A stretch of DNA of 64,000 bases from a virus. The first letter of the stretch is position 1. Every line of letters starts with the position of its first letter. This document shows, piece after piece, positions 1 through 64,000 of this stretch. The stretch spans positions 46,082 through 110,081 of IMG/VR virus record IMGVR_UViG_3300033233_000015; one strand, given 5' to 3'. The notes below the pieces were generated by a model, which was not told where the DNA came from, did not search any database, and saw nothing but the letters and a program-made list of their open reading frames with translations. A program made the translations under genes and the position numbers.

Positions 1-2
1 TG

Positions 3-677
3 TCGGACAAGCGCGTCCTCTTCAGTTTCGCGTACGTCGGAACCAACTGGCTCCCGAATCACAAGCTCGCGGAGGTCTGCGCGGGCTCGCCTGAGGTGAT
101 GATCGATTCTGGCGTGTTCACGGCCTGGAAGCAGGGGAAGACCATCGAGCTCGAAACGTACGTCGATTGGCTCAAGAACACCGCGCCAGCGTTTCGGTGG
201 TGCATGGCGCTCGACGTCATCACGGACGCGAAGGCGTCGCTCGCGCAGTGGCGCAAGATGATCTCCTCGGCGCCGACGCTCGCCTCCAGCATCGTGCCGG
301 TGTGGCACGAAGGCGATCCGCTCGACATCCTCGACGAGTACGTCTCGCTCTCGGAGCTCGTCGCTCTCGGCCGCATCGAGGGTCGCCGATCGGAGCAGAA
401 GACGTACGAGTTCTACGACGCGGCGTTCAATGCCTACCCTGAGGGCAGGTTTCACGCGCTCGGTCAAGCGAACCCCGTGCACCTAGAGCCGTATCCGTTC
501 GCGTCGTTCGACTCGACGGGATGGCAGCGCGACGCAGCGTACTCGAACGCGGCGAGGTGGCCGTTCAACCGCTGCTCGAAGGAGACGCGGCTTCGCGCGT
601 ACATCGAGGCCATCGAAACGATCGAGCACAAGCCGCCGAAGCAGTTGAGCCTCGCGATGGGGAGGAGGACGGCGTGA
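3..677 (+). CDS. DpdA/queuine tRNA-ribosyltransferase (TGT)-like protein, probably 5'-truncated by the window edge
   Basis: Motifs IDSGVFT, LDVI, VPVWH, VALG, FHALG, FDST in TGT-fold order; frame open back to position 3. Confidence 0.7.
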   Translation, partial: SDKRVLFSFAYVGTNWLPNHKLAEVCAGSPEVMIDSGVFTAWKQGKTIELETYVDWLKNTAPAFRWCMALDVITDAKASLAQWRKMISSAPTLASSIVPVWHEGDPLDILDEYVSLSELVALGRIEGRRSEQKTYEFYDAAFNAYPEGRFHALGQANPVHLEPYPFASFDSTGWQRDAAYSNAARWPFNRCSKETRLRAYIEAIETIEHKPPKQLSLAMGRRTA

Positions 678-1045
678 GCAAGCACGAAGAACGCGCGCGG
701 CGGGTGAACGCATCGACTTGTCCCGCTCAGGAGAGCAACGATCCGAAGGATTGCAACTGCGTCGAAACACTCGTTGCCGAGTTCGACGCGGTAGAGGCGG
801 AGGCGAAGTCCGCCGAGCCTGGCGGAGTAGATCGCATCGTGCCGCTGTCGAACGGCGACATCGAAGTATGGAGCGACGGGCACGCGCATACTTACTCGCC
901 GACCTCACGACTCGTCGCTGCTGAGGATGATGTAGCGCGGTTGCGAACTGCGCTGACGAACATGCTGGAGACGCAACTCTCGAAGTCGAGCGAGGGTGAT
1001 CGGCATCGGGACCAGGCGCGCGACGTGATGAGGAGGACCGCGTGA
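674..1045 (+). CDS. hypothetical protein
   Basis: GTG overlapping the upstream stop, GGAGG SD. Confidence 0.6.
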   Translation: MSKHEERARRVNASTCPAQESNDPKDCNCVETLVAEFDAVEAEAKSAEPGGVDRIVPLSNGDIEVWSDGHAHTYSPTSRLVAAEDDVARLRTALTNMLETQLSKSSEGDRHRDQARDVMRRTA

Positions 1046-1223
1046 AAGATCGAGTGAGAGGCGCGCTCGTCATCGCTCTCGTGGTCGCGTACTGCATCGC
1101 GATCATGCACGACTTCTACTATCTGCGCACCGCGCGTCCGCACGAGATCGGGTGGTGTCTGCAATGATGATCATTGGCATCGGGGGCTTGACATCGTCGA
1201 CCGTTCCGTGGCATTGGTGGTTG

Positions 1224-1673
1224 GTGCCGCGCGGAGCGAAGCCAAAAATCTACGACAAGGGTCTCGTTGCGCGCGTAACCGATTTGTACGCGGGTGGGAT
1301 GACGCAGACCGAAGTGGCCGCTGCGGTCGGGCTCACGCAGAAGGTCGTGTGGAAGTTGATGCTTCGTCACGGAATCAAGGCGCGCGTCGCGGCGAAACGA
1401 GATCAGCGAGGTCCGAAAAATTCCACATGGAAAGGTGGGCAGGCTCGATATGCAGCCCTGCATCTTCGGGTCGCGACCGTTCGCGGTAAGCCGAAGCGAT
1501 GCGGGGACTGCGGGACCACGAAGGCGAAACGATACGAGTGGGCAAACCTGACGGGTCGCTACGACGACGTGAACGATTACAGACGGCTATGCGTTTCCTG
1601 TCATCACAAGATGGACGGAACCGTCCGCAACCTTGGGGCGCACACCAAGAGAAAGGGTACTCGCCCGAGATGA
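1224..1673 (+). CDS. HTH + HNH-like endonuclease
   Basis: HTH (MTQTEVAAAVGLTQKVV), then CGDCG...EWAN...LCVSCHHKMD; start approximate. Confidence 0.7.
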   Translation: MPRGAKPKIYDKGLVARVTDLYAGGMTQTEVAAAVGLTQKVVWKLMLRHGIKARVAAKRDQRGPKNSTWKGGQARYAALHLRVATVRGKPKRCGDCGTTKAKRYEWANLTGRYDDVNDYRRLCVSCHHKMDGTVRNLGAHTKRKGTRPR

Positions 1674-3071
1674 TGACGATTGGTTCATTGTTCTCGGGCA
1701 TAAGTAGGCGGCCTCGAGTTGGGGCTTGAGCGCTCGGGCTTCGGCCCCGTCGTCTTCCAGTGCGAGATCGATCCGTTCTGCCGCAGCGTGCTCGCAAAGC
1801 ACTGGCCCGACGCAAAGAGGTATGAGGATGTCCGATCCATTGACGAGTCCGCTCCACGAGTCGACGTCCTCTGCGGAGGATTCCCTTGCACGGACATCAG
1901 CGTCGCTGGAAGGGGAGCGGGACTCGAGGGAGAGCACTCCGGGCTCTGGTTCGAGTTCGCTCGCATCATTCGCGTTCTACGACCGCGGATCGTTGTTGCC
2001 GAAAACGTGGCAGCTCTCCTTGGTAGGGGAATCGATCGTATACTCGGAGACCTTTCCTCGCTCGGGTACGATGCGGAGTGGTCGACTCTACGAGCGAGCG
2101 ACTTGGGCGCGCCGCACCTCAGGGATCGCGTCTTCATCATCGCGTGGAGGGTGGCCGACGCCGACGGCGAACGACTGGAAGGGGCCGAACCTCAGCGGGA
2201 GCGGGACGGCGAGCTCGAACTCGCTGTCGACGAAGGTAGCGTTGTGGCCGACGCCGAACGCAGCGAGGGGGCAGACGCTCCCCGAGGAAGCGTCGGACAC
2301 GGGAGCGATGCCCGACGGCTCGAAGCGTCAGTTCGGTCTTCGCGAAGCGGTGAAGCGATCGACATGGCCGACGCCACGAGCTCACGATGCGGAGTCGCCG
2401 GGCGGATTCGATCGAGCGACGGAGGGCGGCCCGAGCTTGGCGACGGCGGTGCGATTGTGGCCGACGCCCGACGCTTCGATGGTGACGGGCGGTCGGACGC
2501 TGCCGTCGGACTGCTCGGATACGGGGCGCATGCCCGACGGGACGAAGAGACAGATGGGGCTGCGCGAGGCGGTGAAGCGCTCGACGTGGCCGACGCCGAC
2601 AGCGGGCGATGCGAAATCATCGGGATCGAGGAACCTCGAAGGCTCGGATGCACATCAGGGGATCTCGCTGACGGATCTGGTGCTGCACGGAGGCTCGACG
2701 ATCGGCCGCCGTGGGACGACGACGTGGCCGACACCGAGCGCGACGCCGTACGGATCGAGTCAGAACGGGGTGAACAGCGACAGACCGAGTGCGGGGACTC
2801 CGTCGCTCGAGACGAGCGCGAAGAAGGAGGGCGGCGTCCTGAATCCGTCGTGGGTCGAGTGCCTGATGGGATTTCCGATCGGGTACACCGATGGCCTGCC
2901 GGTCCCGACGAAGAGCAGTACGAGTGGGAGCCGCCGCGCGCGCTCCCCAAAGGCCGACACCCCAACCGAGCCGCACGACTGAAGGCGCTCGGCAACGCGG
3001 TCGTGCCGCAGCAGGGCGAGGTTGTCGGTCGAGAGGTGCATCGGATTCTTGCTGAGCGAGGTGTGATGTGA
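1670..3071 (+). pseudogene. dcm: DNA (cytosine-5) methyltransferase, alpha polypeptide, frameshifted in motif I
   Basis: SLFSGI (1670 frame) continues as GGLELG in the 1719 frame after an extra AGTA at 1703-1706; motifs GGFPCTD, ENV, RDRVF, RLKALGNAVVP are intact. Confidence 0.85.
1822..2982 (+). CDS. Overlapping-frame methyltransferase beta polypeptide with WPTP repeats and a motif IX-like C-terminus
   Basis: Long nested ORF in an alternative frame, six WPTP repeats, LNPSWVECLMGFPIGYT; GAGG upstream of ATG 1822/1828. Confidence 0.7.
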   Translation: MRMSDPLTSPLHESTSSAEDSLARTSASLEGERDSRESTPGSGSSSLASFAFYDRGSLLPKTWQLSLVGESIVYSETFPRSGTMRSGRLYERATWARRTSGIASSSSRGGWPTPTANDWKGPNLSGSGTASSNSLSTKVALWPTPNAARGQTLPEEASDTGAMPDGSKRQFGLREAVKRSTWPTPRAHDAESPGGFDRATEGGPSLATAVRLWPTPDASMVTGGRTLPSDCSDTGRMPDGTKRQMGLREAVKRSTWPTPTAGDAKSSGSRNLEGSDAHQGISLTDLVLHGGSTIGRRGTTTWPTPSATPYGSSQNGVNSDRPSAGTPSLETSAKKEGGVLNPSWVECLMGFPIGYTDGLPVPTKSSTSGSRRARSPKADTPTEPHD

Positions 3072-3460
3072 TCGCGCTGTTCAGGCGGGGCACCCTCAAG
3101 CTCGAAATGTATCTCGTGGACGCCTTCGGAAATAGGCTTCCAACGAACCAAGGAATCGCCGTCGCTGGCTATTTCCCGAGTCTTCCGCCGACACCAGCGC
3201 CGACGGGGATCCCCGTCTTGTCGCCAGGCAGGCGTCTCTGCTCTGGCTGCCAGCAGGTTCGACCCCTCGCCGAGTTCGGTTACGGCGGTCACGACGGCCA
3301 CGCGCGCGCCGCGCGATGCGCGTCGTGTCGCCGCGCGAATCCGTACGCTCGCATGGGTGAACGCGAGTGCGAACGATGTGGATGTCGAACCGACGCCGCT
3401 GGTGGCGTCTGTCGATTCTGTCAGGAACGAGAAGGTCAGAAGGAGAACGATCATGGATAA
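3068..3460 (+). CDS. hypothetical Zn-finger protein
   Basis: Four CxxC pairs; coupled start. Confidence 0.6.
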   Translation: MIALFRRGTLKLEMYLVDAFGNRLPTNQGIAVAGYFPSLPPTPAPTGIPVLSPGRRLCSGCQQVRPLAEFGYGGHDGHARAARCASCRRANPYARMGERECERCGCRTDAAGGVCRFCQEREGQKENDHG

Positions 3461-3629
3461 GAAAGAGTTGTGGCTCAGGTTTGCGTGTGCGGCTTTGGCG
3501 AACCTCGAGACGGGAGACGACATCGACGACGACGCGGAAGACGTCGCGAAGCTCGCCGACGCGATGGTCGAGGAGTACGAAGAGCGGTTCGCCACCCCCC
3601 GTCGGCGCCGCGGCAAAGAAGGAGACTGA
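3453..3629 (+). CDS. small hypothetical phage protein
   Basis: AGGAG SD; AKLADAMVEE motif common in small phage proteins. Confidence 0.6.
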   Translation: MDKKELWLRFACAALANLETGDDIDDDAEDVAKLADAMVEEYEERFATPRRRRGKEGD

Positions 3630-3632
3630 TCG

Positions 3633-3818
3633 ATGGCTCAGTTCTTCGTGCCGATCGACGTCGCGATCGAAGCTCGTGATCGCGAAGACGCCTTTCGTCA
3701 GGCGAGCAGCGTCCAAGCGCTCGTGAAGAACCCCTTCGTCCGAGGTCAACTCGAGAACGAGGGGGTTCAGGTCAAGAAGATCACCGTCTTCATGCCGCAA
3801 GAGAAACCGAGGGTGTGA
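3633..3818 (+). CDS. hypothetical protein
   Basis: SD and operon coupling. Confidence 0.6.
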   Translation: MAQFFVPIDVAIEARDREDAFRQASSVQALVKNPFVRGQLENEGVQVKKITVFMPQEKPRV

Positions 3819-3820
3819 CC

Positions 3821-4684
3821 ATGGGAACGAAAGATACTCGCGCGGCACACGGGGCTTCGGGCAAGAGGGACGTCCTCTTGTTCGATCCCGACGACTTGGT
3901 GCTCGTCACCGATCCGAGCCACCCGCTCTACCAGCCGTCGGTCAACGCTCCGCCCGAAGAGGCCGACGTGCTCAACATCATGCACTACGGCATCATCGAA
4001 CCGATCGTCGTGCGCAAGAATCCCGAGACGGGCGAGACCGAGGTCGTCGCGGGACGGACGCGAACCAAGGCGCTTCGCGAGGCGAACCGCCGCCTCAAGG
4101 CGCGAGGCGACAAGCCGCACATGATGCCAGCCATCGCCAAGCGCGGTGAGATTTCGATGCTCGCGGGCGTCATGGTGAGCGAGAACGCCATCCGACGCAC
4201 GTACTCCCCCATGGAGCGCGCGAACGAGATGAAGAAGCTCGCCGACATGAACTTCTCGGACGAGGACATCGCCGTCACGTTCGGGCTGAAATCGGTCACG
4301 AGCGTCAAGACGGCGATGGCGGTCCTCGACGCGACCAAGACGGTGCGTGACGCCGTCGACTCGGGCAAGGTCACGTTCGCGCAGGCCGCGAAGCTGGCGT
4401 CACTGCCGCCCGACGATCAGCGCGCGAAGATCGAGGAGATCGACAAGATCGGCGCCGTCAACGGCAAGCGCAACGGCAGCGCGCGACAGCGAGCTCAGTT
4501 CGTCAACGATGGCCCCGTCGCTCGCGGCAAGCGAGAAGTCGAGAAGAAACTCGAAGCGCTCAAGGGAGAAGACGTTCCCGCGAAACTCGACGCTCACCGA
4601 GTTCGGCACTGGCGAGAGGCGCTTGAGTGGTATCTCGGCGAGGAGAACGCGCTCTGTTCGGTGGTGGCGAGCGATGGCGACTAG
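3821..4684 (+). CDS. ParB/Srx-like N-terminal domain + HTH protein
   Basis: GIIEPIVVR...VVAGRTRTKA...SENAIRRTYSPMERA. Confidence 0.8.
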   Translation: MGTKDTRAAHGASGKRDVLLFDPDDLVLVTDPSHPLYQPSVNAPPEEADVLNIMHYGIIEPIVVRKNPETGETEVVAGRTRTKALREANRRLKARGDKPHMMPAIAKRGEISMLAGVMVSENAIRRTYSPMERANEMKKLADMNFSDEDIAVTFGLKSVTSVKTAMAVLDATKTVRDAVDSGKVTFAQAAKLASLPPDDQRAKIEEIDKIGAVNGKRNGSARQRAQFVNDGPVARGKREVEKKLEALKGEDVPAKLDAHRVRHWREALEWYLGEENALCSVVASDGD

Positions 4685-5057
4685 GCGCAAACCGTACGTC
4701 GCGCCGAAGATCGTCATCCTGCCGACGACGATGGTGGTTTCTCGTCCGCGCTGGAAGGAGTTCCTCTCTCGCATGGAGGGGAAAGAGGGCTGCAACTTCC
4801 GCGAGGATCCGAAGAAGCTAGAGACCCGCAAGGAGAGCGCGCGGTTCGGCAAGCCTCGGATCGTTTGGAACTGCGAGCACACCCTGAATATCGCCTCGCG
4901 ACTGCTTCGAAAGATGGGCTTCGATGTCGAATCGTCGCTCACTTACTTCCGCAGCCGCGGCGGCTACTGCGACTGCGAAGTGCTCTTCAACGTGCCGCGT
5001 CGACGTCGTCGCGGGCGACAGCGACGGCGCATTCGGAAGAAGGGATCACCGTCATGA
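4674..5057 (+). CDS. DUF2695-like protein
   Basis: YFRSRGGYCDCEVLFNV signature. Confidence 0.65.
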   Translation: MATRRKPYVAPKIVILPTTMVVSRPRWKEFLSRMEGKEGCNFREDPKKLETRKESARFGKPRIVWNCEHTLNIASRLLRKMGFDVESSLTYFRSRGGYCDCEVLFNVPRRRRRGRQRRRIRKKGSPS

Positions 5058-5365
5058 CGCGGCACTTTTCGTTCTGGTGCGAGTCATGCCCGACGCGCGT
5101 TCTGGTGGAGACGGAGGTGTCCGCAGCTTCCTGCTATCCCGATCCTGAGTACGTGGGCGCGATGGACGGAGTGGCCACCGCACGTATCCGTCCGCCTGTA
5201 GAACACGATGACGGGCTTGAGATCGCTGATCTCTGCCCCGCGGACGGCGGGCAGCTGCACTGCCTCGACGAACTGATCGGTCGAGGCCTCATCCCGCATC
5301 ACGACGACATCGACTCTCCGAATCTGCACGCAGGTTGGATCGAGAAAAGAAAGGCGAGTGCGTGA
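5054..5365 (+). CDS. hypothetical protein
   Basis: ATGA coupling. Confidence 0.5.
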   Translation: MTRHFSFWCESCPTRVLVETEVSAASCYPDPEYVGAMDGVATARIRPPVEHDDGLEIADLCPADGGQLHCLDELIGRGLIPHHDDIDSPNLHAGWIEKRKASA

Positions 5366-5526
5366 ACTCGCGTCGCCCGTGCCCCGACTGCGGCGAACCG
5401 GTCGAGGTTCGCCGCTCGGAGTCGGAGGGGAACTATCCAGGCGCGATGGTGATCTTGGGCTTCGAGATCAAGTGCGGTCCCGAACACGAACGACGATGCC
5501 GATACTACAAGGAGAAGACATCATGA
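5362..5526 (+). CDS. small CxxC protein
   Basis: GTGA coupling, CPDCG. Confidence 0.5.
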   Translation: MNSRRPCPDCGEPVEVRRSESEGNYPGAMVILGFEIKCGPEHERRCRYYKEKTS

Positions 5527-5810
5527 GCGCTCGAGGCAAGGCAAGGAAGTTGGTCCGTCTCGCTACGGACAAGGGGACACCGGACAACGAAGCGATGGCC
5601 GCCGCGATGACGGCATGCAGGATCATCAACGAGAACGATCTGCTCGACGACGAAGGCGAGGGTGGTATCGGATCGATCATCAGCGGCGCTGGTCTCGACG
5701 AAGATCAGGTCGAAGCCGCCACATCGATCTTCAAGAAGCTCTCCGATCCCGAGTTCGTCTCGTCGGTGAAGAAGATCGCGCGTTCGCTCATGCGGGGGAG
5801 GCGGAGGTGA
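5523..5810 (+). CDS. DUF2786-like N-terminal domain protein
   Basis: KARKLVRLATDKGTPDNEAMAAA. Confidence 0.55.
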   Translation: MSARGKARKLVRLATDKGTPDNEAMAAAMTACRIINENDLLDDEGEGGIGSIISGAGLDEDQVEAATSIFKKLSDPEFVSSVKKIARSLMRGRRR

Positions 5811-5962
5811 ACCGCGACACGCGACGACGTGCCGAGCGTCGCGCTGAAGGCGTCTGTATTCGGTGCGGCAAATGGGAGATCGCGCGCGAGCGATCACGAT
5901 CACGGTGCGGCGACTGCCTCGAATACCAACGGACACGAAACGAGCGAGCGAGGAGACGATGA
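5807..5962 (+). CDS. small Zn-finger protein
   Basis: CIRCG...RCGDC, coupled at both ends. Confidence 0.55.
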   Translation: MNRDTRRRAERRAEGVCIRCGKWEIARERSRSRCGDCLEYQRTRNERARRR

Positions 5963-6213
5963 GCTGGCACGCGCGATGGGGAAAACCCGATCCGTTCAAG
6001 AAGCCGGTCAAGGTCGGCGAGCGAATCGGACCATGGGAGGTGCTCGGCGAAGTTCGCGCGCACGCGCACTACGGTGTTCAAATCAAGGCGCGATGCATCG
6101 TCTGCGGGGTCACGCGCATCCACGTTCAGACGCGCTTGCGGTACGCGGCGAAGAAGGCGAAGCGCGGTGGCGTCGCGCTCGGTCACAAGGGATGCGGAAA
6201 GACGAAGCGATGA
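5959..6213 (+). CDS. hypothetical protein
   Basis: AGGAG SD, coupling, CIVCG. Confidence 0.55.
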   Translation: MSWHARWGKPDPFKKPVKVGERIGPWEVLGEVRAHAHYGVQIKARCIVCGVTRIHVQTRLRYAAKKAKRGGVALGHKGCGKTKR

Positions 6214-6737
6214 TCTCCACCACATGCATCGTGTGCGGCGGGTTCGCGACCGAGTGGTGTGCTCGGCTCGAGCATCGCGCGTTCGCGTCGAGCATCACGC
6301 CGAAGATGGAGCCGCACTGCCGCGAGCACGGGATGGTGAGATTCTTAGACGACTCGAAGCGTGTCGATTGGGCCGCGCGTCTCGCCGTCGTCAAGAGCGA
6401 CTGGTATCGCGTGCTCAAGTTCTGCAGCATCGAGCCCGCCTTCAACGACTCGATGACGGATTCGCTCGCGGTCGAACGGTACATCAAGGAGCTTCAGATC
6501 GCCCTCGACCTCGCGGGCACCGTCATGTGTCTCATGTGCACGCGCACCGATCACACGACAGCCGAGCACGAGCGGCTCGCGGAGATGAGCCCGCAGCCCT
6601 CTGGCGGCATCGAGGCGATGCGCAAGGGCGAGTTGAAGAAACTTCGCAAGATCGCAGAGGCGGCCCGAGACGTCGTCGATTCGACGGAGGACGTCTTCGC
6701 CGAGCTCAACGAACTGCTCCGAGAGGCTGGCTACTAG
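6210..6737 (+). CDS. hypothetical protein
   Basis: ATGA coupling. Confidence 0.55.
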   Translation: MISTTCIVCGGFATEWCARLEHRAFASSITPKMEPHCREHGMVRFLDDSKRVDWAARLAVVKSDWYRVLKFCSIEPAFNDSMTDSLAVERYIKELQIALDLAGTVMCLMCTRTDHTTAEHERLAEMSPQPSGGIEAMRKGELKKLRKIAEAARDVVDSTEDVFAELNELLREAGY

Positions 6738-6970
6738 TGGGCGCCGTAGATATCTTCTCCGCGACGGAGCCGTGCGAGTATGAGGGCTCGCGCAAGGTGA
6801 TCTCGCGCGACGGACACGCTTCACCGCTGCTCTGCGTCGCGCATGCGGAGGAGTGGTTCAAGAACGTGCCCGGCTGCACGCACATCGCGCGTCCGAGGCT
6901 CCTTCCGGGCGAGGGAGAATCGCACCCCTGCCAAGCGAACTGGCCGTTCACGGGGGCTGTACCAGGATGA
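6737..6970 (+). CDS. hypothetical protein
   Basis: GTG overlapping the upstream TAG. Confidence 0.4.
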   Translation: MGAVDIFSATEPCEYEGSRKVISRDGHASPLLCVAHAEEWFKNVPGCTHIARPRLLPGEGESHPCQANWPFTGAVPG

Positions 6971-6985
6971 AGAAAGGATCGGATC

Positions 6986-7195
6986 ATGACGCCTAGAGAA
7001 TTGGGTGGAGCAATCACGCGCGCGGAGGACGTGTTCGTTTGGGTGGGGTACACCCGAGACAAGGGGGTGTTCATTCGCGTCCCGAAGCCGGCGGCGAGAG
7101 AGATTGTGGACGAGGCGAAAGCCGAAGAGGTGACGAACGTCGAGGCGCACGCCTCCGGCAACGAAGTCTTCATTGGCCATTCGCCGCCGTACTGA
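6986..7195 (+). CDS. hypothetical protein
   Basis: SD, coupled to the next gene. Confidence 0.55.
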   Translation: MTPRELGGAITRAEDVFVWVGYTRDKGVFIRVPKPAAREIVDEAKAEEVTNVEAHASGNEVFIGHSPPY

Positions 7196-8082
7196 TGCTC
7201 TCCCTACCTTCCGAACTCGCAGGTCTTCCGCTCGTCGCGTCCGTGAGCGGAGGCAAGGATTCGACGGCGCTCATCCTCGCGCTGCTCGAGGCGGGGCTCG
7301 TGACGCGCTACGTCTTCGCCGACACGGGATGGGAAGCGCCAGAGACGTACACGTACCTCGACACGCTCCGCACGAAGCTCGGGATCGTGATCGACGTAGT
7401 GGGCGTGCCAGGAGGGATGCTCGCCATCGCGACGAAGAAGGCGGGCTTCCCTCAGCGCAAGGGGCGGTGGTGCACCGAGAAGCTCAAGATGATTCCGATC
7501 CGCGAATACCACCGCGCGATCGGCGCCGACGTCGTCAACGTGGTCGGCGTCCGCGCGGAAGAGAGCGCGAAGCGGGCGGCGATGTCGGAACTCGAGGACG
7601 ACGCCGAATGGGGCGGGTGGGTGTGGAGACCGCTGCTTCGATGGAGCGTCGCGGAGGTGCTGGCGATCCACCATCGACACGGCGTCCCCGTGAACCCGCT
7701 CTACAAGCGCGGTCACAACCGCGTCGGCTGCTACCCGTGCATCAACGCCGACAAGGAAGAGATCCGCCTCGTCGCCGAACACTCGCCCGAGCGCATCGAC
7801 GAGATTCGGGCGCACGAGCTGGCGCAGAGCACCGAGCGCGCGCGCCGCAACACGAGCGGCGAAGGAAACTTCAAGCATCTGACCTCGACGTACTTCAGTG
7901 CGCGTGAGTCGCTCGGACCGCGCGGCATCGACGAGGTCGTGGAGTGGTCGCGCACCGACCACGGCGGCAAGCAGCTGCCGCTCCTCGCTTCCGTTCCGAG
8001 CGGCGGATGTATGCGATGGGGTCTCTGCGAACCGCCGACGACGGAAGGAGAAGGAGAAGACGATGCAGCACAAGGAAATTGA
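7195..8082 (+). CDS. PAPS-reductase (CysH/DndC-like) PP-loop family protein
   Basis: SVSGGKDS PP-loop, ADTGWE, RWCTEKLK, GVRAEESAKR, NPLY, RVGCYPC. Confidence 0.9.
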   Translation: MLSLPSELAGLPLVASVSGGKDSTALILALLEAGLVTRYVFADTGWEAPETYTYLDTLRTKLGIVIDVVGVPGGMLAIATKKAGFPQRKGRWCTEKLKMIPIREYHRAIGADVVNVVGVRAEESAKRAAMSELEDDAEWGGWVWRPLLRWSVAEVLAIHHRHGVPVNPLYKRGHNRVGCYPCINADKEEIRLVAEHSPERIDEIRAHELAQSTERARRNTSGEGNFKHLTSTYFSARESLGPRGIDEVVEWSRTDHGGKQLPLLASVPSGGCMRWGLCEPPTTEGEGEDDAAQGN

Positions 8083-8284
8083 CTCGATGCCTACGGGGGT
8101 GGCTCACCCCGACGGCCGCACGTACAGCAACGCGACGCCCGACGACAAGAAGCCGATCGACAAGGACACCCCAAAGTGCGTCGGCTGCGGAAGCTGGCAT
8201 GGGGGTGTAGGGGCAGAGCATCTCTGCATGCAGGCGGAGATCCTCCGCCTACGAACGGAGAACCACGCACTGAGGCTGCGATGA
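8063..8284 (+). CDS. hypothetical protein
   Basis: AGGAG SD, CVGCG. Confidence 0.55.
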   Translation: MQHKEIDSMPTGVAHPDGRTYSNATPDDKKPIDKDTPKCVGCGSWHGGVGAEHLCMQAEILRLRTENHALRLR

Positions 8285-8598
8285 CAGACGACGATCCGTT
8301 TTTCCCTACGACGATGACCACCGCAGCGAAGGCCGATCTCGAGCTGCTCGATCGCATCCTCGATCCGCGAAACGATCCCGAACTGTCACCCGCCGAGCGG
8401 CGCGCGTTCCACGACATGCGGTGCACGATTCGCGCGGGAGACCAGGGCAGGCTCACCGCGAAACAAGCGGCGTGGGCGAACGAGGTCAATGCGCGGCTCA
8501 GGCCGATCGATCTCAGTACGGTGCCTGGGCTGACGGGTCGCGTTCCAACGATGTCCGTGCTCGCGGCGCCGCTACCGAAAAGGCCACCCGGACGATGA
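8281..8598 (+). CDS. hypothetical protein
   Basis: ATGA coupling. Confidence 0.55.
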   Translation: MTDDDPFFPTTMTTAAKADLELLDRILDPRNDPELSPAERRAFHDMRCTIRAGDQGRLTAKQAAWANEVNARLRPIDLSTVPGLTGRVPTMSVLAAPLPKRPPGR

Positions 8599-8739
8599 AA
8601 ACGTGCGAGGTGTGCGGGTGCCAGGTTCCCGATCGCAGTCACCAGGACGCGACCGCGCGGACTTGCTCTCCGACGTGCGCGTCGACGCTGTTCAAGCGCG
8701 AACATCCCGACTGGTCTCGTCGTCTTCTCGTTGCGGACG

Positions 8740-8864
8740 AGGATCACCCGATGCTCGGGCTTCGGATAGTACGGCGCGAGCGTCCACTTCCCACCGAAGT
8801 AGGAGAAGAACGGCCTGAGCGGCGCGCTGAATCCGAAGCCGAGCTGTCGGGTTGGCTCTCTCAT
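8740..8864 (-). pseudogene. N-terminal fragment of a Dam/D12-class adenine methyltransferase
   Basis: LRPFFSYFGGKWTLAPYYPKPEHRVI matches the D12 MTase start; the expected EPFxG motif is absent. Confidence 0.55.
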
Positions 8865-9153
8865 TGGTCGTCCTGCTTGCGGGACGAGTACGACGGACGT
8901 GGCGGCCGGCGGAGAGGCGAGGACGGCATGAACGAATGGGAAAAATTGCCAGCGGACACGTCTAAGACGTGCGGGTATTCCGAACTGCCGTTTCACGGCG
9001 GGACCATCGTGGTGTGGACCTCGAACGAAGATGCTTCAGGTCGATGCGGTAAGAAGGCAACGACGGCACGCATCTCTAGATGCGGATGCGGCAGGCGCGA
9101 CATGTCCACCTTCTGTTGCGACAAGCATCGGAAACACGCGGGTTCGTGATCCG

Positions 9154-9339
9154 ATGAGCAGGGGCGCCCAACGCGACGAGACGATCCTTCTCCAGCAGAT
9201 GGTCGACGCCATCCGCGAGTCGCGAGGCCAACCTCCTCTCTACGCGACCGATCGCGAGACGTACCACGTGTACCCCGATCCAACCGCGAGCCGAGATTTT
9301 CTTCCGTCCGGCATGAAGCGCAGTCGCGTCTATCAGTGA
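9154..9339 (+). CDS. hypothetical protein
   Basis: ORF ending the rightward operon. Confidence 0.45.
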   Translation: MSRGAQRDETILLQQMVDAIRESRGQPPLYATDRETYHVYPDPTASRDFLPSGMKRSRVYQ

Positions 9340-9418
9340 CGAGCCCACACCCACGCGAGCGCGATGACGACCGCGATCGATCCCAAGATGACGATCGCGA
9401 CGAGGACCACGCCCTCCT

Positions 9419-10390
9419 TCACGAGAAGGCTCGGCGGAAGAAGTCGACGACACCGCCCACGACAGCGCCAACGAGGGCGCCGACGGGACCTCCGATCGCA
9501 GCTCCGACCGCTACGCCTCCCGCGATGATCGCCACGTCGCTAGCGCCCGATCCTTTCGTAGCGACCATCGGCGAACGAAGACCTGCCGTGCACATCATGC
9601 CGACCTTCGTCTGCACAGCGACGCAGTTGTACGGCGCGATTCCTGGCTGACGACCGACGAGCAGTGGCTTGCCGTCATGAACCATGAGACCGCAGAGCTC
9701 GGGATCGCTCATCACATCGACCGTGTCTCTTGGGGTGCCGTCCACGATGCAGTAGCGACTGAGGAGTCCCTGCGCGATCCCCACATAGTCGTCCTGATCG
9801 GTGCCGTGAAACGGGGGCCACCAGTAGCCTTGGATGACTCCGATGCTCGGTTCGCTCACCGTCTTCGCGACCTTGACCCCGAGCCAGGTCGTCCCTCCGG
9901 GCTGCGGCACGTACTGGCCGTAGTTCTCGGCCTTGCCAGGATAGCTGGCGAGCTGGTTGTCGATGATCCACGGCTTGCCGGGACCGAAGAAGAGCCCACC
10001 CGAGTAGCCCGCCTTCACGAGCGCGTCGTCGAGCATCTTCGAGTTCGTTCGCATCGTCGAAACGAACATCATCTCGTTCGTCGTGAGATGCATCATTCCG
10101 AGCGTGATCGGCGTCACCGTCACCGCGCGTTGCATGTACGCGAGGTCCGAGAGACGCGCGGTGAGGAACGTGCACTCAAGGATGTCCGCCACCCGCTGCA
10201 TGATGCGTGCGCCCATGCCCGGATAGAAGCCGTCGATCTTGATCGGCGTCGAGGTCACGTAGAACGTCGCGGTGTGGTTCTTGTACGAGCTCGTGATGGG
10301 CGTGAACGTGACCTGAGCCTGCCCGTTCTTCACGGCGTCGAGGACGAGAGCTTCGTAGGCGGGATCGCTTGCTGACTTGGGCCAGTTCAT
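9419..10390 (-). CDS. hypothetical protein with C-terminal Gly-zipper TM anchor
   Basis: Strong codon bias; IIAGGVAVGAAIGGPVGALVGAVVGG-RR tail. Confidence 0.75.
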   Translation of the reverse strand: MNWPKSASDPAYEALVLDAVKNGQAQVTFTPITSSYKNHTATFYVTSTPIKIDGFYPGMGARIMQRVADILECTFLTARLSDLAYMQRAVTVTPITLGMMHLTTNEMMFVSTMRTNSKMLDDALVKAGYSGGLFFGPGKPWIIDNQLASYPGKAENYGQYVPQPGGTTWLGVKVAKTVSEPSIGVIQGYWWPPFHGTDQDDYVGIAQGLLSRYCIVDGTPRDTVDVMSDPELCGLMVHDGKPLLVGRQPGIAPYNCVAVQTKVGMMCTAGLRSPMVATKGSGASDVAIIAGGVAVGAAIGGPVGALVGAVVGGVVDFFRRAFS

Positions 10391-10806
10391 TTTTGCATCA
10401 ACTCCCATCCCGTAAACGCGAGGCCAGCACTGAGCGACACGATGGTGAGCACCGCAGCGGTCTTCGACAAGCTCGACATCTGCTGTACGGGCGGCGTCGG
10501 TTCTACGCCGCCCGTCGGAACGTACGCGCCGCACGCGTGGAAGCATCCCTCAAGGGGGTTGCCCTGCCGATCGCGCGTCCATGTGTGCGGCTCGACGAGG
10601 AGAAGCGCGGTCACTCCGGGCAGAGGGAAGCTCTCGGTTACGCCGAGCGGAATCGCCAGATCGTTCGCCAGGGCGTTCGCTCGAGCGACGAGCGCTGCAG
10701 GGATGGGGCCGTCTTCGCCCTCATTCCAGTAGCGGTATCCGCTCGGAATGACTCCGCGCGGGCACTTGGCGGCGTAGCCCGCTCCTGCTCCGTACGAGAC
10801 AGACAT
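10387..10806 (-). CDS. tail-anchored membrane protein
   Basis: C-terminal TM, coupled to the next gene. Confidence 0.7.
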   Translation of the reverse strand: MSVSYGAGAGYAAKCPRGVIPSGYRYWNEGEDGPIPAALVARANALANDLAIPLGVTESFPLPGVTALLLVEPHTWTRDRQGNPLEGCFHACGAYVPTGGVEPTPPVQQMSSLSKTAAVLTIVSLSAGLAFTGWELMQK

Positions 10807-10822
10807 CGCTCAGGAGCGTAAC

Positions 10823-11851
10823 ATGCGGGGCATGTACGTGCGCGACGGCTTCGAGGACGTGGCCTTCAACGGAAGGCGAGTCACGAGTCTCGGATACGGT
10901 CTCGGGTTCGATCTCAGCGACGTGGGCGACGCGGTTATGGATGTTGTTGACGCCGCCATCGATGCGGTCGCGTACTTTGGAAAGCACCTCGACTCGGTTG
11001 CCGAAATTGCGATCGTGGCCGGTCTCGTGATGGCGACTGGCGGCGGGGTCTTGCTCGCGAAGGGCGCGGTAGGTGCCGCAACACTCATCGCGGTGGGTGG
11101 TGCGCTGAGTTCTGCGGGGTACGCGATCGATCGGTTGGAAAAACAGTACGGACCGCAAATCAAGGCCGCGATCGATTGGGCTCAGACGGGAACTCACTCC
11201 GCGACCGACGCGCTCCGCAAAGCGATGCACGACATGCCTCCGAAGGAGCAGGCCGATCTCATCGCGTCGCAGGACTACCGTATCGCGATCAATCTGCTCA
11301 ACGACTACGGGGCTCACCCCGAACGCACTGCGGGAATGCCTGAGCCGACGTTTCGCGATCCGGATGTTGATGTGGCTGCGATCTTGAAGAAGGTCAGCGC
11401 GAACGAGCTGACGGGACGCGAAGCGTACGAAGCGTTCGCGAACAGCGGTCGCATGGCCGAGAGCGCGATCGAGCGTGCGAAGTGGGAGAACAGCCTTCGC
11501 TATTCACCGATCGGGGCGCTCATCCTCGCTGGCATCGCCGAGAACAGCAAGTCGGCTGTCGTGATGCTCGGCACGGCTCGAGATTTGGAGAACGCGGCAG
11601 CCGCACATCCATCCAACGAGTCGGAGCTCCTCGGTCTCGCGAAGACGTTGAGGGAACGTGCGAAGCAGACGGCTCGCGCTGCCGCTGGAGCGGGGGTCGC
11701 GAGCGCGGGGGTCGCGAGCACGAGCGGCAAGAAAAAACTCGTCGTCGGCACCGTCGTCGCGGGCGGCGCTGCGGCGGGCGGGCTCGCGTGGTACGCGAGC
11801 AAGCACGGCCTCACGATGATGCAGGCGCTTCGTCGGATCTTCGGTCATTGA
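10823..11851 (+). CDS. putative virion membrane protein (internal and C-terminal TM)
   Basis: AGGAG SD; N-terminal GRRVTSLGYGLG motif; hydrophobic segments. Confidence 0.75.
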   Translation: MRGMYVRDGFEDVAFNGRRVTSLGYGLGFDLSDVGDAVMDVVDAAIDAVAYFGKHLDSVAEIAIVAGLVMATGGGVLLAKGAVGAATLIAVGGALSSAGYAIDRLEKQYGPQIKAAIDWAQTGTHSATDALRKAMHDMPPKEQADLIASQDYRIAINLLNDYGAHPERTAGMPEPTFRDPDVDVAAILKKVSANELTGREAYEAFANSGRMAESAIERAKWENSLRYSPIGALILAGIAENSKSAVVMLGTARDLENAAAAHPSNESELLGLAKTLRERAKQTARAAAGAGVASAGVASTSGKKKLVVGTVVAGGAAAGGLAWYASKHGLTMMQALRRIFGH

Positions 11852-11876
11852 CGAGCGAGCGACTCACGCTTAGGCT
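11848..11876 (+). promoter_or_regulatory. sigma70-like promoter, probably leaderless for 11883
   Basis: TTGACG-N17-TAGGCT, 6 nt before GTG 11883. Confidence 0.6.
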
Positions 11877-11882
11877 ACTTCC

Positions 11883-12071
11883 GTGATCCCGAAGCTCACC
11901 GAGGTTTTCCACTTCAAGGCCACTCCCGAGCAGGCTCGCGCGATCAAGAGGATGGCCAAAGCCCGACGCATGCATGTCGGAGCGTGGCTCCGATCGGTCG
12001 TCGTCGCTGCGTCTGCTCCTCTCTCAAGCAACGGGTCGATGAATCTCGACACGCCGAGGCTACCGAAATGA
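11883..12071 (+). CDS. ribbon-helix-helix-like regulator
   Basis: VFHFKATPEQARAIKRMAKARRMHVGAWLR. Confidence 0.55.
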   Translation: MIPKLTEVFHFKATPEQARAIKRMAKARRMHVGAWLRSVVVAASAPLSSNGSMNLDTPRLPK

Positions 12072-12550
12072 GCTCGCCCCAGGATCAGATTCTCGGCTTC
12101 CAGCCGGAATCCAAGGTTTCGATCGACGCCCGGCATTGGGAGTCTCTCAAGCGCATCGTGTGGCGCATGAAGACGTCGTGGGGCTTCGTCGAGAGCGAGT
12201 GCCGCGACCTCATCGCTTCGTGCCAGCACGCTGAGGGATGTTTGGGAGCCGACGACATTCGAGAGCCGTGCCTGTCGTCGTGTCCCGACAGGCAGACCCG
12301 CCTCTCGGCGCTCGTCATCTACGCCAACGCGCGCGAGTTCATCTCCGTGAACGCGCCCAAGCCCACCTCGATCGAGGGCGGCGGATACATCCCGCCGACG
12401 CGTGAGTTCTTCGATCTCGTTCTGAGCGAGCTCGTCGTCGCGCACGCCGAGCTCGACGACATGAAGAAGTTGATTCAGGAATCGGGCGCGACTCTTCCGC
12501 CCACCGTCAGTCCGCCCGTCCTCCCCCCAAAATCGGAGCCTCAACCGTGA
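12068..12550 (+). CDS. hypothetical protein
   Basis: ATGA coupling, Cys cluster. Confidence 0.65.
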   Translation: MSSPQDQILGFQPESKVSIDARHWESLKRIVWRMKTSWGFVESECRDLIASCQHAEGCLGADDIREPCLSSCPDRQTRLSALVIYANAREFISVNAPKPTSIEGGGYIPPTREFFDLVLSELVVAHAELDDMKKLIQESGATLPPTVSPPVLPPKSEPQP

Positions 12551-12903
12551 ACATCGAGCTCGATCCGCAAGCCAACATCATCATCGCCCGCCTCATCGAC
12601 ATGCAGCGCACCGAGAGCGGCATCATCATGCCCGACACGCAGATCAAGGGCGTCACCGTCTTCGCGCTCGTCGAGCGAATCGGTCCCGACGTCAAGCGAT
12701 GCAAGCCCGGCGATGTCATCCTTCCTCGAGCGGTGGAGCACTGCTGGCTTCGGGGTGGTACATTCCATCGCGCGCTCATTCAGGACGAGCACGTCGTCGC
12801 GATCGTCAAGAACGGCTTCAACCGCGAGCACATGAAGTTCGTGGACGAGCGCATCGCGGCGGGCGACGACGGCGGTGGTAAAGAAAAGAGGCTGGTCACG
12901 TGA
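12547..12903 (+). CDS. groES: GroES (Cpn10)-like co-chaperonin
   Basis: LDP...RTESGIIMPD mobile loop, VERIGPDV..CKPGDVI. Confidence 0.75.
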   Translation: MNIELDPQANIIIARLIDMQRTESGIIMPDTQIKGVTVFALVERIGPDVKRCKPGDVILPRAVEHCWLRGGTFHRALIQDEHVVAIVKNGFNREHMKFVDERIAAGDDGGGKEKRLVT

Positions 12904-14042
12904 AACTCGAAGCGGTGTACGAACGTCGCAGAGAAGTTCGCCGGCCACGCCGCGCAGCGTCGCCGTGCGGATGTGGATGCGCAGCGTCACCGCGAGGAGT
13001 CGTTCCGCCGCCAGCGCCGCGCGCGCGCGAGGTCCGACGAGAGGTTCGCGATTTCGGTTCGATGCTCGACGCGCTCGAGGCTGCGAAGGCTCAGGGCGCG
13101 ACACATGCGCTGCAGAGCGGATACGCCGTCTACTTCCCGATCTCCGCTGCGGCGGGGTACGACCACTGCGCCATCTATCAGAGACTCGGCAAGTGGCACA
13201 TCGAAGCGCCAGGCAAGAAGAGCAGAGGTCCGCTTCCCACGCTTGCGGTCCCGATCGGTGATCTGATCTTCTCTCTTCAAGGGCGCGGCGCGAGAGAGGC
13301 CGATCCGCCAGGCGGTCCAGTTCTGCGAGTCGGATCGACCATCGTTCTGCCCGCTGGACATCGCGTCGGTATGGGTCGTCTTCGCAAGGACACGACGGTT
13401 CGGATCGATCGAATCGAGAACGACTCCGAGGGAGCCCCGATCTACGGGTTCTCTTGGATGGATGAGAGAGGCAAGGCCCGAAGCGGGTGGCTCTCGCAGA
13501 GCGAAGCGCTTCAATACGTTCGACGTGGCGGTTTCTCTCACGAGTCACCCTCGCGCGAGATCGAGTCGGAGTGCCGTCCGTACCTGAAGATCGAGCGCGA
13601 CGAGAAGCGTTTCCGTGCGTGCCAAGCGATCGCCGATCGCATCGGGCCAATCGACTCGACCGAGAAGTCGTACGAGGTGCTTCGGCAGGCGGTTGGTCAC
13701 GAACTCGCCGAGCGGTTCGGTGTGATGACGATGGACACGCACTTGAAGCTCCGCGACATCGCCGAGACCGGGGCAGGCGAGACGGACGCCGTGATGGCGC
13801 CGAAGGTGCCGACGCTTCAGGCCGCTCTCCTCTCGTCGCCGACGTACGCGATCATCTATCACGTGCATCCCGCCGCGAGCGAGAGGCCGAGCGATGCGGA
13901 TGTCGAAGTGACCAAGGACTTCGCGAAAGCGTTCGCGGAGGTCGGTGTGCCGCTACTCGATCACATCATCATCTCGACGGGATCGAAGAAGGGGCACTAC
14001 TCGTTCGCCGAGTCGAAACCGAAGACGCTTCAAGTGGAGTGA
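12900..14042 (+). CDS. Multidomain protein with C-terminal RadC-like JAB domain
   Basis: ERFGV...IIYHVHP...PSDAD...LLDHIII. Confidence 0.8.
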   Translation: MKLEAVYERRREVRRPRRAASPCGCGCAASPRGVVPPPAPRAREVRREVRDFGSMLDALEAAKAQGATHALQSGYAVYFPISAAAGYDHCAIYQRLGKWHIEAPGKKSRGPLPTLAVPIGDLIFSLQGRGAREADPPGGPVLRVGSTIVLPAGHRVGMGRLRKDTTVRIDRIENDSEGAPIYGFSWMDERGKARSGWLSQSEALQYVRRGGFSHESPSREIESECRPYLKIERDEKRFRACQAIADRIGPIDSTEKSYEVLRQAVGHELAERFGVMTMDTHLKLRDIAETGAGETDAVMAPKVPTLQAALLSSPTYAIIYHVHPAASERPSDADVEVTKDFAKAFAEVGVPLLDHIIISTGSKKGHYSFAESKPKTLQVE

Positions 14043-14045
14043 TCG

Positions 14046-14492
14046 ATGTCGAACCAACAGCAGCAGCAGACCAAGACGCTCGAGATTCCGAAGGCCGAGT
14101 ATCCGATCGTCAACAGGGTTATCACCGATCATCCGTTTCCGACGGAACCCGTACAGGGAGTGCCCGTCGATCCTCATCGCCCGGCAGCGCTGATCTGGAA
14201 TCTAGGGTCACCGCATCCGATCGTGAACAACCTCAAGATCGTGCGCATGTACGTGGTGCCCGGAATCAGTGCAGAGATTTACAGCGCGAGCGAGGACGGG
14301 AAAATGGGCGTGCGCAACGCGATCCCGTGGCCGCAAATTCGCGTCGTAGAAGAGGTGTGCGACGCCGAGTCGTTCGTCGCGGAGATTGTCGCGGCCGAGC
14401 GGGACGACGACGACGACGACGATCCCGATCCCGAGCCTGCGCCCACTCCGCTCGTGGCTCTTCAACCAATGCCGAACGGTGGAGTTTCCTGA
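14046..14492 (+). CDS. hypothetical protein
   Basis: GGAG SD, acidic tail. Confidence 0.7.
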   Translation: MSNQQQQQTKTLEIPKAEYPIVNRVITDHPFPTEPVQGVPVDPHRPAALIWNLGSPHPIVNNLKIVRMYVVPGISAEIYSASEDGKMGVRNAIPWPQIRVVEEVCDAESFVAEIVAAERDDDDDDDPDPEPAPTPLVALQPMPNGGVS

Positions 14493-14830
14493 TGCCTCCC
14501 ACGACCGCGACGCTCGTCTATAGAGTGACGCCGACGAACGTCCTTCCGACCGCGACGATGCAGGCGAAGATGGCGGCAGTTCCGCTCTACGCAAGCGCGC
14601 TGACCGACCCGGTGCTCAAGACGCTGTTCGACTGCACGGTGGCATCCGATGCGACCGCGCCCGCAGGACCGAACATCGATCGCACCATCGTGCTCAACTT
14701 GGGCGCGGGGTTCTTCTCTCTCTTCCCGACCGCTGCCGATTGGGCAACGGCGTTCAACGATCTCTTCGGCAGAACGCTCGCTCTTCTTCTTCCGGCGCAG
14801 GTGAAGAGCCTTCCGGTGGTGTTCGCATGA
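14492..14830 (+). CDS. hypothetical protein
   Basis: TGATG coupling. Confidence 0.65.
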   Translation: MPPTTATLVYRVTPTNVLPTATMQAKMAAVPLYASALTDPVLKTLFDCTVASDATAPAGPNIDRTIVLNLGAGFFSLFPTAADWATAFNDLFGRTLALLLPAQVKSLPVVFA

Positions 14831-16263
14831 GCGGTGACGGCAGACGTGACGGCAGACGACACCGCGGCGTGGCCGCTCCTCCCGAGCACGAAATCGTCGA
14901 CGAACTCTCCGAAGAGATCGAGGACAACGGAGAGACGCGCGCGGTCGCAAACGAGGAGACCGTCAAGCGCGAAGGTGCGCTCAACGCGGAAGCGGTGCAA
15001 AGCAACCGCCGGCGGAAGTCCATCGAGAACAAGAAGAGGGGTGGTGCCGGGACAGTTCCCTGGAACGAGTCTCGAGCGCCGCTTCTCTACGACGACATCA
15101 TCGCGCTCTACCCGCCGAACACGTTGATGATCTACGTCGAGCGTCTCTCGGGCACGCTCGCGAGCTGGTACTTGTACGGACAGCCGAAGAGCGGTCACGA
15201 GCTCTATCAGGCGATCCTCAAGCAGTGTCACGGGCGAAAAGAGGAGACCGAGTACCGCGTCGTCTTCCGCGATGCGCAGCGGAAGTTCGAACGAGGCATC
15301 GGTCGGCTCACGCTTCCGTCGACGCTCGACGACGCTACGCTCCCCGTGCAGCCTCAGGGAATGGGGATGCCGAACGGCGTGCCGCCCGCGAACTACGGGC
15401 AGCAAAACGGCTACGGTCAGCCGAACGGATATCCGCCGCAACAGCCGCCGCAGAACAACGGCTACCCGCAACAGCAGCAGCCTCCGCCGCAGAACTATCC
15501 GCAGCAAGCACCGCAGTTCGCGCAGCAACCGATGCAGCCGATGCAGCCGCAGTACGCGGGTCACTCACCGCAGGAGACGCAGGTGCTCCTCGACATGCAG
15601 CGGCAGATCGCCGAGATGAGCGGGCGAGTGACCGCGTACCTGACGCAGCAACCGATGCAGACGCCGCCTCAGCAAGATCAGCATCGACCGATCTACGATC
15701 GGCCGTCGCCGCGCTACAACGGAAGCGTCGTACCGCCCGCTCCTCAGCCTCCGCCGCAACAGGCCATGCAGCCTCCGCCGGGGATGTACCACGTCCCCGG
15801 ATTCGGCTTCGTCCCCACCGCGAAGCTCATGGAAGCGATGGGAGTCGTCGGGCCTCAGCAGCAGCAGGCTCCAGCAGCTCCTCCGCAGCCCCCGAGGAAC
15901 GCTGCCGACGAGTTCCGAAGCGCGATCGGTCTCATGACCACGGTCGCCGATGCCGCGCGCACCGTGCAGTCGATTTTCCCTAGCGCAGCAAGCGCGCCCG
16001 CGGCGCCGGCCGCTAGAGAAGACGACGATCTGCCGATGAAGACGATCAAGTACGGCGACTTCAACACGGTCGTGAACAAGGAAGACGGCAGCCTGCGGAT
16101 TCCAGACACGATCGCCGCGAACGGCGAGAAGATCCTCGGTTGGATCGAGAAGCAGCGCAAAGACATCCAAGCCCAACGCCAGCAACCTCAGTCGATACCC
16201 GAGCAACCGCCTCAGAACGGCATGATGCCGATGCCGCAGTATCCCGGAGAACAGCAGCGATGA
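14827..16263 (+). CDS. Gln/Pro-rich low-complexity protein
   Basis: ATGA coupling; long QP/NGY-rich centre. Confidence 0.75.
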   Translation: MSGDGRRDGRRHRGVAAPPEHEIVDELSEEIEDNGETRAVANEETVKREGALNAEAVQSNRRRKSIENKKRGGAGTVPWNESRAPLLYDDIIALYPPNTLMIYVERLSGTLASWYLYGQPKSGHELYQAILKQCHGRKEETEYRVVFRDAQRKFERGIGRLTLPSTLDDATLPVQPQGMGMPNGVPPANYGQQNGYGQPNGYPPQQPPQNNGYPQQQQPPPQNYPQQAPQFAQQPMQPMQPQYAGHSPQETQVLLDMQRQIAEMSGRVTAYLTQQPMQTPPQQDQHRPIYDRPSPRYNGSVVPPAPQPPPQQAMQPPPGMYHVPGFGFVPTAKLMEAMGVVGPQQQQAPAAPPQPPRNAADEFRSAIGLMTTVADAARTVQSIFPSAASAPAAPAAREDDDLPMKTIKYGDFNTVVNKEDGSLRIPDTIAANGEKILGWIEKQRKDIQAQRQQPQSIPEQPPQNGMMPMPQYPGEQQR

Positions 16264-16715
16264 AGGCGAACGTCACGATCGAATTTACCGACGAGGAGTT
16301 GAAGGACTACGGGTGGGGTCTTCTCGTCCGCGGGATCCAGTCTCTCGGCAAGATCAAGGTGTTCGACGATCCGCAGTCGGTGAGCATGATCCAAGGCATG
16401 ATCAACCAGCTCATCAACGGTGCGAACGCCGCGAGATCGGGTACGCGCGTCCCGCCCGCGTGGGGTCCTCAGCCACCGATCGGATACGGACCGATGCCCA
16501 CGCAACAAGCGCGCGTCGTTCCGATTCAACCGCAGATCGTTCACGACAAGTGCTTCGTGATCGAGGAGACGCGTGCGAACGAAGCAGGAATCGGGTGTCA
16601 CGTCTGCGCGTCGTTCAACGCTGCGGGACGAACCGTGTGTCGTCACTGCGGTCACGAGCTCTGCTGCGATATCCCCGGTCCCGTGATCACTCCGCCACCG
16701 AAAACACAAATGTGA
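16260..16715 (+). CDS. hypothetical protein with C-terminal Zn ribbon
   Basis: CHVC...CRHCG. Confidence 0.65.
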   Translation: MKANVTIEFTDEELKDYGWGLLVRGIQSLGKIKVFDDPQSVSMIQGMINQLINGANAARSGTRVPPAWGPQPPIGYGPMPTQQARVVPIQPQIVHDKCFVIEETRANEAGIGCHVCASFNAAGRTVCRHCGHELCCDIPGPVITPPPKTQM

Positions 16716-16746
16716 CGACCGCGCGCGCATCGCGTACGATGCGCTC

Positions 16747-17304
16747 ATGCGGGTCTACAACGTGCAGCCCGGCGACAGCCCGGCGTCGATCGCAATTTCG
16801 TACGCTGGATGCCCAAAATGTTCGATCGATCTCGTCTCCGTGAATCCGCACAAGCCGACCGTTCGCTATCCGAACGGCTACGTGACGTTCAAGGATCTGC
16901 GCGCGGGTGAGCGGCTCTGGCTCCCCGACAAGTGGTTCAGCGGCGCGCTCGATGATTTGCCGAGCGAATATTTCGCATCGCTGCCGAGCGCCGACGGATT
17001 TCTGGCCGATCCACGGCCGAACCTGCCGCCGCCGCAAAAGGGGCCGTCCGGTCCTCCGGACTATCCGAAACCTCCTCCTCTGATCATCTCGCCCGTGGCA
17101 CCGTATCGGCCGCCGCCCTTGGCGCCGGTGCCCGATCCGTCCAAGCAGAAGCCGCCGAACGCTGGTGGCGGAGGATCGGCGGGCGGCGGAACCCCAGGAG
17201 AGACGACGCCGTCGGAGTCGGGCATGAGCACCGGAGCGAAGGTCGCCATCGGATTCGCAGTCGCCGCAGCAGGAGGGTTCGCACTATGGACTTTGGCGAA
17301 GTAA
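16747..17304 (+). CDS. LysM-domain tail-anchored protein
   Basis: YNVQPGDSPASIA...LVSVNP...LRAGERLWLP; Pro-rich linker; C-terminal TM. Confidence 0.8.
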   Translation: MRVYNVQPGDSPASIAISYAGCPKCSIDLVSVNPHKPTVRYPNGYVTFKDLRAGERLWLPDKWFSGALDDLPSEYFASLPSADGFLADPRPNLPPPQKGPSGPPDYPKPPPLIISPVAPYRPPPLAPVPDPSKQKPPNAGGGGSAGGGTPGETTPSESGMSTGAKVAIGFAVAAAGGFALWTLAK

Positions 17305-17504
17305 GCATCCACGGTCGTTCGGTCGCCGAGCTCGGAATGCTCGGTGCTGACGTCAACGTCACGAACTGCCCCGCCTGCTCGTGCAGCGGGTATTTTTGGG
17401 CGGGCATGTTCCTCGGAGCGGGCACGCTCTACATCACGACCGCAGTGCTCGGCGCTGCTGCGATCTTCGGATCGACGGTCGCGTACAAGCGGATGAATCC
17501 GTGA
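17286..17504 (+). CDS. small membrane protein
   Basis: GGAGG SD; HGRSVAELGMLG motif; TM. Confidence 0.6.
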   Translation: MDFGEVSIHGRSVAELGMLGADVNVTNCPACSCSGYFWAGMFLGAGTLYITTAVLGAAAIFGSTVAYKRMNP

Positions 17505-17511
17505 GCTCGTG

Positions 17512-18153
17512 ATGGACTTCGGGAGCGAACTCTCTTTCGGTGGTCGTTCCGTCGAAGGATTCGGGCTCGGCACGTTTCTTCGCCAGCCGTCCGTCGAGGA
17601 TCTTCGCAACCTCATCAACGCCAAAGACTACGAGCTGAATCAAATCTACAAGCACTACATGGCCTTCTGGCAGATGTGGGAGACCGTAGATTTGCCGGCC
17701 AAGCTCGATTGGGCCAACGACTGGAACGCGCTTCTCGCAAGATACAAGAAGGCAAAGGAGACCGCGCAGTGGGCGTTCGACAAGGCGGCGGGGCAGCCGT
17801 GGCCGGACTCGGTCATCCTGGCTCCCGACGAATGGAACACCGTGCTTCGAGCGCTGAGAAAAAATTGGGACGGCAAGACGGGGGGTACGCTGGAGAAGGG
17901 TGATGAGGCCGATCTCGAATTTCGCCTTTCGGCTGCGAGCCACAAGAGCAGCGACTTCTCGCACGAGCCGCAACCGACGGGCGACGTCGATCTCGAGATT
18001 TTCAAAGCCGCCGACAAGGCGACCAAGGGGATCGAAACCGTCGCGGGTAAAATCGCCAACTACGTCCCGATCGGACTCGCCATCGGGGCAGGCATCTTGG
18101 TGCTCGTAGCGGGGGCCTACGTCATCGCTCTCTTGCCCAAGTCGAGATCATGA
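17512..18153 (+). CDS. tail-anchored membrane protein
   Basis: GGRSVEGFGLG motif; C-terminal TM. Confidence 0.75.
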   Translation: MDFGSELSFGGRSVEGFGLGTFLRQPSVEDLRNLINAKDYELNQIYKHYMAFWQMWETVDLPAKLDWANDWNALLARYKKAKETAQWAFDKAAGQPWPDSVILAPDEWNTVLRALRKNWDGKTGGTLEKGDEADLEFRLSAASHKSSDFSHEPQPTGDVDLEIFKAADKATKGIETVAGKIANYVPIGLAIGAGILVLVAGAYVIALLPKSRS

Positions 18154-18497
18154 AGTCCAGCACGAAGACCCTCATCGCGGCCGGCGCGGGCGCGGCGATC
18201 GTCGGATTGATCGCGGTGATCGCTTCTCCGAAGTCGAACGCCAGCTCGGGACAGGTTCAAGTCCTGCACGGTCACCGATACCGACTCTCGCACGTGTACC
18301 CATCGGGAACGCAGCCTCCGAGCGTCGCGGTGATGCAGCAGAAGATCGATGTTCTGATGCCGAACACGTGGAGAGTTGTCTCCTCGTCGTTCGACATAGA
18401 CAGATCGGTCGGGACGTTCATCGCCGACATGATCGGTCAGACGCACTACGAAATGACGGTCGGCGGATCGATCGAAGACATGGGGCCGACGCCATGA
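18150..18497 (+). CDS. N-terminally anchored membrane protein
   Basis: N-terminal TM, coupling. Confidence 0.7.
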   Translation: MKSSTKTLIAAGAGAAIVGLIAVIASPKSNASSGQVQVLHGHRYRLSHVYPSGTQPPSVAVMQQKIDVLMPNTWRVVSSSFDIDRSVGTFIADMIGQTHYEMTVGGSIEDMGPTP

Positions 18498-19198
18498 CCA
18501 TTTTTTTCGGAGGTAGACCCGTACGCGGCTTCGGTCTCGAGGATTCGGGACCGACACCGATCCCTCTCTGCGGTTTTCCGAACACGCCCGACTGCGACAG
18601 GTTCACGCTCAAGACGGGCCACCGCTACGTCGCTGGAGGCATCTTCCTCTATCGCTACAAGCCCGACTTCCCGATGGCGGAGGAAGAGAAGCAGGATTTC
18701 ATCTCGAGCTTCGGCGGCGCGATGATGGTCGATTGGGTGAAAGCGCTTGGGCCGCCGAACGATCTCGGTGCAGCAGCGCCTCAGGGATTTCAGTGGGCTC
18801 TTTCGGTGATCTTCCAGGGCTACGCCAAGCGCGATCAGATCCTCATCAACGGACAGACGGAGACGTGGCTCGTTGCTGCGCAGGTGCCCGACAACGTCAC
18901 GCCTCCGCCCGAACCTCCTGCGCCGACACCGCCGAGCGTCACGGAGCACCGAGGCGTGAAGATCATCTACCAGCTGGTGCCTGGTGGCGGATGCGTCGCT
19001 GCGTTCGTTACGCAGCAGGGGAGCTTCGACGTGCAAGACGTCGACTGCGACGGTGCCATCGCGAAGGCGAAGGCGAAACTCGACTCGATGATGGGCGGCG
19101 GCGCGAGCCCCTCTTCCTCGAGCCACACCGGCATCATCGTCGGCATCGCGGCGGGCGTCGTCCTCGCGGGAGCTGCCCTGATCGCAACATCGAGATGA
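18494..19198 (+). CDS. tail-anchored membrane protein
   Basis: GGRPVRGFGL motif; C-terminal TM. Confidence 0.75.
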   Translation: MTIFFGGRPVRGFGLEDSGPTPIPLCGFPNTPDCDRFTLKTGHRYVAGGIFLYRYKPDFPMAEEEKQDFISSFGGAMMVDWVKALGPPNDLGAAAPQGFQWALSVIFQGYAKRDQILINGQTETWLVAAQVPDNVTPPPEPPAPTPPSVTEHRGVKIIYQLVPGGGCVAAFVTQQGSFDVQDVDCDGAIAKAKAKLDSMMGGGASPSSSSHTGIIVGIAAGVVLAGAALIATSR

Positions 19199-19872
19199 AG
19201 CGTGCATGGATCGTCGCCGGCGGAGCGGGAATCGCCATCGCGACGGTAGCGATCGTGAGGTCTCGACACGCGCGCGCGCAGTCGAGACCAGACTTCAATC
19301 GCTCCGTGCTTGCTCGAGCCGAAAGCGATCTCGGTGTCATCGAGACGTCACCCAACAGCGGGCCACGCGTGGACGAGATGCTGAGATCGGTCGGGATCAA
19401 CGTACCCGCCAACTGGTGCGCGGCGGCCGTGTCGACATGGGTTCGGGAAGCAGCGCGCGAGCTCGGCGTTGGCGTGCCCATCGCGGGGTCTGCGAGCGTG
19501 CTTTCGATCGTTCAAGAGATGCGCGATCCGAACAACCCAAAGGTCGGATGGATCGAAACAACAGACCTGCGCGCGCATCCTGAGCGCGTGCGGCCAGGGA
19601 TGATCGTGGCGTGGACGCGCGGTCTGCCTGGCAGCGGCTTGGGACACATCGGTATCGTCGAGAGCAGCGACAGCCGAGGCGCGTTCGTACACATCGACGG
19701 CAACGCGGGCGCTAACGCTGATCGCGTCGCCAAAGGCACAAGCGATCTCTCGAGCGCGTCGCTGATCGGGATGGGGTTCTTCCGCGACATCGCTGTCGGA
19801 CTCGGCGACTACAACTTCGCGCTCGGCTACTACAACGATCCGCCGGGGGCTCTCCTTTTTCCGCTATCCTGA
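19195..19872 (+). CDS. CHAP-domain peptidoglycan hydrolase with N-terminal TM
   Basis: NSGPRVD...NWCAAAVS...GHIGIVE...IDGN. Confidence 0.85.
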   Translation: MKRAWIVAGGAGIAIATVAIVRSRHARAQSRPDFNRSVLARAESDLGVIETSPNSGPRVDEMLRSVGINVPANWCAAAVSTWVREAARELGVGVPIAGSASVLSIVQEMRDPNNPKVGWIETTDLRAHPERVRPGMIVAWTRGLPGSGLGHIGIVESSDSRGAFVHIDGNAGANADRVAKGTSDLSSASLIGMGFFRDIAVGLGDYNFALGYYNDPPGALLFPLS

Positions 19873-19877
19873 AGATC

Positions 19878-20537
19878 ATGATCGAGAAGCCCGTACCTGG
19901 CGTCCTCGCGAGACCTCACCCCGGCGGCAAACGCGGAGCGATGATCTCGCTCGACGAGACCGCGAAAGGCGCGTGGCGCGATCGGATGTCGCCGCGGCTT
20001 CGCGCGTGGGCTACGCAGCAGCTCGACAAGTGTGGCCGTCCCACGGGGAAACGCGCACGCGTGCAGTGCCTCCTCGACGCCTTCCGCAAGAAGGTGCCCT
20101 ATCTGGCCGATCCGAAGTGGGGTGAGTTCATCGCGAGCTCCGACCAGCTTCTCTGCGTGGACGAAGACAAGAACCTCTGCTTCATCGGCGCCGACTGCGA
20201 AGAGCACGCTCGAGCGATGGCGGCCCTCTGTCTCTGCATCGGGATTGACGCGATGATCGTGGGCCAGTCGTCACGAGATCCCGCCGACGTCCCCACGCAC
20301 GTCTACTTCGCGTTCAAAGACGATCTCGATTCGTGGGTCCGAGGCGACTCGACGACGACGTATCCGGTGGGCAGGGTCGCTCCGTACCTTCGCGAGTGGT
20401 GGGTCGATCCGTCCGAGGGTGTCGCTGAGGCGGGGCTCGGCGACATCGTCGTGATGGGCGCCACGGATGGTTTGCAGGATGCACCTAAAAATGGTGCGGT
20501 CTACACGGGTCGATACGCGGGGCTGTTCTCGAAATGA
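19878..20537 (+). CDS. Transglutaminase-like cysteine protease (candidate maturation protease)
   Basis: GADCEEHA...THVY...WVRGDST, Cys-His-Asp in transglutaminase order. Confidence 0.7.
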   Translation: MIEKPVPGVLARPHPGGKRGAMISLDETAKGAWRDRMSPRLRAWATQQLDKCGRPTGKRARVQCLLDAFRKKVPYLADPKWGEFIASSDQLLCVDEDKNLCFIGADCEEHARAMAALCLCIGIDAMIVGQSSRDPADVPTHVYFAFKDDLDSWVRGDSTTTYPVGRVAPYLREWWVDPSEGVAEAGLGDIVVMGATDGLQDAPKNGAVYTGRYAGLFSK

Positions 20538-20968
20538 GCCGTTCGCGGCGAAGAGTGAAAATTCTCGGTGACGACGTCGCTCTGTCGATTGTCGATCGTG
20601 AGCCGTTGGTGTTCCCTAAGGATCACGTACTCATCTTCGATCCGAGTGGGCGATCGATCGGGAAATGCTGCCTCGTCATCGGCCCCGCGCGCTTCACCAA
20701 CGATCCGATTTCTAATTTTTCCAAATTCGATCGCGGTTGGTACGGCGACGACTACGAACGTCGATTGGCTTTCGTTGACGTTCCCGAAGATCACTGGCAC
20801 TCTTTCGATCGCGTGGACGAGATCACCTACTTCCGATACGGAGAGCTCGAGGGAGATTTCACGCATCCCTTCCGCGAACCGCAGCAGCTCTTGAAGAGCA
20901 GGAAGTGGCACATGCTCGTCCTCTCGTCCGATTGCAGAATCACTCGTCGCGGGATCGAGGAACCGTGA
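20534..20968 (+). CDS. hypothetical protein
   Basis: ATGA coupling. Confidence 0.65.
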   Translation: MSRSRRRVKILGDDVALSIVDREPLVFPKDHVLIFDPSGRSIGKCCLVIGPARFTNDPISNFSKFDRGWYGDDYERRLAFVDVPEDHWHSFDRVDEITYFRYGELEGDFTHPFREPQQLLKSRKWHMLVLSSDCRITRRGIEEP

Positions 20969-22387
20969 ATGGCGTCCTACGCGGATTGGCTCTCAGAGAT
21001 GTCTCGACGGCGACCTCGCCGTCGTCGCGCTCGACGATCCGCCGCGCCCGTCGCCTCTTCCCGATCCTCTACATCCCGAACGTCGCCGAAGCGTCCTGCG
21101 AAAAAAAAGAAGACCAAGCAAACCGCCGGCTCCGGCGGACGTAAAACGAAACAAGGAGTGACCATGGCCCGTCGCCGTCGCCGAAAGCACGCCAAGAGCC
21201 CCGTCGCAGAGACCCGTCGTCGTCGCCGGCGAGCCGCAGCCCCGAAACGTCGTCGCCGTCGGGCGCGAGAAGCGGCGGTGGCGCAAGCTCCGCGTCGGCG
21301 TCGTCGCGCGCGTCGTCGCGCGGCACGGTCGTGGTTCGGCAACGCCCCCGGACATCGTCGAGCCGCGAAGAAGGGCTGGCGTAAGAAACGCAGCAGCGGT
21401 CGTCGGCGTCGAAGCCGCGAGGTGAGCGAGGCTCCGCGCCGCCGCCGCCCGAGCCGTCGTCGGGGTCGTCACTACCGAGAGGCCGCGCACGAGGCGCGTC
21501 GCGGCGGGTACTCCCGACGTCGGCGCCACGCGCGCAACAACCCGGCGATGAACGGAGGCGAGCTCGCCATCGCGTTCATCGCGGGCGGTCTCGGCTTCAC
21601 GCTCGCCGACTTCGCCGATCGGTACTTCGCCACGTACGATCCGTCGGCGACGGGCGAACTGCCGAAGGACAAGTTCACGGGCGGCAACGGCACGATGGCG
21701 AACACGCTCAACATCGCCGCGCCGCCAGGCTTCCTTCGAATCGGCGTCGGCGTCGCGCTGACGGCTCTTCCGGGGGTCGGCGCGTACCTCGTCAAGAACT
21801 CGATGGCGAAGGCCGCGCTCCACGGCATGATGATCGGCGCGGGCATCAAGCTCTTCTCGACGCTCTTCAATGCGTTCGTGATGGGCAACCTGCTCAAGCC
21901 GGGACCGCAGGACGATCCGAAGAAGTCGCTCGGAGCGCGCCTCTACCCGGCCGAGATCACCGCGGCGCAGAACATGTCGAACAGCCCCGCGACGATGGCC
22001 TCGCCGTTCAACCCCGGCCTCGCGGCTCGTCCTCAGCAACGCGACGTCGGACCCTTCGCACTCGCGCAGGATCCGAGCGCGTTCGCTCCCGCACCGAGCG
22101 CGCCGCCCGTGAACGTCGCGCCGAGCCCTCCGCCCGTGAACGTGGACAGACCGCCATCGAACGGCGGCGGTCCGCCCGTGAACGTGGACAGACCGCCATC
22201 GAACGGCGGCGGTCCGCCCGTCGTCATGAGCCCGCCCATGGGTCCGCCGCCCTCGAGCGGACCGCCCGCGCGATCGGGCGGATCCTGCCCCGCCTGCAAA
22301 GGCGAGAGCGGGGCGTGCGGCTGCCTCGGATCGCAACCTCAAGCGCAGACGAACTACGCCTACCTCGGCGTCATCAACGAATCGTGA
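20969..22387 (+). CDS. Arg-rich core-like protein fused to a membrane domain
   Basis: Long poly-Arg N-terminal region, then hydrophobic helices and a Pro-rich tail; alternative start at 21164 with AAGGAG SD. Confidence 0.75.
   Translation: MASYADWLSEMSRRRPRRRRARRSAAPVASSRSSTSRTSPKRPAKKKKTKQTAGSGGRKTKQGVTMARRRRRKHAKSPVAETRRRRRRAAAPKRRRRRAREAAVAQAPRRRRRARRRAARSWFGNAPGHRRAAKKGWRKKRSSGRRRRSREVSEAPRRRRPSRRRGRHYREAAHEARRGGYSRRRRHARNNPAMNGGELAIAFIAGGLGFTLADFADRYFATYDPSATGELPKDKFTGGNGTMANTLNIAAPPGFLRIGVGVALTALPGVGAYLVKNSMAKAALHGMMIGAGIKLFSTLFNAFVMGNLLKPGPQDDPKKSLGARLYPAEITAAQNMSNSPATMASPFNPGLAARPQQRDVGPFALAQDPSAFAPAPSAPPVNVAPSPPPVNVDRPPSNGGGPPVNVDRPPSNGGGPPVVMSPPMGPPPSSGPPARSGGSCPACKGESGACGCLGSQPQAQTNYAYLGVINES
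22130..22213 (+). repeat. Perfect 42-bp tandem duplication (PPVNVDRPPSNGGG x2)
   Basis: 22130-22171 is identical to 22172-22213. Confidence 0.9.
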
Positions 22388-22443
22388 TGGAGAGAGCCTG
22401 CGGCTGACCGACTGAAACGGCAGGCTCGGAAAGAAAGACGACC

Positions 22444-23694
22444 ATGGAAGCTCAAGTGAAGAAGTCGATGACGAAAGCTCGGTTCGGCCAGGACCGCGAT
22501 CGGGTGAAGCGCGTTCCCTTCGGTCTCGGCGACGCGCCAAGCTCCGACGCGCTCAACAAGACGCTCCGTTGCTCCTTCGGCAACGTGCCCGTCATCGAGG
22601 AGGTCGTTTGGACGATTCCTCTCCCGCTCTCCGAAGCGGAAGCGCAGAGCACGTTCGGCGACATCATCAACGTGCTCACCTCGCAGGCGAACGTGCCGGG
22701 TGTCGCGTCGATCGACTCGACGTTCCTGCTCAACGGCATCCTGCAGACGGACCTCTACACGCAGGGCGTCGGCGTGCACGTCTTCTGCGAGCCGATGCAG
22801 CTCGCGACGATCGGCAACGCTTGGACGTCGCCGCCCACGGCCGGCGCCGTTCCGCCGCCGTCCCCCGACGTCTTCACGCTGAACGATGTCGCCGGCGGCG
22901 CGCTCGGTCTCGCGCAAGGCACCACGATGGTGCCCGCCGCCTTCGATTGGGGCGGCGAGGTGTGGCGCGCGGGCTGGAACTTCATCAACGCGTACCAGTT
23001 CCAGTGGAAGACGAGCCAGCGCGAGCTCGTCTTGAACGAGCTGGCGGCCGACGTCTCGTACTTCGGCAGCTTCGCGGACGCGGAGGCGGCGGGCACCAGC
23101 GAGTTCCCGATCGCGGAGCTCGTCGCGCGCACGAACGCCGTCTACCGCTCGAAGGCGTCGGGGTTCACCTTCCTCCCCGTGAACTTCCGCCGCGTCGGAA
23201 GCGTCACGGTGGCGGCGGCCAACGTCGGCATCTTCCACCCGACGCGCGACTTCGACCTCGCGCCCGTCACCTGGGGCGGTCTCCGCTGGCAGGGGTACGG
23301 CTGCAAGGGTCAGATGTACCGGATGATCGAGAACCCGTGCTTCCTCGAGCGCGCGATTCCGATCGGCATGCAGTTCATCGTGCAGGATCCGGTGCACCAG
23401 GCCGCGATGCTCGAAGCGCTCACGATGGACAACTCGCTGCTCGGGACGAACATCAGCCCCGACACGAACATCAGCTGCGCGAACACGACGACGGGCGCGA
23501 ACGTCATGCTCGAGCAGACGCTCGACTCGCCGCCCGTGAACACGCCGCAGCAGGTGACGCTCTGCCGTCAGGTCTTCAAGGGCGGCATCCTCAAGATCGG
23601 CATCAAGCTCAAGGGGTGGGAGTTCCCCGCTCCGTGGCGTCTCTGGTGCCAGCAGAACGCGCCGCAGCTCGTCTCCTGCCCCGCGCAGAGCTGA
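22444..23694 (+). CDS. Putative major capsid protein
   Basis: 416 aa, beta-rich, very strong codon bias, follows the core-like gene, followed by a strong hairpin; fold not verified. Confidence 0.6.
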   Translation: MEAQVKKSMTKARFGQDRDRVKRVPFGLGDAPSSDALNKTLRCSFGNVPVIEEVVWTIPLPLSEAEAQSTFGDIINVLTSQANVPGVASIDSTFLLNGILQTDLYTQGVGVHVFCEPMQLATIGNAWTSPPTAGAVPPPSPDVFTLNDVAGGALGLAQGTTMVPAAFDWGGEVWRAGWNFINAYQFQWKTSQRELVLNELAADVSYFGSFADAEAAGTSEFPIAELVARTNAVYRSKASGFTFLPVNFRRVGSVTVAAANVGIFHPTRDFDLAPVTWGGLRWQGYGCKGQMYRMIENPCFLERAIPIGMQFIVQDPVHQAAMLEALTMDNSLLGTNISPDTNISCANTTTGANVMLEQTLDSPPVNTPQQVTLCRQVFKGGILKIGIKLKGWEFPAPWRLWCQQNAPQLVSCPAQS

Positions 23695-23715
23695 GCCAAG
23701 CAGCGTGACTAGACC

Positions 23716-23751
23716 GCGACGGGCGGCGCGGATTTCTGCGCCGCCCGTTGC
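23716..23751 (+). terminator. GC-rich hairpin after the capsid candidate (attenuator/terminator)
   Basis: GCGACGGGCGGCGCGG-ATTTC-TGCGCCGCCCGTTGC, weak U tail. Confidence 0.65.
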
Positions 23752-23768
23752 CGTTTCAGGAGAGCCCG

Positions 23769-24455
23769 ATGCTGCCGCGTGACCTCCAGATAAAGAATCT
23801 CGCTTGGATCTCCCCCAAGATCGCCTACGGTCTCGTGGCGCAGGTTCCCCGTGTGCCGTTCGTCGGTCCCATCACGACGAACCCCGGCGTTCCGTCGCCC
23901 GTCGTACCGATTCAGTTCACCGCGAACTGGCTCGCTCCGCCCGCGCTGCCTCCGGGCAATCCGCCGAACAACATCGGCATCAACCCGATCATCCAAGGCA
24001 CGCTTCAGAACAACGTGACGCAGGACACGCTGATCGAGCGCATCGTGTACTCGCTCTGGCAACCGAACGCGTTCTCGACGCCGCCGTCTCCGTTCCAGAC
24101 GCTATACCTGTCGCAGCTCAAGAGCTCCACGGGCGTCGATGTCCTGCTCGATGTCTACGGAAGCCCGAAGTACCGCGTGTGCGACTTCTTGCCGCTCGAG
24201 AACCTCGCTGACGTGCTCGCCGTCACGTGGCCCAACGGATGGCCGCTGCGCAAGCAGGAGAACGTCAAAGTGCAGGCCGTGCTCACCAGACCGCAGCCCG
24301 GAACGGTCGAAGCCCCCGTCGGCATCCCGTACTTCGTGAACATGGCGCTCGTCGGATGGCAGTTCGTCGGGAAGGAGATCGACGACATGTCCGACGACGA
24401 GGCGCGTCGGCGTCTCAAAGCGATGGGGATCGAAGTCCCTGAGGTGCCGCGATGA
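23769..24455 (+). CDS. Putative capsid protein, paralog A
   Basis: AGGAG SD; alignable end to end with 24452..25075. Confidence 0.65.
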   Translation: MLPRDLQIKNLAWISPKIAYGLVAQVPRVPFVGPITTNPGVPSPVVPIQFTANWLAPPALPPGNPPNNIGINPIIQGTLQNNVTQDTLIERIVYSLWQPNAFSTPPSPFQTLYLSQLKSSTGVDVLLDVYGSPKYRVCDFLPLENLADVLAVTWPNGWPLRKQENVKVQAVLTRPQPGTVEAPVGIPYFVNMALVGWQFVGKEIDDMSDDEARRRLKAMGIEVPEVPR

Positions 24456-25075
24456 TCGACCGCGACTACAACGTGAAGAACTTGGCGCTCTACGCGCCGC
24501 GCGTCGCGTGGGCGATGATCGCGGGCATTCCGCGCGTCGCGTTCGCGGTGGACGTGCCGATTCAGTTCTCGTCGGCGACCGTCAACGCTCCCCCCGTCGT
24601 CGGGAGCTTTCAGAACTCGCTCACGCAGGACACCGTCATCGAACGTGTCTCGTTCTCGCTCTTCCAGCAGAACACGTTTCCGGGCTCTCCCTTCCAGACG
24701 CTCTACTTCGCGATGGCGAAGGCGATCAGTGGCGTCGGCGTGCAGATGAGCGTCTACGGGGGGCCGAAGTACAACGTGAACGACACGTTCACGGCGCTAG
24801 AGAACATGGCCGACGTGCTCGCGATCACGTGGCCGAGCGGATGGCCGCTCTACAAGGGCAGCAACGTCAAGGTGACGGCGGCGCTCCTCCAGACGCCGTT
24901 CTCGACGCCGTACGACGTGAACCTCACGTTCCTTGGCTGGCAGTTTCTCGACGCCGAGCTCGACGCGATGAGCGACTCGGAAGCTCGTCGTCGTTTGCGG
25001 GCGCTCGGACTCGAGTCACCCGATCTCGCATCGCTCATCGGATCAGGGGGCGCGACGGCGCCACACAAGGAGTGA
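24452..25075 (+). CDS. Putative capsid protein, paralog B
   Basis: Shares QNxxTQDTxIER, SPFQTLY, LENxADVLAxTWPxGWPL, GWQF, MSDxEARRRL with paralog A. Confidence 0.65.
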   Translation: MIDRDYNVKNLALYAPRVAWAMIAGIPRVAFAVDVPIQFSSATVNAPPVVGSFQNSLTQDTVIERVSFSLFQQNTFPGSPFQTLYFAMAKAISGVGVQMSVYGGPKYNVNDTFTALENMADVLAITWPSGWPLYKGSNVKVTAALLQTPFSTPYDVNLTFLGWQFLDAELDAMSDSEARRRLRALGLESPDLASLIGSGGATAPHKE

Positions 25076-25078
25076 GTC

Positions 25079-25561
25079 ATGGCATTTCGAATCGGTAGAA
25101 AGCACGCGCAGCACACGTACCCGGAGCCGAACAGGGGCAGCCAGGCGTTGTCGCTGGCACATGGGTGGGCGGACAACCCGACCGACGTAGCGATCGGGGT
25201 GGGAAATACCACCGTCGCGAGCGTGCCCGTAACCCCCAAAGTCACCGGCAAGTTTCGTGTGACGGCGACGTTCACGCCGACGAACACGGACACGGGCGTG
25301 CCGCACAACATCGTGCCGCTTCTGCGCCACGCGGGAGCACCGCCCGTCACCGACTACACGCCGGGGACGCCTACGCGCCTCGAAGTGGCGGCCGCGGGCA
25401 ACGAGGCCATCGCGACGGGCGCGTTCACGTTCGAGTACACCGTCGCGTTTCCGGTAGGTCAACCGGTCACGCTTCTCCTCACGCTCTCGGACGCGGCCTC
25501 GCCTGGGGTGACGGTCTTCGCGCACTCCGCGCAGCTCCTCGTCGAAGAAGTGGGGAACTGA
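25079..25561 (+). CDS. beta-rich putative virion protein
   Basis: AAGGAG SD; N-terminal GRKHAQHTYP motif. Confidence 0.65.
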   Translation: MAFRIGRKHAQHTYPEPNRGSQALSLAHGWADNPTDVAIGVGNTTVASVPVTPKVTGKFRVTATFTPTNTDTGVPHNIVPLLRHAGAPPVTDYTPGTPTRLEVAAAGNEAIATGAFTFEYTVAFPVGQPVTLLLTLSDAASPGVTVFAHSAQLLVEEVGN

Positions 25562-25574
25562 GGTCCACGCTCGC

Positions 25575-26453
25575 ATGAACAACGTCATTCGCCTTCAAGA
25601 CAAGCGCGGCGGTGTGGGGACGAACCTCCCCGGCGCGGCGGTGTGTCGAGGGCGATACGAAATCGTGTCCGCGTCGCTCGATCCCGATCTCGCGTTCATC
25701 GGAAGCGATCCGTACAACACGAGCGACTTCACGGGCGTCATCGTTCCTGCGGTGCCGTCGTCCTTTCTTGGCACCGGTCAGCGCTATCTCTTCATGCTCG
25801 CGCGCGCGCAGTTCAGTTCGGGACAAGAGGGGGTTCATCTAGTTGGTGTCCGCCTCTACGCTGATCTCGTCGCGCGCGTTCCGCAAGAGGACGCTCCCAC
25901 GCTCGTCTTTCACAAGGAGATCACGCACCCGATGTTCCATCCACCCGATGGCAACATCTCGTTCCATGTGATGGTCCTCGACAAGACGTGGCGCGACAGA
26001 AGGAACGCGTTCAACGCAGACACGAGGACGTTCCAAGACAGCTTCTCTCCATCGCTGCTCTTTCAGACGCCCGAAGCTGCGGGCTACACGCCGCCGAACG
26101 GCGGACGAGCCTGGGGAACTCCGCTCGACGCCTCACTCGGCAACATCCACGAGCTCCGATGGCCGTGGCGAGACAGCAAGATCGAGCACACCCTGCGCGT
26201 GCCCATCCCCATCCCGAGCGACATCGCCATCTTCGCGTCGGTCAGGCAGAACGATCCCGCTATGAACCCGAGCGCGGCCGGGTTGTCCGCGCAGCAGTTC
26301 GCGGCGCTCGATCCTGAGGAGCAGTTCCTCACTTCGTTCTTTACGGTCGCGCAGTACGGGCGCATCTCCGCATCGCTCGTCTTCGAGGGGGATTCGTTTT
26401 TGTACGGCAGCGAGGGATGCAAGTCCGAGGACTCGCGGGAGAAGTGCCGATGA
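25575..26453 (+). CDS. putative virion protein
   Basis: Long ORF in the structural operon. Confidence 0.65.
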   Translation: MNNVIRLQDKRGGVGTNLPGAAVCRGRYEIVSASLDPDLAFIGSDPYNTSDFTGVIVPAVPSSFLGTGQRYLFMLARAQFSSGQEGVHLVGVRLYADLVARVPQEDAPTLVFHKEITHPMFHPPDGNISFHVMVLDKTWRDRRNAFNADTRTFQDSFSPSLLFQTPEAAGYTPPNGGRAWGTPLDASLGNIHELRWPWRDSKIEHTLRVPIPIPSDIAIFASVRQNDPAMNPSAAGLSAQQFAALDPEEQFLTSFFTVAQYGRISASLVFEGDSFLYGSEGCKSEDSREKCR

Positions 26454-27082
26454 GGTGCCCGTACGTGCAGAACATGGTGACGGGGCAGGTCGAGAGCGAA
26501 CCTGCTGGACCCAATGATGCGGGCATCGAGCGTTCGCTCCGATGTTTCGCCGAGTACATCAACAGCATGGGGCTCGGAGACGGAGGAAACATGATTTCGT
26601 ACGGTGGACGCCCCGTAGCGGGCTTCGGTGTGCTCGACAACCTCGGCCTCTCGGGTGCCGACATCTACAACGCTCTGTCCAGCGATCAGCGGACGTGGCT
26701 CGCCTCGGCGATGCAGACGTTCGAAGGAGCTCGCAGGGACGCTGGCGCGTCGGCGTGCCCGGAGTGGCCGCAGACGTTTCAGACGGTCGCGGACTTCCAG
26801 GCAGCCGTCGCGTGCACGCAGGCGTGGATCAACGCCGGCAACCCCGGCCTTCTTCGCACCGACGGCGTCATGGACGAATCCACGCTCTGCGCGATCCAGT
26901 TCGAGGCGTACAAGATGCCCCCCTACGCGCAGAACAGATTCCCCGATCCGTCGGGCAAGTTCTGCAAGTCGATGACGACGACGGAGAAGAAGTCGAACAC
27001 CGTCTACTACGTCGCTGGCGGCGTCGCGGCGGCGCTGGCCGTCGGCGCGGCGATCGTCTACTCGAGAAAGCGAGCTGCGTGA
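26450..27082 (+). CDS. tail-anchored protein with peptidoglycan-binding-like motif
   Basis: QAWIN...LRTDGVMDESTLCAI; GGRPVAGFGV motif; C-terminal TM-RKR. Confidence 0.65.
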   Translation: MRCPYVQNMVTGQVESEPAGPNDAGIERSLRCFAEYINSMGLGDGGNMISYGGRPVAGFGVLDNLGLSGADIYNALSSDQRTWLASAMQTFEGARRDAGASACPEWPQTFQTVADFQAAVACTQAWINAGNPGLLRTDGVMDESTLCAIQFEAYKMPPYAQNRFPDPSGKFCKSMTTTEKKSNTVYYVAGGVAAALAVGAAIVYSRKRAA

Positions 27083-28233
27083 TGCTCGACTACAAGGTCC
27101 GTCATGGCGACTCGCCCGCCGCCATCGCGCGCCGCTACGGCGTGTCGGTGACCTCGCTCGTCGGGGCGAACCCGCAGAAGCACACGACCGTCGTCGCGGG
27201 TCAGCAGACGTGGCGCTCCTTGCACATCGGAGAGGTCGTGCGCGTTCCGTCGGCTCGAGTCGGGCTCGCGGGACAGACTTCGGTGGACGTCGGTGCGTCA
27301 CCCATCGGATCGAAGACGCCGACGATCACCGCGTTCATTACGAACTCGGATCAAGCAACCATCGGCGGCGACGTGCAGTTCTTCGTGGACGGGAACTTCG
27401 TTGGCGCCGCTTCGGTCATCCCTCAAGGCGGCGGCAGTTCGACCGCAAGCGTGACCCTCGCCGACGAGCTCTCGCCCGGTAACCACACGTTCGATGCCGC
27501 GTACTCGGGAGATCCTTCGAACGACGCGGGCCGAGGATCGGTGACGTTCTCGGTCGCAGGCGGCGGTGGCGGAGGCGGCGGAGGTCGCTACTCGAGCACG
27601 ATCGTCGCTGCCGCGCAGGCGCTCGACGCGCAACTCGTCGCGAAAGGCTGCTGCGGCTGCGGCGATGCGGCGTCTGCCCTCAGCGCAGTGGTCATGGCCT
27701 TCAAGAGATCGATCCTCACGAACCCCTCGCAGTGGGGCGTCCCTGGCATCGGAAACGCTGCCACCGTGACGGGCAGCACGATCGACGTCTCGAACGATCA
27801 GTGTCAGCACGCGTTCGGCAACGGCACGATCAACGATCTGCGTGCCGTGCTCGGATCGGGCATGCGGTACTCAGGCGGTCCGTGCGCGACGTGGAACGGA
27901 GCAGGTAACTGCCCGTGCACGAACACGGGCTCGAACTGCGGACAGCAGCCGCCTTCGCAGACGTTCCCGTGTCCGGCAGGAACCGTCAAAGAGGGTCAGC
28001 AGGTCGCGAACATCCTCACCGACTGCGGCGGCCCGAAGCAGCCTCCGCGCGGCTGCTCGACGAACAACCCCTGCCCGTCAGGTCAGCAGTGCCAAAGCGG
28101 CCAGTGCATCACGCCTCCGAGCTCGGGCGGAGGCGGCGGAAGCGCGGGCGCGCTTCTCGCTGGCGTCCTGCTCGTTGGCGGCGGCATCGCAGCCACCACG
28201 ATCGCCATGAAGAGAAAGAAGCGTCACCCGTGA
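27082..28233 (+). CDS. LysM + Ig-like + Cys-rich tail-anchored protein
   Basis: YKVRHGDSPAAIARRYGV (LysM); GDVQFFVDG...GNHTFDAAYSGD (Big-like); TM-KRKKR. Confidence 0.8.
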   Translation: MLDYKVRHGDSPAAIARRYGVSVTSLVGANPQKHTTVVAGQQTWRSLHIGEVVRVPSARVGLAGQTSVDVGASPIGSKTPTITAFITNSDQATIGGDVQFFVDGNFVGAASVIPQGGGSSTASVTLADELSPGNHTFDAAYSGDPSNDAGRGSVTFSVAGGGGGGGGGRYSSTIVAAAQALDAQLVAKGCCGCGDAASALSAVVMAFKRSILTNPSQWGVPGIGNAATVTGSTIDVSNDQCQHAFGNGTINDLRAVLGSGMRYSGGPCATWNGAGNCPCTNTGSNCGQQPPSQTFPCPAGTVKEGQQVANILTDCGGPKQPPRGCSTNNPCPSGQQCQSGQCITPPSSGGGGGSAGALLAGVLLVGGGIAATTIAMKRKKRHP

Positions 28234-28418
28234 AGAAGACCGTTCACGAAGAGACGATCTGCTGCAACTCGAAGCGTTGCCCAACGCTTCGCGTCTTCGA
28301 AGATGGATCGATCGAGATCCGCGACAACGACGCAGAGAACGAGTCAGTCGGCGTGGTGAAGTTTGATCGCGAGCAGGCGCTTCTGCTCGCGAAACGGATC
28401 GTGGAGAAGAGCGGATGA
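28230..28418 (+). CDS. small hypothetical protein
   Basis: GTGA coupling, CCNSKRCP. Confidence 0.55.
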   Translation: MKKTVHEETICCNSKRCPTLRVFEDGSIEIRDNDAENESVGVVKFDREQALLLAKRIVEKSG

Positions 28419-28442
28419 CGTACGAAGTAAGGAGATCCTGAG

Positions 28443-28766
28443 ATGACGTACGTCGCGCTCATCGGTCTCGTGCTCGTCCTCGTGCGGAGCTCGATCTTCA
28501 ATCGGCTCAGGCCGAAGCTGAAGATTCTCGCATGCGCGCAATGCACCGGATGGTGGGTGGGCCTCTTCGCGTGGAAACTGGTCCCGTCCGTCTCGGACAT
28601 CTCGTTCATGGGTGTGCGTTACGTCGACGCCCTCGTGAGCGCGTTCTCGATGAGCGCGATGGCCTTCCTAGCGAACTCGGTTCTCACGCATCTCGTGGGT
28701 GAGGTGCTGACCGTCTCAGAAGCGGAGAAGAAACATGCGACGCAAGCTGACAACGCTCAGAAGTAA
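28443..28766 (+). CDS. DUF1360-like membrane protein
   Basis: AAGGAG SD; LACAQCTGWWVG, multiple TM. Confidence 0.6.
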   Translation: MTYVALIGLVLVLVRSSIFNRLRPKLKILACAQCTGWWVGLFAWKLVPSVSDISFMGVRYVDALVSAFSMSAMAFLANSVLTHLVGEVLTVSEAEKKHATQADNAQK

Positions 28767-28969
28767 GCAGGGGCACTCGCAGAACGGAGCTCCGCGGACG
28801 CTCATCGACCTCGCGCTCTACCGAGAGCATCGCGCGGCGATCAATTTTTTGATCTTCCCCCCGAGGCGTTACGACTCGGAGTATTCGGGGTGGAGCAACG
28901 CCTCACGTCCTCGAGATCAGGCGATCAGTCTTCGGGGCACGTTCCCGAACCAAGGGTGAGGCATAGGCC

Positions 28970-30331
28970 ATGAGGGGAAACGCGGTCCCGTTCGCGGCGC
29001 AGACATATCCTCAAGCGAGACCGGGATCTCCGCTCACGCCCAACATCCTTTCGCAGCCGTCGATCTTCATCGATCGCGTCAATGGCAGCGACTCGAACGG
29101 AGGCACAACAGCGCTCACGCCGTTGAAGACGTGGCGCGAATACTGGAAGCGGATGTCGCTTGCAGCGGTGCCATTTCTAGCGATCTTCTTGCAAGCCGAT
29201 CAGGCGGTGCAGTACCTCGACACGCTCACTGCCGCCGACGCGCGCGTGACGTCCGATCCTGTCTTTCTATCTGGCTACTGCATCAACAATCAGCGCTTGC
29301 TCACGATTCGTGGGACGTTCAAGGAAGAGCGCGCGAGCACGTTCACCGCAGCGACGCAGCACGTGCTCGGTGGCAACGTCCCCTTCCAAGCAACGGATCC
29401 GACCGTCGTCAGTTGGGCTACGGACGTCGGAAAGATCGTGCTCCAAGCAGGGCCTAAAGCCTTCCTCGTCGACAAGGATCTCGGGGCGGGTGCTGCACGC
29501 TTCTCGCAACCGATGACCGACGCCGACGTCTTCTTCGCGGCGCTCACCACGATCACGGTCGGCGCCTACCAGATGGGCACGTACACGTCGATCATCACGA
29601 GCGATCTTTGCGTCAGCGGTGGCGGCCAAGCGTTCGCAGGTGAAGTGCGCTTCGACAAGTTCGCGTTCGGCGACGGCTCCAACGAGGTCGCGCCGACTGT
29701 AAACGCGCCACTGTCGGGCGTCATCACGTTCACGCAATGCATCTTTCACGACTACGTGTCCGCGGGTCACGACGTATGGATGCAGAACTGTTGGTTCGGG
29801 CTTGGTTTCGGCTCCGTGTTCGCAGCCTCGTCCGACAATGCGATCATCCTTGGCGGCTCGCACGATCCGGCCGGCTTCTTCACGCTCTCGGGCGGCATCA
29901 TCGTGGACGGCAACTTCTATCTGAAGAGCCCCACCAGTGTGTTCACGATCATCCCGGCGCGCATTGGCCTCCTCGCGCTGCTCGACAACGCGGCGCTCAA
30001 TCTTCAGTTCGGCACCACGATGCTCTTCAAAATCTACGCCTTCGGTGCGCGATCGATTTGGGGCAACACCGCTGCTGCGAGCGTGTTCATCAGTAACAAC
30101 GGATCGTCGTTCATTTGGGGTGGCGCCGGCTTCGTGGTCGCCGACTGCCCGATCGTTGGCGCGCAGGTGTCGAACGACAAGTTCGGCGCGACGTCGTTTC
30201 CGTTCGATCCGGCTGGTCCGGGGTTCGCGGCGGCAGCAGCGACGACGCTCGCGAACATCGCCGCCGCTCCTCCGGGGGGCTACGGCGGCACGCTCGCGGA
30301 CCCTCGTCTGAACAGCAGCTTCGGAGACTGA
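28970..30331 (+). CDS. putative spike/receptor-binding protein
   Basis: IFIDRVNGSDSNGGT...PLKT motif typical of beta-helix/fibre proteins; G/A/T/F-rich. Confidence 0.65.
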   Translation: MRGNAVPFAAQTYPQARPGSPLTPNILSQPSIFIDRVNGSDSNGGTTALTPLKTWREYWKRMSLAAVPFLAIFLQADQAVQYLDTLTAADARVTSDPVFLSGYCINNQRLLTIRGTFKEERASTFTAATQHVLGGNVPFQATDPTVVSWATDVGKIVLQAGPKAFLVDKDLGAGAARFSQPMTDADVFFAALTTITVGAYQMGTYTSIITSDLCVSGGGQAFAGEVRFDKFAFGDGSNEVAPTVNAPLSGVITFTQCIFHDYVSAGHDVWMQNCWFGLGFGSVFAASSDNAIILGGSHDPAGFFTLSGGIIVDGNFYLKSPTSVFTIIPARIGLLALLDNAALNLQFGTTMLFKIYAFGARSIWGNTAAASVFISNNGSSFIWGGAGFVVADCPIVGAQVSNDKFGATSFPFDPAGPGFAAAAATTLANIAAAPPGGYGGTLADPRLNSSFGD

Positions 30332-30334
30332 TCG

Positions 30335-30661
30335 ATGAACCCCGACAAGCGATTTCAACTCGTGTGCCGCGGCCATATCGTCGACAGCGAAGACGAGCTC
30401 GAGGTCGCGGAATCGAATCTCGCGCACCGCAAGGAGTTCGGCTGCACCGCAGTGGAAGCGGAAGCGCGGGCCGAGCGCATTGCCTCACGGTCGCAAGACC
30501 CCGAAGATCACGAGGTCATCCTCGCACGACTTCTCGAACAGCTCCGCGAAGAGACTAAGTTCGACGAGCGCCGCATTAGTCGTTTACGCAAGGATGATCC
30601 GTGGACGATCGTGGACGCGATGACCAACGAGATCGTTTTTCCCGCAAGCCTTCAGGAGTAA
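30335..30661 (+). CDS. hypothetical protein
   Basis: GGAG SD. Confidence 0.55.
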   Translation: MNPDKRFQLVCRGHIVDSEDELEVAESNLAHRKEFGCTAVEAEARAERIASRSQDPEDHEVILARLLEQLREETKFDERRISRLRKDDPWTIVDAMTNEIVFPASLQE

Positions 30662-30667
30662 CGAACC

Positions 30668-30901
30668 ATGGGATCCATCATCGGTCGAGGCAGATACGCA
30701 CGCGAGACGTACCCCCAGGTGCCCACGTCGGGGTCTCCGCTGACGCCGAGCATCCTGACGCAAGCGGCCCTCTTCTTGAAGCCGCAGACAGGGAGCGACG
30801 CGGCAGACGGCCTCACGCCCGCTACGGCGATCAAGACCTGGCGCGAATACTGGCGCCGCATGTGCGTCGCGCCGAACGCCATCACGGTGCCTGGTAGTTG
30901 A
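30668..30901 (+). pseudogene. Truncated paralog of the 28970 spike N-terminus
   Basis: TYPQ..GSPLTPxIL.Q...GSD..G.T..T..KTWREYWxRM shared; stops at 77 aa. Confidence 0.65.
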
Positions 30902-30923
30902 GTTACAATCAGGGAGAACGCGC

Positions 30924-32180
30924 ATGAAGTCGAGCCTCGAAGAAGCGCACTACAGCGAACTGCTCTATCTCGTTCAGATGGCGCTCGCGCGCGCGTCATC
31001 CGCCAGCGGGCTCTTGCTGGCCGGCAACGTCGTCGGGCCGCTCGGAGCAAACCGCGTCGTCGAGCTGAGTGGCGACTCGATCACGAAGCTCGTCGCGCTC
31101 GATTCGGGAGCTACGATCAGGCAAATGCAAACCGGGACAGCGGCAGCCCCCTCGACGGAAGTGCCACTCGTCCTTCAGCCGCGCCTGACGACGGACGGCT
31201 TAGCGAAGTCGCCGTTCGTGATGGAGATGGCTTCGTATCTGTTCGCGACAACCTACGATGAGGTCGTCGACTTCGGCTGGAACATGAACAGCGCAGAGCC
31301 GACGCTCCCAACGATCCGTGATAGCTGGGAAACCGACTACGAGATTTTCCCCGGCATTCATCAAGCCGAGATGCACAAGCAGTTCAGTCGGCTCGGTGGT
31401 GGTGGTGGCGACACGTACCGCTGGATCACCTCCGGTTTTCGATACGCCTCGCATCGTGGAACGTCTGCTCTTCAGTGGCGCGACGGTACGGGCGGCACCG
31501 ATCCCGATGGCGGCGACGCTGGCTACACCAACATTGGTGAAGTCACCGGCAACCCGACGATGACGTTCGCGACCGCTGGAATCACGACGAACACGAAGAA
31601 CATCAACTTCCTCGCGGTAGGGACGTGGCTGCTCGACGGCGGGACGAAGACCGACAACATCGCCGCCCCCAACAGCATGGTCTTCAAGCCGCAAGCCCCG
31701 TTCGCGGGCGCCACGCTCGGGAATCGGAATCCAGGCAACTACGAGATCGACCTGGCCGTTCCCATCGCGGGAGGGAGCGAAGCGAACGTCATCGTCCGGC
31801 GAGGCGTCAACATCATCTACGAGCTGTCAGCGGGATCGACGACGTGGGCGGACGCGACCGGAGCGTCTTACTTCGAGATCGTTCTTTCTGGCGTCTCGAC
31901 TCAACTCGTCGGCCTTTCGCCAGGCACGATGTACGTGTCAAACAATGCTGGCGCTCTGCAACTCACGGCGACGACCGGCGTCTATCTCCTCGCGGGCGCG
32001 GGGGACCAGTGTCACTTTTACGTAGCCGGTGTAGAGCTGGCGCAAGTGGCCGCTAACGGCGTCGCGAATCAGACGTCGCTCGTCGTGGCATGCGACGCTG
32101 CAAACACGTTGAGCCGAGTGACACTGGGTGCGGCCAACTCGGGCGGCGCTGGGTTCCGCGTACTTCGTGTCCCGAACTGA
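30924..32180 (+). CDS. putative fibre/spike protein
   Basis: LAGNVVGP..ANRV start, G/T-rich, C-terminal GAANSGGAGFRVLRVPN. Confidence 0.65.
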   Translation: MKSSLEEAHYSELLYLVQMALARASSASGLLLAGNVVGPLGANRVVELSGDSITKLVALDSGATIRQMQTGTAAAPSTEVPLVLQPRLTTDGLAKSPFVMEMASYLFATTYDEVVDFGWNMNSAEPTLPTIRDSWETDYEIFPGIHQAEMHKQFSRLGGGGGDTYRWITSGFRYASHRGTSALQWRDGTGGTDPDGGDAGYTNIGEVTGNPTMTFATAGITTNTKNINFLAVGTWLLDGGTKTDNIAAPNSMVFKPQAPFAGATLGNRNPGNYEIDLAVPIAGGSEANVIVRRGVNIIYELSAGSTTWADATGASYFEIVLSGVSTQLVGLSPGTMYVSNNAGALQLTATTGVYLLAGAGDQCHFYVAGVELAQVAANGVANQTSLVVACDAANTLSRVTLGAANSGGAGFRVLRVPN

Positions 32181-32190
32181 GGAGAGATCG

Positions 32191-32415
32191 GTGTCTAGCA
32201 AAAAGTCTGCGGCGCAAATCGAACACGAGAAGGCTTCAGCGAGGCTCGCGCAAGCGCACGGGGCGACCAGCAAGGCGCACAAGGCTTGGCAAGATGCCGT
32301 GAGTGCCGAGCAAGCGGCCGATCACGCGCTCCGCGACGCGAAAAAAGCTGCGTCCGACGAGAGGCGCCGACAGATGCCGAAAGATCACGCCGCCGAGATC
32401 GAGATCAAGTCGTGA
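32191..32415 (+). CDS. hypothetical coiled-coil protein
   Basis: GAGGAG SD. Confidence 0.55.
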   Translation: MSSKKSAAQIEHEKASARLAQAHGATSKAHKAWQDAVSAEQAADHALRDAKKAASDERRRQMPKDHAAEIEIKS

Positions 32416-32747
32416 CCGACATCAAGCTCACGCAGAAAGAAGCCGACGAACTTCGTACGCGCCAGCAGATGCTCAACGAAGCAACGCTGCGCGTGGGCCA
32501 GATCGACCTCGCGATGGCCGAGCTCGAAGGGCAGCGTCATCAGGCGCGCACGGAAGCGATGCGCCAGACGCAGGAACTTCGATCAGCAGCCGAGCGCGCG
32601 GGGACGGCACACGGCATCGTCAACCCGATTGGGTGGAAGCTGGACATTCAAGAGGGCGTCCTGCGCTCAAACGCGCCGTCGTCTTCGGCGACCGTCACGC
32701 CCATTCGTCCCAACGGGAAGAAGAACGGGCATCCGCAACCAAGGTGA
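32412..32747 (+). CDS. hypothetical coiled-coil protein (possible fibre chaperone)
   Basis: GTGA coupling; lies after the fibre gene. Confidence 0.55.
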   Translation: MTDIKLTQKEADELRTRQQMLNEATLRVGQIDLAMAELEGQRHQARTEAMRQTQELRSAAERAGTAHGIVNPIGWKLDIQEGVLRSNAPSSSATVTPIRPNGKKNGHPQPR

Positions 32748-32750
32748 AGT

Positions 32751-33167
32751 TCACCGCCGCGGCGGATCGCTCGTCGGCGACGTCACGCGCGGGATGCCTC
32801 CAGACGGATACCGCTGCATCGCTTGAAGGATCTGCGCGAGCTGCGCGCGCACGCTCTGCATCGCAGCGTCGAACAGATCGCGCGTCACGACCGTGCGCTT
32901 GATCTCGGCCACGTCTTCCGAGAGCGCATCGTGGTTCGCCTTGACGCCGTTCACTTCGCCCTGAAGCCGCGTCGTTGCCACTTCGTCGGCGTGGAGTTGC
33001 TCTCGCAAGATGTCGCGACTCGCCTCGAGAAGCGCGATGCGTCGCTCGAGCTCGCGCTTGTCGTTGCCGTAGGCGTACCGAGAAACCACGAAGAGCACGC
33101 CGAGGAGCGCCGAGAGGATCGCCGTTCCCACCGATACGACCAGCGACAGCGGCACCTGCGTCTCCAC
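32751..33167 (-). CDS. N-terminal TM + coiled-coil protein (holin-like)
   Basis: Single TM then coiled coil; near lysin genes. Confidence 0.55.
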   Translation of the reverse strand: METQVPLSLVVSVGTAILSALLGVLFVVSRYAYGNDKRELERRIALLEASRDILREQLHADEVATTRLQGEVNGVKANHDALSEDVAEIKRTVVTRDLFDAAMQSVRAQLAQILQAMQRYPSGGIPRVTSPTSDPPRR

Positions 33168-33358
33168 GGCTACAACTCGTCGAGGTGTTCAGCGTGAAGC
33201 GGAATCGACCACCCATCCTCTTCGTCGACGGTCGGCGGCCACTCTTCGGGCACGTCGTAGTCCACCTGCGTCACATCGGAGAAGAACGGGGAAGGGGCGG
33301 GGATCGTGTCGCGGGGATGCACTCGGCAAGCATACCACCGTGAGGTAGACTGATCCCG

Positions 33359-33592
33359 ATGATCGATGAGGCGGAATTGAAGGAGCGCGCGAACGCGGCC
33401 CTCGCCGGCAAGAGCAAGAACTACGTCGACGATGTGACGTACTTCGCTCGCGCCATCGAAGAACTTCTCGGAGAGCGTGCTTCTCTGAATCTGGAAAACA
33501 AGACGCTCAATGACAACGTGACCGCGTTGCAGATCGCCGGCACCGCGCTCGTGCGCGAGAACCGTCGCCTGAAGGGAATCGAGGACACATGA
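33359..33592 (+). CDS. small coiled-coil protein (paralog of 46677..46901)
   Basis: GKSKNYVDD motif; TAGACT 7 nt upstream. Confidence 0.65.
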   Translation: MIDEAELKERANAALAGKSKNYVDDVTYFARAIEELLGERASLNLENKTLNDNVTALQIAGTALVRENRRLKGIEDT

Positions 33593-34257
33593 TCGCAAAG
33601 ACCGTCGGGCCCGGCTTGTGGGCTGATACGAGTGAAACGCTCACGCTCGCGCACTACCAGTTTCTCGCGAAGGCGGGCTACCGCGGCGTCTTCCGCTACG
33701 TGCCGCTTGCTGGAGGAGGCGGAGGCATCAAGCTCGCCGAGCTCCAACTCGCGCTCAGCGTGACGTGCCCCGACGGATCTCCGTTCGGGATTCAGTTCGT
33801 GCAGTTCGCGCGATCGAACGGCATCAACGCCGCGAACGGCGCTGCCGACGGGCAAGCCGCAGCCGACTACGTGCTCAAGACGCTCGGCGTTCCGAACAAC
33901 GTGTGCGTGTGGCAAGACCTTGCGCCCGGTCCGAAACAAGCGTGCATCGACTACTCGAACGCGAACTACGCCGCGATGCAGGCACACGGCATCGCCTCGA
34001 GCGCACCAGGCATGTACGCCGAGCCCGGCTACCCGCTCACGGCTGACGAACGCTACGCGCTGCTCCACCTCCACCGCTATTGGGCGACGGCCGCGAACGA
34101 TCCGCAGAAGTTTCCCGCTCACCGCGGTTGCCAAGTGATCCAGCTTTGGGAGAGCTCGCAGGGGCAGTTCTTCCCCGAGCCTGGATTGGTGATCGATGCT
34201 GACGCGATCCAGCGCGATTACTTCGGCGACTTCCCTGTCGCGGTCGTGGCGGGATGA
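33589..34257 (+). CDS. DUF1906/GH25-like glycoside hydrolase (endolysin candidate)
   Basis: ADT...GYRGVFRYV...GAADGQAA...LGVP..VCVWQDL...PGMY...YW...IDAD. Confidence 0.75.
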   Translation: MIAKTVGPGLWADTSETLTLAHYQFLAKAGYRGVFRYVPLAGGGGGIKLAELQLALSVTCPDGSPFGIQFVQFARSNGINAANGAADGQAAADYVLKTLGVPNNVCVWQDLAPGPKQACIDYSNANYAAMQAHGIASSAPGMYAEPGYPLTADERYALLHLHRYWATAANDPQKFPAHRGCQVIQLWESSQGQFFPEPGLVIDADAIQRDYFGDFPVAVVAG

Positions 34258-34502
34258 GCGACGACACCCCCAGGCAGTCAGGCAGCCTCGCCGTCTTCGA
34301 GACGACGTGCGAGGAAGCCATCTCGAGGCTCTCGGGACGCGATTCCGTCGAAGCCGACGAGCTCCGTCACGAAGCGCGCGAACTGATTTCGACCTTGCGC
34401 TCATGGAAGATCATCCCTCCGTCGACTGATGACAGATCGCTCGTCGCGGCGCGTGTGCTTGCTCTGCATCGGGCGTCGCTCGAGTTGGTGTCCTCCTCAT
34501 GA
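34254..34502 (+). CDS. hypothetical protein
   Basis: coupling. Confidence 0.55.
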   Translation: MSDDTPRQSGSLAVFETTCEEAISRLSGRDSVEADELRHEARELISTLRSWKIIPPSTDDRSLVAARVLALHRASLELVSSS

Positions 34503-35056
34503 AGCCCTGGCTGAAAGCGGCATCCGCGCTCTTCGGCGTCGGCGCCGTCGCGCTCACGCTGACCGCAGCGTCGCGCGCGTCGAAGTCCTCAGCAGCTCCA
34601 CGCCACTCGCGCATCGCTCTCATCGGTGACTCGTACGCGGTAGGTCTTGGTCCCGAGCTCGCCAAACTCCTGCCTGACTTCAAGGCTGAGGGCCACGTCG
34701 GAACGAACACATCGCAGTGGGCTCATCACGATCGTGCGTGCGGAACGTGCGGAGACTGGCTGACGGCGTTCGCGCCCACCCTCGTGCTCGTATCGCTCGG
34801 CGTCAACGACGACGGATCCCCACACATCGAGAACTACCAAGCCATCGTGCGCGCGCTGCACGGAATCGGTGCGCGTGTCGTGTGGATCGAGCCGCCGGCG
34901 AACGTGACGGTGAACGTGGCAGCGGTACGGAGGATCATCGCGTCGCTCGGCGTCGAGACGGTGCCGGCGACGCAGACCGCGCTGAGCTCGGATGGAGTGC
35001 ATCCTCAGAGCTACGCTCCGTGGGCGCGGGAGGTGGCGGGGCATGTTGTGGCCTGA
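34499..35056 (+). CDS. SGNH/GDSL hydrolase with N-terminal anchor
   Basis: IGDSY, LGVND, DGVHP. Confidence 0.85.
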   Translation: MKPWLKAASALFGVGAVALTLTAASRASKSSAAPRHSRIALIGDSYAVGLGPELAKLLPDFKAEGHVGTNTSQWAHHDRACGTCGDWLTAFAPTLVLVSLGVNDDGSPHIENYQAIVRALHGIGARVVWIEPPANVTVNVAAVRRIIASLGVETVPATQTALSSDGVHPQSYAPWAREVAGHVVA

Positions 35057-35909
35057 CAAGCGAGAGAAGAAGATCCGCTTCACCATCTACCTCCATCGCA
35101 ACCGAGTCACCGGCAAGCCGTACGTCGGGCAGACGAAGAAGACGATGCAGAGACGATGGAGCGACCACGTAAGCGACGCCAAAAAGAATCGCGGTTGCCG
35201 TCTTCTCGGCGCCGCCATTCGCAAGTACGGATCCGACGCATTCGATCACGAAGTCCTCGACGTCGTGACCTCGCAGAGCGGAGCTGACATCGCTGAGGCG
35301 GTGTGGATCAAGCAGCGGCGGGCGCTCACTCCGGACGGGTACAACCTGGACTCAGGTCGCTACCAGGGCGCAGAGAGATCGTTTTCGCATAGCGAAGAGA
35401 CGAAGCGGCTGATGAGCGAGAAGGCGAAGGCGCGCGAGGTGCGGATGACGCCTGAAGAGAGAAGCGCGCGAAGGCTCGGGACGTCCACGCAGGAAGATCG
35501 AAACGAAGTCGCGCGAAATAGATGGGCGTCGTACACACCCGAGAAGCGGGCAGACATTGCGAAGAGGGTGAGCGAATCTCTGTCTGCTTCGGAGAAGAAC
35601 ACTGCTGCGATTCGGGCTCGATGGGCGAAGACGACGCCAGAGCAGCGGAGCGACATCGCGCGCAAAGTTCATGAAGCGCAGACACCTGAGCAGCGAAGCG
35701 AACGGCAGCGCAAATCGTGGAACTCGATACCGATCGATCGACGCATCGAGATGATCGCGACCCTCGCAGCAGCAAGGCGAAAACCTCGTGGCCCGAACGG
35801 AAGGAAGATCGGGTGCTCAAGGTGCGGAGCCGACGTGGAGGTATCATCGGGATCTTGGTGTAAAAACTGTCGTCGCGAATACAGCAGGAATTGTCGCCAT
35901 GGCACTTGA
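35043..35909 (+). CDS. GIY-YIG homing endonuclease with C-terminal repeats
   Basis: TIYLHRNRVTGKPYVGQT...RWSDH...AIRKYG...GYN; HSEETKRLMS and TPEQRS repeats. Confidence 0.85.
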   Translation: MLWPDKREKKIRFTIYLHRNRVTGKPYVGQTKKTMQRRWSDHVSDAKKNRGCRLLGAAIRKYGSDAFDHEVLDVVTSQSGADIAEAVWIKQRRALTPDGYNLDSGRYQGAERSFSHSEETKRLMSEKAKAREVRMTPEERSARRLGTSTQEDRNEVARNRWASYTPEKRADIAKRVSESLSASEKNTAAIRARWAKTTPEQRSDIARKVHEAQTPEQRSERQRKSWNSIPIDRRIEMIATLAAARRKPRGPNGRKIGCSRCGADVEVSSGSWCKNCRREYSRNCRHGT

Positions 35910-36582
35910 TTGGCCCGCATTCGGCGATGCGCTCTGGAAGGTCTACGACCAGACGGGCATTCGTCCCGAGTGGCAGATCCCCGTGATGTCGCTCGAGACG
36001 GGCGGCACGTTCGATCCGGCGATCTGCAATCCATCGAATTGTTGCGGACTTAACCAGTTCTGCGGCTCCACGTACACGCACTACGTCCACGTCCCCATCA
36101 GCGAGTACCGCACGTGGCTGGCGAGTCAGCAGCTCGCCGGTCCGGTGCTCGCGTACTGGAAGGACGCGCTCAACTTCGGCAAGATCCGCTCGAGCGCCCG
36201 CCTCATGGTCGCGCAGCTCGGTCAAGGGCTCCTCCGAACCCCCGCGAGCCTCGAGCGCGTCGTCTTCCGATCGCCTAGCATCGAGTACAAGAGCAACTCG
36301 GGCTTCGACACGCAGAAGAAAGGGACCATCACCGAGCAGGACATCGCGAACTCGATGGCGCGGCAGGTGCCGCGCGCTTCGGTGAAGGACGCCATCGCGA
36401 AGGCGTACGCGATGCGTCCTGGCGAAGTGGTGCGCGATCCCGTGTACGGCGAAGACTACGGAGGAGGCGGCGTCACACCCCCCGTGCGTCGCGCCGCGAG
36501 CTCGACGTCGTGGATCGCTCCCGTGCTCGTCGTCGGGACGCTTCTTGGCGGCGGCGCGGCCCTCGCGTACGTTTGGAAATAG
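35899..36582 (+). CDS. Lytic transglycosylase-like protein with C-terminal TM
   Basis: VMSLETGGTFDPAICNP..CCGLNQF. Confidence 0.7.
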   Translation: MALDWPAFGDALWKVYDQTGIRPEWQIPVMSLETGGTFDPAICNPSNCCGLNQFCGSTYTHYVHVPISEYRTWLASQQLAGPVLAYWKDALNFGKIRSSARLMVAQLGQGLLRTPASLERVVFRSPSIEYKSNSGFDTQKKGTITEQDIANSMARQVPRASVKDAIAKAYAMRPGEVVRDPVYGEDYGGGGVTPPVRRAASSTSWIAPVLVVGTLLGGGAALAYVWK

Positions 36583-36819
36583 ATGTCGGCCGCGCTCCGA
36601 TACCAAGACTTCGATCACCTCGCAGTATCGGTGCGCGAACTCCTCGAGCAAACCGATGCGTTCACAAGAACGATGTCGGCTCGCGATCAGATGCTCGTGC
36701 ATCTCGGCCTCGAGAGCGCGCACGCGGAGGAAGCCATCTCTCAAGGTGATCTCTCACGCGCGGAGATCCACCTGACGACGCTCTCGAAAATCGTAGACGC
36801 ACTCGGAGGTTCGAGATGA
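36583..36819 (+). CDS. hypothetical protein
   Basis: abuts the upstream stop. Confidence 0.55.
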   Translation: MSAALRYQDFDHLAVSVRELLEQTDAFTRTMSARDQMLVHLGLESAHAEEAISQGDLSRAEIHLTTLSKIVDALGGSR

Positions 36820-36928
36820 ATAAGATGATCTTGCTGGCCGCTATCGCGGCGTGCGGCGCCGCGCTCGTGGGGGAGGACGGAACCGCGCGCGCGATCTGCA
36901 CGCACTGCTTCATCGCGCAGGTCGCTTC

Positions 36929-37105
36929 GTGAACTGGCTCACGAACAACCGAGCCGTCGGGCTCGTGCTCATTCTCGCGACGCTGGCCGTCGACGTCGTG
37001 CTCACCCTATACGGACACGCGATCCCCGCGACCATCGCGTCGATCACGGTGGCTGGCGTTGGCCTCGTCACGAGGTCGATTGTAAAGTCCAAACCGAAGG
37101 GGTAG
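36929..37105 (+). CDS. small 2-TM protein (holin-like)
   Basis: two TM helices, basic tail. Confidence 0.5.
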   Translation: MNWLTNNRAVGLVLILATLAVDVVLTLYGHAIPATIASITVAGVGLVTRSIVKSKPKG

Positions 37106-37113
37106 GCTGAATC

Positions 37114-37482
37114 GTGTCCAGCGACGTCCTGCCCGAGTGTCGCGCGCGAGATCGCAAAGGCGCGATCCACACGCCGAACGGATGGTTCGTCCCCGTCTAC
37201 TGCGCCAACTGCGGCAAGATCGCTGGCATGGTGCCCGAGAGCCACATCACGCACGTATTCGCGCTCTGCGACAACGGATGCGCGGGGAAATACGGCGACA
37301 CTGCGCATGAGTACGTAGACCCCGATGCCATCTACCGCGAACGCGCGACCGCGGAAGCGTTGAAGAAGTACGGTCGCGCGCTCACGCCTGCGGAGGTCGA
37401 GCGCGAGCTCGACAACGTGTCGTCACCCATCGCCAAGATCGCCAAGGAATGGCAGGATCGCGTTCGCAAGGAGAGTCGATAG
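37114..37482 (+). CDS. hypothetical protein
   Basis: CANCG; TAGGCT just upstream. Confidence 0.65.
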   Translation: MSSDVLPECRARDRKGAIHTPNGWFVPVYCANCGKIAGMVPESHITHVFALCDNGCAGKYGDTAHEYVDPDAIYRERATAEALKKYGRALTPAEVERELDNVSSPIAKIAKEWQDRVRKESR

Positions 37483-37743
37483 ATGCCCGCTCCGAAACTC
37501 GTTCCCGCTCAATGCGACGTCCCCGGATGCGGGATGCCCGCGATCATGTCCACCGACGGCACCGAGAAGGACATCGCCAAGAAGCGCGTCACCAACAAGG
37601 ACGGTGACACGCGCGATGAGCTCCTCAACCGACCCGCCGCCAAAGACGTCAACGTGTGCGACCGCCATCGCAACTGGCCGCACTCCGACGACGCGCACCG
37701 ATTCGTCGCGAGCGACGACTTCAAGAAGCAGAAGCGAGGCTAA
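37483..37743 (+). CDS. hypothetical protein
   Basis: AAGGAG SD; CDVPGC. Confidence 0.65.
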   Translation: MPAPKLVPAQCDVPGCGMPAIMSTDGTEKDIAKKRVTNKDGDTRDELLNRPAAKDVNVCDRHRNWPHSDDAHRFVASDDFKKQKRG

Positions 37744-37746
37744 GCC

Positions 37747-38238
37747 GTGCTCTACTACACCGACGTCCCCGGCGCGACGATCACCACGAACGCGGCGATC
37801 AATACCGCCAACGACTGCACCTTCATCAAGTCGGGATCTGCGCGCACCTGCTGGCTCAACGCGATCTATCCCCAAGGACGCGGCGCGCTCCTCACGTCGA
37901 TCAGCGGCATCAGCTACCGACTCGAGAAGTGGACGACGACAGCGAGCTCTGGCGGAAGCGCGATCACGCCGAGCCCTGACGATCCTGGTTTTCAGGCCGC
38001 GAAGCACACGGCGGGATTCTCGGCCACCACCGTCACAAGCGGTACGGGCGGCCCCACGCTGATGATCTCGATCGGATCGGGGACCACGAGCCCCGGCAAC
38101 TGGCTCGCTGCTGACAGCAACGGTCCGAACAGCATGGGGTACTCGCTCGAAGCGGGTGCCAACCAATCGCTCGACATCTTCAACATCGCGAGCGCGACGG
38201 CGCTCACGTTCGAAATCAGCTGGGGCGTCGCCGAGTGA
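37747..38238 (+). CDS. beta-rich putative virion protein
   Basis: T/S/G/A-rich, strong codon bias. Confidence 0.65.
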   Translation: MLYYTDVPGATITTNAAINTANDCTFIKSGSARTCWLNAIYPQGRGALLTSISGISYRLEKWTTTASSGGSAITPSPDDPGFQAAKHTAGFSATTVTSGTGGPTLMISIGSGTTSPGNWLAADSNGPNSMGYSLEAGANQSLDIFNIASATALTFEISWGVAE

Positions 38239-38468
38239 TGATCAAGCAGAACCCGAAAGATCCAATCTGGCTCGTCGTCTTGCAGGTTCGTTGCTCCAAC
38301 GAGCCAAGCCGCATCGTCGGCGCGGACGGTCGCTCAGCGATGCTGAGCGCGACGTACGAAGAGCCGAGTGAGATCACGGTTCACGCGCCCGATGAATCGA
38401 CCGCGAAGGCGTACGTCGAACAGCAAAACCCCGGCGCGAAAGTCGCCTCCGCGGAGATGGTCAAGTGA
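38235..38468 (+). CDS. hypothetical protein
   Basis: coupling. Confidence 0.55.
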   Translation: MMIKQNPKDPIWLVVLQVRCSNEPSRIVGADGRSAMLSATYEEPSEITVHAPDESTAKAYVEQQNPGAKVASAEMVK

Positions 38469-38779
38469 CCCAACCGGCCGAGAGCTTCATCCCCGTATCG
38501 CCGAGCGTCGATACGACGGCGCCGAAGGTGCGGCAGCTTCTCGTCTTCGAGTTTCAGCCAGCAACGCAGACGTACGTGCAGGTCCAGACAGAGGTCGTGG
38601 CGCTAGCCGATCCGCTCACCGGACTAACCGTGCGCGCCGCGAGCGAAGAGTCGTTGGATAGCATCGCTCTTCTTTTGCGTGCGAATCTACGAGCGCTAAC
38701 GGCCATCGCCAACGAGCTTGGCGGACGCGAGCGCAGCTACGACGTGGACGAGTTTTACACCGACGCGCAAGAGGACTAG
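38465..38779 (+). CDS. hypothetical protein
   Basis: coupling. Confidence 0.6.
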   Translation: MTQPAESFIPVSPSVDTTAPKVRQLLVFEFQPATQTYVQVQTEVVALADPLTGLTVRAASEESLDSIALLLRANLRALTAIANELGGRERSYDVDEFYTDAQED

Positions 38780-38782
38780 CCG

Positions 38783-39502
38783 ATGGCCGATCTCGTTCTC
38801 AAAGGCGGAGCCCCCAACTCCACAACGATCGGTGTCCCGTTCACGCCCTTGATGGTGGACGCGACATACAACGCCGCTCGCGTCACGTTGAAGCCGGACG
38901 AGTACAACTTCGGATCGTTCAACGGGGGTCACTACCGTACCGCGCAAGTATCAGGCGCGCTGACTGGCGTAGGCGCAGCGGGTGCCGTCTTCTCGATGCG
39001 GTGGGCGAACACGAACGGTCTCTTTCTTCTGAAGCGCCTCCTCGTCGGCTACGCGATCACGACCGCGTTTACCGCGGGGCAGCTCGTAGACTTCGATGTC
39101 GTGCGCGACAGCGCGTTCACTGCGGCCGACACGGGCGGAACGGCGCTCACGCCGTTCATCGGAAACAACGCGAAGAAGCGCTCCTCCACCATGGCTACGA
39201 GCCAGGTAGCTGACATGCGTATCTCTTCAACCGCAGCGCTCGGAGCGGGCACGAAGACCGCGGACACGAATCCGTTCGGATACGCGACGACCGCTCCGAC
39301 CAATCTCGCTGTCCCTACAGCCACCGTCGCTGGCGGCTTCATGCAGCTCACGGAGATGTACGTTCAGGACGCGAACGCGGCCCACCCTGAGATGTTCGGC
39401 GCGAACGAGGGCTTCAACATCCGTAACGTGACCGCGATGGGTGCTGCAGGTGTCATCAAGCTCTACGTCGTCTGCGATTGGGCCGAGGTGCCGGGCCTGT
39501 AG
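38783..39502 (+). CDS. beta-rich putative virion protein
   Basis: GAGG SD; A/T/G-rich; TGGTALTP motif similar to 37747. Confidence 0.65.
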   Translation: MADLVLKGGAPNSTTIGVPFTPLMVDATYNAARVTLKPDEYNFGSFNGGHYRTAQVSGALTGVGAAGAVFSMRWANTNGLFLLKRLLVGYAITTAFTAGQLVDFDVVRDSAFTAADTGGTALTPFIGNNAKKRSSTMATSQVADMRISSTAALGAGTKTADTNPFGYATTAPTNLAVPTATVAGGFMQLTEMYVQDANAAHPEMFGANEGFNIRNVTAMGAAGVIKLYVVCDWAEVPGL

Positions 39503-39522
39503 TCGGCTCGGCGTAGCGCGCC

Positions 39523-41715
39523 GTGCTCGACAATCTACTCGGCGGAATAGGACTCGAAGAAGTCGGCCAACCGCCGACGACGCTTCGATCGCAAAGACCC
39601 GTAGCGCCGTCGAGCGGTGAGGACTTCGTAGGATCTCTCCCGCCGCTTGAGGAGCAGTCGACACCGACGCGCGTGTGGAAATCGCGCGCGCAGCTGCCGG
39701 CAAATCGTGACGAAGACTTCGTCTCCACGACTGTCGTTGCTCTCGACGAGGATCCCGCACTGGCCCGATCCAGGGCTCGAGCGATCGTCTCGATCGTCAC
39801 AAGAGGAGAAGACTTCGCAGGATCGCTTCCGCTAGAGGAAGATCCCTCTCGAGTCACGCAGCGCCGTCGACAACCGGTGATCGCTTTCGCTCGAGAGGAG
39901 GAGTTCGGGCTTCCGCACCCCGTCGATGAGTCGGCGCTCATCGCGCGCGCGCGCCCTCGTTCGCCAGCCCCGATCACTTCTCGTGGAGAGGACTTCGCAG
40001 GCAGCCTCCCGCTCGAGGAGATCGGCACGCTCGCGGCAGTTCGGCGTCGATCGGCATCGATCGCGGTATCGCGTGACGAGGAGTTCGGCGCGACGCATCC
40101 ATCGGAAGACTCTCCACTGCTCGCGCGGTTGGCCCGCCGAGCGCTGCGATGGGTGCTTGGTCAGAGCGAAGACTTCGCGGGCAGTTTGCCCCTGGAGGAG
40201 CTCGCCCCGCCTGTTCAGATCACGGCTCGCAAGCGATCGATCGTCTGGACGGTCGGCGAAGACTTCGCGGGAAGCCTGCCGCTCGAAGAGGACGCAGCGA
40301 GATCGCTGATCACGCCGCGCAAGCGCTGGATCAGCTGGACGGTCGGTGAAGATTTCGCCGGATCGTTGCCTCTCGAAGAGTTCTCACCGATCGTTCGCGG
40401 AGGCTCTCCGCGTCGCCACGCGACGACGATCGTCGCAGAGGATTTCGCGGGATCTCTTCCGCTAGAAGAGCTCAGTTCGTTCTCATCGACACCGACGACG
40501 AAGCGCACGCACTCGCCGACCTTCGGGCACGAAGACTTCGCGGGATCGCTTCCGTTCGAGGAATCGTCTTCCGTCGTTCGTCGGGAGACGTTGCGTCGAT
40601 TTTCGCTACCGACCTTCGGGGAGGACTTCGCCGGCGCGTTGCCGACAGAAGATCCCGTACCTGGGGCGGTAGTTCGAGCTCGACAACGGATTCCGCCGAT
40701 CTCTACGGACGAAGAGTTTGGGGCTTCGCACCCAATAGAGGATCAGCCATCGAGCGCGATTGTTCTGTCGCTCGCGCGCGCAAGGGGCCGTGCACCTATC
40801 GTCGAGGATTTCGCAGGATCGCTTCCGCTAGAGGAAGAGACCACGAGCGCGCGAGTGATCGCCAGGGTGAGGATTTCGACCGTAGAGTCGATCGGCGAAG
40901 AGTTCGGCTCCGCTCATCCGATCGAAGAAGAGGCCGCGCCGCCCATCTCCCGCCGCATCCGTCGGTGGTTCACGATCACGGTCGAGGAGCATTTCGCTCC
41001 CGCGCCCCCACCACCGCCTCCGCCACCGCCTCCGCCCCCGACACCATCTCAACTGAGCGGCGGAGGTACGGGATGGTTTGGGCCGCGCGAGCTCCCTCCG
41101 ATTCCGTACTGCCCTCCCGGATGGCTGCCGAAGCCCATCAACGAGTACGAGTACGAGTGCGAGGCTGATCTCGCGATCCTGCACGAACAAGGGGCCATCG
41201 TCCGCGCGTTCGCGGACGGCATCGTCGAATCGTTCGTCGATGACAAGGGCCGCACTACGATGGTGCTCACGGACGACGGAGGCACCCGCTACTGGTACGC
41301 CGACATCGGGGAGAAGATCGCCAAAGATGGCGCGCGCGTGAAGAGCGGGCAGATCATCGCTCGCGTCAGGCCGAACGCGGCAACCGCGCCAGCGATCACT
41401 CCGCGCACTGCATCGCGCGCGCTGCCTTCTGCCACGTCGATCTCGGAGCCTGAACCAAAGCCGAAGCCCGTTCAGATCGTGTTCGTAGAGCCGCCGCATC
41501 CGCCGATTTCAAACTTCGTGATTCGGATGCCATCGACACCGCCGCCTCTACCGATTCCGCCACCAGCGCCGCCTAGACCGAACGAGTGGGGCGTGCAGTC
41601 GCCGACGCTGCGCCGCGGTCAAGAGACCGAGATCGTTCGGGCGGTCGTTTACATCGGAGGGGTGGCCGCTCTTCTCTACGCGCTCACGCTGCTCGATCCA
41701 TCGAGACGGAAGTAA
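39523..41715 (+). CDS. Repeat protein (about 16 EDFAGSLPLEE-type units) + degenerate M23-like domain + C-terminal TM
   Basis: Units of about 30 aa; VRAFADGIV...YWYADI...GARVKSGQIIARV; TM-RRK. Confidence 0.75.
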   Translation: MLDNLLGGIGLEEVGQPPTTLRSQRPVAPSSGEDFVGSLPPLEEQSTPTRVWKSRAQLPANRDEDFVSTTVVALDEDPALARSRARAIVSIVTRGEDFAGSLPLEEDPSRVTQRRRQPVIAFAREEEFGLPHPVDESALIARARPRSPAPITSRGEDFAGSLPLEEIGTLAAVRRRSASIAVSRDEEFGATHPSEDSPLLARLARRALRWVLGQSEDFAGSLPLEELAPPVQITARKRSIVWTVGEDFAGSLPLEEDAARSLITPRKRWISWTVGEDFAGSLPLEEFSPIVRGGSPRRHATTIVAEDFAGSLPLEELSSFSSTPTTKRTHSPTFGHEDFAGSLPFEESSSVVRRETLRRFSLPTFGEDFAGALPTEDPVPGAVVRARQRIPPISTDEEFGASHPIEDQPSSAIVLSLARARGRAPIVEDFAGSLPLEEETTSARVIARVRISTVESIGEEFGSAHPIEEEAAPPISRRIRRWFTITVEEHFAPAPPPPPPPPPPPPTPSQLSGGGTGWFGPRELPPIPYCPPGWLPKPINEYEYECEADLAILHEQGAIVRAFADGIVESFVDDKGRTTMVLTDDGGTRYWYADIGEKIAKDGARVKSGQIIARVRPNAATAPAITPRTASRALPSATSISEPEPKPKPVQIVFVEPPHPPISNFVIRMPSTPPPLPIPPPAPPRPNEWGVQSPTLRRGQETEIVRAVVYIGGVAALLYALTLLDPSRRK

Positions 41716-41804
41716 GGCTTCTTCTCCCTCCGTAATATTTCTTCTCCTCGATCGCGTGCTAACCGCGCGACTTCGCATGCGTGCGCGATGGCCGCGCTCT
41801 TGCG

Positions 41805-42071
41805 ATGAGGCCAGGCATGCTGCGCGAATACGAGTGGGAGCCGAACGGTCGCTGCGACGGGTGCCGCAAGAAGATCGAGGTCGTCCTCGGTCCGATGTTC
41901 AACCGCACCGCGCGCGGGTGGGACAACTGGATCCCACGCGTTCGCGCTCAGGAGCTCGCGCGCGAGGGCGTCTGTCCGTGGTGCGGACAGCGAACGACTA
42001 CGCCGTCGCGCACGCTGCTCGGACGGTTCGAGCGCATCTTGCGTGCGTACGAGAGGGAGTCCTGCTCATGA
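41805..42071 (+). CDS. small Zn-finger protein
   Basis: CDGC...CPWCG; start uncertain. Confidence 0.5.
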   Translation: MRPGMLREYEWEPNGRCDGCRKKIEVVLGPMFNRTARGWDNWIPRVRAQELAREGVCPWCGQRTTTPSRTLLGRFERILRAYERESCS

Positions 42072-42361
42072 TCCAGGCCGAGTACGACTGGCTAGTCAAT
42101 GTGATCGCCGAGTGGAACGGCTTCGACGCGCGTGCTGTCCGTGAGCGCATCGAGCGCGCTCTTTGGGAGGGCGACGTCGACACGCTCTTCGATTTGGCGC
42201 CGTGTCGATGTTGCTGCCACGAGCACACGTTCGAAGACTGCTTCGCGCGGATCTGGAACGACTGCCGCGGCCAGTACACGATGACGCGCGCTGAGATCGA
42301 ATCGTGGGCGTCGCACTACGAACGGTTCCACGGAATGACGCGCGACGAGTTCTACGGGTGA
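42068..42361 (+). CDS. hypothetical Cys-rich protein
   Basis: GGGAG SD, coupling. Confidence 0.55.
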   Translation: MIQAEYDWLVNVIAEWNGFDARAVRERIERALWEGDVDTLFDLAPCRCCCHEHTFEDCFARIWNDCRGQYTMTRAEIESWASHYERFHGMTRDEFYG

Positions 42362-42968
42362 GGGTAGAATCGCAAGCATGTTCGGGAACTACACGAGACC
42401 CCCGTATCGTCGATGACGAACCTGAGTCCCTATTACGACGATTACGTCGACCACGATCACTCCTTCTACCGCACGCGCAAATCCGCGCCATCGCTGTCAC
42501 CGTGGCCTCAATTCGAACGCTTGGCACCCGACGAAGGGTACGTCCCGAAGCTCGGCAGTCGTCCGCAGCCGCCGCCGTGTCCCATCGAGCTCGCGATGAT
42601 CGACGTCTTGCGTGAGCGCATCGCCGTGTCCGACGTGCAGCCGTCGTCGACGTTTCTCGCGTGGGCGCAGAGCGGAGCTCGGGAGCGCAAGTCGCGTCGA
42701 CGTCGCGCGCGGCCGAGCGGGTTCGAGGAGCGCAACTATCGCCCCTCGTCGATCTCGATCTCGCGCTTGTTGCGCCCGCATCCGAGGCAGCGCCCTCTGA
42801 GCTTGCCGTGACGACTGCAATCGTACTGCCGCGTGATGCTCAGACCGTCGCTCACGCCGCCGCCAGTGCCGAGCAGCTCCTCGACTTGCACGAACGCTCC
42901 GTCACCCGATCGTCTCGCGAACTTCGGGCCGTTCCTCCAAAGCTGATCTCGCTTCACGTCGTCGTCCA

Positions 42969-43565
42969 TCACGCCACCTTCCTCTTGAGATCGTCGATGA
43001 ACGCCAGGAGATCGGGCGTCGCACGGAACCATTCGCCCCTGATGCGCGCGTGGGCGAAGCGCTTGTGCAGCGCGCTCTCTACTTCTCGGTTGCCCTCGAT
43101 GATTGCTAGCACCGACAGAAGATGCGGGGTGCCGACCACCATGGCTTTCACGCGCCTGTCGACGTTCTTCGCGGTGCCGATCTTGATCGCGTGCATGCCG
43201 CTCTCTTGAACGAAGTAGACCTTGTGAACGCCGAATGCCCGAAGCGTGAGCTGGCGACATGGCGCCACCGAAATCGGACGCGACCGAACCGAGCGCGAAT
43301 CGGTGCGCCCCGTGTTCGGATCAACCTCGTGAAGAAAGCACCAATCCCTCGCGCATTCGAAGACCGAGTCTTCGCGCGGTGACCAGAGTCCCCACGCGGG
43401 ATCCAGCCAGACCTGCCCCTGACGATCGCTGCCAATCGCAATTTGGCGACGCATCATTAGATCGTTGATGATGCTGACGCGCGCAGCGCAAGCGGCGACG
43501 GGACCACCGAGAAGGGCGGCTCGCTGCGCTTTGAGCCATGCGAGGGTCTTCGTTTCTTGATTCAC
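42969..43565 (-). CDS. T5orf172/GIY-YIG-like domain protein
   Basis: VYFVQ...IKIG...ESALHKRFAHARIRGEWF. Confidence 0.8.
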   Translation of the reverse strand: MNQETKTLAWLKAQRAALLGGPVAACAARVSIINDLMMRRQIAIGSDRQGQVWLDPAWGLWSPREDSVFECARDWCFLHEVDPNTGRTDSRSVRSRPISVAPCRQLTLRAFGVHKVYFVQESGMHAIKIGTAKNVDRRVKAMVVGTPHLLSVLAIIEGNREVESALHKRFAHARIRGEWFRATPDLLAFIDDLKRKVA

Positions 43566-44704
43566 CGAAAATCTCCTTGCAGCACCTTCAGCCAGTCGTC
43601 GAACGTACGCTCCGAGCTCTCAGCCTTCGGTGTCGCGGGTCGCGCGGGCCGCATCGCGAGCGCTTCGTCGATCGCGCCCTTCGCGACAGACTCTTCGACC
43701 AACTCCGCACGACGGATGTACCCCAACACCTCGCGCGCATTGCGATGCCCGGACGCTTCCATGATGTCGGGGATCTTGCGGCCCATCTTGTACATCGTGG
43801 TGATGAACCCGCTTCTCAGGGAGTGGCCCCCGAAGTCGCTTGGATCGAGGCTTGGATCGATCTTCGCGAGCTTCGCGACGTAGTGCTGGATGCGCAGCGA
43901 GACCCCTTTCGCCATCAGCGCCCCGTCCATGACGGCGAGTCCGTTGGGGGAGATGCCTCGGAAGACGGGTCCGCTCGAGATGTGCGAAGCCGAGAGCCAC
44001 GCGCGCAGCGCGCGCACGGGGCAGTAGCGCACGTCTTCACCGAGCGTGATGGGGACGTCGAGTCCCTTGCCCGTCTGATCGGCTTTGCTGCGCGGGATCT
44101 TCCACCGAAAGTGGCCGCCAGCCAGAGGCGCAAAGTGTTCGACGCGAGCAGCGACGATCTCGCTGCGGCGCCGACCACCCCCCTGCCATCCGACGAGGAG
44201 CATCGCGCGGTCGCGTACGCCGCGCAGATCGTCCTCTATCGCGTCGCACACGCGGAACAGCAGCGATTCCGCCGCGCCAAGGTCGCGCTTCTGCTTTTTC
44301 GGTCCCGTCCCCTTCTCCCGAGCGAGCGTGTCGCGATCGACAATGATAAGTGGATGATTCCAGACGCTTGCGCGCCCTGAGGTGATTTCGCTCGTACAGA
44401 TGGCCGCGAGAGCGCGCATGAGCGCACTGAACCCGAGCGGCCCCTTAGGTCGGCCGCTTGGGACATCGTCGGTGTGACGTCCCGAGTCGGCGAGCTCGCG
44501 CAGGTACAAGCGGACGAGCTTTGGTTCTACAGGCGCGGCTCGAGCCCCGTGGCGGGTGCACCAAGAGGCAAAGCAGGCCAATTCGAACTCGTACGCCCGC
44601 CGCGTGTTCGGCGGTACGGCCGCGTCCGCTGCTTTCTCCGCGCGCGCGTTGAGCGCAAGCAGCTCCGTGCGCGCGGTCTCGATGGCGACGGGCAATGTAG
44701 GCAT
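43562..44704 (-). CDS. Cre-like tyrosine recombinase
   Basis: NTRRAY N-terminal domain; RDRAMLL..RRSE, SKADQ, CPV, HSLRSG, GH, Y; start at 44704 or 44722. Confidence 0.9.
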   Translation of the reverse strand: MPTLPVAIETARTELLALNARAEKAADAAVPPNTRRAYEFELACFASWCTRHGARAAPVEPKLVRLYLRELADSGRHTDDVPSGRPKGPLGFSALMRALAAICTSEITSGRASVWNHPLIIVDRDTLAREKGTGPKKQKRDLGAAESLLFRVCDAIEDDLRGVRDRAMLLVGWQGGGRRRSEIVAARVEHFAPLAGGHFRWKIPRSKADQTGKGLDVPITLGEDVRYCPVRALRAWLSASHISSGPVFRGISPNGLAVMDGALMAKGVSLRIQHYVAKLAKIDPSLDPSDFGGHSLRSGFITTMYKMGRKIPDIMEASGHRNAREVLGYIRRAELVEESVAKGAIDEALAMRPARPATPKAESSERTFDDWLKVLQGDFR

Positions 44705-44727
44705 AGGTAGTAGAGAACGCATTGGCC

Positions 44728-44768
44728 GATAACGACACCTTATCACCCACGCTCTGGACTTGTCCAGA
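44728..44768. promoter_or_regulatory. Candidate recombination core site and accessory palindrome
   Basis: GATAA-N7-TTATC (44728-44744) and TCTGGAC-TT-GTCCAGA (44753-44768) immediately upstream of the recombinase. Confidence 0.5.
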
Positions 44769-45052
44769 AGTCGTCGATCGCGACGCGCGGCGCCGGCCGC
44801 GCGCGCGTCGAGTTCGCGAAATCGCGAAAATCGCGCTGCGCACCCATGTTTCCCCGCTGCGCGCGGCCTCTGCGCAGGGGGTTCCTGGGCGGTTCGCGCG
44901 GCGGGTACGCCCCCACCCACTGGATCGCGCCGTTCGTTACGATTTCGCTCGAAATTCGCTCCGCGTTCGCTCCCGACCGTGTAGCGCGTCGATTTTTTGC
45001 CCCGAGCGGCATCGATGGCTACGCTCTCCACCTTCAACGGAGGTCCGGTCCA

Positions 45053-45862
45053 ATGGCAACGACGCAAAAGTGGGTGCTCCTCAACATCGATGGCGTTCCG
45101 CTCGACCCGAGCGACGCGCAGAAGCTCGTCGACGCGCTCAACGAGGACAACGGCGAGTGCGGTCCGTTCGCTCAGGCGACAGGTCGATCGGCCAGCGTGC
45201 GACTCGGCGCGAGCTCCGACGATCGGCAGGTGGACGAGTACGCGATGAACATCCGCCACTCGATCCCTGAAGCGCCCGGCGCGCTCGCTTACCACTACGT
45301 CACCAACGGCGTCCCCGACATCGAGCTCGGATGGGACCTATTCGACGGCGTGATCGACGGCCCCGACCCGTTCAGCGTCGGCGTGGACCATGAGCTGAAA
45401 GAGGCTCTGCGCGATCCCGGTGCGAACGGGTGGAAGGACGGCGTCAACTCGAACGGCAAAGCGAGCGCCGACGAAGCCTGCGACAAGGTGCAGAACACCT
45501 TCCGCAAGGCGAGCAACGGCGTCACGCTGTCGAACTTCCTCCTCGAGTCGGCGTTCATTCCGGGAGCTGCCGCGCCGTACGACGCGCTCGGCGTGATGAC
45601 ATCGCAGGACGATCTCTCGAACGGCTACGACATCGAGGCCGACGTCGAGAACGTGACGCAGGTGCATAGCGACGCGGATACGGACGGATCACGGGCGCTG
45701 ATCGCGATCGAGAAGCACGCGACGAAGCGCAAGGTCACGATGCGCAACGCGACGAACCTCACACCGAAGCAGCTCAAGAGGAAGACGCACCCATGGAGCC
45801 GCGCGCACCGTCGCGGGTTTCGGCACTTTCACGAATCCGCCAGCGAAGGCGGTGAGGTGTGA
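45053..45862 (+). CDS. putative zincin-like metallopeptidase
   Basis: GGAGG SD; GALAYH...DHELKEALRDP...EACD...LSNF. Confidence 0.55.
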   Translation: MATTQKWVLLNIDGVPLDPSDAQKLVDALNEDNGECGPFAQATGRSASVRLGASSDDRQVDEYAMNIRHSIPEAPGALAYHYVTNGVPDIELGWDLFDGVIDGPDPFSVGVDHELKEALRDPGANGWKDGVNSNGKASADEACDKVQNTFRKASNGVTLSNFLLESAFIPGAAAPYDALGVMTSQDDLSNGYDIEADVENVTQVHSDADTDGSRALIAIEKHATKRKVTMRNATNLTPKQLKRKTHPWSRAHRRGFRHFHESASEGGEV

Positions 45863-46680
45863 TGACGCGCGAGCACTGGCGCCGCGCGACGATCGGAGAA
45901 TGGTTTCAGATCGTTCTGCTCACCGTCGTCTTCGCGGTCGCGGCGGTGCAATACTCGCCGATCGCTACCGCGCTCGACAGCGTTGCGGCGTCCGCGTCGG
46001 TCGCTGCTGCGGCACTGCCCGAGCCAAGCGCGTCTGCGACAGCAGATCCTCCTCCCGCACCTCGGGTGGCGGTATCCGCCAACCTCGCGGCGTACGTGCT
46101 CGAGGCGTTCACCGCATGGAAGAAGCCGGGACGCGACGCGGTGTCGTACATCGATGTCGCGAACGACATCGCTGAAGCGTGCCTCGCGACCGAACCGCTA
46201 TGGCCGAACGACGCGAGGGGCGCGCGTTGCGCGATCTTGCTCGCATCGCTCGCCTACTACGAAGGCGCTCTACTCGCGTACGTCGACGACGGCCGCGTGA
46301 ACGACGGCAAGTGGCGCGAGCGGGAGTTCAAGAAGGGCCTCATCTGGAGCCCGAACATCTCCGACGACGGAGAGGCGTACTCGCTCTGGCAGATCCACCC
46401 CGAGAAGGGGATCGTGCTCACGAGCGATGGCGAGTGGAAGCACTCCGAGGGTGCCGTCACCGACACGCAGGGCAATCGAAAGTCGGGCGTCATCATCGGC
46501 TCGGACCTCACGAAGAATCGGAAGCTCGCCGTGCGCGTCGCCATCGCGTTCATCCGCAAGAGCCTGCGCGTGACACACTCGCTCGTCGGTTACACGGGCG
46601 AGACGGCGGCAACGGGCTACGGCAAGGCGCGCTCGCGCGAGCTCTTCGCGTCGAATTGGGTGAAGCGTCACCCGCTCTAG
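45859..46680 (+). CDS. Lysozyme/SLT-like protein with N-terminal TM
   Basis: LAYYEG...DDGEAYSLWQIH. Confidence 0.55.
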   Translation: MMTREHWRRATIGEWFQIVLLTVVFAVAAVQYSPIATALDSVAASASVAAAALPEPSASATADPPPAPRVAVSANLAAYVLEAFTAWKKPGRDAVSYIDVANDIAEACLATEPLWPNDARGARCAILLASLAYYEGALLAYVDDGRVNDGKWREREFKKGLIWSPNISDDGEAYSLWQIHPEKGIVLTSDGEWKHSEGAVTDTQGNRKSGVIIGSDLTKNRKLAVRVAIAFIRKSLRVTHSLVGYTGETAATGYGKARSRELFASNWVKRHPL

Positions 46681-46901
46681 GGATCGAGCGCGGCGGCTCG
46701 GTCCGCTCGGATCTCGTTCAGCAGATCGGTGCATCGCTTCTGCACGCTGGTGAGGTTCTCGTTGAGAAGTCGTCGATCCTCTACGAGCTCGACGACCGCT
46801 TTCGCAAGCGTCTTGGCGTCGTCCACGTAGCTTCGGCTCTTTCCGTCGAGACACGCTTGTGCGCGTTGGAGCAACCCCGCTTCGTCGGACGCTGTGATCA
46901 T
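46677..46901 (-). CDS. small coiled-coil protein (paralog of 33359..33592)
   Basis: GKSRSYVDD; TATACT 6 nt upstream. Confidence 0.65.
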   Translation of the reverse strand: MITASDEAGLLQRAQACLDGKSRSYVDDAKTLAKAVVELVEDRRLLNENLTSVQKRCTDLLNEIRADRAAALDP

Positions 46902-46952
46902 AGCTGGAGTATACTTCAGGCGTCAGAAGATGAGCCGCGAGGGCGTTTCGAG

Positions 46953-47291
46953 ATGGTGAACACCTACCACTGGCTGATGCACCAAGACCCGAGCTCGGGC
47001 GCGTGGGACACGCTCTACCAGGGATGGGAGACGTGGCGAGTTCTCGCGATCACCGAAGAGCGCAAGTACCGCAACGAGAACATCGGCGAGTTCACGATCA
47101 CCGATGAGCCAGGCGCGCACTGGCAACCGTTTCACTTTCTCGTCATGCGAGGCGGCACCAACGACTATGGCGACGTGACGCCACCGCAGCCGACCTCTTC
47201 TCCGGGCTCAGGGAGTCACGGCGGCGCGATCATGTTGGGCGTCGCGGCGGTCGCTGCGGTCGGTCTCGTCTTCGTAGCGGTATCGCGATGA
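46953..47291 (+). CDS. tail-anchored membrane protein
   Basis: C-terminal TM. Confidence 0.6.
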   Translation: MVNTYHWLMHQDPSSGAWDTLYQGWETWRVLAITEERKYRNENIGEFTITDEPGAHWQPFHFLVMRGGTNDYGDVTPPQPTSSPGSGSHGGAIMLGVAAVAAVGLVFVAVSR

Positions 47292-47509
47292 GCCGTCGCG
47301 ATCGCCGAGCTGCCGCGGCGCGGAAGCGCCGCGAGAAGCATCCGAAGATCGACTTCAAGTGCCCGTTCTGCGGTCTCGCCGTCAGCGCTGATGCGGGCCG
47401 CATGTCCGTCGCGCACGCCGAGCCGACCTGCGAGACGTTCAAGGGCCTCAATCCGCTTGCGTTTATGCAGGCCGTCCGCGAGAGAGTTGCGCCCGAAGCC
47501 GAAGGCTAG
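47288..47509 (+). CDS. small Zn-binding protein
   Basis: CPFCG...H...C. Confidence 0.55.
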   Translation: MSRRDRRAAAARKRREKHPKIDFKCPFCGLAVSADAGRMSVAHAEPTCETFKGLNPLAFMQAVRERVAPEAEG

Positions 47510-47522
47510 GACAATGCTCGCG

Positions 47523-47852
47523 ATGGATGAGGCCGACGAGGCGGAGGAAGCGGAGGACGCGGCGATGGACGACGACGAGACGAGCGAAGAGATCCACCCC
47601 GATGTCGAGTTCGCGGTCGACGACGCCTCTGGTCGAGAACGCATCTTCAAGACCTTCGACGAGGCGGCGGGGTTCGCGGTTTCCCTCGCAGCATCAGGTC
47701 GCGAGTCGGCGATCGACGTGCTCATCTGGAGCGAAGAGGGAGCCGAAGCGTACGGCGGCGACGATGCGGTGGAGCAGTATCTCGAAGATCCCGACGCGAG
47801 CGTCTTCGAACGGCTCGAGATCAAGGTCAACAACGCGGGGAGCGTGCCGTGA
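47523..47852 (+). CDS. highly acidic small protein
   Basis: D/E-rich; GACAAT 7 nt upstream. Confidence 0.65.
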   Translation: MDEADEAEEAEDAAMDDDETSEEIHPDVEFAVDDASGRERIFKTFDEAAGFAVSLAASGRESAIDVLIWSEEGAEAYGGDDAVEQYLEDPDASVFERLEIKVNNAGSVP

Positions 47853-48805
47853 AGCGGCGTCACCCGAACCGATCGCACGGAGAAGTCCAGGGGACAGTCC
47901 GCTCGAACGAGCACAAGCAGATCGGCACGATCGGCGACGTGAACTTCCCTGAGTACGATGGCGGTCCCGTCTACGATCGGGGCGACGGCACGTACTACAT
48001 GGAGTACGTCGAGATCCCGTCCGACGATCTCGACTTCGGTGATCCGAACGCACGCTGGACCGTATACGGCGTCGAACTCGACCCCGGCGTTCCCTCGTGG
48101 GGCAGCCTGAAGGACGTTGCGCGCACCGTCGGCGCCGATCCGAAGGAGTTGAAGGCCGCCTTCGAGAGCGACGATCCGATGGCGCGCGCGGGCGCGTACA
48201 TGGATTGGGCTGGTCACTACGGCTGGCACGAGTTCGACTCCTATCCGCTCACGCTCACGTGCGCGGAGACCGCGAAGCGGTACGACACCGATCTCGGCTG
48301 CTTCAACAAGATTCACGAAGCGATCGAGGAGATCGTTCAGGAGGAAAGCATGCGACGACGACCGACGATGGCTGCTCGACGACGAATCCCCGCACCGCCT
48401 CCACCCCCTCCTCCTCCGCCCGAACCCGCACGCGTTCGCAAGCCGATCGCGGACATGATCGAGGAGCTGCGCTCTTGGATCCCCAACTACGATCGCGGCG
48501 AGAAGGAGTTCCCGACGCTGCTCTTCCGCGTGATCGCGAGCCTGCCGGGCGGCGATCGCCTCGAAGACATGGGGTACGAGACGTTCAATCTCGGATGGCA
48601 GGAGGCCGACATGCTCGGCCGCACGCTCGAGGCGATTCAGGACACGCGCGACGTCGAAGACCTCGTGAACGGCCTGATGGACGAGGAGGAAGAGGGCGCG
48701 GGCGAGGCGAGGAGAGCACACGCGAACGCTCCGCTCGACCGCAACGCGCAACCGATGCGTCGCAACGTCGCCACGCCGCCGAGGCGACGCTCAAGGAAAC
48801 GCTGA
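47849..48805 (+). CDS. two-domain acidic protein with Arg-rich linkers
   Basis: GTGA coupling. Confidence 0.7.
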   Translation: MKRRHPNRSHGEVQGTVRSNEHKQIGTIGDVNFPEYDGGPVYDRGDGTYYMEYVEIPSDDLDFGDPNARWTVYGVELDPGVPSWGSLKDVARTVGADPKELKAAFESDDPMARAGAYMDWAGHYGWHEFDSYPLTLTCAETAKRYDTDLGCFNKIHEAIEEIVQEESMRRRPTMAARRRIPAPPPPPPPPPEPARVRKPIADMIEELRSWIPNYDRGEKEFPTLLFRVIASLPGGDRLEDMGYETFNLGWQEADMLGRTLEAIQDTRDVEDLVNGLMDEEEEGAGEARRAHANAPLDRNAQPMRRNVATPPRRRSRKR

Positions 48806-50031
48806 TGGCTCGCCGTCGCGCTCTCGACGTGATGAAGCTCGCGGCCGATCTGTCGAAGGCCGTCGGCGGAACAACGCCCGCGGCGATCGCCGGTGGCTTT
48901 CGATGGAGTGATCGAAACGAGGCCGCGAAGTTCACTACGTACAGCCCTGAGCACAATCAGAAGGTCGTCGTCGTCGTCGCTGTCTTCGAAGACGGGAATG
49001 TGTCGGTCGACTTCTTCTCCGACGAGCACCTGTCGGGCAGGTTCGAGAACATCGGGAACTTCCTCTACGGACCCGACGGATACACGTCGCGAAAGATCGA
49101 CGTGAACGAGATGAAGGGTGACGTCGAGTGGGTCTGGAAGACCGTCGACGGGTACGCCGCTAGCTGGCAGCAGGATGATGATCAGGTCGACGAACGCGCC
49201 CACGAAGCGCGCGGCGGATCGATCCGCGAACGGTTCGATCGATTGCGCGCTTCCTGCCTGAAGACCTACGAAGAGAGATCGCAGATCAGGCGCGACATGC
49301 ACGTGAAGTACGGTCCCGAGTTTCAAACGCGATGGGCCTCACGAGGTGAACAGACGAAGTTGGAGAAGGCTCGGGCGCGGCAAAACAAGGCCGACGACGC
49401 CATGTTTGCCTTCATCCAAGAGATTTCCCCTCGCGATTGGAGCGGCGGTGTTCCCGTGGGTTGGGTGGTGCGGGAACTGACGTTCGAGGATGCCGTGCGC
49501 CCCAAGGGCGAACCACTGTCGGTCGTCCCTCCGCTGTCGTACGGCGCCACACGCCCTCTCGCGGCGCCGCGCGAATCTCGCGTCGTGCACTCGACCGCGA
49601 TGGACCACTTCATCAACGGCTACTTTGACGCAGCTCTTTGGGCCGAGACCGACGACAACGATCAACCGTTCGACAAGAACTACAGTTCGGACGACATCGA
49701 CGAAGCCACCGCCGACAAGATGCAGAAGGACTGCGAAGACTTCGTTCGCCGCTTCGGCAGTCTGATCGACGACGACGAGCCCACGCACGGCGGCGGATTC
49801 GACAGGTGGGAGGTCGCTGGCCACGACTTCTGGCTTACGCGCAACGGTCACGGCGCTGGATTTTGGGACGGCGACTGGCCGAAGCACGGTGACGAGCTCA
49901 CGAAGGCGTCGAAGGAGTACGGCGAGTTCTACCTCTACGTCGGCGACGACGGGAAAATTCACGGACCGCCGCCCGGCGCATACGGTGTACGCGAGCGGCG
50001 CCGACCTCGACGCAGGACTCCACGCCGATGA
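48805..50031 (+). CDS. three-domain protein ending in a GHDFWLTRNGHGAGFWD phage domain
   Basis: TGATG coupling; conserved-looking phage motif of unknown function. Confidence 0.7.
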   Translation: MARRRALDVMKLAADLSKAVGGTTPAAIAGGFRWSDRNEAAKFTTYSPEHNQKVVVVVAVFEDGNVSVDFFSDEHLSGRFENIGNFLYGPDGYTSRKIDVNEMKGDVEWVWKTVDGYAASWQQDDDQVDERAHEARGGSIRERFDRLRASCLKTYEERSQIRRDMHVKYGPEFQTRWASRGEQTKLEKARARQNKADDAMFAFIQEISPRDWSGGVPVGWVVRELTFEDAVRPKGEPLSVVPPLSYGATRPLAAPRESRVVHSTAMDHFINGYFDAALWAETDDNDQPFDKNYSSDDIDEATADKMQKDCEDFVRRFGSLIDDDEPTHGGGFDRWEVAGHDFWLTRNGHGAGFWDGDWPKHGDELTKASKEYGEFYLYVGDDGKIHGPPPGAYGVRERRRPRRRTPRR

Positions 50032-50693
50032 GCCGCGCCGAATGGGAAGACCTCGAGACGCTGACCGACGCCGAGCTCGAAGCGGAAGTGCGCGCGATGT
50101 CGCGCGACGCCATCCTGCAGATGCTCTGGTGGAACGATCCGAACGGCGACTACGAGCCTGAGCGTCACGGGGATGAAGATCCCGTCGACACCGCGGATCT
50201 CGCCGACATGCTGATCGATCAGGTCAAGGACAACCGGCCGGCGAACCCGCCTCCGCGTCCGCCGCCCACGCCCGCCAAGCCGACGGGGCTCGCGACGCTC
50301 TCTCGAGCCGAAGTCGAACGTACAGCTCGTAACGTCGAGGCCATCCACGCATGGGAGACCGCGCGCGTGGTCGCCAAAGCGTTCGCCAAGGTCTTCAGAT
50401 CACCGATCGAGAAGGTCGCGCGCGTCGTCATCAGCGAGTATTGGGAGGGCGAGAGCCGCAGGTGGTCGAGCGCCACGATGAAGCCCACGACGGTGCTCAT
50501 CATGACCGAGCCGCCGTCGCCCATCGAGGATCCCTACAGCGAGTACCAGGGTGACGACGGGGACAGCGCGAGCGATCTTTGGGAGCGAACGCTCGACATG
50601 ATTCGCAAGGATCCGTTCATCGAGGACGCGGGGTGGGAGAGCATCAACCCCGCGGTGCAGTACGTGTGGATCGTGCCGAAGATCGTTGGCTAG
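50028..50693 (+). CDS. hypothetical acidic protein
   Basis: ATGA coupling. Confidence 0.65.
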   Translation: MSRAEWEDLETLTDAELEAEVRAMSRDAILQMLWWNDPNGDYEPERHGDEDPVDTADLADMLIDQVKDNRPANPPPRPPPTPAKPTGLATLSRAEVERTARNVEAIHAWETARVVAKAFAKVFRSPIEKVARVVISEYWEGESRRWSSATMKPTTVLIMTEPPSPIEDPYSEYQGDDGDSASDLWERTLDMIRKDPFIEDAGWESINPAVQYVWIVPKIVG

Positions 50694-50912
50694 CGTCGCT
50701 AGTGCGCGGTCATCGAGCGCCTCTCGTCTCGGCGCAAGGGCATAGCGGAATCCTCGGCCAGTACGTGAGCGCGACGTTCTCCGCTCGCCCGGCAACGTTC
50801 GTGTAGACGAAGCTGAGCGCGGGCTCGCGGGTAGCCACGGCAAGCTCGGAGAAGCCGACGAGGACGACGGTAAGGCCGATCCCCGTGATTGCGACGCTGT
50901 AACCCCGCGTGT

Positions 50913-51203
50913 TCATCGCCGTTTGCTCATCTTCTTCGTGGCGCGCTTGATGCGCTCCTCGACCTCTAGGATCGCGTGGACGAACGCCGGTATGTGCTCG
51001 GCGCTGATCGCTAACTCCTGGACGGCGAACCGCCCGCGCTCCTCTGCGGTGATCAAAACGTCGCCGTCTTCGGCATCGACTGTGATGGTCACCGCCTTGT
51101 CGGTCGACACGAGAAGGAACGGGCCGCGCGAACGCGGGCGCTTTTTCCGGTTCTGGTCACCGGACGGCGGGCTCACGGCTCCCTCTGCACGAGGTTTGCG
51201 CAT
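50913..51203 (-). CDS. hypothetical protein
   Basis: leftward operon ORF. Confidence 0.5.
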   Translation of the reverse strand: MRKPRAEGAVSPPSGDQNRKKRPRSRGPFLLVSTDKAVTITVDAEDGDVLITAEERGRFAVQELAISAEHIPAFVHAILEVEERIKRATKKMSKRR

Positions 51204-51373
51204 TCATCGCAGAGCGCCGGGGTGTCATCGAAAGCGCCGATGCACCATCCGAACGAACGATCGCAGCGATTGCAGACGTACACGCCGCCGCACTCGTAGG
51301 CCGGCTTGTCGCCGATGAGGACGCGCGCGCAGTCCGGTGTGTGAGCCACCGCCGTCAGTCTGGTTTTCGGCGT

Positions 51374-51751
51374 TCATCGGTACCCCATGAGGTCGTCGAC
51401 GATGCCCTTCATCGTCCCTTCGATGACGGGACTTTCGAGTCCGCTCAGCACGTCCGCGGTCTCCTCCTCGCCGAGCCGCGCGAGCAGGCATGCACGGGCG
51501 CGCGTGTAGTAGCGAGGTCGCGCACTCAATGACGCCGCGACCGGCACGGAGATCGTCAGAAACGAGAGCACGGTCGCCGTGTCTGCCAGGCGCGTGACGT
51601 CGATCGAGTCGATGATCGCGTCAGCTGTTGCCCAATCTTTCGCAGCGAACAATTCGTGCATCCGCGCGTAGACGAGATCGATCGCCGCGTCGACGTCCTC
51701 GCCGTCGAGGCGATAGACGTCCGCCACCCAAATTGAAGACCCGGCGTTCAC
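51374..51751 (-). CDS. hypothetical protein
   Basis: AGGAGG SD, coupling. Confidence 0.6.
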   Translation of the reverse strand: MNAGSSIWVADVYRLDGEDVDAAIDLVYARMHELFAAKDWATADAIIDSIDVTRLADTATVLSFLTISVPVAASLSARPRYYTRARACLLARLGEEETADVLSGLESPVIEGTMKGIVDDLMGYR

Positions 51752-52446
51752 GGCTCCTCCTTTTGAAAGGAGTGCTCGACGCGAAACGGGAGCGCAGCGA
51801 ATGCTTCGCGAGCGCGTGTGGTTTGCCCGTTGCGCCAGTCACGGATCCCCAACAGCGTTTCCCCAATGCGACGATCTACTTCGCGATCGTCGGCCGAGAG
51901 CTGCTCCCACGGCAGAAGATGATGCGGCTTGCCACCGTCGCGATCGTGCGCCCACACGACCCACACCTCCCTGACAAGCCGACCCAATGCTTCGCGAACG
52001 AGCGTCGAGCGCGGATTGTAGTGACCGTGTTTGCAGCGCCACGATGTGTCCGCCCATTCGTCCAACGGCTCATCGCAAACGTTCGTGACGTCCGCGGCGG
52101 AGTGAGGGAGCAAGCATCGTTTCCAGATCGGAAGGTTCATCGCGCACTCCGGGTGTTTGAACTTGGTGTTCACTTCGGTTCTCCCTCGGTCGCTGGGGTT
52201 ACAGACCGTTGCTCCAGTGCCGCGAGGAAGCCGCAATCGCACGGCCCGGCCTCGCCCCATGCGCTCCTCGGCAACCAAGTTTCGTGCGCACTCGACGGCG
52301 CGGCAGTCCGACATCGGACAGAGCTTCATCGTAGCAATCTTCATCAGCGCCTCGCGTAGCCGCGCGCTCTCCGCTTCGAGCCAATCGATCCGCCGTAGCC
52401 TGCGAAGGATCTCCGCCTCTATCTCGGTGACGGTCGGGTGATTCAT
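51748..52446 (-). CDS. hypothetical protein
   Basis: coupling; LPWEQLSADDREVDRRIG motif. Confidence 0.55.
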   Translation of the reverse strand: MNHPTVTEIEAEILRRLRRIDWLEAESARLREALMKIATMKLCPMSDCRAVECARNLVAEERMGRGRAVRLRLPRGTGATVCNPSDRGRTEVNTKFKHPECAMNLPIWKRCLLPHSAADVTNVCDEPLDEWADTSWRCKHGHYNPRSTLVREALGRLVREVWVVWAHDRDGGKPHHLLPWEQLSADDREVDRRIGETLLGIRDWRNGQTTRAREAFAALPFRVEHSFQKEEP

Positions 52447-52933
52447 TGCTTCTCCGTTCCTCGCTGCGCGCCGAACTTGAGATCCGTTTGAAGCCGCGCG
52501 TTCTCTGCCTCAGCCGCTTCGGCGCGCGTGCGAAGCAGCGCCCCCATTGCCGTCAACACGCGCGACTCTTCCTGAGCCTCTTCGGCCCGACGCAGGAGCC
52601 GCGCGTTCTCCACTTCGAGATCCGTCCTCTGACCAACCAACAACAAGACTTCTTCGTCGCGCCTACAGACGGCCTCGCGAAATTTAGCGTTCTCTGCTTC
52701 GAGCGCGGCGACACGATCAAGCAGATCGGGGACCACCGCGCGTGCAGCGGCCGTGAATCGCGCGTTCGCGATCGTGAACGTCTCGTCGTTGTAGGTGACC
52801 CATGTGCGGCCGTCACCGCAGTAGAACTTGCCGTCCAACAAGCCTTGTCGCCAAGATGCGGATCGTCGATGTCTGCCGTCCATGGCGCTGGCTGCGCTGC
52901 GTCGCAGAGTGCTCGAATCTCTTCGTTCGTCAT
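52443..52933 (-). pseudogene. Ead/Ea22-like phage protein split by a frameshift
   Basis: MTNEEIRALCDAAQPAPW in one frame, ANARFTAAARAVVPDLLDRV in another; shift near 52830-52860. Confidence 0.55.
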
Positions 52934-53415
52934 CGCTTTCGATCCTCGGTAGCAAGTTCGTCGAACTCTTGAATCGCGTGCGCCGCCTCTTGGATCGCGC
53001 TGCACGCTGGATTCAACGAGAAACCGGCGCGCGGACGAAGTTCTCTCAGCGCCTCGACGCATCTGGCCATCTTCGTGTTCTGTAGCCGAGCCTCTTGTCG
53101 CTGCGCGATGATCTTCGTGCGTTCTTCTCGGATGCGTTGGAGTTTCACGTTCTGCGCCTGAACCTGCGCGCGCAGTTTCGAGATCAATGCGTCATCAGCC
53201 TTCGCCGCCGAACGGATCCCCACAACCAACACGACGAGCGCTTTGGCGTCGTCGGCGAGAGCGTTCAAGCCGTGTTCGCTGCACGCGACCGACACTTTGC
53301 CGCCCTTCCAGTGGATCTCCTCGACCGCGATCGACTCGCAGGCCCGCCCTCTCGGCGCAAGCGTCACCGGATCGTGATCGTATCGGAACGAGCAGACCTC
53401 CTCTTTCGTCGCCAT
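52930..53415 (-). CDS. hypothetical protein
   Basis: coupling at both ends. Confidence 0.55.
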   Translation of the reverse strand: MATKEEVCSFRYDHDPVTLAPRGRACESIAVEEIHWKGGKVSVACSEHGLNALADDAKALVVLVVGIRSAAKADDALISKLRAQVQAQNVKLQRIREERTKIIAQRQEARLQNTKMARCVEALRELRPRAGFSLNPACSAIQEAAHAIQEFDELATEDRKR

Positions 53416-53618
53416 CACTTGCCCTTCTTTCCGCGCCGCAGCCAGTCGCCCCTCGGATCGTTGTGCCTGTCGAGCGCCAAGCGGACGAGCGAGCGCACCA
53501 TCTCGCTCTTGTTCTGATAGCCGAGCGCGACGCACGCCTCCTTGAAGAGACGCGACTCGTGAGAGTTGAGGTGAACCACGAACACGTCGTTCCGACCGTC
53601 TTTGCGCAGCATTCTCAT
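53415..53618 (-). CDS. ribbon-helix-helix-like protein
   Basis: VFVVHLN...LGYQNKSEMVRSLVR. Confidence 0.55.
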   Translation of the reverse strand: MRMLRKDGRNDVFVVHLNSHESRLFKEACVALGYQNKSEMVRSLVRLALDRHNDPRGDWLRRGKKGK

Positions 53619-53629
53619 CGTCGATCCTT

Positions 53630-54232
53630 TCACGGAAACGGACACTCCACGACGAGCAGCGTTCCAACCCACGAGCAGCCCGTCGGCACGTTGTCCGACG
53701 GGCACGCCGTTGTAGATCCCGAACTGACGAAGTTAGCAAGCAGGCACACGCACGTGTACGTCGCGGCGCACTGGCACGAGATCGGCGTCGCGCGCGTCAC
53801 GCACGTACCCGAGTTGTTCATGTGCTGGCGGAAGTTCATCGGCACGTCGGCGTTGCCGCACGATGTCGAGCTCACGCGGCCGCCGTCGAACGCGCACGTG
53901 TTCGAGTCGGGCGGCGGCGATGCGTCGTGCAGCTCCGCGTCGAGGCCGACGTCGACGAGAGGATTGGCGTCCGCGCGCGCGTCGCTCGAGGAGTCGCCTT
54001 CGGTGTCGGCGCCGCTGTCGGGGGCGACGCGCTCCTCGAGCGCGGTGAACTCCGCGCCGCAGCCGATGATCATCTGCGCGCAGACGATCACGCGCCACCT
54101 GGAATCAGGCCACTGCCGATGTGACAGACCGCCGAGCGAAATCAGATACCCGATCATCATTTTCGACCTCGCTTTCGACGCGGCGTGGGCGCGTTGTACT
54201 CGTAACGCTTGGCGCACTTCGTACAGATCCAC
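53630..54232 (-). CDS. putative Cys-rich lipoprotein (start uncertain)
   Basis: IIGC lipobox-like, Asp/Ala/Ser spacer, Cys-rich C-terminus. Confidence 0.5.
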   Translation of the reverse strand: MDLYEVRQALRVQRAHAASKARSKMMIGYLISLGGLSHRQWPDSRWRVIVCAQMIIGCGAEFTALEERVAPDSGADTEGDSSSDARADANPLVDVGLDAELHDASPPPDSNTCAFDGGRVSSTSCGNADVPMNFRQHMNNSGTCVTRATPISCQCAATYTCVCLLANFVSSGSTTACPSDNVPTGCSWVGTLLVVECPFP

Positions 54233-54822
54233 GCGCCGCCACTGAATAGCTTTCGTGGCGTCTCCTCAGTCGAAACCTGGATCCGCACCGCTCTCCATCC
54301 CTCGCCCGTCAGGTGTCCACACCATCCACCCCTGCCGCTCGGGCAGTTTTCTCCGGTAACGGGATGAAGGAACCTCGCACCGCACCCGACGCAGACGAAC
54401 TCCTCGCGTTCTTCGGCCGACTCGTGTTCTCCAGTCAGTTCGCCCGCCGCGAGCATGAAGGCGGAACCGATCTGCACCGCAAATCCGCGTGTGAGCTCGA
54501 ATCGCTCGTCGACCACGACCTCGCGCATGCCGCTCTCGTGCTGAACACGAATCTCGACACGATCTCCGAGGTGAAACCGCATACCGCGCGCGACACGCTC
54601 GAGATCGGCGAGATCCGTGGCAAGTGCCGAGATGGGCACATCGCCCGTCAATGCCTCGCGCAGTGTCTCCCTCGATCGCTTTGCGTTCGTCTTCGTCCAG
54701 GGCTCGCCGTCTTGGCAACTTTCTGAGACATCGCGCCACCACACCTCGCCCTCGTCATCGAGTGCGTAGAGGCACTCGCTGGTGTCGTCTTTGACGGCGA
54801 CGATCTGGATGAACTTGCTCAT
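54157..54822 (-). CDS. hypothetical protein
   Basis: coupling; LYALDDEGEVW; Zn ribbons. Confidence 0.55.
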   Translation of the reverse strand: MSKFIQIVAVKDDTSECLYALDDEGEVWWRDVSESCQDGEPWTKTNAKRSRETLREALTGDVPISALATDLADLERVARGMRFHLGDRVEIRVQHESGMREVVVDERFELTRGFAVQIGSAFMLAAGELTGEHESAEEREEFVCVGCGARFLHPVTGENCPSGRGGWCGHLTGEGWRAVRIQVSTEETPRKLFSGGAWICTKCAKRYEYNAPTPRRKRGRK

Positions 54823-55265
54823 CGATTGCTCGTGCGTACGGGGATCTTTCCGCTGCGTGTCGTGACGTCACGAATCTTGGCGAACTCGGGCTCTCCGAAC
54901 GTAGCGATCGATCGGCGAAGCGCATTCGCATACGACTTGTTGTCCGAGTCGAGCTCGCGCTGGAACGCTGCGCGCCACTTCTCGGGGATCGCGCGGCCGG
55001 CCTCGATGTAGAGGCGAGCCCACCCTGCGTAGTTCGGGCCGTCGTCGTCACCATGCGTGAGCTGGCACTTGCCGCAGTTGTCGACCTCGAGACGACTGCG
55101 ATGCGCGCAGCGCTCGGCGAAGATCGCGAGCGCGATGCTCTTCCAGCGCCGAGCTTCGTCGGGGGACCACTTCTCGACGGCAACAGGAAAACCGCCCGTC
55201 ACGTCAGCCTGATCAATTTCCGTCATGACTTCCTGCCTCTCTTCTTCTTCTTCAAGTGCTCTCAC
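54819..55265 (-). CDS. hypothetical protein
   Basis: GGAGG SD, coupling. Confidence 0.55.
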   Translation of the reverse strand: MRALEEEEERQEVMTEIDQADVTGGFPVAVEKWSPDEARRWKSIALAIFAERCAHRSRLEVDNCGKCQLTHGDDDGPNYAGWARLYIEAGRAIPEKWRAAFQRELDSDNKSYANALRRSIATFGEPEFAKIRDVTTRSGKIPVRTSNR

Positions 55266-55888
55266 TCCTCCGCGTCGGCTTCGTTCTCAATCCGAAGAAA
55301 CATTTCTTCGTCGAGGAGCTCGCGAGCCTTCCTCTTGAAGCGCTCGAGCCGAGACTCGCCGTCGGCGATGTTGCGCGCTTTTTCGATCTTCCTCAGTTCC
55401 CCAAGTCGAGACTGAATCGCTTGGGATTCTTGCTTCAACTCCTCGAGGCTCGCCTCTTTCTGCCTGAACCGATGAGGGTCTTCGTACTCACCGTGAGAGA
55501 CCACCCTCGCCTTCGCGTTGCCGATCCATTCCTTCAAGTCGCGGATCTGGCCATCGACATTTTGCTTGTGCAGCAGGAGTACCGATCGTTCACGGACATC
55601 GGCATGAGATGCGCCACGAAGCATCGCGGCTTGAGTCGCCTCAGCTTGGTTCTGCTGCGATCGGCGTGCGGCACGCTCCGAGTTCATCGCCTTCGACATC
55701 GCTTGCGTCCATCGACCGGGGACCGTTTCGAAGACGTCGACACGCGGTATCCCCTGAGCGCGCAGGGCTTCAGAGATCATCGACTTCGTAAAAGGCGGTC
55801 GCATCTCGGGCAACTGAATGCACTCGTCTTCGGGGACGAAGAAGAGAACGCACTCCGGACGATCCGGAAAGACGGCGACACGAATCAT
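55262..55888 (-). CDS. hypothetical coiled-coil protein
   Basis: GAGGAG SD, coupling. Confidence 0.6.
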   Translation of the reverse strand: MIRVAVFPDRPECVLFFVPEDECIQLPEMRPPFTKSMISEALRAQGIPRVDVFETVPGRWTQAMSKAMNSERAARRSQQNQAEATQAAMLRGASHADVRERSVLLLHKQNVDGQIRDLKEWIGNAKARVVSHGEYEDPHRFRQKEASLEELKQESQAIQSRLGELRKIEKARNIADGESRLERFKRKARELLDEEMFLRIENEADAEE

Positions 55889-56097
55889 TGCGTCTCCTCT
55901 TCGCTGCGCGCGTCGATCTCGTCGAACTGCCGAGCGACGTCCTCGATGGTCCTGAACGTGTACGGCTTCTCGTTGTCCCGTACGACGAGGCCGCGCTCCC
56001 AAAGACTGAGGAGCATCGGCGTCGGCTCGAACGACGTCAGACCGATGCCGCGTGCGTAGCGGAGCGTCTCGATCTCGGTGTCGGTGAGTTCCATCAC
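55885..56097 (-). CDS. hypothetical protein
   Basis: coupling. Confidence 0.55.
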   Translation of the reverse strand: MMELTDTEIETLRYARGIGLTSFEPTPMLLSLWERGLVVRDNEKPYTFRTIEDVARQFDEIDARSEEETQ

Positions 56098-56279
56098 TTC
56101 TTCTTTCCCTCCGTCTCGTACGCAACGAGCCCTCGGTGCGCCGCCAACCGAAGAGCCTCCGCTCTGGTGACGCGCATACCCGGTTGCGACAGACGGTCAG
56201 CGAGCCCGTCGAGCCGCTCTAGCCACGATTCGGGGATGCGAACGGCCGTCTGAACCTGATTCTCTTGTTTTTCGGTCAT
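56094..56279 (-). CDS. CopG/RHH-type repressor
   Basis: QTAVRIPESWLERLDGLA...TRAEALRLA. Confidence 0.7.
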   Translation of the reverse strand: MTEKQENQVQTAVRIPESWLERLDGLADRLSQPGMRVTRAEALRLAAHRGLVAYETEGKKK

Positions 56280-56391
56280 TTCGTTGGTCTCCAGGCGATA
56301 GACGACCGTATCACTGCGGTATTCATTACGCCATGAAAAAAGATTCTTGGTTGACGATGAATACCATAGTGCTAGGGTACGTCTTACGAAC
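56280..56391. promoter_or_regulatory. Divergent promoter/operator region
   Basis: AT-rich; TTGACG at 56351; inverted repeat GGTATTCAT (56318-56326)/ATGAATACC (56357-56365). Confidence 0.6.
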
Positions 56392-56976
56392 ATGAAGACG
56401 AAGCGCCTCCCCCGCGGGTTCCGAAAAGGCCACGACGGCTCCCTCGCCTGCCCGCATCGAGACATCTCGTGCTGCGGCGAGTGCGCGAAGGCGCACGAAG
56501 AGATCGTGGACGTGGTGGGTTGTCACTTTTGGGTGCCGAACCCTGCCGATCGCGCGCAGCTGCTCGCGGAGTGCAAGAGCAAGAGCGAGTCGGACACGCC
56601 GCACGATTTCCAACCCTCGACCGCGAAGGGCTACGATCCCAACATCTGCGGCGAGTGCGGCGAGACCGAAGCGAACGGCGAGCACACGGCCGCTGTCGAG
56701 ATCGAGGTCGTCAGCGATCTCGACTACGCCGTCGGCGCCGCCGTCGTGCAGTTCGAAGACCTCGACGAGAAGGATCAGATCGAGGCTGCGGTGCGGGTAC
56801 TCGCATCGATCTCGGGCGTCGATGCGAACCTCATCAAGAAGTCGATCGCCGCTTCGACCCCTCCCGATGTGTCGGCGTTGATGAAGGAGGCGCATCGCCA
56901 ACTCGACCAGCGCACCGAGTCGTCCACACTCGTGCGTCCGCTGCTCGACGCGCTCGAACGCCAGGTGCTCCGATGA
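56392..56976 (+). CDS. hypothetical Zn-binding protein
   Basis: CPH..CCGEC; PHDF...CGECG...H. Confidence 0.6.
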   Translation: MKTKRLPRGFRKGHDGSLACPHRDISCCGECAKAHEEIVDVVGCHFWVPNPADRAQLLAECKSKSESDTPHDFQPSTAKGYDPNICGECGETEANGEHTAAVEIEVVSDLDYAVGAAVVQFEDLDEKDQIEAAVRVLASISGVDANLIKKSIAASTPPDVSALMKEAHRQLDQRTESSTLVRPLLDALERQVLR

Positions 56977-57326
56977 TCGCGCCCTGGACCGACGTGGACG
57001 ACGCGGAGGGAGCCTTCCCGTCCGACTGGCGCGCGCAGTGCGACATCGCGGAGGAGGCCGCGATCGATGGTTGGCCCGCGTCCTCGCACGATGGTCTTCG
57101 CGAGAAGGCGACGATCCCCCTCTGGCTCGGCGTGATGGAGCGCGCGGAGATCCCCGAGACGCGCACGATCAAGATCACCGCGCGCCGCAGCATCAAGTGC
57201 GACACGGCGTTCAGCGACGGCGGCTCGTACGCCACGCGGTCCGACGGCACTGAGGTGCCCGCGCTGGACGTCTACGTGATCGTGAAGTGCTCGCAGCTTC
57301 GCAAAATGATCGGGAGCGCACGATGA
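56973..57326 (+). CDS. hypothetical protein
   Basis: ATGA coupling. Confidence 0.55.
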   Translation: MIAPWTDVDDAEGAFPSDWRAQCDIAEEAAIDGWPASSHDGLREKATIPLWLGVMERAEIPETRTIKITARRSIKCDTAFSDGGSYATRSDGTEVPALDVYVIVKCSQLRKMIGSAR

Positions 57327-57399
57327 TCGCGGCGTGGCTCTCGGTGCTCGTCGTCGGATGCGCGCCGTTCGTGTGGATCGCTTGCTCGAGGGGGTGGCG

Positions 57400-57603
57400 A
57401 TGAAGGCGCGCGATCCCCGCGAGGACGCCCCCGTCGTCGGGATGGATCTCTCGCGATCTACCGAAGACATCCACCGAGACCTCCGCAAGCGGTACCCGCA
57501 GTACCCGTTCCTCTGGTGGGAGTTGGAGACCGACGAGAAGAGCGGTTGGGTCTACCAGGCCCGTACGAAGATCGTCTGCAAGATCGTCCACGTGAAGGAG
57601 TGA
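57400..57603 (+). CDS. hypothetical protein
   Basis: GAGGGGG SD-like. Confidence 0.5.
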   Translation: MKARDPREDAPVVGMDLSRSTEDIHRDLRKRYPQYPFLWWELETDEKSGWVYQARTKIVCKIVHVKE

Positions 57604-57605
57604 GG

Positions 57606-57842
57606 ATGGATACGCCGACCGAGGTGTGCTGCTTCATCGTGTCCGACCACGGCGAATACGAATCGTTGTGGTTCTACTTGTGCGCGGCGTTTTGCCTGGA
57701 TCACGCTGCGAAGCTCGCGCGCATCAAGGGCATCGTGTCCGTCGAACTGTTCGCCGAGCGGTACGCATCGTCACGCGCTATTTGTTGGCGTTGGGAGAGA
57801 CCGAGACCCATTCGTCGCGCGCGCTTGAGGAGGACCGCATGA
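57606..57842 (+). CDS. hypothetical protein
   Basis: AAGGAG SD. Confidence 0.5.
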   Translation: MDTPTEVCCFIVSDHGEYESLWFYLCAAFCLDHAAKLARIKGIVSVELFAERYASSRAICWRWERPRPIRRARLRRTA

Positions 57843-57931
57843 AAGAAGTCACCGTCACGCTGACGCCCGAGCAGGTGAAGATGCTTCTGCTCGTCGTCGA
57901 GCGCGGCATGTCGATTCCATGCTTATCCGGT

Positions 57932-58951
57932 TCATGCACTTTCACGGATCTCCCCGGCGTGCTCGGGGTGTCCCGAGTACAGGCCCGCGTATGTATGCGC
58001 CTCCGAATCTGCCGCAATGCCGAGCAGCGAACGGAAGCTGTTGAAAGGATAGAAACGCCTGTTGAAGCGAAACGTGAACTCGTTGCAGTACGCCTGCAAA
58101 TGCTGGGGGTCGACGCCGTGGTGAACGCCGTTGATCCAAGTCTTCAAGTTGGAGAACACCAAGTGAATCATGGGCAAATACTCTTCGGCGATCCGCGCCT
58201 CGTCGCGCTCGGCGACCGGCAAGTGATCGAAGCCGCGCTCAGCGAGGCTCGCGTATCCGGACCAGGCGTCGGTCACGACGAACGTGCCGCTCTCCACGGA
58301 GTCCTCGACGAAGCGGCAGAGGCTCTTCGCGGTGCGGTTCGGCACGACGGAGAGGCGAAGACGACCGGCGTAGCGACCGCCGCGACGCGGCACGGCTTTG
58401 GACTGCGGGCTCACGTTGAGCACCTTCGCTTGTCGGTTCCGCACTTCGACCGCGCCCGCGACGACGATGCCGTGGTGAACGCCTTTGCCCTCTCCGCGAG
58501 TCTTTCCGCCGACGTAGGTCTCGTCAACCTCGACGGGAAGCGCGCCGCCGATGCGGTCGCGGCCGGGGCGCACCATACCGGCGCGGAGCTTGTGGAGGAT
58601 CTGGAAGGCCGTCTCGTAGCGCGTGAGCCCGAGCTGCCTCTGGAACTGGACGGCGCTCATGCCAGGCGTGAGGCTCGTGAGCAGGTACGCGCCCCAAAAC
58701 CAAACGCTCATCGGTGTGTGCGAGTCCTGCATGACGGTGCCGGACATCAATCGCGTTTCCTTCCGGCAACTTCGACACCGGAGGACGTGCGGTCGCGTGG
58801 CGATGCGGCCAGGCTCGCCCTTGGCTTTGCATGTCGGGCACTCGAAGCCGGTACGAAAGCGGATCTGCTCCAAGTAACTGGCGCACGCGGCATCGTCGGG
58901 GAAGAGACGCTGGAAGTCGGGGAGCGACTTCGGGAAGGGGAGATCGGCCAT
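57932..58951 (-). CDS. tnp: IS1595-family DDE transposase
   Basis: Zn ribbon CPTC/CRSC, HTH, VEVDETYVGG, VTDAWSGY, HLQAYCNEFTFRFNRR. Confidence 0.93.
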   Translation of the reverse strand: MADLPFPKSLPDFQRLFPDDAACASYLEQIRFRTGFECPTCKAKGEPGRIATRPHVLRCRSCRKETRLMSGTVMQDSHTPMSVWFWGAYLLTSLTPGMSAVQFQRQLGLTRYETAFQILHKLRAGMVRPGRDRIGGALPVEVDETYVGGKTRGEGKGVHHGIVVAGAVEVRNRQAKVLNVSPQSKAVPRRGGRYAGRLRLSVVPNRTAKSLCRFVEDSVESGTFVVTDAWSGYASLAERGFDHLPVAERDEARIAEEYLPMIHLVFSNLKTWINGVHHGVDPQHLQAYCNEFTFRFNRRFYPFNSFRSLLGIAADSEAHTYAGLYSGHPEHAGEIRESA

Positions 58952-59194
58952 CTATGCACCCTCCTGAGGTCCGGCAGACTCGCGACCGGAAGGCGTGATC
59001 GTGACTACGGTGCCGCCTTGAATGACGTCCTGATCGGCCTTCACGAGGCCGTAGCGATGCAGCGCGCGCAGCGTGGGGAGACTCGCGAAGCGCTTCAAGT
59101 TTCCGGCGTACGCCGATCCCGAAGCCGTCTCGCGAAGAGCGCGCAGAGCTTTTCTCTGCGCTGGCGAGATGTCGTCCCAATCTCCGCGCGGCAT
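58952..59194 (-). CDS. IS passenger, winged-HTH-like small protein
   Basis: GAGG SD; TLRALHRYGLV...ITPSGR. Confidence 0.55.
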   Translation of the reverse strand: MPRGDWDDISPAQRKALRALRETASGSAYAGNLKRFASLPTLRALHRYGLVKADQDVIQGGTVVTITPSGRESAGPQEGA

Positions 59195-59710
59195 CTACGC
59201 CCCCTCACGAATGAGGAGGGCAGCGAGACGCTCGCGAATGTGATCAGCCGTTACGTGTGTCGCCGAAGCGCGCTCGCACGCATCGAGCGAATCGCACGCC
59301 TCTCTGAGCATATCGAGCAACTCGGGCGCGGCGGCGATGAGATAACCGTCAGCGGCGTTGATCTGGTAGGTAGCCACGTGGCGCCCACGCCCGCCGTCCG
59401 CTCGGATCTGCACACCACGGAGTCCCCACGGACCGCTCGTGCGCTTGCCCTCGAACGCGGTCTCTTGCGCCGGACGAGCGTCACCAGGTCCGCCCAGGCG
59501 CGTCAAGTGCGCTTCCAGTTTCACGAGGTGCTCCGCGTCGGCCGCGTAGATTGCCTCACCGCCATCGCCCGAGTGCTTCTCGTCGTCTCGCGACCCGTAG
59601 TTCGCGACGTACCCAGCGAGGTCGCCGCCGCACCGCTCGATCCAACGCTTCTGCTGGTCAATCTCGCTGACCAACCACGCGACTTTGCTGTCCCTGCTAG
59701 CCTTGTCCAT
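59195..59710 (-). CDS. IS passenger, phage-like protein
   Basis: AAGGAG SD; TSGPW...ADGYLIAAAPELL motif. Confidence 0.6.
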   Translation of the reverse strand: MDKASRDSKVAWLVSEIDQQKRWIERCGGDLAGYVANYGSRDDEKHSGDGGEAIYAADAEHLVKLEAHLTRLGGPGDARPAQETAFEGKRTSGPWGLRGVQIRADGGRGRHVATYQINAADGYLIAAAPELLDMLREACDSLDACERASATHVTADHIRERLAALLIREGA

Positions 59711-59932
59711 GTTCGTAGCTCCTTTCAGTTACGGACCACGGCCGGGGCGGCGCCAACCGCGCCCGGCTACTTCATCCAATGTAGCACCGGGCTCTGGTGT
59801 GTCAACCGGATAAGCATGGTCGATTCATCCCGCCGACGCCGACATCATCGCGAGGCGGCTCCGAAAGTCTCTCCCTGACTTCGATCCGTGCGACGAGTCT
59901 CTCGTCGCGACACCGTTCACGAGAGGAAGAAA

Positions 59933-60307
59933 ATGAGGCTCGTCGTCATCGAATCTCCGTACGCCTCACCGCTCAACGGTGGTGTTGCGGCGAACATCCA
60001 CTACGCGCGCCGATGCCTGCGCGACTGCCTTCGTCGTGGCGAAGCTCCGCTTGCGAGCCATCTCCTCTACACGCAGGACGACGTGCTTGACGACTCGAAA
60101 CCCGAAGAACGAGCGATCGGCATCCGCGCGGGACACGCGTGGTATGTCGCTGCAAAAGCATGCATCGTCTACGTCGATCAGGGGATCTCGAACGGCATGC
60201 GCGCAGGCGTCGCGGCTGCGAAGGGGGCAGGTGTCGTCGTGGAGTTCCGATCGCTGCACGGCGATCGCGAGAAGGTGACAGCGGCGATGGGGGAATTTTC
60301 GTGGTGA
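59933..60307 (+). CDS. conserved phage protein (nucleoside deoxyribosyltransferase-like fold suspected)
   Basis: MRLVVIESPYA...YARRCLRDCL..GEAPLASHLLY...GISNGM. Confidence 0.7.
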   Translation: MRLVVIESPYASPLNGGVAANIHYARRCLRDCLRRGEAPLASHLLYTQDDVLDDSKPEERAIGIRAGHAWYVAAKACIVYVDQGISNGMRAGVAAAKGAGVVVEFRSLHGDREKVTAAMGEFSW

Positions 60308-60329
60308 CGGAGACGATCACTTCCGAATC

Positions 60330-60358
60330 TTGACGTGACCATCGCGCCTCGGTAGAGT
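60330..60358 (+). promoter_or_regulatory. sigma70-like promoter of the replication operon
   Basis: TTGACG-N17-TAGAGT. Confidence 0.65.
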
Positions 60359-60397
60359 CGTCGTTGAGGCAACGGGGTGTAGCAGCCCTGACGTCTC

Positions 60398-60504
60398 CAC
60401 CGTCCCGCGAGAAGTCGCGCGGCACGCGCTCGTCGGGCCGGGCTCTCCCTTTCCGGCGACTGCTACCGCGCGAGCAGCGCCGAGCGGCCTCTCGCGGGGC
60501 GGTG
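60398..60504 (+). ncRNA. C4/CI-like structured regulatory RNA
   Basis: Long stem; unpaired CTGCTAC and TCTCCCTTT are complementary to flanking GTAGCAG and AAAGGGAGA. Confidence 0.55.
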
Positions 60505-60534
60505 CGGATGAAAACTCAAAGGGAGAACGGGACC

Positions 60535-60558
60535 ATGCTCGGTCGCGTACAGGGATGA
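60535..60558 (+). CDS. 7-aa leader peptide MLGRVQG coupled to the primase gene
   Basis: GGGAG SD at 60521-60525; stop overlaps ATG 60555. Confidence 0.45.
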   Translation: MLGRVQG

Positions 60559-63212
60559 TGTCGCTTTCGTTGCCCGCAACGCTCGGCATCATCGACACCG
60601 TAGAACACGCCATCGAGACCTACCTCGCGTCTGGTCTGAGGCCGATCCTCATCCACGCGCCCGTCGAAGGCGGCGGATGCACGTGCGGACGATCGAACTG
60701 CGGCAAGAGCGCCGGCAAGCACCCGATCGCCAAGAACTGGCAGAGCCGCGCCGCGACGCGCGACGAGCTCTACGATCAACTCGCCCGTCTGAAGTTCATC
60801 CCGAACGTGGGCACCGTGCTCGGAGACCAACCGGGCGGCCAGTACCTCATCGCGGTCGACATCGACGACGCGGATCGCTTCAAGATGCTCGAGGACGAGC
60901 TCGGCACGCTTCCCGAGACGCCGCAGTGCGATTCGGGACGCGGAACGCGCCTCTTCTTCGAATCTCCACCCGAGGTCGACGCGAGCACGTTCGTCAACGT
61001 CACGGGGCTACGCGACGAGCCCGGTGTCGACGTCAAGATCAAGGGCGGTCAAGTCGTCGTCGCGCCGAGCCGTCACCAAAGCGGACGAACGTACAAGTGG
61101 TCGCGCGTCGGTCCGATCGCGACGCTCCCCGTCGCGTGGGCGCTCGAGCTCGTTCGAACGCCGACGCCGAAGTGGGTGCAGAGCTTCACGCCGCAGACGA
61201 TGAACGCGGACAAGCGCGCGAAGAAGCGCGCCGAGGCATACCTCGAGACCGCCGTCATCCGCGACACGGCCGCGCTCGCGGCGTGCGGCGAGGGCATGCG
61301 CAACACGACGCTCCATAACCGCACCGTGTCGCTCCTATCGCTCTGCGCGGGGATGCACCTCGGAGCGAGCTGGTCGTACGTCATCGATCAACTCCACAAG
61401 GCCGCGCGCGCGTGCGGACTTCAAGAGACTGAGGTTCAGCGAACAATCGCGAGCGCGGAGAAGTACGTGCGCGAGTCGGGCGCAGTGCGCATGCCCGTGG
61501 GGCTCGCCGAGCCTCCGCCCGTCGAGCGACCGACCGAGGCGTCCGCCGTTTCGACGACGGCACCGACCGAGCCTCCGCCCGCCGCCTCAACGCCTCAGCG
61601 TCCCGTCATCCTGGTCACGTCGGAGCTGCACGAAAACGTCGACGCCTCCGTCATCGCGATCAAGTCGGACCCGAACCTCTACCAGCGCGACGGCAAGCTC
61701 GTGTTCGTCACGCGCGTCTCGCGCGAGGAGAGCGACTCCTCACCCGTCATAAAGACCGATGACGGCGAAGTGCATCGCCAGCTCGTCGAGGGCAGTCCGC
61801 AGATCCGCGAGATGGGGATCTCCACGCTTCGCGAGCGGCTCACGCGCGTGGCTGTCTTTCAGAAGTTCGTCGGATCGACGGGCAAGTGCAAACCGATCCT
61901 CCCGACCGACGCCATCGTGGGCGCCGTGCGCGAGCGCGGCGAGTGGCCAAGCATTCGTCACATCGTCGGCGTGGTGGAGACGCCGATGCTGCGATCGGAC
62001 GGAACGGTGATGCAGACGCCTGGTTATGATCCGCACACGAACTACCTCTATCTGCCTGGCGAGAGCTTCCCCGCGATCCTTGATGAAGCGGCGACGCAGG
62101 ATCACGCGAAGTGGGCTTTCAAATACTTGTGCGAGGTCTTCCACGATTTTCCGTACGTGAACGCGGCGCATCGATCGGTTCCCATCGCCGCGATCCTGAC
62201 GCTCGTGGCGCGGCCGGCAATCATCGGTTCCGTGCCGGCGTTCCTCTTCGACGCCTCAACACGCGGGAGCGGCAAGACGCTCCAGACCGATGCCATCGCG
62301 ACGATCGCGACGGGGCGCGGAGCGCCGCGCATGAACTACACGACGAACGAGGAGGAGCTCGAGAAGATCCTCGGCGGCTACGCGCTCATGGGCTCGCCGT
62401 TCATCTGCCTGGACAACGTGCCCGCCATGCGTCCGTTCGGCGGCGGTCCGCTCGATCGCGTCATCACCGCGCGCGACAAGGTGCACCTGCGCGTGCTCGG
62501 CAGAACGCAGGTTCTCGAGCTCGTATGGCGCGCGATCGTCATGGCGACGGGCAACAACCTCACCTGCTTCGGCGACACCGCGCGGCGCGTGATCATGGCT
62601 CGCCTCGAGCCCGCGGAAGAGAATCCAGAGCGACGAACGAACTTCCTTCACCATCCACTGCTACCGTGGGTGAGCTCGCAGCGCACGCGGCTCGTCAGTG
62701 CAGCGCTCCTCCTCCTGCGCGCGTACTTCCGTGCGGGTCGACCCGACATGGGCTGCGCGCAGTGGGGCAGCTTCGAGGAATGGGCGCGGATCATTCCGCA
62801 CGCGATCGTGTTCGCCGGCGGAACCGATCCGATGCTCGCGCGTCCCGAGAGCGACGAGGAGGTCGACGTCGAAACGCAGGCGCTCGCGTGTCTGCTCGAG
62901 CAGCTTCCGAAGCTGCACACGAAGCTCCACGACCTGGCTCCCGAAAGCGTCAACGGGATCGGCGTCGCGGCTCGCACCATCATCGCGGCGCTCTACGAGC
63001 AGTCGCCCGAGTGGCCCGAGTTCGAACCGATGAGGGATGCGGTCGAGACGCTCTGCAAGCCCAAAGGGAACAACAGCCCCGACGCCAACGCGCTCGGCTA
63101 CAAGCTCCGCGCGCTACGCGCGCGCCCCATCGCGGGTCGAAAGCTCGTCGGGACCATGAGCCGCACCCACGTGATGATGTGGAAGGTGGACAGCGCATCG
63201 GCGCCGTCGTGA
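60555..63212 (+). CDS. Bifunctional primase-polymerase fused to a P-loop helicase-like domain
   Basis: CTCG..C..GKHP, NVG..., AVDID, VVVAPSRHQSG..YKW, GMRNTTL (PriCT-like), Walker A STRGSGKT, ICLDN, ATGNN, RR. Confidence 0.88.
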   Translation: MMSLSLPATLGIIDTVEHAIETYLASGLRPILIHAPVEGGGCTCGRSNCGKSAGKHPIAKNWQSRAATRDELYDQLARLKFIPNVGTVLGDQPGGQYLIAVDIDDADRFKMLEDELGTLPETPQCDSGRGTRLFFESPPEVDASTFVNVTGLRDEPGVDVKIKGGQVVVAPSRHQSGRTYKWSRVGPIATLPVAWALELVRTPTPKWVQSFTPQTMNADKRAKKRAEAYLETAVIRDTAALAACGEGMRNTTLHNRTVSLLSLCAGMHLGASWSYVIDQLHKAARACGLQETEVQRTIASAEKYVRESGAVRMPVGLAEPPPVERPTEASAVSTTAPTEPPPAASTPQRPVILVTSELHENVDASVIAIKSDPNLYQRDGKLVFVTRVSREESDSSPVIKTDDGEVHRQLVEGSPQIREMGISTLRERLTRVAVFQKFVGSTGKCKPILPTDAIVGAVRERGEWPSIRHIVGVVETPMLRSDGTVMQTPGYDPHTNYLYLPGESFPAILDEAATQDHAKWAFKYLCEVFHDFPYVNAAHRSVPIAAILTLVARPAIIGSVPAFLFDASTRGSGKTLQTDAIATIATGRGAPRMNYTTNEEELEKILGGYALMGSPFICLDNVPAMRPFGGGPLDRVITARDKVHLRVLGRTQVLELVWRAIVMATGNNLTCFGDTARRVIMARLEPAEENPERRTNFLHHPLLPWVSSQRTRLVSAALLLLRAYFRAGRPDMGCAQWGSFEEWARIIPHAIVFAGGTDPMLARPESDEEVDVETQALACLLEQLPKLHTKLHDLAPESVNGIGVAARTIIAALYEQSPEWPEFEPMRDAVETLCKPKGNNSPDANALGYKLRALRARPIAGRKLVGTMSRTHVMMWKVDSASAPS

Positions 63213-63259
63213 ACAAGTCGTCGGCTCGCACGTGCGGAGCGACGAAATCTTCACGCGAA

Positions 63260-63461
63260 GATCCCCATCCTGAAAAACTCAATGATTCTATGATCTGATG
63301 ATGGGGATGATGGGGATGATGGGGATCGTACCGCCGTGGTTCTTGAAAAATCTTGGAGATGGGGATTGCACAACGGGCTATCTGCGCTGCGTGTGCGCGC
63401 GCCACGCTCCCGATTTCTCGGTAACTGCTGCGGCAGGATCCCCATCATCGCCATCATCCCC
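63260..63461. repeat. Iteron-like GATGGGGAT repeats, candidate replication origin
   Basis: Three tandem copies from 63300, one at 63358, inverted copies near 63260 and 63437-63461, AT-rich spacers, just after the primase-helicase. Confidence 0.65.
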
Positions 63462-63488
63462 TGCACCTCTACCGAACGGGAGGAAACG

Positions 63489-63692
63489 ATGGCTAGGGTG
63501 AAAATCGGTCTCTGCCCGGCGTGCGCCATCCTGCTGCGCCGAGCCCGCGACGACGCGCGCGCGGCGGGCCGCGACGCCAACGCCGCCATCGCGGCGGCGA
63601 CCAAAGACCTCTGCGCGACGTGCCTGTCGGCGCTCCCGCCGCCGGCCGCAGCGGCGGTCCGCGCGCGAGGGTCGTGGTGGAGAGGACGATGA
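63489..63692 (+). CDS. small Zn-finger protein
   Basis: GGAGG SD; CPAC...CATC. Confidence 0.55.
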   Translation: MARVKIGLCPACAILLRRARDDARAAGRDANAAIAAATKDLCATCLSALPPPAAAAVRARGSWWRGR

Positions 63693-64000
63693 CGGAGGCG
63701 GAAGCGCTCGAGCGATGGGAGAGCGAATGCGCGGAGTGGAGCGCGATCGGTCGCGAGCTCGTACTGCGAAGCAGTGACACCGGCTGCTTCCGACAGGTCG
63801 CGTAGCCACGACACCTCGTCAGGCGTCATCCGAACACGGAGCGTGAACGTCTTAGGTGCAGGACGCACGAAGAGTCCGTTCTTTTTCTTCACGACGGTTC
63901 TTCTGCATCAGGCGGAATGCTTCCCGGTGCATCGAAGATCGATTTGCGGTCGAGCCAACGATGTCCAATCCACTCGCCTTCTTTCGACATCCATTTTTGT

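What the first reader, a model, noticed from the sequence alone, without database searches (positions are those of the whole stretch)
10823..27280. Shared G-R-x-V-x-G-[FL]-G / GLG-D motif in many structural proteins, next to a candidate protease
Seen in otherwise unrelated ORFs: FNGRRVTSLGYGLGFD (10823), IHGRSVAELGMLGAD (17286), FGGRSVEGFGLGTF (17512), FGGRPVRGFGLED (18494), MGLGD..YGGRPVAGFGVLD (26450), RVPFGLGDA (capsid candidate 22444), VGLGDY (19195), AGLGDI (protease 19878) and RVGLAG (27082). Most lie near N-termini or domain borders. Known: the adenovirus Cys protease cleaves (M/I/L)xGG^x and (M/I/L)xGx^G in virion precursors. Inference: a virion-maturation or targeting signal processed by the transglutaminase-like protease at 19878..20537, i.e. 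adenovirus-style maturation in a bacterial virus.
Basis: partly seen in the sequence, partly recalled or inferred. Interest (0 to 1): 0.85.

Follow-up and report, generated by a model that had tools for sequence, protein, structure and literature searches.

The report
Shared address tag on virion proteins
A group of uncultivated 110-120 kb bacterial viruses puts the same glycine-rich tag of about 20 residues at the start, or at a module border, of several membrane-anchored proteins encoded beside the capsid genes; it looks like a common assembly or processing signal, but cutting by the neighbouring protease-like enzyme is unproven.

Summary
The core observation holds; the extras do not. G-R-x-V-x-x-[FL]-G occurs five times in all six frames of the complete 110,081-bp viral genome. 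All five are in plus-strand genes that carry a C-terminal membrane helix. Four sit at the extreme N-terminus and one after a 40-residue leader.

The tag recurs in 30 related IMG/VR contigs. Five complete relatives carry 3-8 copies each, all within about 21 kb of the capsid gene. It is the only similarity I could detect between the carrier proteins.

The capsid protein's R-V-P-F-G-L-G is conserved in orthologues and lies in a disordered N-terminal arm. Its kinship to the tag is only suggestive. The G-L-G-D hits in the CHAP, LysM and enzyme genes are unsupported.

The "protease" has a transglutaminase fold with an invariant Cys-His-Asp triad. It is present in every relative with enough flank. 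In four relatives an intein sits exactly at the catalytic Cys.

Nothing shows cleavage. My best reading is a virion-targeting or docking tag, like the T4 capsid-targeting sequence, that may be clipped afterwards. The scan noted this tag before only on this same stretch.

The parts
10847..10912 (+). Divergent tag copy, residues 9-30 of the membrane protein encoded at 10823-11851
   Evidence: Regex hit and translation. Not significant with the relatives-only profile (4.4 bits). Resembles the second copy of double-tag proteins in L007/L009/L012.
17289..17348 (+). Divergent tag copy, residues 2-21 of the 72-aa tail-anchored protein encoded at 17286-17504
   Evidence: Shine-Dalgarno AGGAGG upstream. 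N-terminus paralogous to 17512. TM at residues 41-66.
17515..17571 (+). Tag, residues 2-20 of the tail-anchored protein encoded at 17512-18153
   Evidence: In-frame stop five codons upstream of the Met. Relatives-only profile E 1.3e-3. C-terminal TM.
18497..18544 (+). Tag, residues 2-17 of the tail-anchored protein encoded at 18494-19198
   Evidence: Relatives-only profile 31.7 bits, E 8e-9. ATGA start/stop overlap. Same start in the public gene call P0143. C-terminal TM.
26570..26638 (+). Internal tag, residues 41-63 of the tail-anchored protein encoded at 26450-27082, after a Cys-containing leader
   Evidence: Relatives-only profile E 2e-6. Orthologues in 27 of 30 loci. Conserved upstream module in relatives.
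22444..22539 (+). N-terminal arm (residues 1-32) of the major capsid candidate encoded at 22444-23694; R-V-P-F-G-L-G-D lies at 22510-22533
   Evidence: Arm conserved in orthologues. pLDDT below 50 for residues 1-27. hhalign against the tag profile gives P 6e-4.
19878..20537 (+). Transglutaminase-fold Cys-His-Asp enzyme, the candidate protease; C107 at 20196-20198, H141 at 20298-20300, D157 at 20346-20348
   Evidence: PF01841 at 29.4 bits against a cut-off of 23. Invariant D-C, P-x-H-V and W-x-x-x-D. VIA Z 9.7-8.1 to transglutaminase-fold proteins.
12900..14042 (+). RadC-like JAB domain protein with an intact metal-binding motif; a second candidate peptidase for a Gly-Gly site
   Evidence: PF04002 E 6.7e-21. 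H-x-H...S-x-x-D present in the window and in orthologues.
19795..19812 (+).
   Evidence: CHAP PF05257 E 6e-5, below the cut-off. No orthologues in the loci. G-L-G-D is scattered genome-wide.
27232..27306 (+).
   Evidence: LysM and Big_3_5 Pfam hits. No orthologues for a conservation test. No profile hit.

Best explanation
The tag is roughly [ED]-x-[VI]-S-[FY]-G-G-R-x-V-x-G-F-[GA]-[LV]-G, followed a few residues later by Pro. I read it as a lineage-specific virion-incorporation signal: one short peptide placed at the start of otherwise unrelated, mostly tail-anchored membrane proteins. It would let them all be recognised by the same partner during particle assembly. That partner is most likely a capsid-shell or assembly protein.

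The capsid protein's own disordered N-terminal arm carries a related sequence. The tag may therefore plug into the site that capsid arms use.

Shown: the tag exists, is conserved across the lineage, is confined to the capsid-gene neighbourhood, sits at N-termini or module borders, and is shuffled between different domains.

Inferred: it binds a common partner. It may afterwards be clipped, as the T4 capsid-targeting sequence is, with the adjacent transglutaminase-fold Cys-His-Asp enzyme the leading candidate for the cut.
For: 1. Specificity. There are five hits in the whole genome, all in coding frames of membrane proteins.
2. Conservation. About 47 hits at E below 0.05 in 30 related loci plus this genome, several of them duplicate contigs; 36 distinct rows make up A3. 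Most start 0-8 residues after a Met. Many are forced to be N-terminal by an in-frame stop less than 25 codons upstream. Most carrier ORFs end in a hydrophobic stretch within about 20 residues of the C-terminus, many followed by a basic tail.
3. Distribution. Five complete relatives carry 3-8 copies each, all within about 21 kb of the capsid gene.
4. Breadth. A library-wide search of 1.84 billion representatives gives 21 hits. Nineteen are the same kind of protein and two are false positives.
5. Only link. The carriers share nothing else detectable.
6. Variable leader. What precedes the tag varies: nothing, about 12 residues, a roughly 70-residue Cys module, or a domain of about 150 residues. 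What follows it in the 26450 family is constant.
7. Shuffling. The tag plus a short cassette is recombined with different N- and C-terminal domains in L014/L019/L020/L022.
8. Fused form. One 793-aa ORF in L008/L023 carries three copies at module borders.
9. Portable capsid arm. In L015 and L022 a small second protein carries a copy of that genome's capsid arm, 65-69% identical over 26 residues.
10. Precedent. [quoted passage not shown]
Against: - No binding partner has been identified.
- No isolate, virion proteome or structure exists, so even virion membership of these proteins is inferred from gene position.
- The capsid-arm link is weak (P 6e-4, probability 28%). The R-V-P-F in the arm is also kept in the small capsid paralogue, so it may reflect capsid paralogy instead.
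- Very basic tails after the C-terminal helix, together with LysM, PG-binding, Ig-like and Cys-rich domains in neighbouring or related proteins, suggest an N-out topology. In that case a cytoplasmic docking role would need rethinking.
Confidence: 0.45

Rival explanations
1. The tag is chiefly a cleavage signal. The transglutaminase-fold cysteine enzyme at 19878-20537 acts as the maturation protease and removes leaders from the capsid protein and membrane proteins, and cuts fused precursors at module borders.
For: - Transglutaminase fold with an invariant Cys-His-Asp triad.
- The gene is present in all 25 loci with enough upstream flank, about 2 kb from the capsid gene.
- In four relatives an intein is inserted exactly before the catalytic Cys, which marks a strongly constrained site.
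- The tag lies at N-termini, after variable leaders, in tandem in P0124, and three times in one ORF of L008.
- The capsid arm is disordered.
- Precedent: LapG, a transglutaminase-like Cys-His-Asp proteinase, cuts the N-terminal part of LapA (PMC3032545). LapG matches the model at Z 6.6.
Against: - No direct evidence of cleavage exists.
- Enzyme and tag co-occur in all relatives, so there is no natural test.
- Conserved length is 17-20 residues, against the 4-5 typical of maturation sites.
- Leaders before the tag are often only 1-8 residues long.
- The same fold occurs in cross-linking transglutaminases, PNGase and the phage pseudomurein endoisopeptidases PeiP/PeiW at similar Z, so the enzyme could be a cell-wall or other enzyme.
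- The distant relatives L029 and L030 keep the enzyme, but the profile finds no tag there.
Confidence: 0.25
2. The tag is a small structural or functional element of the proteins themselves, for example a beta-hairpin used for oligomerisation or for contact with membrane or cell wall during entry. It would be inherited and shuffled as a cassette, with no common recognition partner and no processing.
For: - Hydrophobic positions alternate around Gly turns in the alignment.
- The tag travels with an adjacent Cys/Pro cassette in one clade.
- Arg is replaceable in the 26450 family, while G-G and G-F-[AG]-L are kept.
Against: - The position is strikingly constant, at the very start of proteins of quite different size and content.
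- It is restricted to the capsid neighbourhood.
- The capsid arm is copied onto a second protein, which points to a shared reader.
Confidence: 0.15
3. The tag is a non-canonical export or membrane-insertion signal for proteins whose bulk lies outside the cytoplasmic membrane. Alternatively, it is a Gly-Gly site for the RadC-like JAB peptidase at 12900-14042.
For: - Several carriers have strongly basic tails after the C-terminal helix.
- Neighbouring or fused proteins have LysM, PG_binding_1, Ig-like and Cys-rich parts but no signal peptide.
- The JAB motif is intact in the window and in relatives.
Against: - The tag has no hydrophobic core, and no Sec, Tat, lipoprotein or prepilin model matches.
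- It is internal in the most conserved family.
- A related sequence sits on the capsid protein, which is not exported.
- RadC-like JAB genes usually accompany DNA-metabolism or anti-defence genes (my own knowledge).
Confidence: 0.08
4. Chance resemblance in a Gly/Arg-rich, high-GC genome.
For: - G-L-G and G-L-G-D-type strings are common in this genome.
- Two of the five window copies, and the capsid arm, fail the relatives-only profile.
Against: - Three window copies are found by a profile that never saw them, at E 8e-9 to 1e-3, with clean reversed and shuffled controls.
- Dozens of copies occur at the same position in relatives.
Confidence: 0.01

Closest known systems
Capsid-targeting sequence (CTS) of T4 internal proteins
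   Same: A short conserved N-terminal peptide is the only feature shared by otherwise diverse virion proteins. It directs them into the assembling particle (PMC3012670). From my own knowledge, it is then removed by the prohead protease.
   Different: - T4 is a tailed phage with an HK97-fold capsid, a scaffold core and a serine-type prohead protease.
- Here the carriers are membrane-anchored, the tag is about twice as long and Gly-rich, and it can be internal.
- No HK97, portal or terminase signal was found.
- Neither targeting nor cleavage has been shown here.
Adenovirus (adenain), ASFV and poxvirus maturation at Gly-rich sites
   Same: Several virion precursors share small-residue sites cut by a virus-encoded cysteine protease (my own knowledge). 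The capsid candidate here may have a jelly-roll fold, as in that virus realm, but the match is weak (Z 5-6.4).
   Different: - Those proteases are clan CE, with His...Cys order. This enzyme has a transglutaminase fold with Cys-His-Asp order.
- Their sites are 4-5 residues long.
- The (M/I/L)-X-G-G rule is not met at the tag's G-G.
LapG and other bacterial transglutaminase-like cysteine proteinases (BTLCP)
   Same: A Cys-His-Asp transglutaminase-fold enzyme that acts as a site-specific protease on the N-terminal part of a membrane-associated substrate (PMC3032545). The structural match to LapG has Z 6.6.
   Different: - LapG is a periplasmic, c-di-GMP-regulated cellular enzyme with one adhesin substrate.
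- The viral protein matches PF01841, not the BTLCP family, and has no signal peptide.
Conserved N-terminal anchor peptides of spikes and fibres (adenovirus fibre tail on penton base; tailspike head-binding domains)
   Same: A constant N-terminal docking element is joined to interchangeable C-terminal domains, with recombination at the boundary (my own knowledge). Compare the shuffling seen.
   Different: Those anchors belong to one or two external proteins per virion. Here 3-8 membrane-anchored proteins per genome carry the tag, and binding has not been shown.

Membership tests
Transglutaminase-like superfamily (Pfam PF01841), for gene 19878-20537 | Sequence match above the family's curated cut-off | tested here: met
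   29.4 bits against a cut-off of 23, E 1.1e-6. Many homologues carry PF01841 in the precomputed annotation.
Transglutaminase-like superfamily (Pfam PF01841), for gene 19878-20537 | Catalytic Cys, His and Asp, in that order | tested here: met
   C107, H141 and D157 are invariant in 16 aligned orthologues and kept in the distant L029/L030. Coordinates were checked.
Transglutaminase-like superfamily (Pfam PF01841), for gene 19878-20537 | Transglutaminase/papain-like core fold | tested here: met
   AF2 core pLDDT mostly 74-94. VIA Z values: 9.7 (3kd4), 9.6 (factor XIII), 8.9 (3isr), 8.8 (PNGase), 8.7 (TG2).
Transglutaminase-like superfamily (Pfam PF01841), for gene 19878-20537 | Peptidase activity, as opposed to cross-linking, deamidation or cell-wall isopeptidase activity | not testable with these tools
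   All of these activities appear among the structural matches at similar Z.
Adenain-type (clan CE) virion maturation system | Protease with the clan CE arrangement, catalytic His before Cys | tested here: not met
   The order here is Cys107-His141-Asp157, and the family match is PF01841.
Adenain-type (clan CE) virion maturation system | Substrate consensus (M/I/L)-X-G-G|X or (M/I/L)-X-G-X|G | tested here: inconclusive
   At the tag's G-G, P4 is Ser and P3 is Phe/Tyr, so the first form is not met. V-x-G-F|G fits the second form only if Val is allowed at P4, and the G is missing in the R-P-V-S-F-G-V-G variants.
T4-type capsid-targeting sequence | Short conserved N-terminal peptide as the only similarity among diverse particle proteins | tested here: met
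T4-type capsid-targeting sequence | Sufficient to direct a protein into the particle, and removed by the maturation protease | not testable with these tools
   Needs an isolate or a heterologous assembly system.
Classical signal peptides (Sec, Tat, lipoprotein, prepilin) | Hydrophobic core after a basic n-region, or twin-Arg, lipobox or G|F-T-L-I-E signatures | tested here: not met
   The alignment shows no hydrophobic core and a single Arg. No NCBIfam or Pfam signal model matches the N-termini.
Internal-membrane icosahedral viruses with jelly-roll capsid proteins (PRD1/P23-77-like), as context for 'structural proteins' | Vertical jelly-roll major capsid protein | tested here: inconclusive
   The AF2 model is weak (pLDDT 57.6). 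VIA Z is 5-6.4 to many jelly rolls, including HCIV-1, P23-77 VP16/VP17, SPV1 and PRD1 P3, which is not above background. Foldseek gives nothing at E below 0.001.
Internal-membrane icosahedral viruses with jelly-roll capsid proteins (PRD1/P23-77-like), as context for 'structural proteins' | FtsK/HerA- or A32-type packaging ATPase | tested here: inconclusive
   No PF01580 or PF04665 match in the genome. A divergent ATPase could be missed.

The most novel reading that the evidence does not exclude
An abundant but undescribed lineage of 110-120 kb bacterial viruses has no recognisable terminase, portal or known capsid family. It uses one address tag of about 20 residues, shared by the capsid protein's arm and by 3-8 membrane proteins, to load the particle. 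A transglutaminase-fold cysteine protease then removes the tag. This would be the first maturation protease of that fold in any virus, and the first targeted precursor processing in a membrane-containing prokaryotic virus.
Probability: 0.2. Interest if true: 0.85.

Novelty: new variant of a known kind. Interest (0 to 1): 0.62.

Why it matters
Shared targeting or processing peptides are how complex virions such as T4, phiKZ-like phages, adenovirus and poxviruses sort many proteins into one particle. No such code is known for membrane-containing viruses of bacteria.

This tag marks a whole set of candidate virion membrane proteins in a lineage that is common in soil and peat metagenomes. The enzyme alone has at least 248 clusters at 90% identity, yet the lineage is invisible to Pfam, PHROGs and NCBIfam.

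The tag gives a direct experimental handle: one peptide, one candidate enzyme and one capsid protein. If it works as a portable tag, it could also be used to load cargo into such particles.

Tried and rejected
- Complex prediction of the enzyme (A2) with capsid residues 1-45 (A1): ipSAE 0.02, verdict "no answer". I do not use it either way.
- blastn of 19800-27300 against the phage collection: no match.
- Pfam, PHROGs and NCBIfam on the tag carriers, capsid candidates and neighbours: no family. The only hits were weak sub-threshold matches of the C-terminal helix plus basic tail to sortase-type sorting domains.
- PDB sequence search with the enzyme: nothing.
- Foldseek with the capsid model: only weak papillomavirus L1 rows with TM about 0.1.
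- Terminase (PF03237, PF03354), portal (PF04860), FtsK (PF01580) and A32 (PF04665) searches of the genome: none.
- tblastn and blastp for orthologues of 10823, 17286, 17512, 18494, the CHAP gene and the second LysM gene in the relatives: none beyond the tag.
- ESM Atlas on 17512: only unnamed clusters.
- Earlier scan notes on look-alike DNA in other genomes: none.
- Cluster look-up for names or hosts: none.
- In the library-wide search, P0126 (a propeller-type repeat with G-F-G-V-G-D) and P0135 (a repeat protein) are false positives.
- I considered a cross-linking (transglutaminase) role acting on the tag and set it aside, because the tag has no conserved Gln or Lys.
- I considered a fusion-peptide role and set it aside, because 3-8 proteins per genome carry the tag and it keeps Arg and Pro.

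Full report
**Context**

The window is the last 64 kb of a single 110,081-bp IMG/VR virus record. CheckV rates it 100% complete. GC content is 62-67%. Nearly all genes between about 3.3 and 50.7 kb are on the plus strand.

The part outside the window holds replication and recombination genes: helicases (one with an intein), a methylase, a PD-(D/E)XK nuclease, AAA_24, an RNA ligase and an M15 peptidase. The window also holds ParB, PAPS reductase, a Prim-Pol and an IS1595-type transposase.

No terminase, portal, FtsK-type or A32-type packaging gene was detected with Pfam models. The region has no DNA match in the phage collection.

**The motif in the window**

The pattern G-R-x-V-x-x-[FL]-G occurs exactly five times in all six reading frames of the whole genome. 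Residue shuffles of the same translations give 0.69 +/- 0.80, with a maximum of 4 in 200.

All five hits lie in plus-strand ORFs of the 10.8-27.1 kb block.
- Four are at the extreme N-terminus.
  - Genes 17512 and 10823 have in-frame stops a few codons upstream.
  - Gene 18494 starts in an ATGA overlap with the stop of the upstream gene.
  - Genes 17286 and 10823 have Shine-Dalgarno sequences.
- The fifth is at residues 41-63 of the gene starting at 26450. That start is also an ATGA overlap and is the start used by the public gene call.

BLAST similarity among the five proteins is limited to the tag. Each has a hydrophobic stretch at its C-terminal end, and 10823 has further ones.

**Independent test**

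I built a profile from 31 copies in related contigs only and searched it against all ORFs of this genome.
- It finds 18494 (31.7 bits, E 8e-9), 26450 (24.1 bits, E 2e-6) and 17512 (15.2 bits, E 1.3e-3).
- Reversed sequences reach at most 5.6 bits. Twenty shuffled copies of the ORF set reach 14.8 bits once and otherwise at most 8.7.
- Genes 10823 and 17286 do not pass. They are divergent variants.
  - Gene 17286 shares its first four residues and G-R-S-V-E with its neighbour 17512.
  - Gene 10823 resembles the second copy in double-tag proteins of L007, L009 and L012.

**Relatives**

The capsid candidate (22444-23694) retrieved 30 IMG/VR loci at 44-69% identity. Gene order around it is conserved: an N-terminal LysM-like protein that has no Pfam hit, the transglutaminase-like gene, an Arg-rich membrane protein, the capsid candidate, a small capsid paralogue, the 25575 protein and the 26450 family.

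A two-round profile search gave about 47 tag hits at E below 0.05. Several come from duplicate contigs, and 36 distinct rows make up alignment A3.
- Most start 0-8 residues after a Met.
- Many are forced to be N-terminal by a stop less than 25 codons upstream.
- Most of the ORFs end in a hydrophobic stretch within about 20 residues of the C-terminus, and many have a basic tail after it.

The consensus from A3 is x-x-x-E-x-x-S-x-G-G-R-x-V-x-G-F-G-L-G-x-x-x-x-P, with one invariant Gly.

Five complete relatives of 109-120 kb carry 3-8 copies each. All but one weak match lie within about 21 kb of the capsid gene, in two clusters.

An exhaustive search of 1.84 billion representative proteins gave 21 hits at E of 1e-3 or better. 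Nineteen are the same kind of protein and two are false positives. As far as this profile can see, the tag is confined to this lineage.

**Position and modularity**

In the best-conserved carrier family (26450, present in 27 of 30 loci) the tag is not always first. Members begin in one of four ways:
- directly at the tag;
- about 12 residues before it;
- with a Cys-containing module of about 70 residues;
- in L008/L023, with further modules that include a PG_binding_1 domain and two more tag copies in one 793-aa ORF.

In another clade, the tag plus a short Cys/Pro cassette is joined to different N-terminal and C-terminal domains in different genomes. P0124 carries three copies in tandem. The tag therefore marks the start of modules and is a recombination boundary.

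**The capsid arm**

The arm reads roughly M-x-[KR]-S-I-[IV]-G-[RK]-x3-[KR]-[FYW]-G-x-[DE]-x-E-K-V-[RK]-R-[VI]-[PQ]-F-G-L-G-x-x-P in most orthologues. The distant L029 and L030 keep I-G-L-G-A.

The AF2 model is weak overall (pLDDT 57.6), and residues 1-27 are below 50, so this is a flexible arm.

A profile-profile comparison aligns the arm with the tag, with a five-residue insert. It gives P 6e-4 and probability 28%, which is suggestive only.

Two further observations point in opposite directions.
- In L015 and L022 a small second protein carries a copy of that genome's capsid arm, 65-69% identical over 26 residues. The arm therefore behaves as a portable unit.
- The small capsid paralogue keeps G-V-P-R-V-P-F, so R-V-P-F may simply reflect capsid paralogy.

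**The other listed sites**

G-L-G-D is moderately enriched (10 against 2.7 expected) but scattered over the genome, including the part outside the window that holds replication genes. In the enzyme, A-G-L-G-D-I aligns with a conserved G-D-F-V-G-M, and only G and D are kept. The CHAP-like protein and the second LysM protein have no orthologues in the loci, so their sites cannot be tested. I do not count these as motif members.

**The enzyme**

Gene 19878-20537 matches PF01841 above its cut-off. Its AF2 core is confident. The structural neighbours are all transglutaminase-fold proteins:
- a putative protease, 3kd4 (Z 9.7);
- factor XIII (Z 9.6);
- a putative Cys protease, 3isr (Z 8.9);
- PNGase and TG2/TG3;
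- the phage pseudomurein endoisopeptidases PeiP and PeiW (Z 7-8);
- LapG (Z 6.6).

C107, H141 and D157 are invariant. The gene is present in all 25 loci that have enough upstream flank. At least 248 clusters at 90% identity exist in metagenomes.

In L004, L010, L017 and L027 an intein-like insertion sits exactly before the catalytic Cys. It starts with Cys, ends with Ser-Asn, and has weak Hint and LAGLIDADG matches. The enzyme's catalytic Cys serves as the +1 residue. This marks the site as strongly constrained.

None of this tells a protease from a cross-linker or a cell-wall enzyme. A second candidate peptidase for a Gly-Gly site is the RadC-like JAB protein at 12900-14042. Its metal-binding motif is intact in the window and in relatives.

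**Interpretation**

The data fit a shared recognition tag. The closest precedent is the T4 capsid-targeting sequence. It is the only conserved feature of otherwise diverse internal proteins (PMC3012670), and from my own knowledge it is cut off after loading.

I rate the readings as follows:
- a virion-targeting or docking role, with or without later clipping: 0.45;
- an intrinsic structural element with no common reader: 0.15;
- an export signal or a JAB substrate: 0.08;
- chance: 0.01.

The adenovirus analogy holds only loosely. The enzyme belongs to a different clan, and the tag does not meet the adenain consensus at its Gly-Gly. LapG shows that a transglutaminase-like Cys-His-Asp enzyme can be a specific protease acting on the N-terminal part of a membrane-associated protein (PMC3032545).

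**What remains open**
- Whether these proteins are in the virion at all.
- Their membrane topology. The basic C-terminal tails, and the LysM, PG-binding and Ig-like neighbours, hint at N-out.
- The kind of particle. The capsid model gives only generic jelly-roll matches at Z 5-6.4.
- The host. MAG bins name Polyangiaceae and Binatia, which is weak evidence.

The scan had already noted the same tag on this same stretch in another reading (e1-5998070), but not on other DNA.

Noticed in passing
L004:6304-7932, and the orthologues in L010, L017 and L027: An intein-like insertion of about 320 aa lies in the transglutaminase-like gene, exactly before the catalytic Cys (G-G-D | C-F-P-E-G ... S-N | C-D-[ED]). 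It has weak Hint and LAGLIDADG Pfam matches. The window's own copy has no intein.
   Followed up: partly
L008:12704-15082 (identical in L023): One 793-aa open frame carries three tag copies (around aa 86, 358 and 575). They separate a His/Pro-rich stretch, a Cys module plus PG_binding_1 domain, and the 26450-type domain with its C-terminal helix. It may be a fused or polyprotein form.
   Followed up: partly
L015:2479-3309 and L022:3310-3918: A small protein upstream of the LysM gene carries a copy of that genome's capsid N-terminal arm, 65-69% identical over 26 residues. The window has no equivalent.
   Followed up: partly
window 20969-22387: A 472-aa protein with an extremely Arg-rich N-terminal half, followed by hydrophobic segments and a Pro-rich tail. 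Orthologues occur in 27 of 30 loci, directly upstream of the capsid gene. It is a candidate DNA-condensing membrane protein.
   Followed up: no
window 23748-25075: The window has two tandem paralogues of the small capsid-like protein (23769-24455 and 24452-25075). In every relative I inspected, both map to a single gene.
   Followed up: partly
window 12900-14042: A RadC-like JAB domain protein with an intact H-x-H...S-x-x-D motif, seen in 18 of the 30 loci (several others lack enough flank).
   Followed up: partly
window 14740-16263: A Pro/Gln-rich protein of about 500 aa, conserved in 21 loci. Its C-terminal segment is conserved (acidic run, then S-P-[VI]-[KR]-[IV]-[IV]). It may be a scaffold-like protein.
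   Followed up: no
whole genome G000: No terminase, portal, FtsK-type or A32-type packaging gene was found with Pfam models in a record rated 100% complete. The packaging machinery of this lineage is unknown.
   Followed up: partly
window 57932-58951 (minus strand): An IS1595-family transposase (DDE_Tnp_IS1595 plus zinc ribbon) lies inside the viral genome.
   Followed up: no
L035:1590-3902 (genome 21590-23902, minus strand): A UvrD-like helicase interrupted by an intein with an HNH endonuclease. Together with an earlier scan note of an intein in the methylase (not checked here), this suggests an intein-rich genome.
   Followed up: no
L031, L032: Capsid homologues lie on MAG contigs binned as Candidatus Binatia and Polyangiaceae. 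ESM Atlas neighbours of 17512 also list Myxococcota. This is a weak host hint.
   Followed up: no

Follow-up and report, generated by a model that had tools for sequence, protein, structure and literature searches.

A capsid-adjacent protein with a polybasic arm and a three-helix core in an apparently tailless lineage of soil bacterial viruses: a candidate genome-compacting virion component

The DNA analysed here belongs to an uncultured soil bacterial virus represented by a 110-kb record, which is annotated as linear and has a completeness estimate of 100%, although genes could still be missing from it. ORF coordinates are given within a window of 64,000 nucleotides, the whole stretch of DNA under analysis. 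An earlier note on this DNA had described a gene at 20969-22387, and an ORF of 472 amino acids on the + strand was found exactly there. It is a genuine gene under selection along its whole length, and it encodes the only large polybasic protein among the 114 ORFs of the genome. The segments of this protein, together with the neighbouring genes, are listed in Table 1.

Table 1. Features of the polybasic protein gene and its surroundings (positions within the 64,000-nt window).
Feature	Coordinates	Strand	Description
Transglutaminase-like (papain-fold) protein	19878..20537	+	Pfam Transglut_core, E 1.1e-6, 29.4 bits (cut-off 23)
Upstream 144-aa gene	20534..20968	+	Conserved and abutting in the source subclade and L030 only
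First start junction	20966..20971	+	TGA of the upstream 144-aa gene abuts the first ATG
Full ORF	20969..22387	+	472 aa: polybasic arm, three-helix core, Pro-rich tail, Cys-rich C-terminus
Polybasic arm, residues 1-193	20969..21547	+	64 Arg, 15 Lys, 8 Asp/Glu, net +71
Internal start	21153..21166	+	AAGGAG 21153-21158, 5-nt spacer, ATG for Met66 at 21164-21166
Conserved motif within the arm, residues 121-141	21329..21391	+	Trp, Gly, His, then Ala-Ala-Lys-Lys-Gly-Trp, basic run
Arm-helix hinge, residues 187-197	21527..21559	+	His-Ala...Asn-Pro...Gly-Gly; contains Met194
Helix 1, residues 196-222	21554..21634	+	AlphaFold2 pLDDT 90-95; Kyte-Doolittle 1.52; 38% Gly/Ala/Ser across the family
Helix 2, residues 255-274	21731..21790	+	AlphaFold2; 5.9% charged, zero acidic residues across 34 homologs
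Helix 3, residues 278-308	21800..21892	+	AlphaFold2; Wimley-White octanol sum -4.7 kcal/mol
Two short post-helix motifs	21935..22063	+	Residues 323-329 (Arg-Leu-Tyr-Pro..Glu) and 359-365 (Asp-Val-Gly-Pro-Phe)
42-bp tandem duplication	22129..22221	+	2.2 copies, 100% identity; duplicated 14-residue unit in the Pro-rich tail
Cys-rich C-terminus, then terminal aromatic-Leu-Gly motif	22286..22384	+	C450, C452 and G454 invariant in alignment A1
Capsid candidate and two smaller paralogous beta-rich genes	22444..25075	+	Capsid candidate 416 aa, GC3 0.92

The gene lies in a long same-strand operon, between the transglutaminase-like gene and the capsid candidate. Its position directly upstream of the latter, already pointed out in the earlier note, was verified (57-nt gap), and the same order was found at every locus for which upstream sequence had been fetched (23 loci from IMG/VR and MAG contigs, with capsid candidates of 410-460 aa). 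The contigs hosting the family are viral and measure 60-125 kb. These data support a late/structural operon in which the gene keeps a constant place beside the capsid candidate. The GC3 of the helical part (0.91) and that of the capsid candidate gene are the top values of the genome. The best fold matches of the capsid candidate were the single jelly-roll capsid proteins of HCIV-1, SPV1 and P23-77 (VP16), with VIA-align Z scores of 4.5-4.8 that are below significance; its model had a pLDDT of 52.7 and Foldseek returned nothing at E≤0.001. The protein is considered a jelly-roll-like capsid candidate whose fold is weakly matched. No match to it was detected by tblastn against 50,697 phage records.

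Two genes upstream of the polybasic protein gene, the transglutaminase-like protein is a candidate maturation protease. The intervening 144-aa gene product shares 31-46% identity with the copies of relatives (E 1e-19 to 1e-33), and no Pfam or PHROG family was found for it. At least 11 neighbouring genes encode strong single membrane anchors, and the wall-degrading domains CHAP, LysM and M23, with membrane anchors, are encoded in the same operon. Promoter and terminator scans around the gene gave results at chance level, and a hairpin between the gene and the capsid candidate gene was not significant (z = -1.7). No tRNA genes were found, and hence no viral tRNA-Arg.

The protein belongs to a lineage-specific family. 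A profile of its core finds 380 database clusters (50% identity) at E≤1e-3, of which 194 remain at E≤1e-10, and the combination of arm, helices and tail, present at more than 70 fetched loci and in these 380 clusters, is far above chance expectation. Over the whole protein, identity is 38-43% to 11 of 12 homologs and 34% to the twelfth. All five family traits are present in the source protein: the core, a polybasic region of at least 100 residues, the capsid-adjacent position, an internal ATG preceded by a Shine-Dalgarno (SD) sequence, and the Cys-Gly-Cys/aromatic-Leu-Gly end. No Pfam family (E≤0.1), including protamine families, and no PHROG family matched the protein or six of its relatives. 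Searches of PDB sequences returned nothing, whether the query was the profile of the family or the accessory domain, and a scan of viral contigs with the close relative P0003 was likewise empty. The core model had no match at E≤0.001 among viral predicted structures (Foldseek), and its best score in the ESM Atlas, 0.83, is at chance level. Literature searches turned up no account of the lineage and no phage core protein of protamine-like type; one myxobacterial virome preprint describes tailed phages only.

The N-terminal arm corresponds to the segment of about 190 residues in which Arg runs had previously been noticed; residues 1-193 indeed contain 64 Arg and 15 Lys, and the Asn-Asn-Pro that closes the segment lies at residues 190-192. 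Runs of 4-7 Arg are separated by short Ala/Pro/Ser spacers, and the 128 residues from 66 to 193 include 51 Arg (40%) and 23 Ala (18%). CGT accounts for 41% of the Arg codons of the arm, and AGR codons are absent. In relatives, the arm spans 190-390 residues with charges from +33 to +139. The near-invariant columns of the motif embedded in it are W122, G124, H129, A132, A133, K135 and G136 (alignment A1). The Asn-Pro of the hinge is kept in the source subclade and in the distant L031, while the other clade has a Gly run instead. A genome-wide Asn-Pro "processing code" was considered but is not supported here: 61 Asn-Pro dipeptides were counted where 44 would be expected, and the genome encodes no further large basic protein.

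Translation of the Arg-rich segment, on which the earlier note had made its interpretation depend, could be disputed. The public gene call for the source contig (P0038, 279 aa) begins at Met194 and misses the arm, 70 of 128 representative database calls begin at or past the arm end, and GC3 across the arm is only 0.58-0.67, as would be expected if Met194 were the true start and the upstream frame an untranslated by-product of high G+C. Nevertheless, this reading is already contradicted and we find it scarcely credible. In more than 70 relatives with enough upstream DNA, a single open frame leads from the N-terminal motif through a basic region of 190-390 residues into the helices, and it stays open despite indels and large length changes that result in proteins of 463-1205 aa; the exception is L055, which has a helical protein without a fused arm. 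The dN/dS ratios, computed on the arm of two pairs of relatives, were below 1 only in the arm frame (0.59 for L020/L023 and 0.24 for L008/L014, vs 1.0-3.1 in the shifted frames). All 58 long database calls reaching upstream of the core are 29-48% Arg+Lys in that region, and in a pair of otherwise identical proteins one 39-residue in-frame block of the arm is present or absent. Conserved motifs inside the arm and at the N-terminus also argue against an untranslated arm, as do the absence of Met194 in close relatives (P0014, with Phe there, P0015, L042, L045 and L047) and the lack of an SD upstream of Met194. Frame conservation and dN/dS thus favour translation, and comparison among relatives indicates that the arm belongs to the protein product.

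Both in-frame ATGs reported for the gene are present, at 20969 and 21164, as is the SD of the second one (AAGGAG, 21153-21158, 5 nt before the ATG). No SD was found at the first ATG and the stop codon of the preceding gene abuts it, so that initiation at 20969 is probably coupled to translation of the upstream 144-aa gene; the residues that follow correspond to the N-terminal motif conserved in the family. At the position aligned with Met66, an SD-like sequence occurs in 85% of 52 homologs vs 21% of 198 other internal Met residues (Mann-Whitney p = 5e-14). Here, this internal SD is composed of the minor codons AAA, CAA and GGA. The conservation of SD and ATG across the family makes the production of two nested isoforms, as proposed in the earlier note, plausible. 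The long form would start at 20969, coupled to the upstream gene, and in most relatives would carry an extra globular domain of about 75 residues, whereas the short form, starting at Met66 behind the strong SD, would probably be the bulk species.

Given an alignment of 34 sequences, AlphaFold2 predicts three long helices (pLDDT 90-95) packed as a compact bundle, and disorder for everything beyond approximately residue 340. The hydrophobic helices that had been claimed for this region are thus upheld as helices, but their hydrophobicity is only moderate: 19-residue Kyte-Doolittle values peak at 1.54 in this protein and at 1.4-1.97 in its relatives, with a usual threshold of 1.6, whereas the clear membrane anchors of neighbouring genes reach 1.8-2.5. 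Among the 34 homologs, charged residues represent 6-15% and Gly/Ala/Ser 34-40% of the helices. The Wimley-White sum is clearly below zero for helix 3 only, and the additive Hessa-scale sum is +3.9 kcal/mol vs -1.5 to +3 for adjacent clear anchors. By hydrophobicity scales, therefore, the helices are borderline candidates for spanning a membrane. With the core model as query, VIA-align retrieved generic helix bundles, mostly triplets of transmembrane helices, with a top Z of 8.8 that is not significant. By the positive-inside rule, a strongly basic arm is expected to remain cytoplasmic, and in PRD1-type assembly the cytoplasmic face of the membrane ends up facing the capsid and not the DNA. Placing the +71 arm on the cytoplasmic face consequently creates a topology that conflicts with a PRD1-type internal membrane.

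Beyond the helices, the two short motifs contain the invariant columns R324, Y326, P327, E329, D359, V360, G361 and P362 (alignment A1). The Pro-rich character attributed to the tail is evident from the 35 Pro found in residues 311-472, and the exact 42-bp duplication reported within it was recovered by Tandem Repeats Finder. An otherwise 100% identical protein encoded on an independent 89,961-bp contig has one copy of this repeat fewer. Tail length differs three-fold among relatives, and both ends of the protein are conserved. The Cys-rich end is also as reported, with Cys440, Cys443, Cys450 and Cys452, and the Cys-Gly-Cys plus aromatic-Leu-Gly motif is kept in most of the 34 sequences of alignment A3. 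Complex prediction with the capsid candidate and the C-terminal 89 residues gave an uninformative score of 0.00.

Six-frame profile searches of the 110-kb record, which is possibly incomplete, detected no FtsK/HerA- or A32-type ATPase at E≤1. Similarly, terminase, portal and HK97 capsid profiles (PF03354, PF03237, PF05065 and PF04860) had no match at E≤1 in this record, and none of approximately 56 ORFs compared with Pfam matched a terminase, portal, HK97 capsid, FtsK or A32 family. Those P-loop proteins that did turn up are replication helicases, a primase-helicase and an AAA_24 protein. The lineage is taken to consist of large, apparently tailless bacterial viruses.

We propose, with an even chance of being correct in our judgement, that the gene encodes an abundant structural protein whose polycationic arm compacts the viral dsDNA while the helices anchor the arm on a hydrophobic layer. 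The arm would bind dsDNA electrostatically, neutralising and compacting the genome in the manner of protamines or adenovirus protein VII. The layer to which the helical domain would fix the arm would most simply be a membrane of the virion, and the tail with its conserved end would reach another virion component. The reading given in the earlier note, a DNA-condensing core protein tethering the genome to an internal membrane, is partly supported. By simple arithmetic, some 3,000-4,000 copies would be required to neutralise all of the roughly 220,000 phosphates in 110 kb of DNA, and partial neutralisation is therefore more likely.

A DNA-condensing core protein could also operate without a membrane, with helices that do not span a bilayer but form an oligomeric hydrophobic core shell or line the inner face of the capsid, and with no tether between arm and lipid. 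Helices below the standard transmembrane thresholds and packed in a compact, high-confidence AlphaFold2 bundle would fit such a protein, and the topological conflict with a PRD1-type membrane would disappear. We nevertheless deem it unlikely, given that 6-15% of charged residues is unusually low for a soluble bundle, that the nearest structural neighbours, although not significant, are mostly membrane helices, and that many membrane-anchored proteins are encoded nearby. Another function that appears improbable is that of a capsid-membrane cement or size-determining scaffold, in which the arm would bind anionic lipid or an acidic inner capsid and the tail would serve as spacer or ruler. An arm of 190-390 residues and +33 to +139 exceeds what binding to lipid or shell needs, and its composition fits nucleic-acid binders; moreover, the gain and loss of whole Arg blocks between identical strains would be intolerable for a precise ruler. 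In its favour are the capsid-facing arm expected from the positive-inside rule in a PRD1-like assembly, the three-fold variation of tail length between conserved protein ends, and the nested start upstream of a capsid gene, which recalls the protease/scaffold pairs of tailed phages, of which lambda C/Nu3 is one.

Alternatively, the protein might participate in genome delivery as a pilot or ejection protein, with the arm riding on the DNA, the helices opening the host envelope and condensation being secondary. The union of such an arm with marginally hydrophobic, Gly-zipper-like helices, in an operon that also encodes membrane-anchored CHAP, LysM and M23 wall-degrading domains, is compatible with this role. 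It is, however, quite unlikely in view of a codon bias at the level of the capsid gene, which suggests a bulk component and not one present in few copies, and of the lack of similarity to known pilot or ejection proteins. Composition by itself would even permit a non-structural polycation that, for instance, acts during infection by coating or silencing the nucleoid of the host or by binding RNA. Such a role is very improbable for a gene whose fixed place in a long late operon lies between that of a candidate maturation protease and that of the capsid candidate, and a conserved hydrophobic domain and terminal motif would be unexpected in a nucleoid binder.

If the arm does compact the genome from a hydrophobic layer, as we favour, DNA enclosure in these 60-125-kb viruses might even proceed without a motor, a speculative scenario that we consider rather unlikely. 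The arms would condense the replicated genome on the hydrophobic or membrane layer, after which the jelly-roll shell would close. Thousands of helix-anchored arms would take part, with the minor long isoform nucleating or positioning the process. The arm may be freed at the conserved hinge (Asn-Pro or Gly run) by the papain-fold enzyme or, alternatively, by Asn-dependent self-cleavage, a reaction known for reovirus mu1.

The analogy with adenovirus pVII drawn in the earlier note holds for composition and position but not for sequence or fold, in which no relationship was found. Adenovirus VII and pre-mu (pX) are likewise Arg/Ala-rich polycations, as residues 66-193 are here, and are also encoded by late structural genes; in the present operon, a jelly-roll-like capsid candidate follows the arm-encoding gene, and the second gene before it codes for a papain-fold enzyme. 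Both adenovirus proteins are matured by the adenovirus cysteine protease. The proposed job, to neutralise and compact a linear dsDNA genome, would also be shared. In contrast, sequence or profile similarity of VII/pre-mu to the source protein is absent, and adenovirus has no membrane, has small soluble core proteins and possesses a packaging ATPase, whereas the arm described here is fused to three hydrophobic helices and a long tail in a bacterial virus, in whose record no such ATPase was detected. Protamines, baculovirus P6.9 and white spot syndrome virus VP15 resemble the arm in their Arg runs with spacers and very high charge. However, with 50-80 residues they comprise nothing but the basic tract, while the family has arms of 190-390 residues with conserved non-basic motifs as one domain of a larger protein.

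Regarding the helical domain, the closest parallels are the PRD1 proteins P16, P20/P22, P7/P14, P18, P32 and P34 and the small membrane proteins of sphaerolipoviruses and PM2, which are likewise hydrophobic, helical and capsid-adjacent, and encoded in operons rich in membrane proteins. We know of no small membrane protein of internal-membrane phages with a polycationic domain. Furthermore, these phages pump their DNA by means of an FtsK/HerA-type ATPase, of which none was found in the source virus, and their genomes measure 10-31 kb, as opposed to 60-125 kb in the source lineage. The principle of basic arms on the inner wall that neutralise nucleic acid is shared with the Arg-rich arms of the capsid proteins of nodaviruses, sobemoviruses and circoviruses and with the C-terminal domain of hepatitis B core. 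Those arms have 20-50 residues, lie within the capsid protein and act on ssRNA or ssDNA genomes only a few kb long, whereas in the 110-kb dsDNA virus described here the arm belongs to a helix-anchored protein distinct from the capsid protein.

Protein-mediated DNA condensation is known from adenovirus, baculovirus and sperm. To our knowledge, no studied bacterial dsDNA virus uses a protamine-like protein for DNA compaction, and every well-studied one known to us pumps naked DNA into a preformed shell by an ATPase. As gene callers cut off the arm, both in the source contig and in the 70 of 128 calls mentioned above, the signature domain of the family does not show up in protein databases, and the lineage can easily be missed. 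If the proposed role is true, these viruses would harbour a bacterial counterpart of an adenovirus-type core in particles with jelly-roll capsids, and a conserved, highly expressed protamine-like protein next to the capsid gene, in viruses that are widespread in soil and peat and show no detectable motor, would open a second bacterial packaging strategy to direct testing.

All the elements that an earlier note had described at this locus (an Arg-rich segment, helices, a Pro-rich tail, a 42-bp repeat, a Cys-bearing end and two in-frame ATG codons) were found in an IMG/VR virus record of 110,081 bp and approximately 64% G+C, whose right-hand 64 kb constitute the window. They belong to a single 472-residue product, hereafter the arm protein, which carries four Cys close to its C-terminus and is encoded within a long plus-strand operon.

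Features of the arm-protein gene and its immediate neighbours (nucleotide positions within the window)
Feature	Position	Strand	Description
Full ORF	20969-22387	+	472 residues
Basic arm	residues 1-193 (20969-21547)	+	64 Arg, 15 Lys, 8 acidic; net +71; Asn-Asn-Pro at end
Apolar part	residues 194-310	+	Gly/Ala-rich
Tail	residues 311-472	+	35 Pro
Perfect 42-bp tandem duplication	22129-22221	+	inside tail-coding region
Second in-frame ATG (Met66)	21164	+	AAGGAG before ATG, 5-nt spacer
Upstream neighbours		+	anchored CHAP and LysM proteins, transglutaminase-like (papain-fold) protein, 144-aa protein
Downstream neighbours		+	416-aa capsid candidate, then two smaller paralogs

Gene callers remove the arm systematically: it is left out of 70 of 128 representative database calls, as well as of the public call for this contig (P0038), which comprises 279 aa and begins at Met194. 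Relatives were collected through the capsid-candidate gene (30 in IMG/VR, 44-69% identity, on contigs of up to 125 kb) and through a helical-core profile search, which added 74 loci from JGI metagenomes. Every locus with sufficient upstream DNA exhibited one open frame running from a conserved N-terminal motif through a basic region of 190-390 residues to the helices. Total protein length ranges from 463 to 1205 residues with the frame kept open, so that dozens of indels must all be multiples of three. In two pairs of relatives, Nei-Gojobori dN/dS of the basic region in the annotated frame was 0.59 (L020/L023, 82% DNA identity) and 0.24 (L008/L014), whereas the two shifted frames gave 1.0-3.1. 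A third pair, which was more divergent, had reached saturation. Conserved non-basic columns lie inside the arm (Trp122, Gly124, His129 and an Ala-Ala-Lys-Lys-Gly-Trp block), and all 58 database proteins whose call extends 100 residues or more beyond the N-terminal end of the core contain 29-48% Arg+Lys there, with a net charge of +33 to +139. Met194 is preceded by no Shine-Dalgarno (SD) sequence and is absent from the homologs P0014, P0015, L042, L045 and L047. On these four lines of sequence evidence (open frame, in-frame dN/dS below 1, conserved motifs and a poorly supported Met194), the arm is judged to be coding, and the translation of the Arg-rich segment on which the earlier note hinged is upheld.

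Arm length appears to vary through gain and loss of repeats, or through assembly collapse: two homologs (L036:8081-9838 and L039:879-2753) are identical apart from an in-frame block of Arg/Ala repeats, 39 residues long, in the arm. Arg codon usage in the arm (20969-21547) is also distinctive, with CGT at 41% vs 15% genome-wide and no AGA or AGG. CGT, CGC and CGA together make up 88% of arm Arg codons, a set that one tRNA-Arg with inosine could decode; no tRNA is encoded by the virus. The tail varies among relatives in length and composition around fixed short motifs (residues 323-329, 359-365 and a Cys/aromatic-Leu-Gly end). An independent contig of 89,961 bp encodes a protein that matches residues 194-472 at 100% identity but has one copy of the 14-residue unit; on this basis the 42-bp duplication is judged a recent polymorphism, at strain or possibly assembly level, and not a functional signal.

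Both proposed starts are present. The first ATG (20969) directly follows the stop codon TGA of the 144-aa gene and lacks an SD, and the residues following it match the family N-terminal motif, supporting it as a true start. The equivalent of Met66 was chosen in homologs by protein criteria alone, and an SD-like sequence (anti-SD duplex energy of -4 kcal/mol or lower) was found there in 85% of 52 non-identical homologs vs 21% of 198 other internal Mets (Mann-Whitney p = 5e-14); for most of the homologs lacking it, the selection rule had picked the wrong Met. In most relatives this Met follows Glu-Glu, and the codons of these two residues already resemble an SD. In the subclade of this genome the preceding residues differ and a purine-rich SD is retained, built in the window from minor codons (AAA, 18% of Lys; CAA, 25% of Gln; GGA, 19% of Gly codons), which points to selection on the SD as an RNA signal. 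Such conservation makes nested isoforms from 20969 and 21164 likely. The long form of most relatives, but not the short one, has an extra globular domain of about 75 residues, placed after the N-terminal motif and before the internal start (e.g., L005:6320-6550); it has no Pfam or PDB relative and is absent from this genome and from loci L008, L012 and L014. In the larger clade of relatives (alignment A4; L005:6110-6214 plus 14 further loci), there is a conserved TTGAC(G) box about 47 nt before the gene, and the start context GTGACATGGG is nearly invariant and devoid of an SD. These features suggest that the gene has a promoter of its own and that the leader of the long isoform is short and SD-less.

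The description of the apolar part as hydrophobic helices stands in part. AlphaFold2 (34 sequences) predicted three helices (196-222, 255-274 and 278-308; pLDDT 90-95) followed by a disordered tail, and throughout the family the helices contain 6-15% charged and 34-40% Gly/Ala/Ser residues, but their hydrophobicity is only intermediate (19-residue Kyte-Doolittle maximum of 1.54, 1.4-1.97 in relatives). Only helix 3 has a clearly negative Wimley-White octanol sum. An additive Hessa-scale sum gave +3.9 kcal/mol, compared with -1.5 to +3 for the unambiguous terminal anchors encoded by 11 or more neighbouring genes and 5-15 for soluble neighbours. The closest solved structures are mostly transmembrane helix triplets, at Z scores of 8.8 or less, which are not significant for helices. 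The helices may plausibly insert into a membrane.

Insertion raises a difficulty of topology. By the positive-inside rule a strongly positive segment is expected to stay cytoplasmic, and PRD1-like assembly leaves the cytoplasmic leaflet on the capsid side. The +71 arm should therefore remain cytoplasmic and, with three spanning helices, the tail should lie on the opposite face, so that one of three alternatives must hold: the membrane is acquired in a manner different from PRD1-like assembly, the helices do not span it, or the arm acts between shell and membrane.

Codon bias in the genome peaks at the gene of the capsid candidate (GC3 0.92). The model of this candidate is poor (pLDDT 52.7) and gave no Foldseek match; VIA-align ranked highest the single jelly-roll capsid proteins of HCIV-1, SPV1 and P23-77, which are internal-membrane viruses, at Z scores of only 4.5-4.8. 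Six-frame profile searches of the whole 110,081-bp record found no terminase, portal, HK97 capsid, FtsK or A32 ATPase, and its P-loop proteins are of replication type. A hairpin between the arm-protein and capsid genes (22394-22427; 8-bp G+C-rich stem, large loop, no T-run) has no significant folding energy (z = -1.7). Within 9419-41715, at least 11 structural-operon proteins, including CHAP, LysM/Ig-like and M23 wall-binding or wall-cutting proteins, possess one strongly hydrophobic segment each, at a terminus (Kyte-Doolittle 1.8-2.5). Further genes (12900-14042, 7039-8082 and G000:C1:21590-23902) encode a RadC-like JAB domain, located within the structural operon, a PAPS-reductase-like protein and a UvrD-type helicase split by an intein carrying an HNH endonuclease.

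Binning placed the contigs of two relatives in Polyangiaceae MAGs and that of one in a Binatia MAG, which gives a weak hint of the host. A 220-kb Polyangiaceae MAG contig matches the capsid candidate exactly over 15 residues at its very end (L037:10001-10045). This match might mark the border of an integrated copy, given the viral integrase gene (43562-45295), or reflect chimeric assembly. On one metagenome contig (L055:1718-3844), the helical-core protein begins at the helices without a fused arm. Immediately upstream, a different frame holds a separate 91-aa Arg-rich ORF, and the helical-core gene is followed by a homolog of 24452-25075, the 416-aa capsid-like gene being absent from between them. 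This contig may represent a smaller or rearranged relative, and its arrangement suggests that the arm and helical modules can be uncoupled.

The best-supported reading is that of a bulk structural polycation that would neutralise and compact the viral genome and that the helices would fix to a hydrophobic layer. The analysis shows the gene, the selection on it, its architecture, synteny, codon bias and nested start, whereas we infer that the protein binds DNA, resides in the virion and is anchored there, as well as any function of its tail. The arm protein belongs to an unnamed family of 380 clusters, and no published description of this kind of protein was found in the literature. It is not a member of the adenovirus VII/pre-mu or protamine families, since sequence tests did not place it there, but by analogy it resembles adenovirus VII and pre-mu and the protamines in composition and position.
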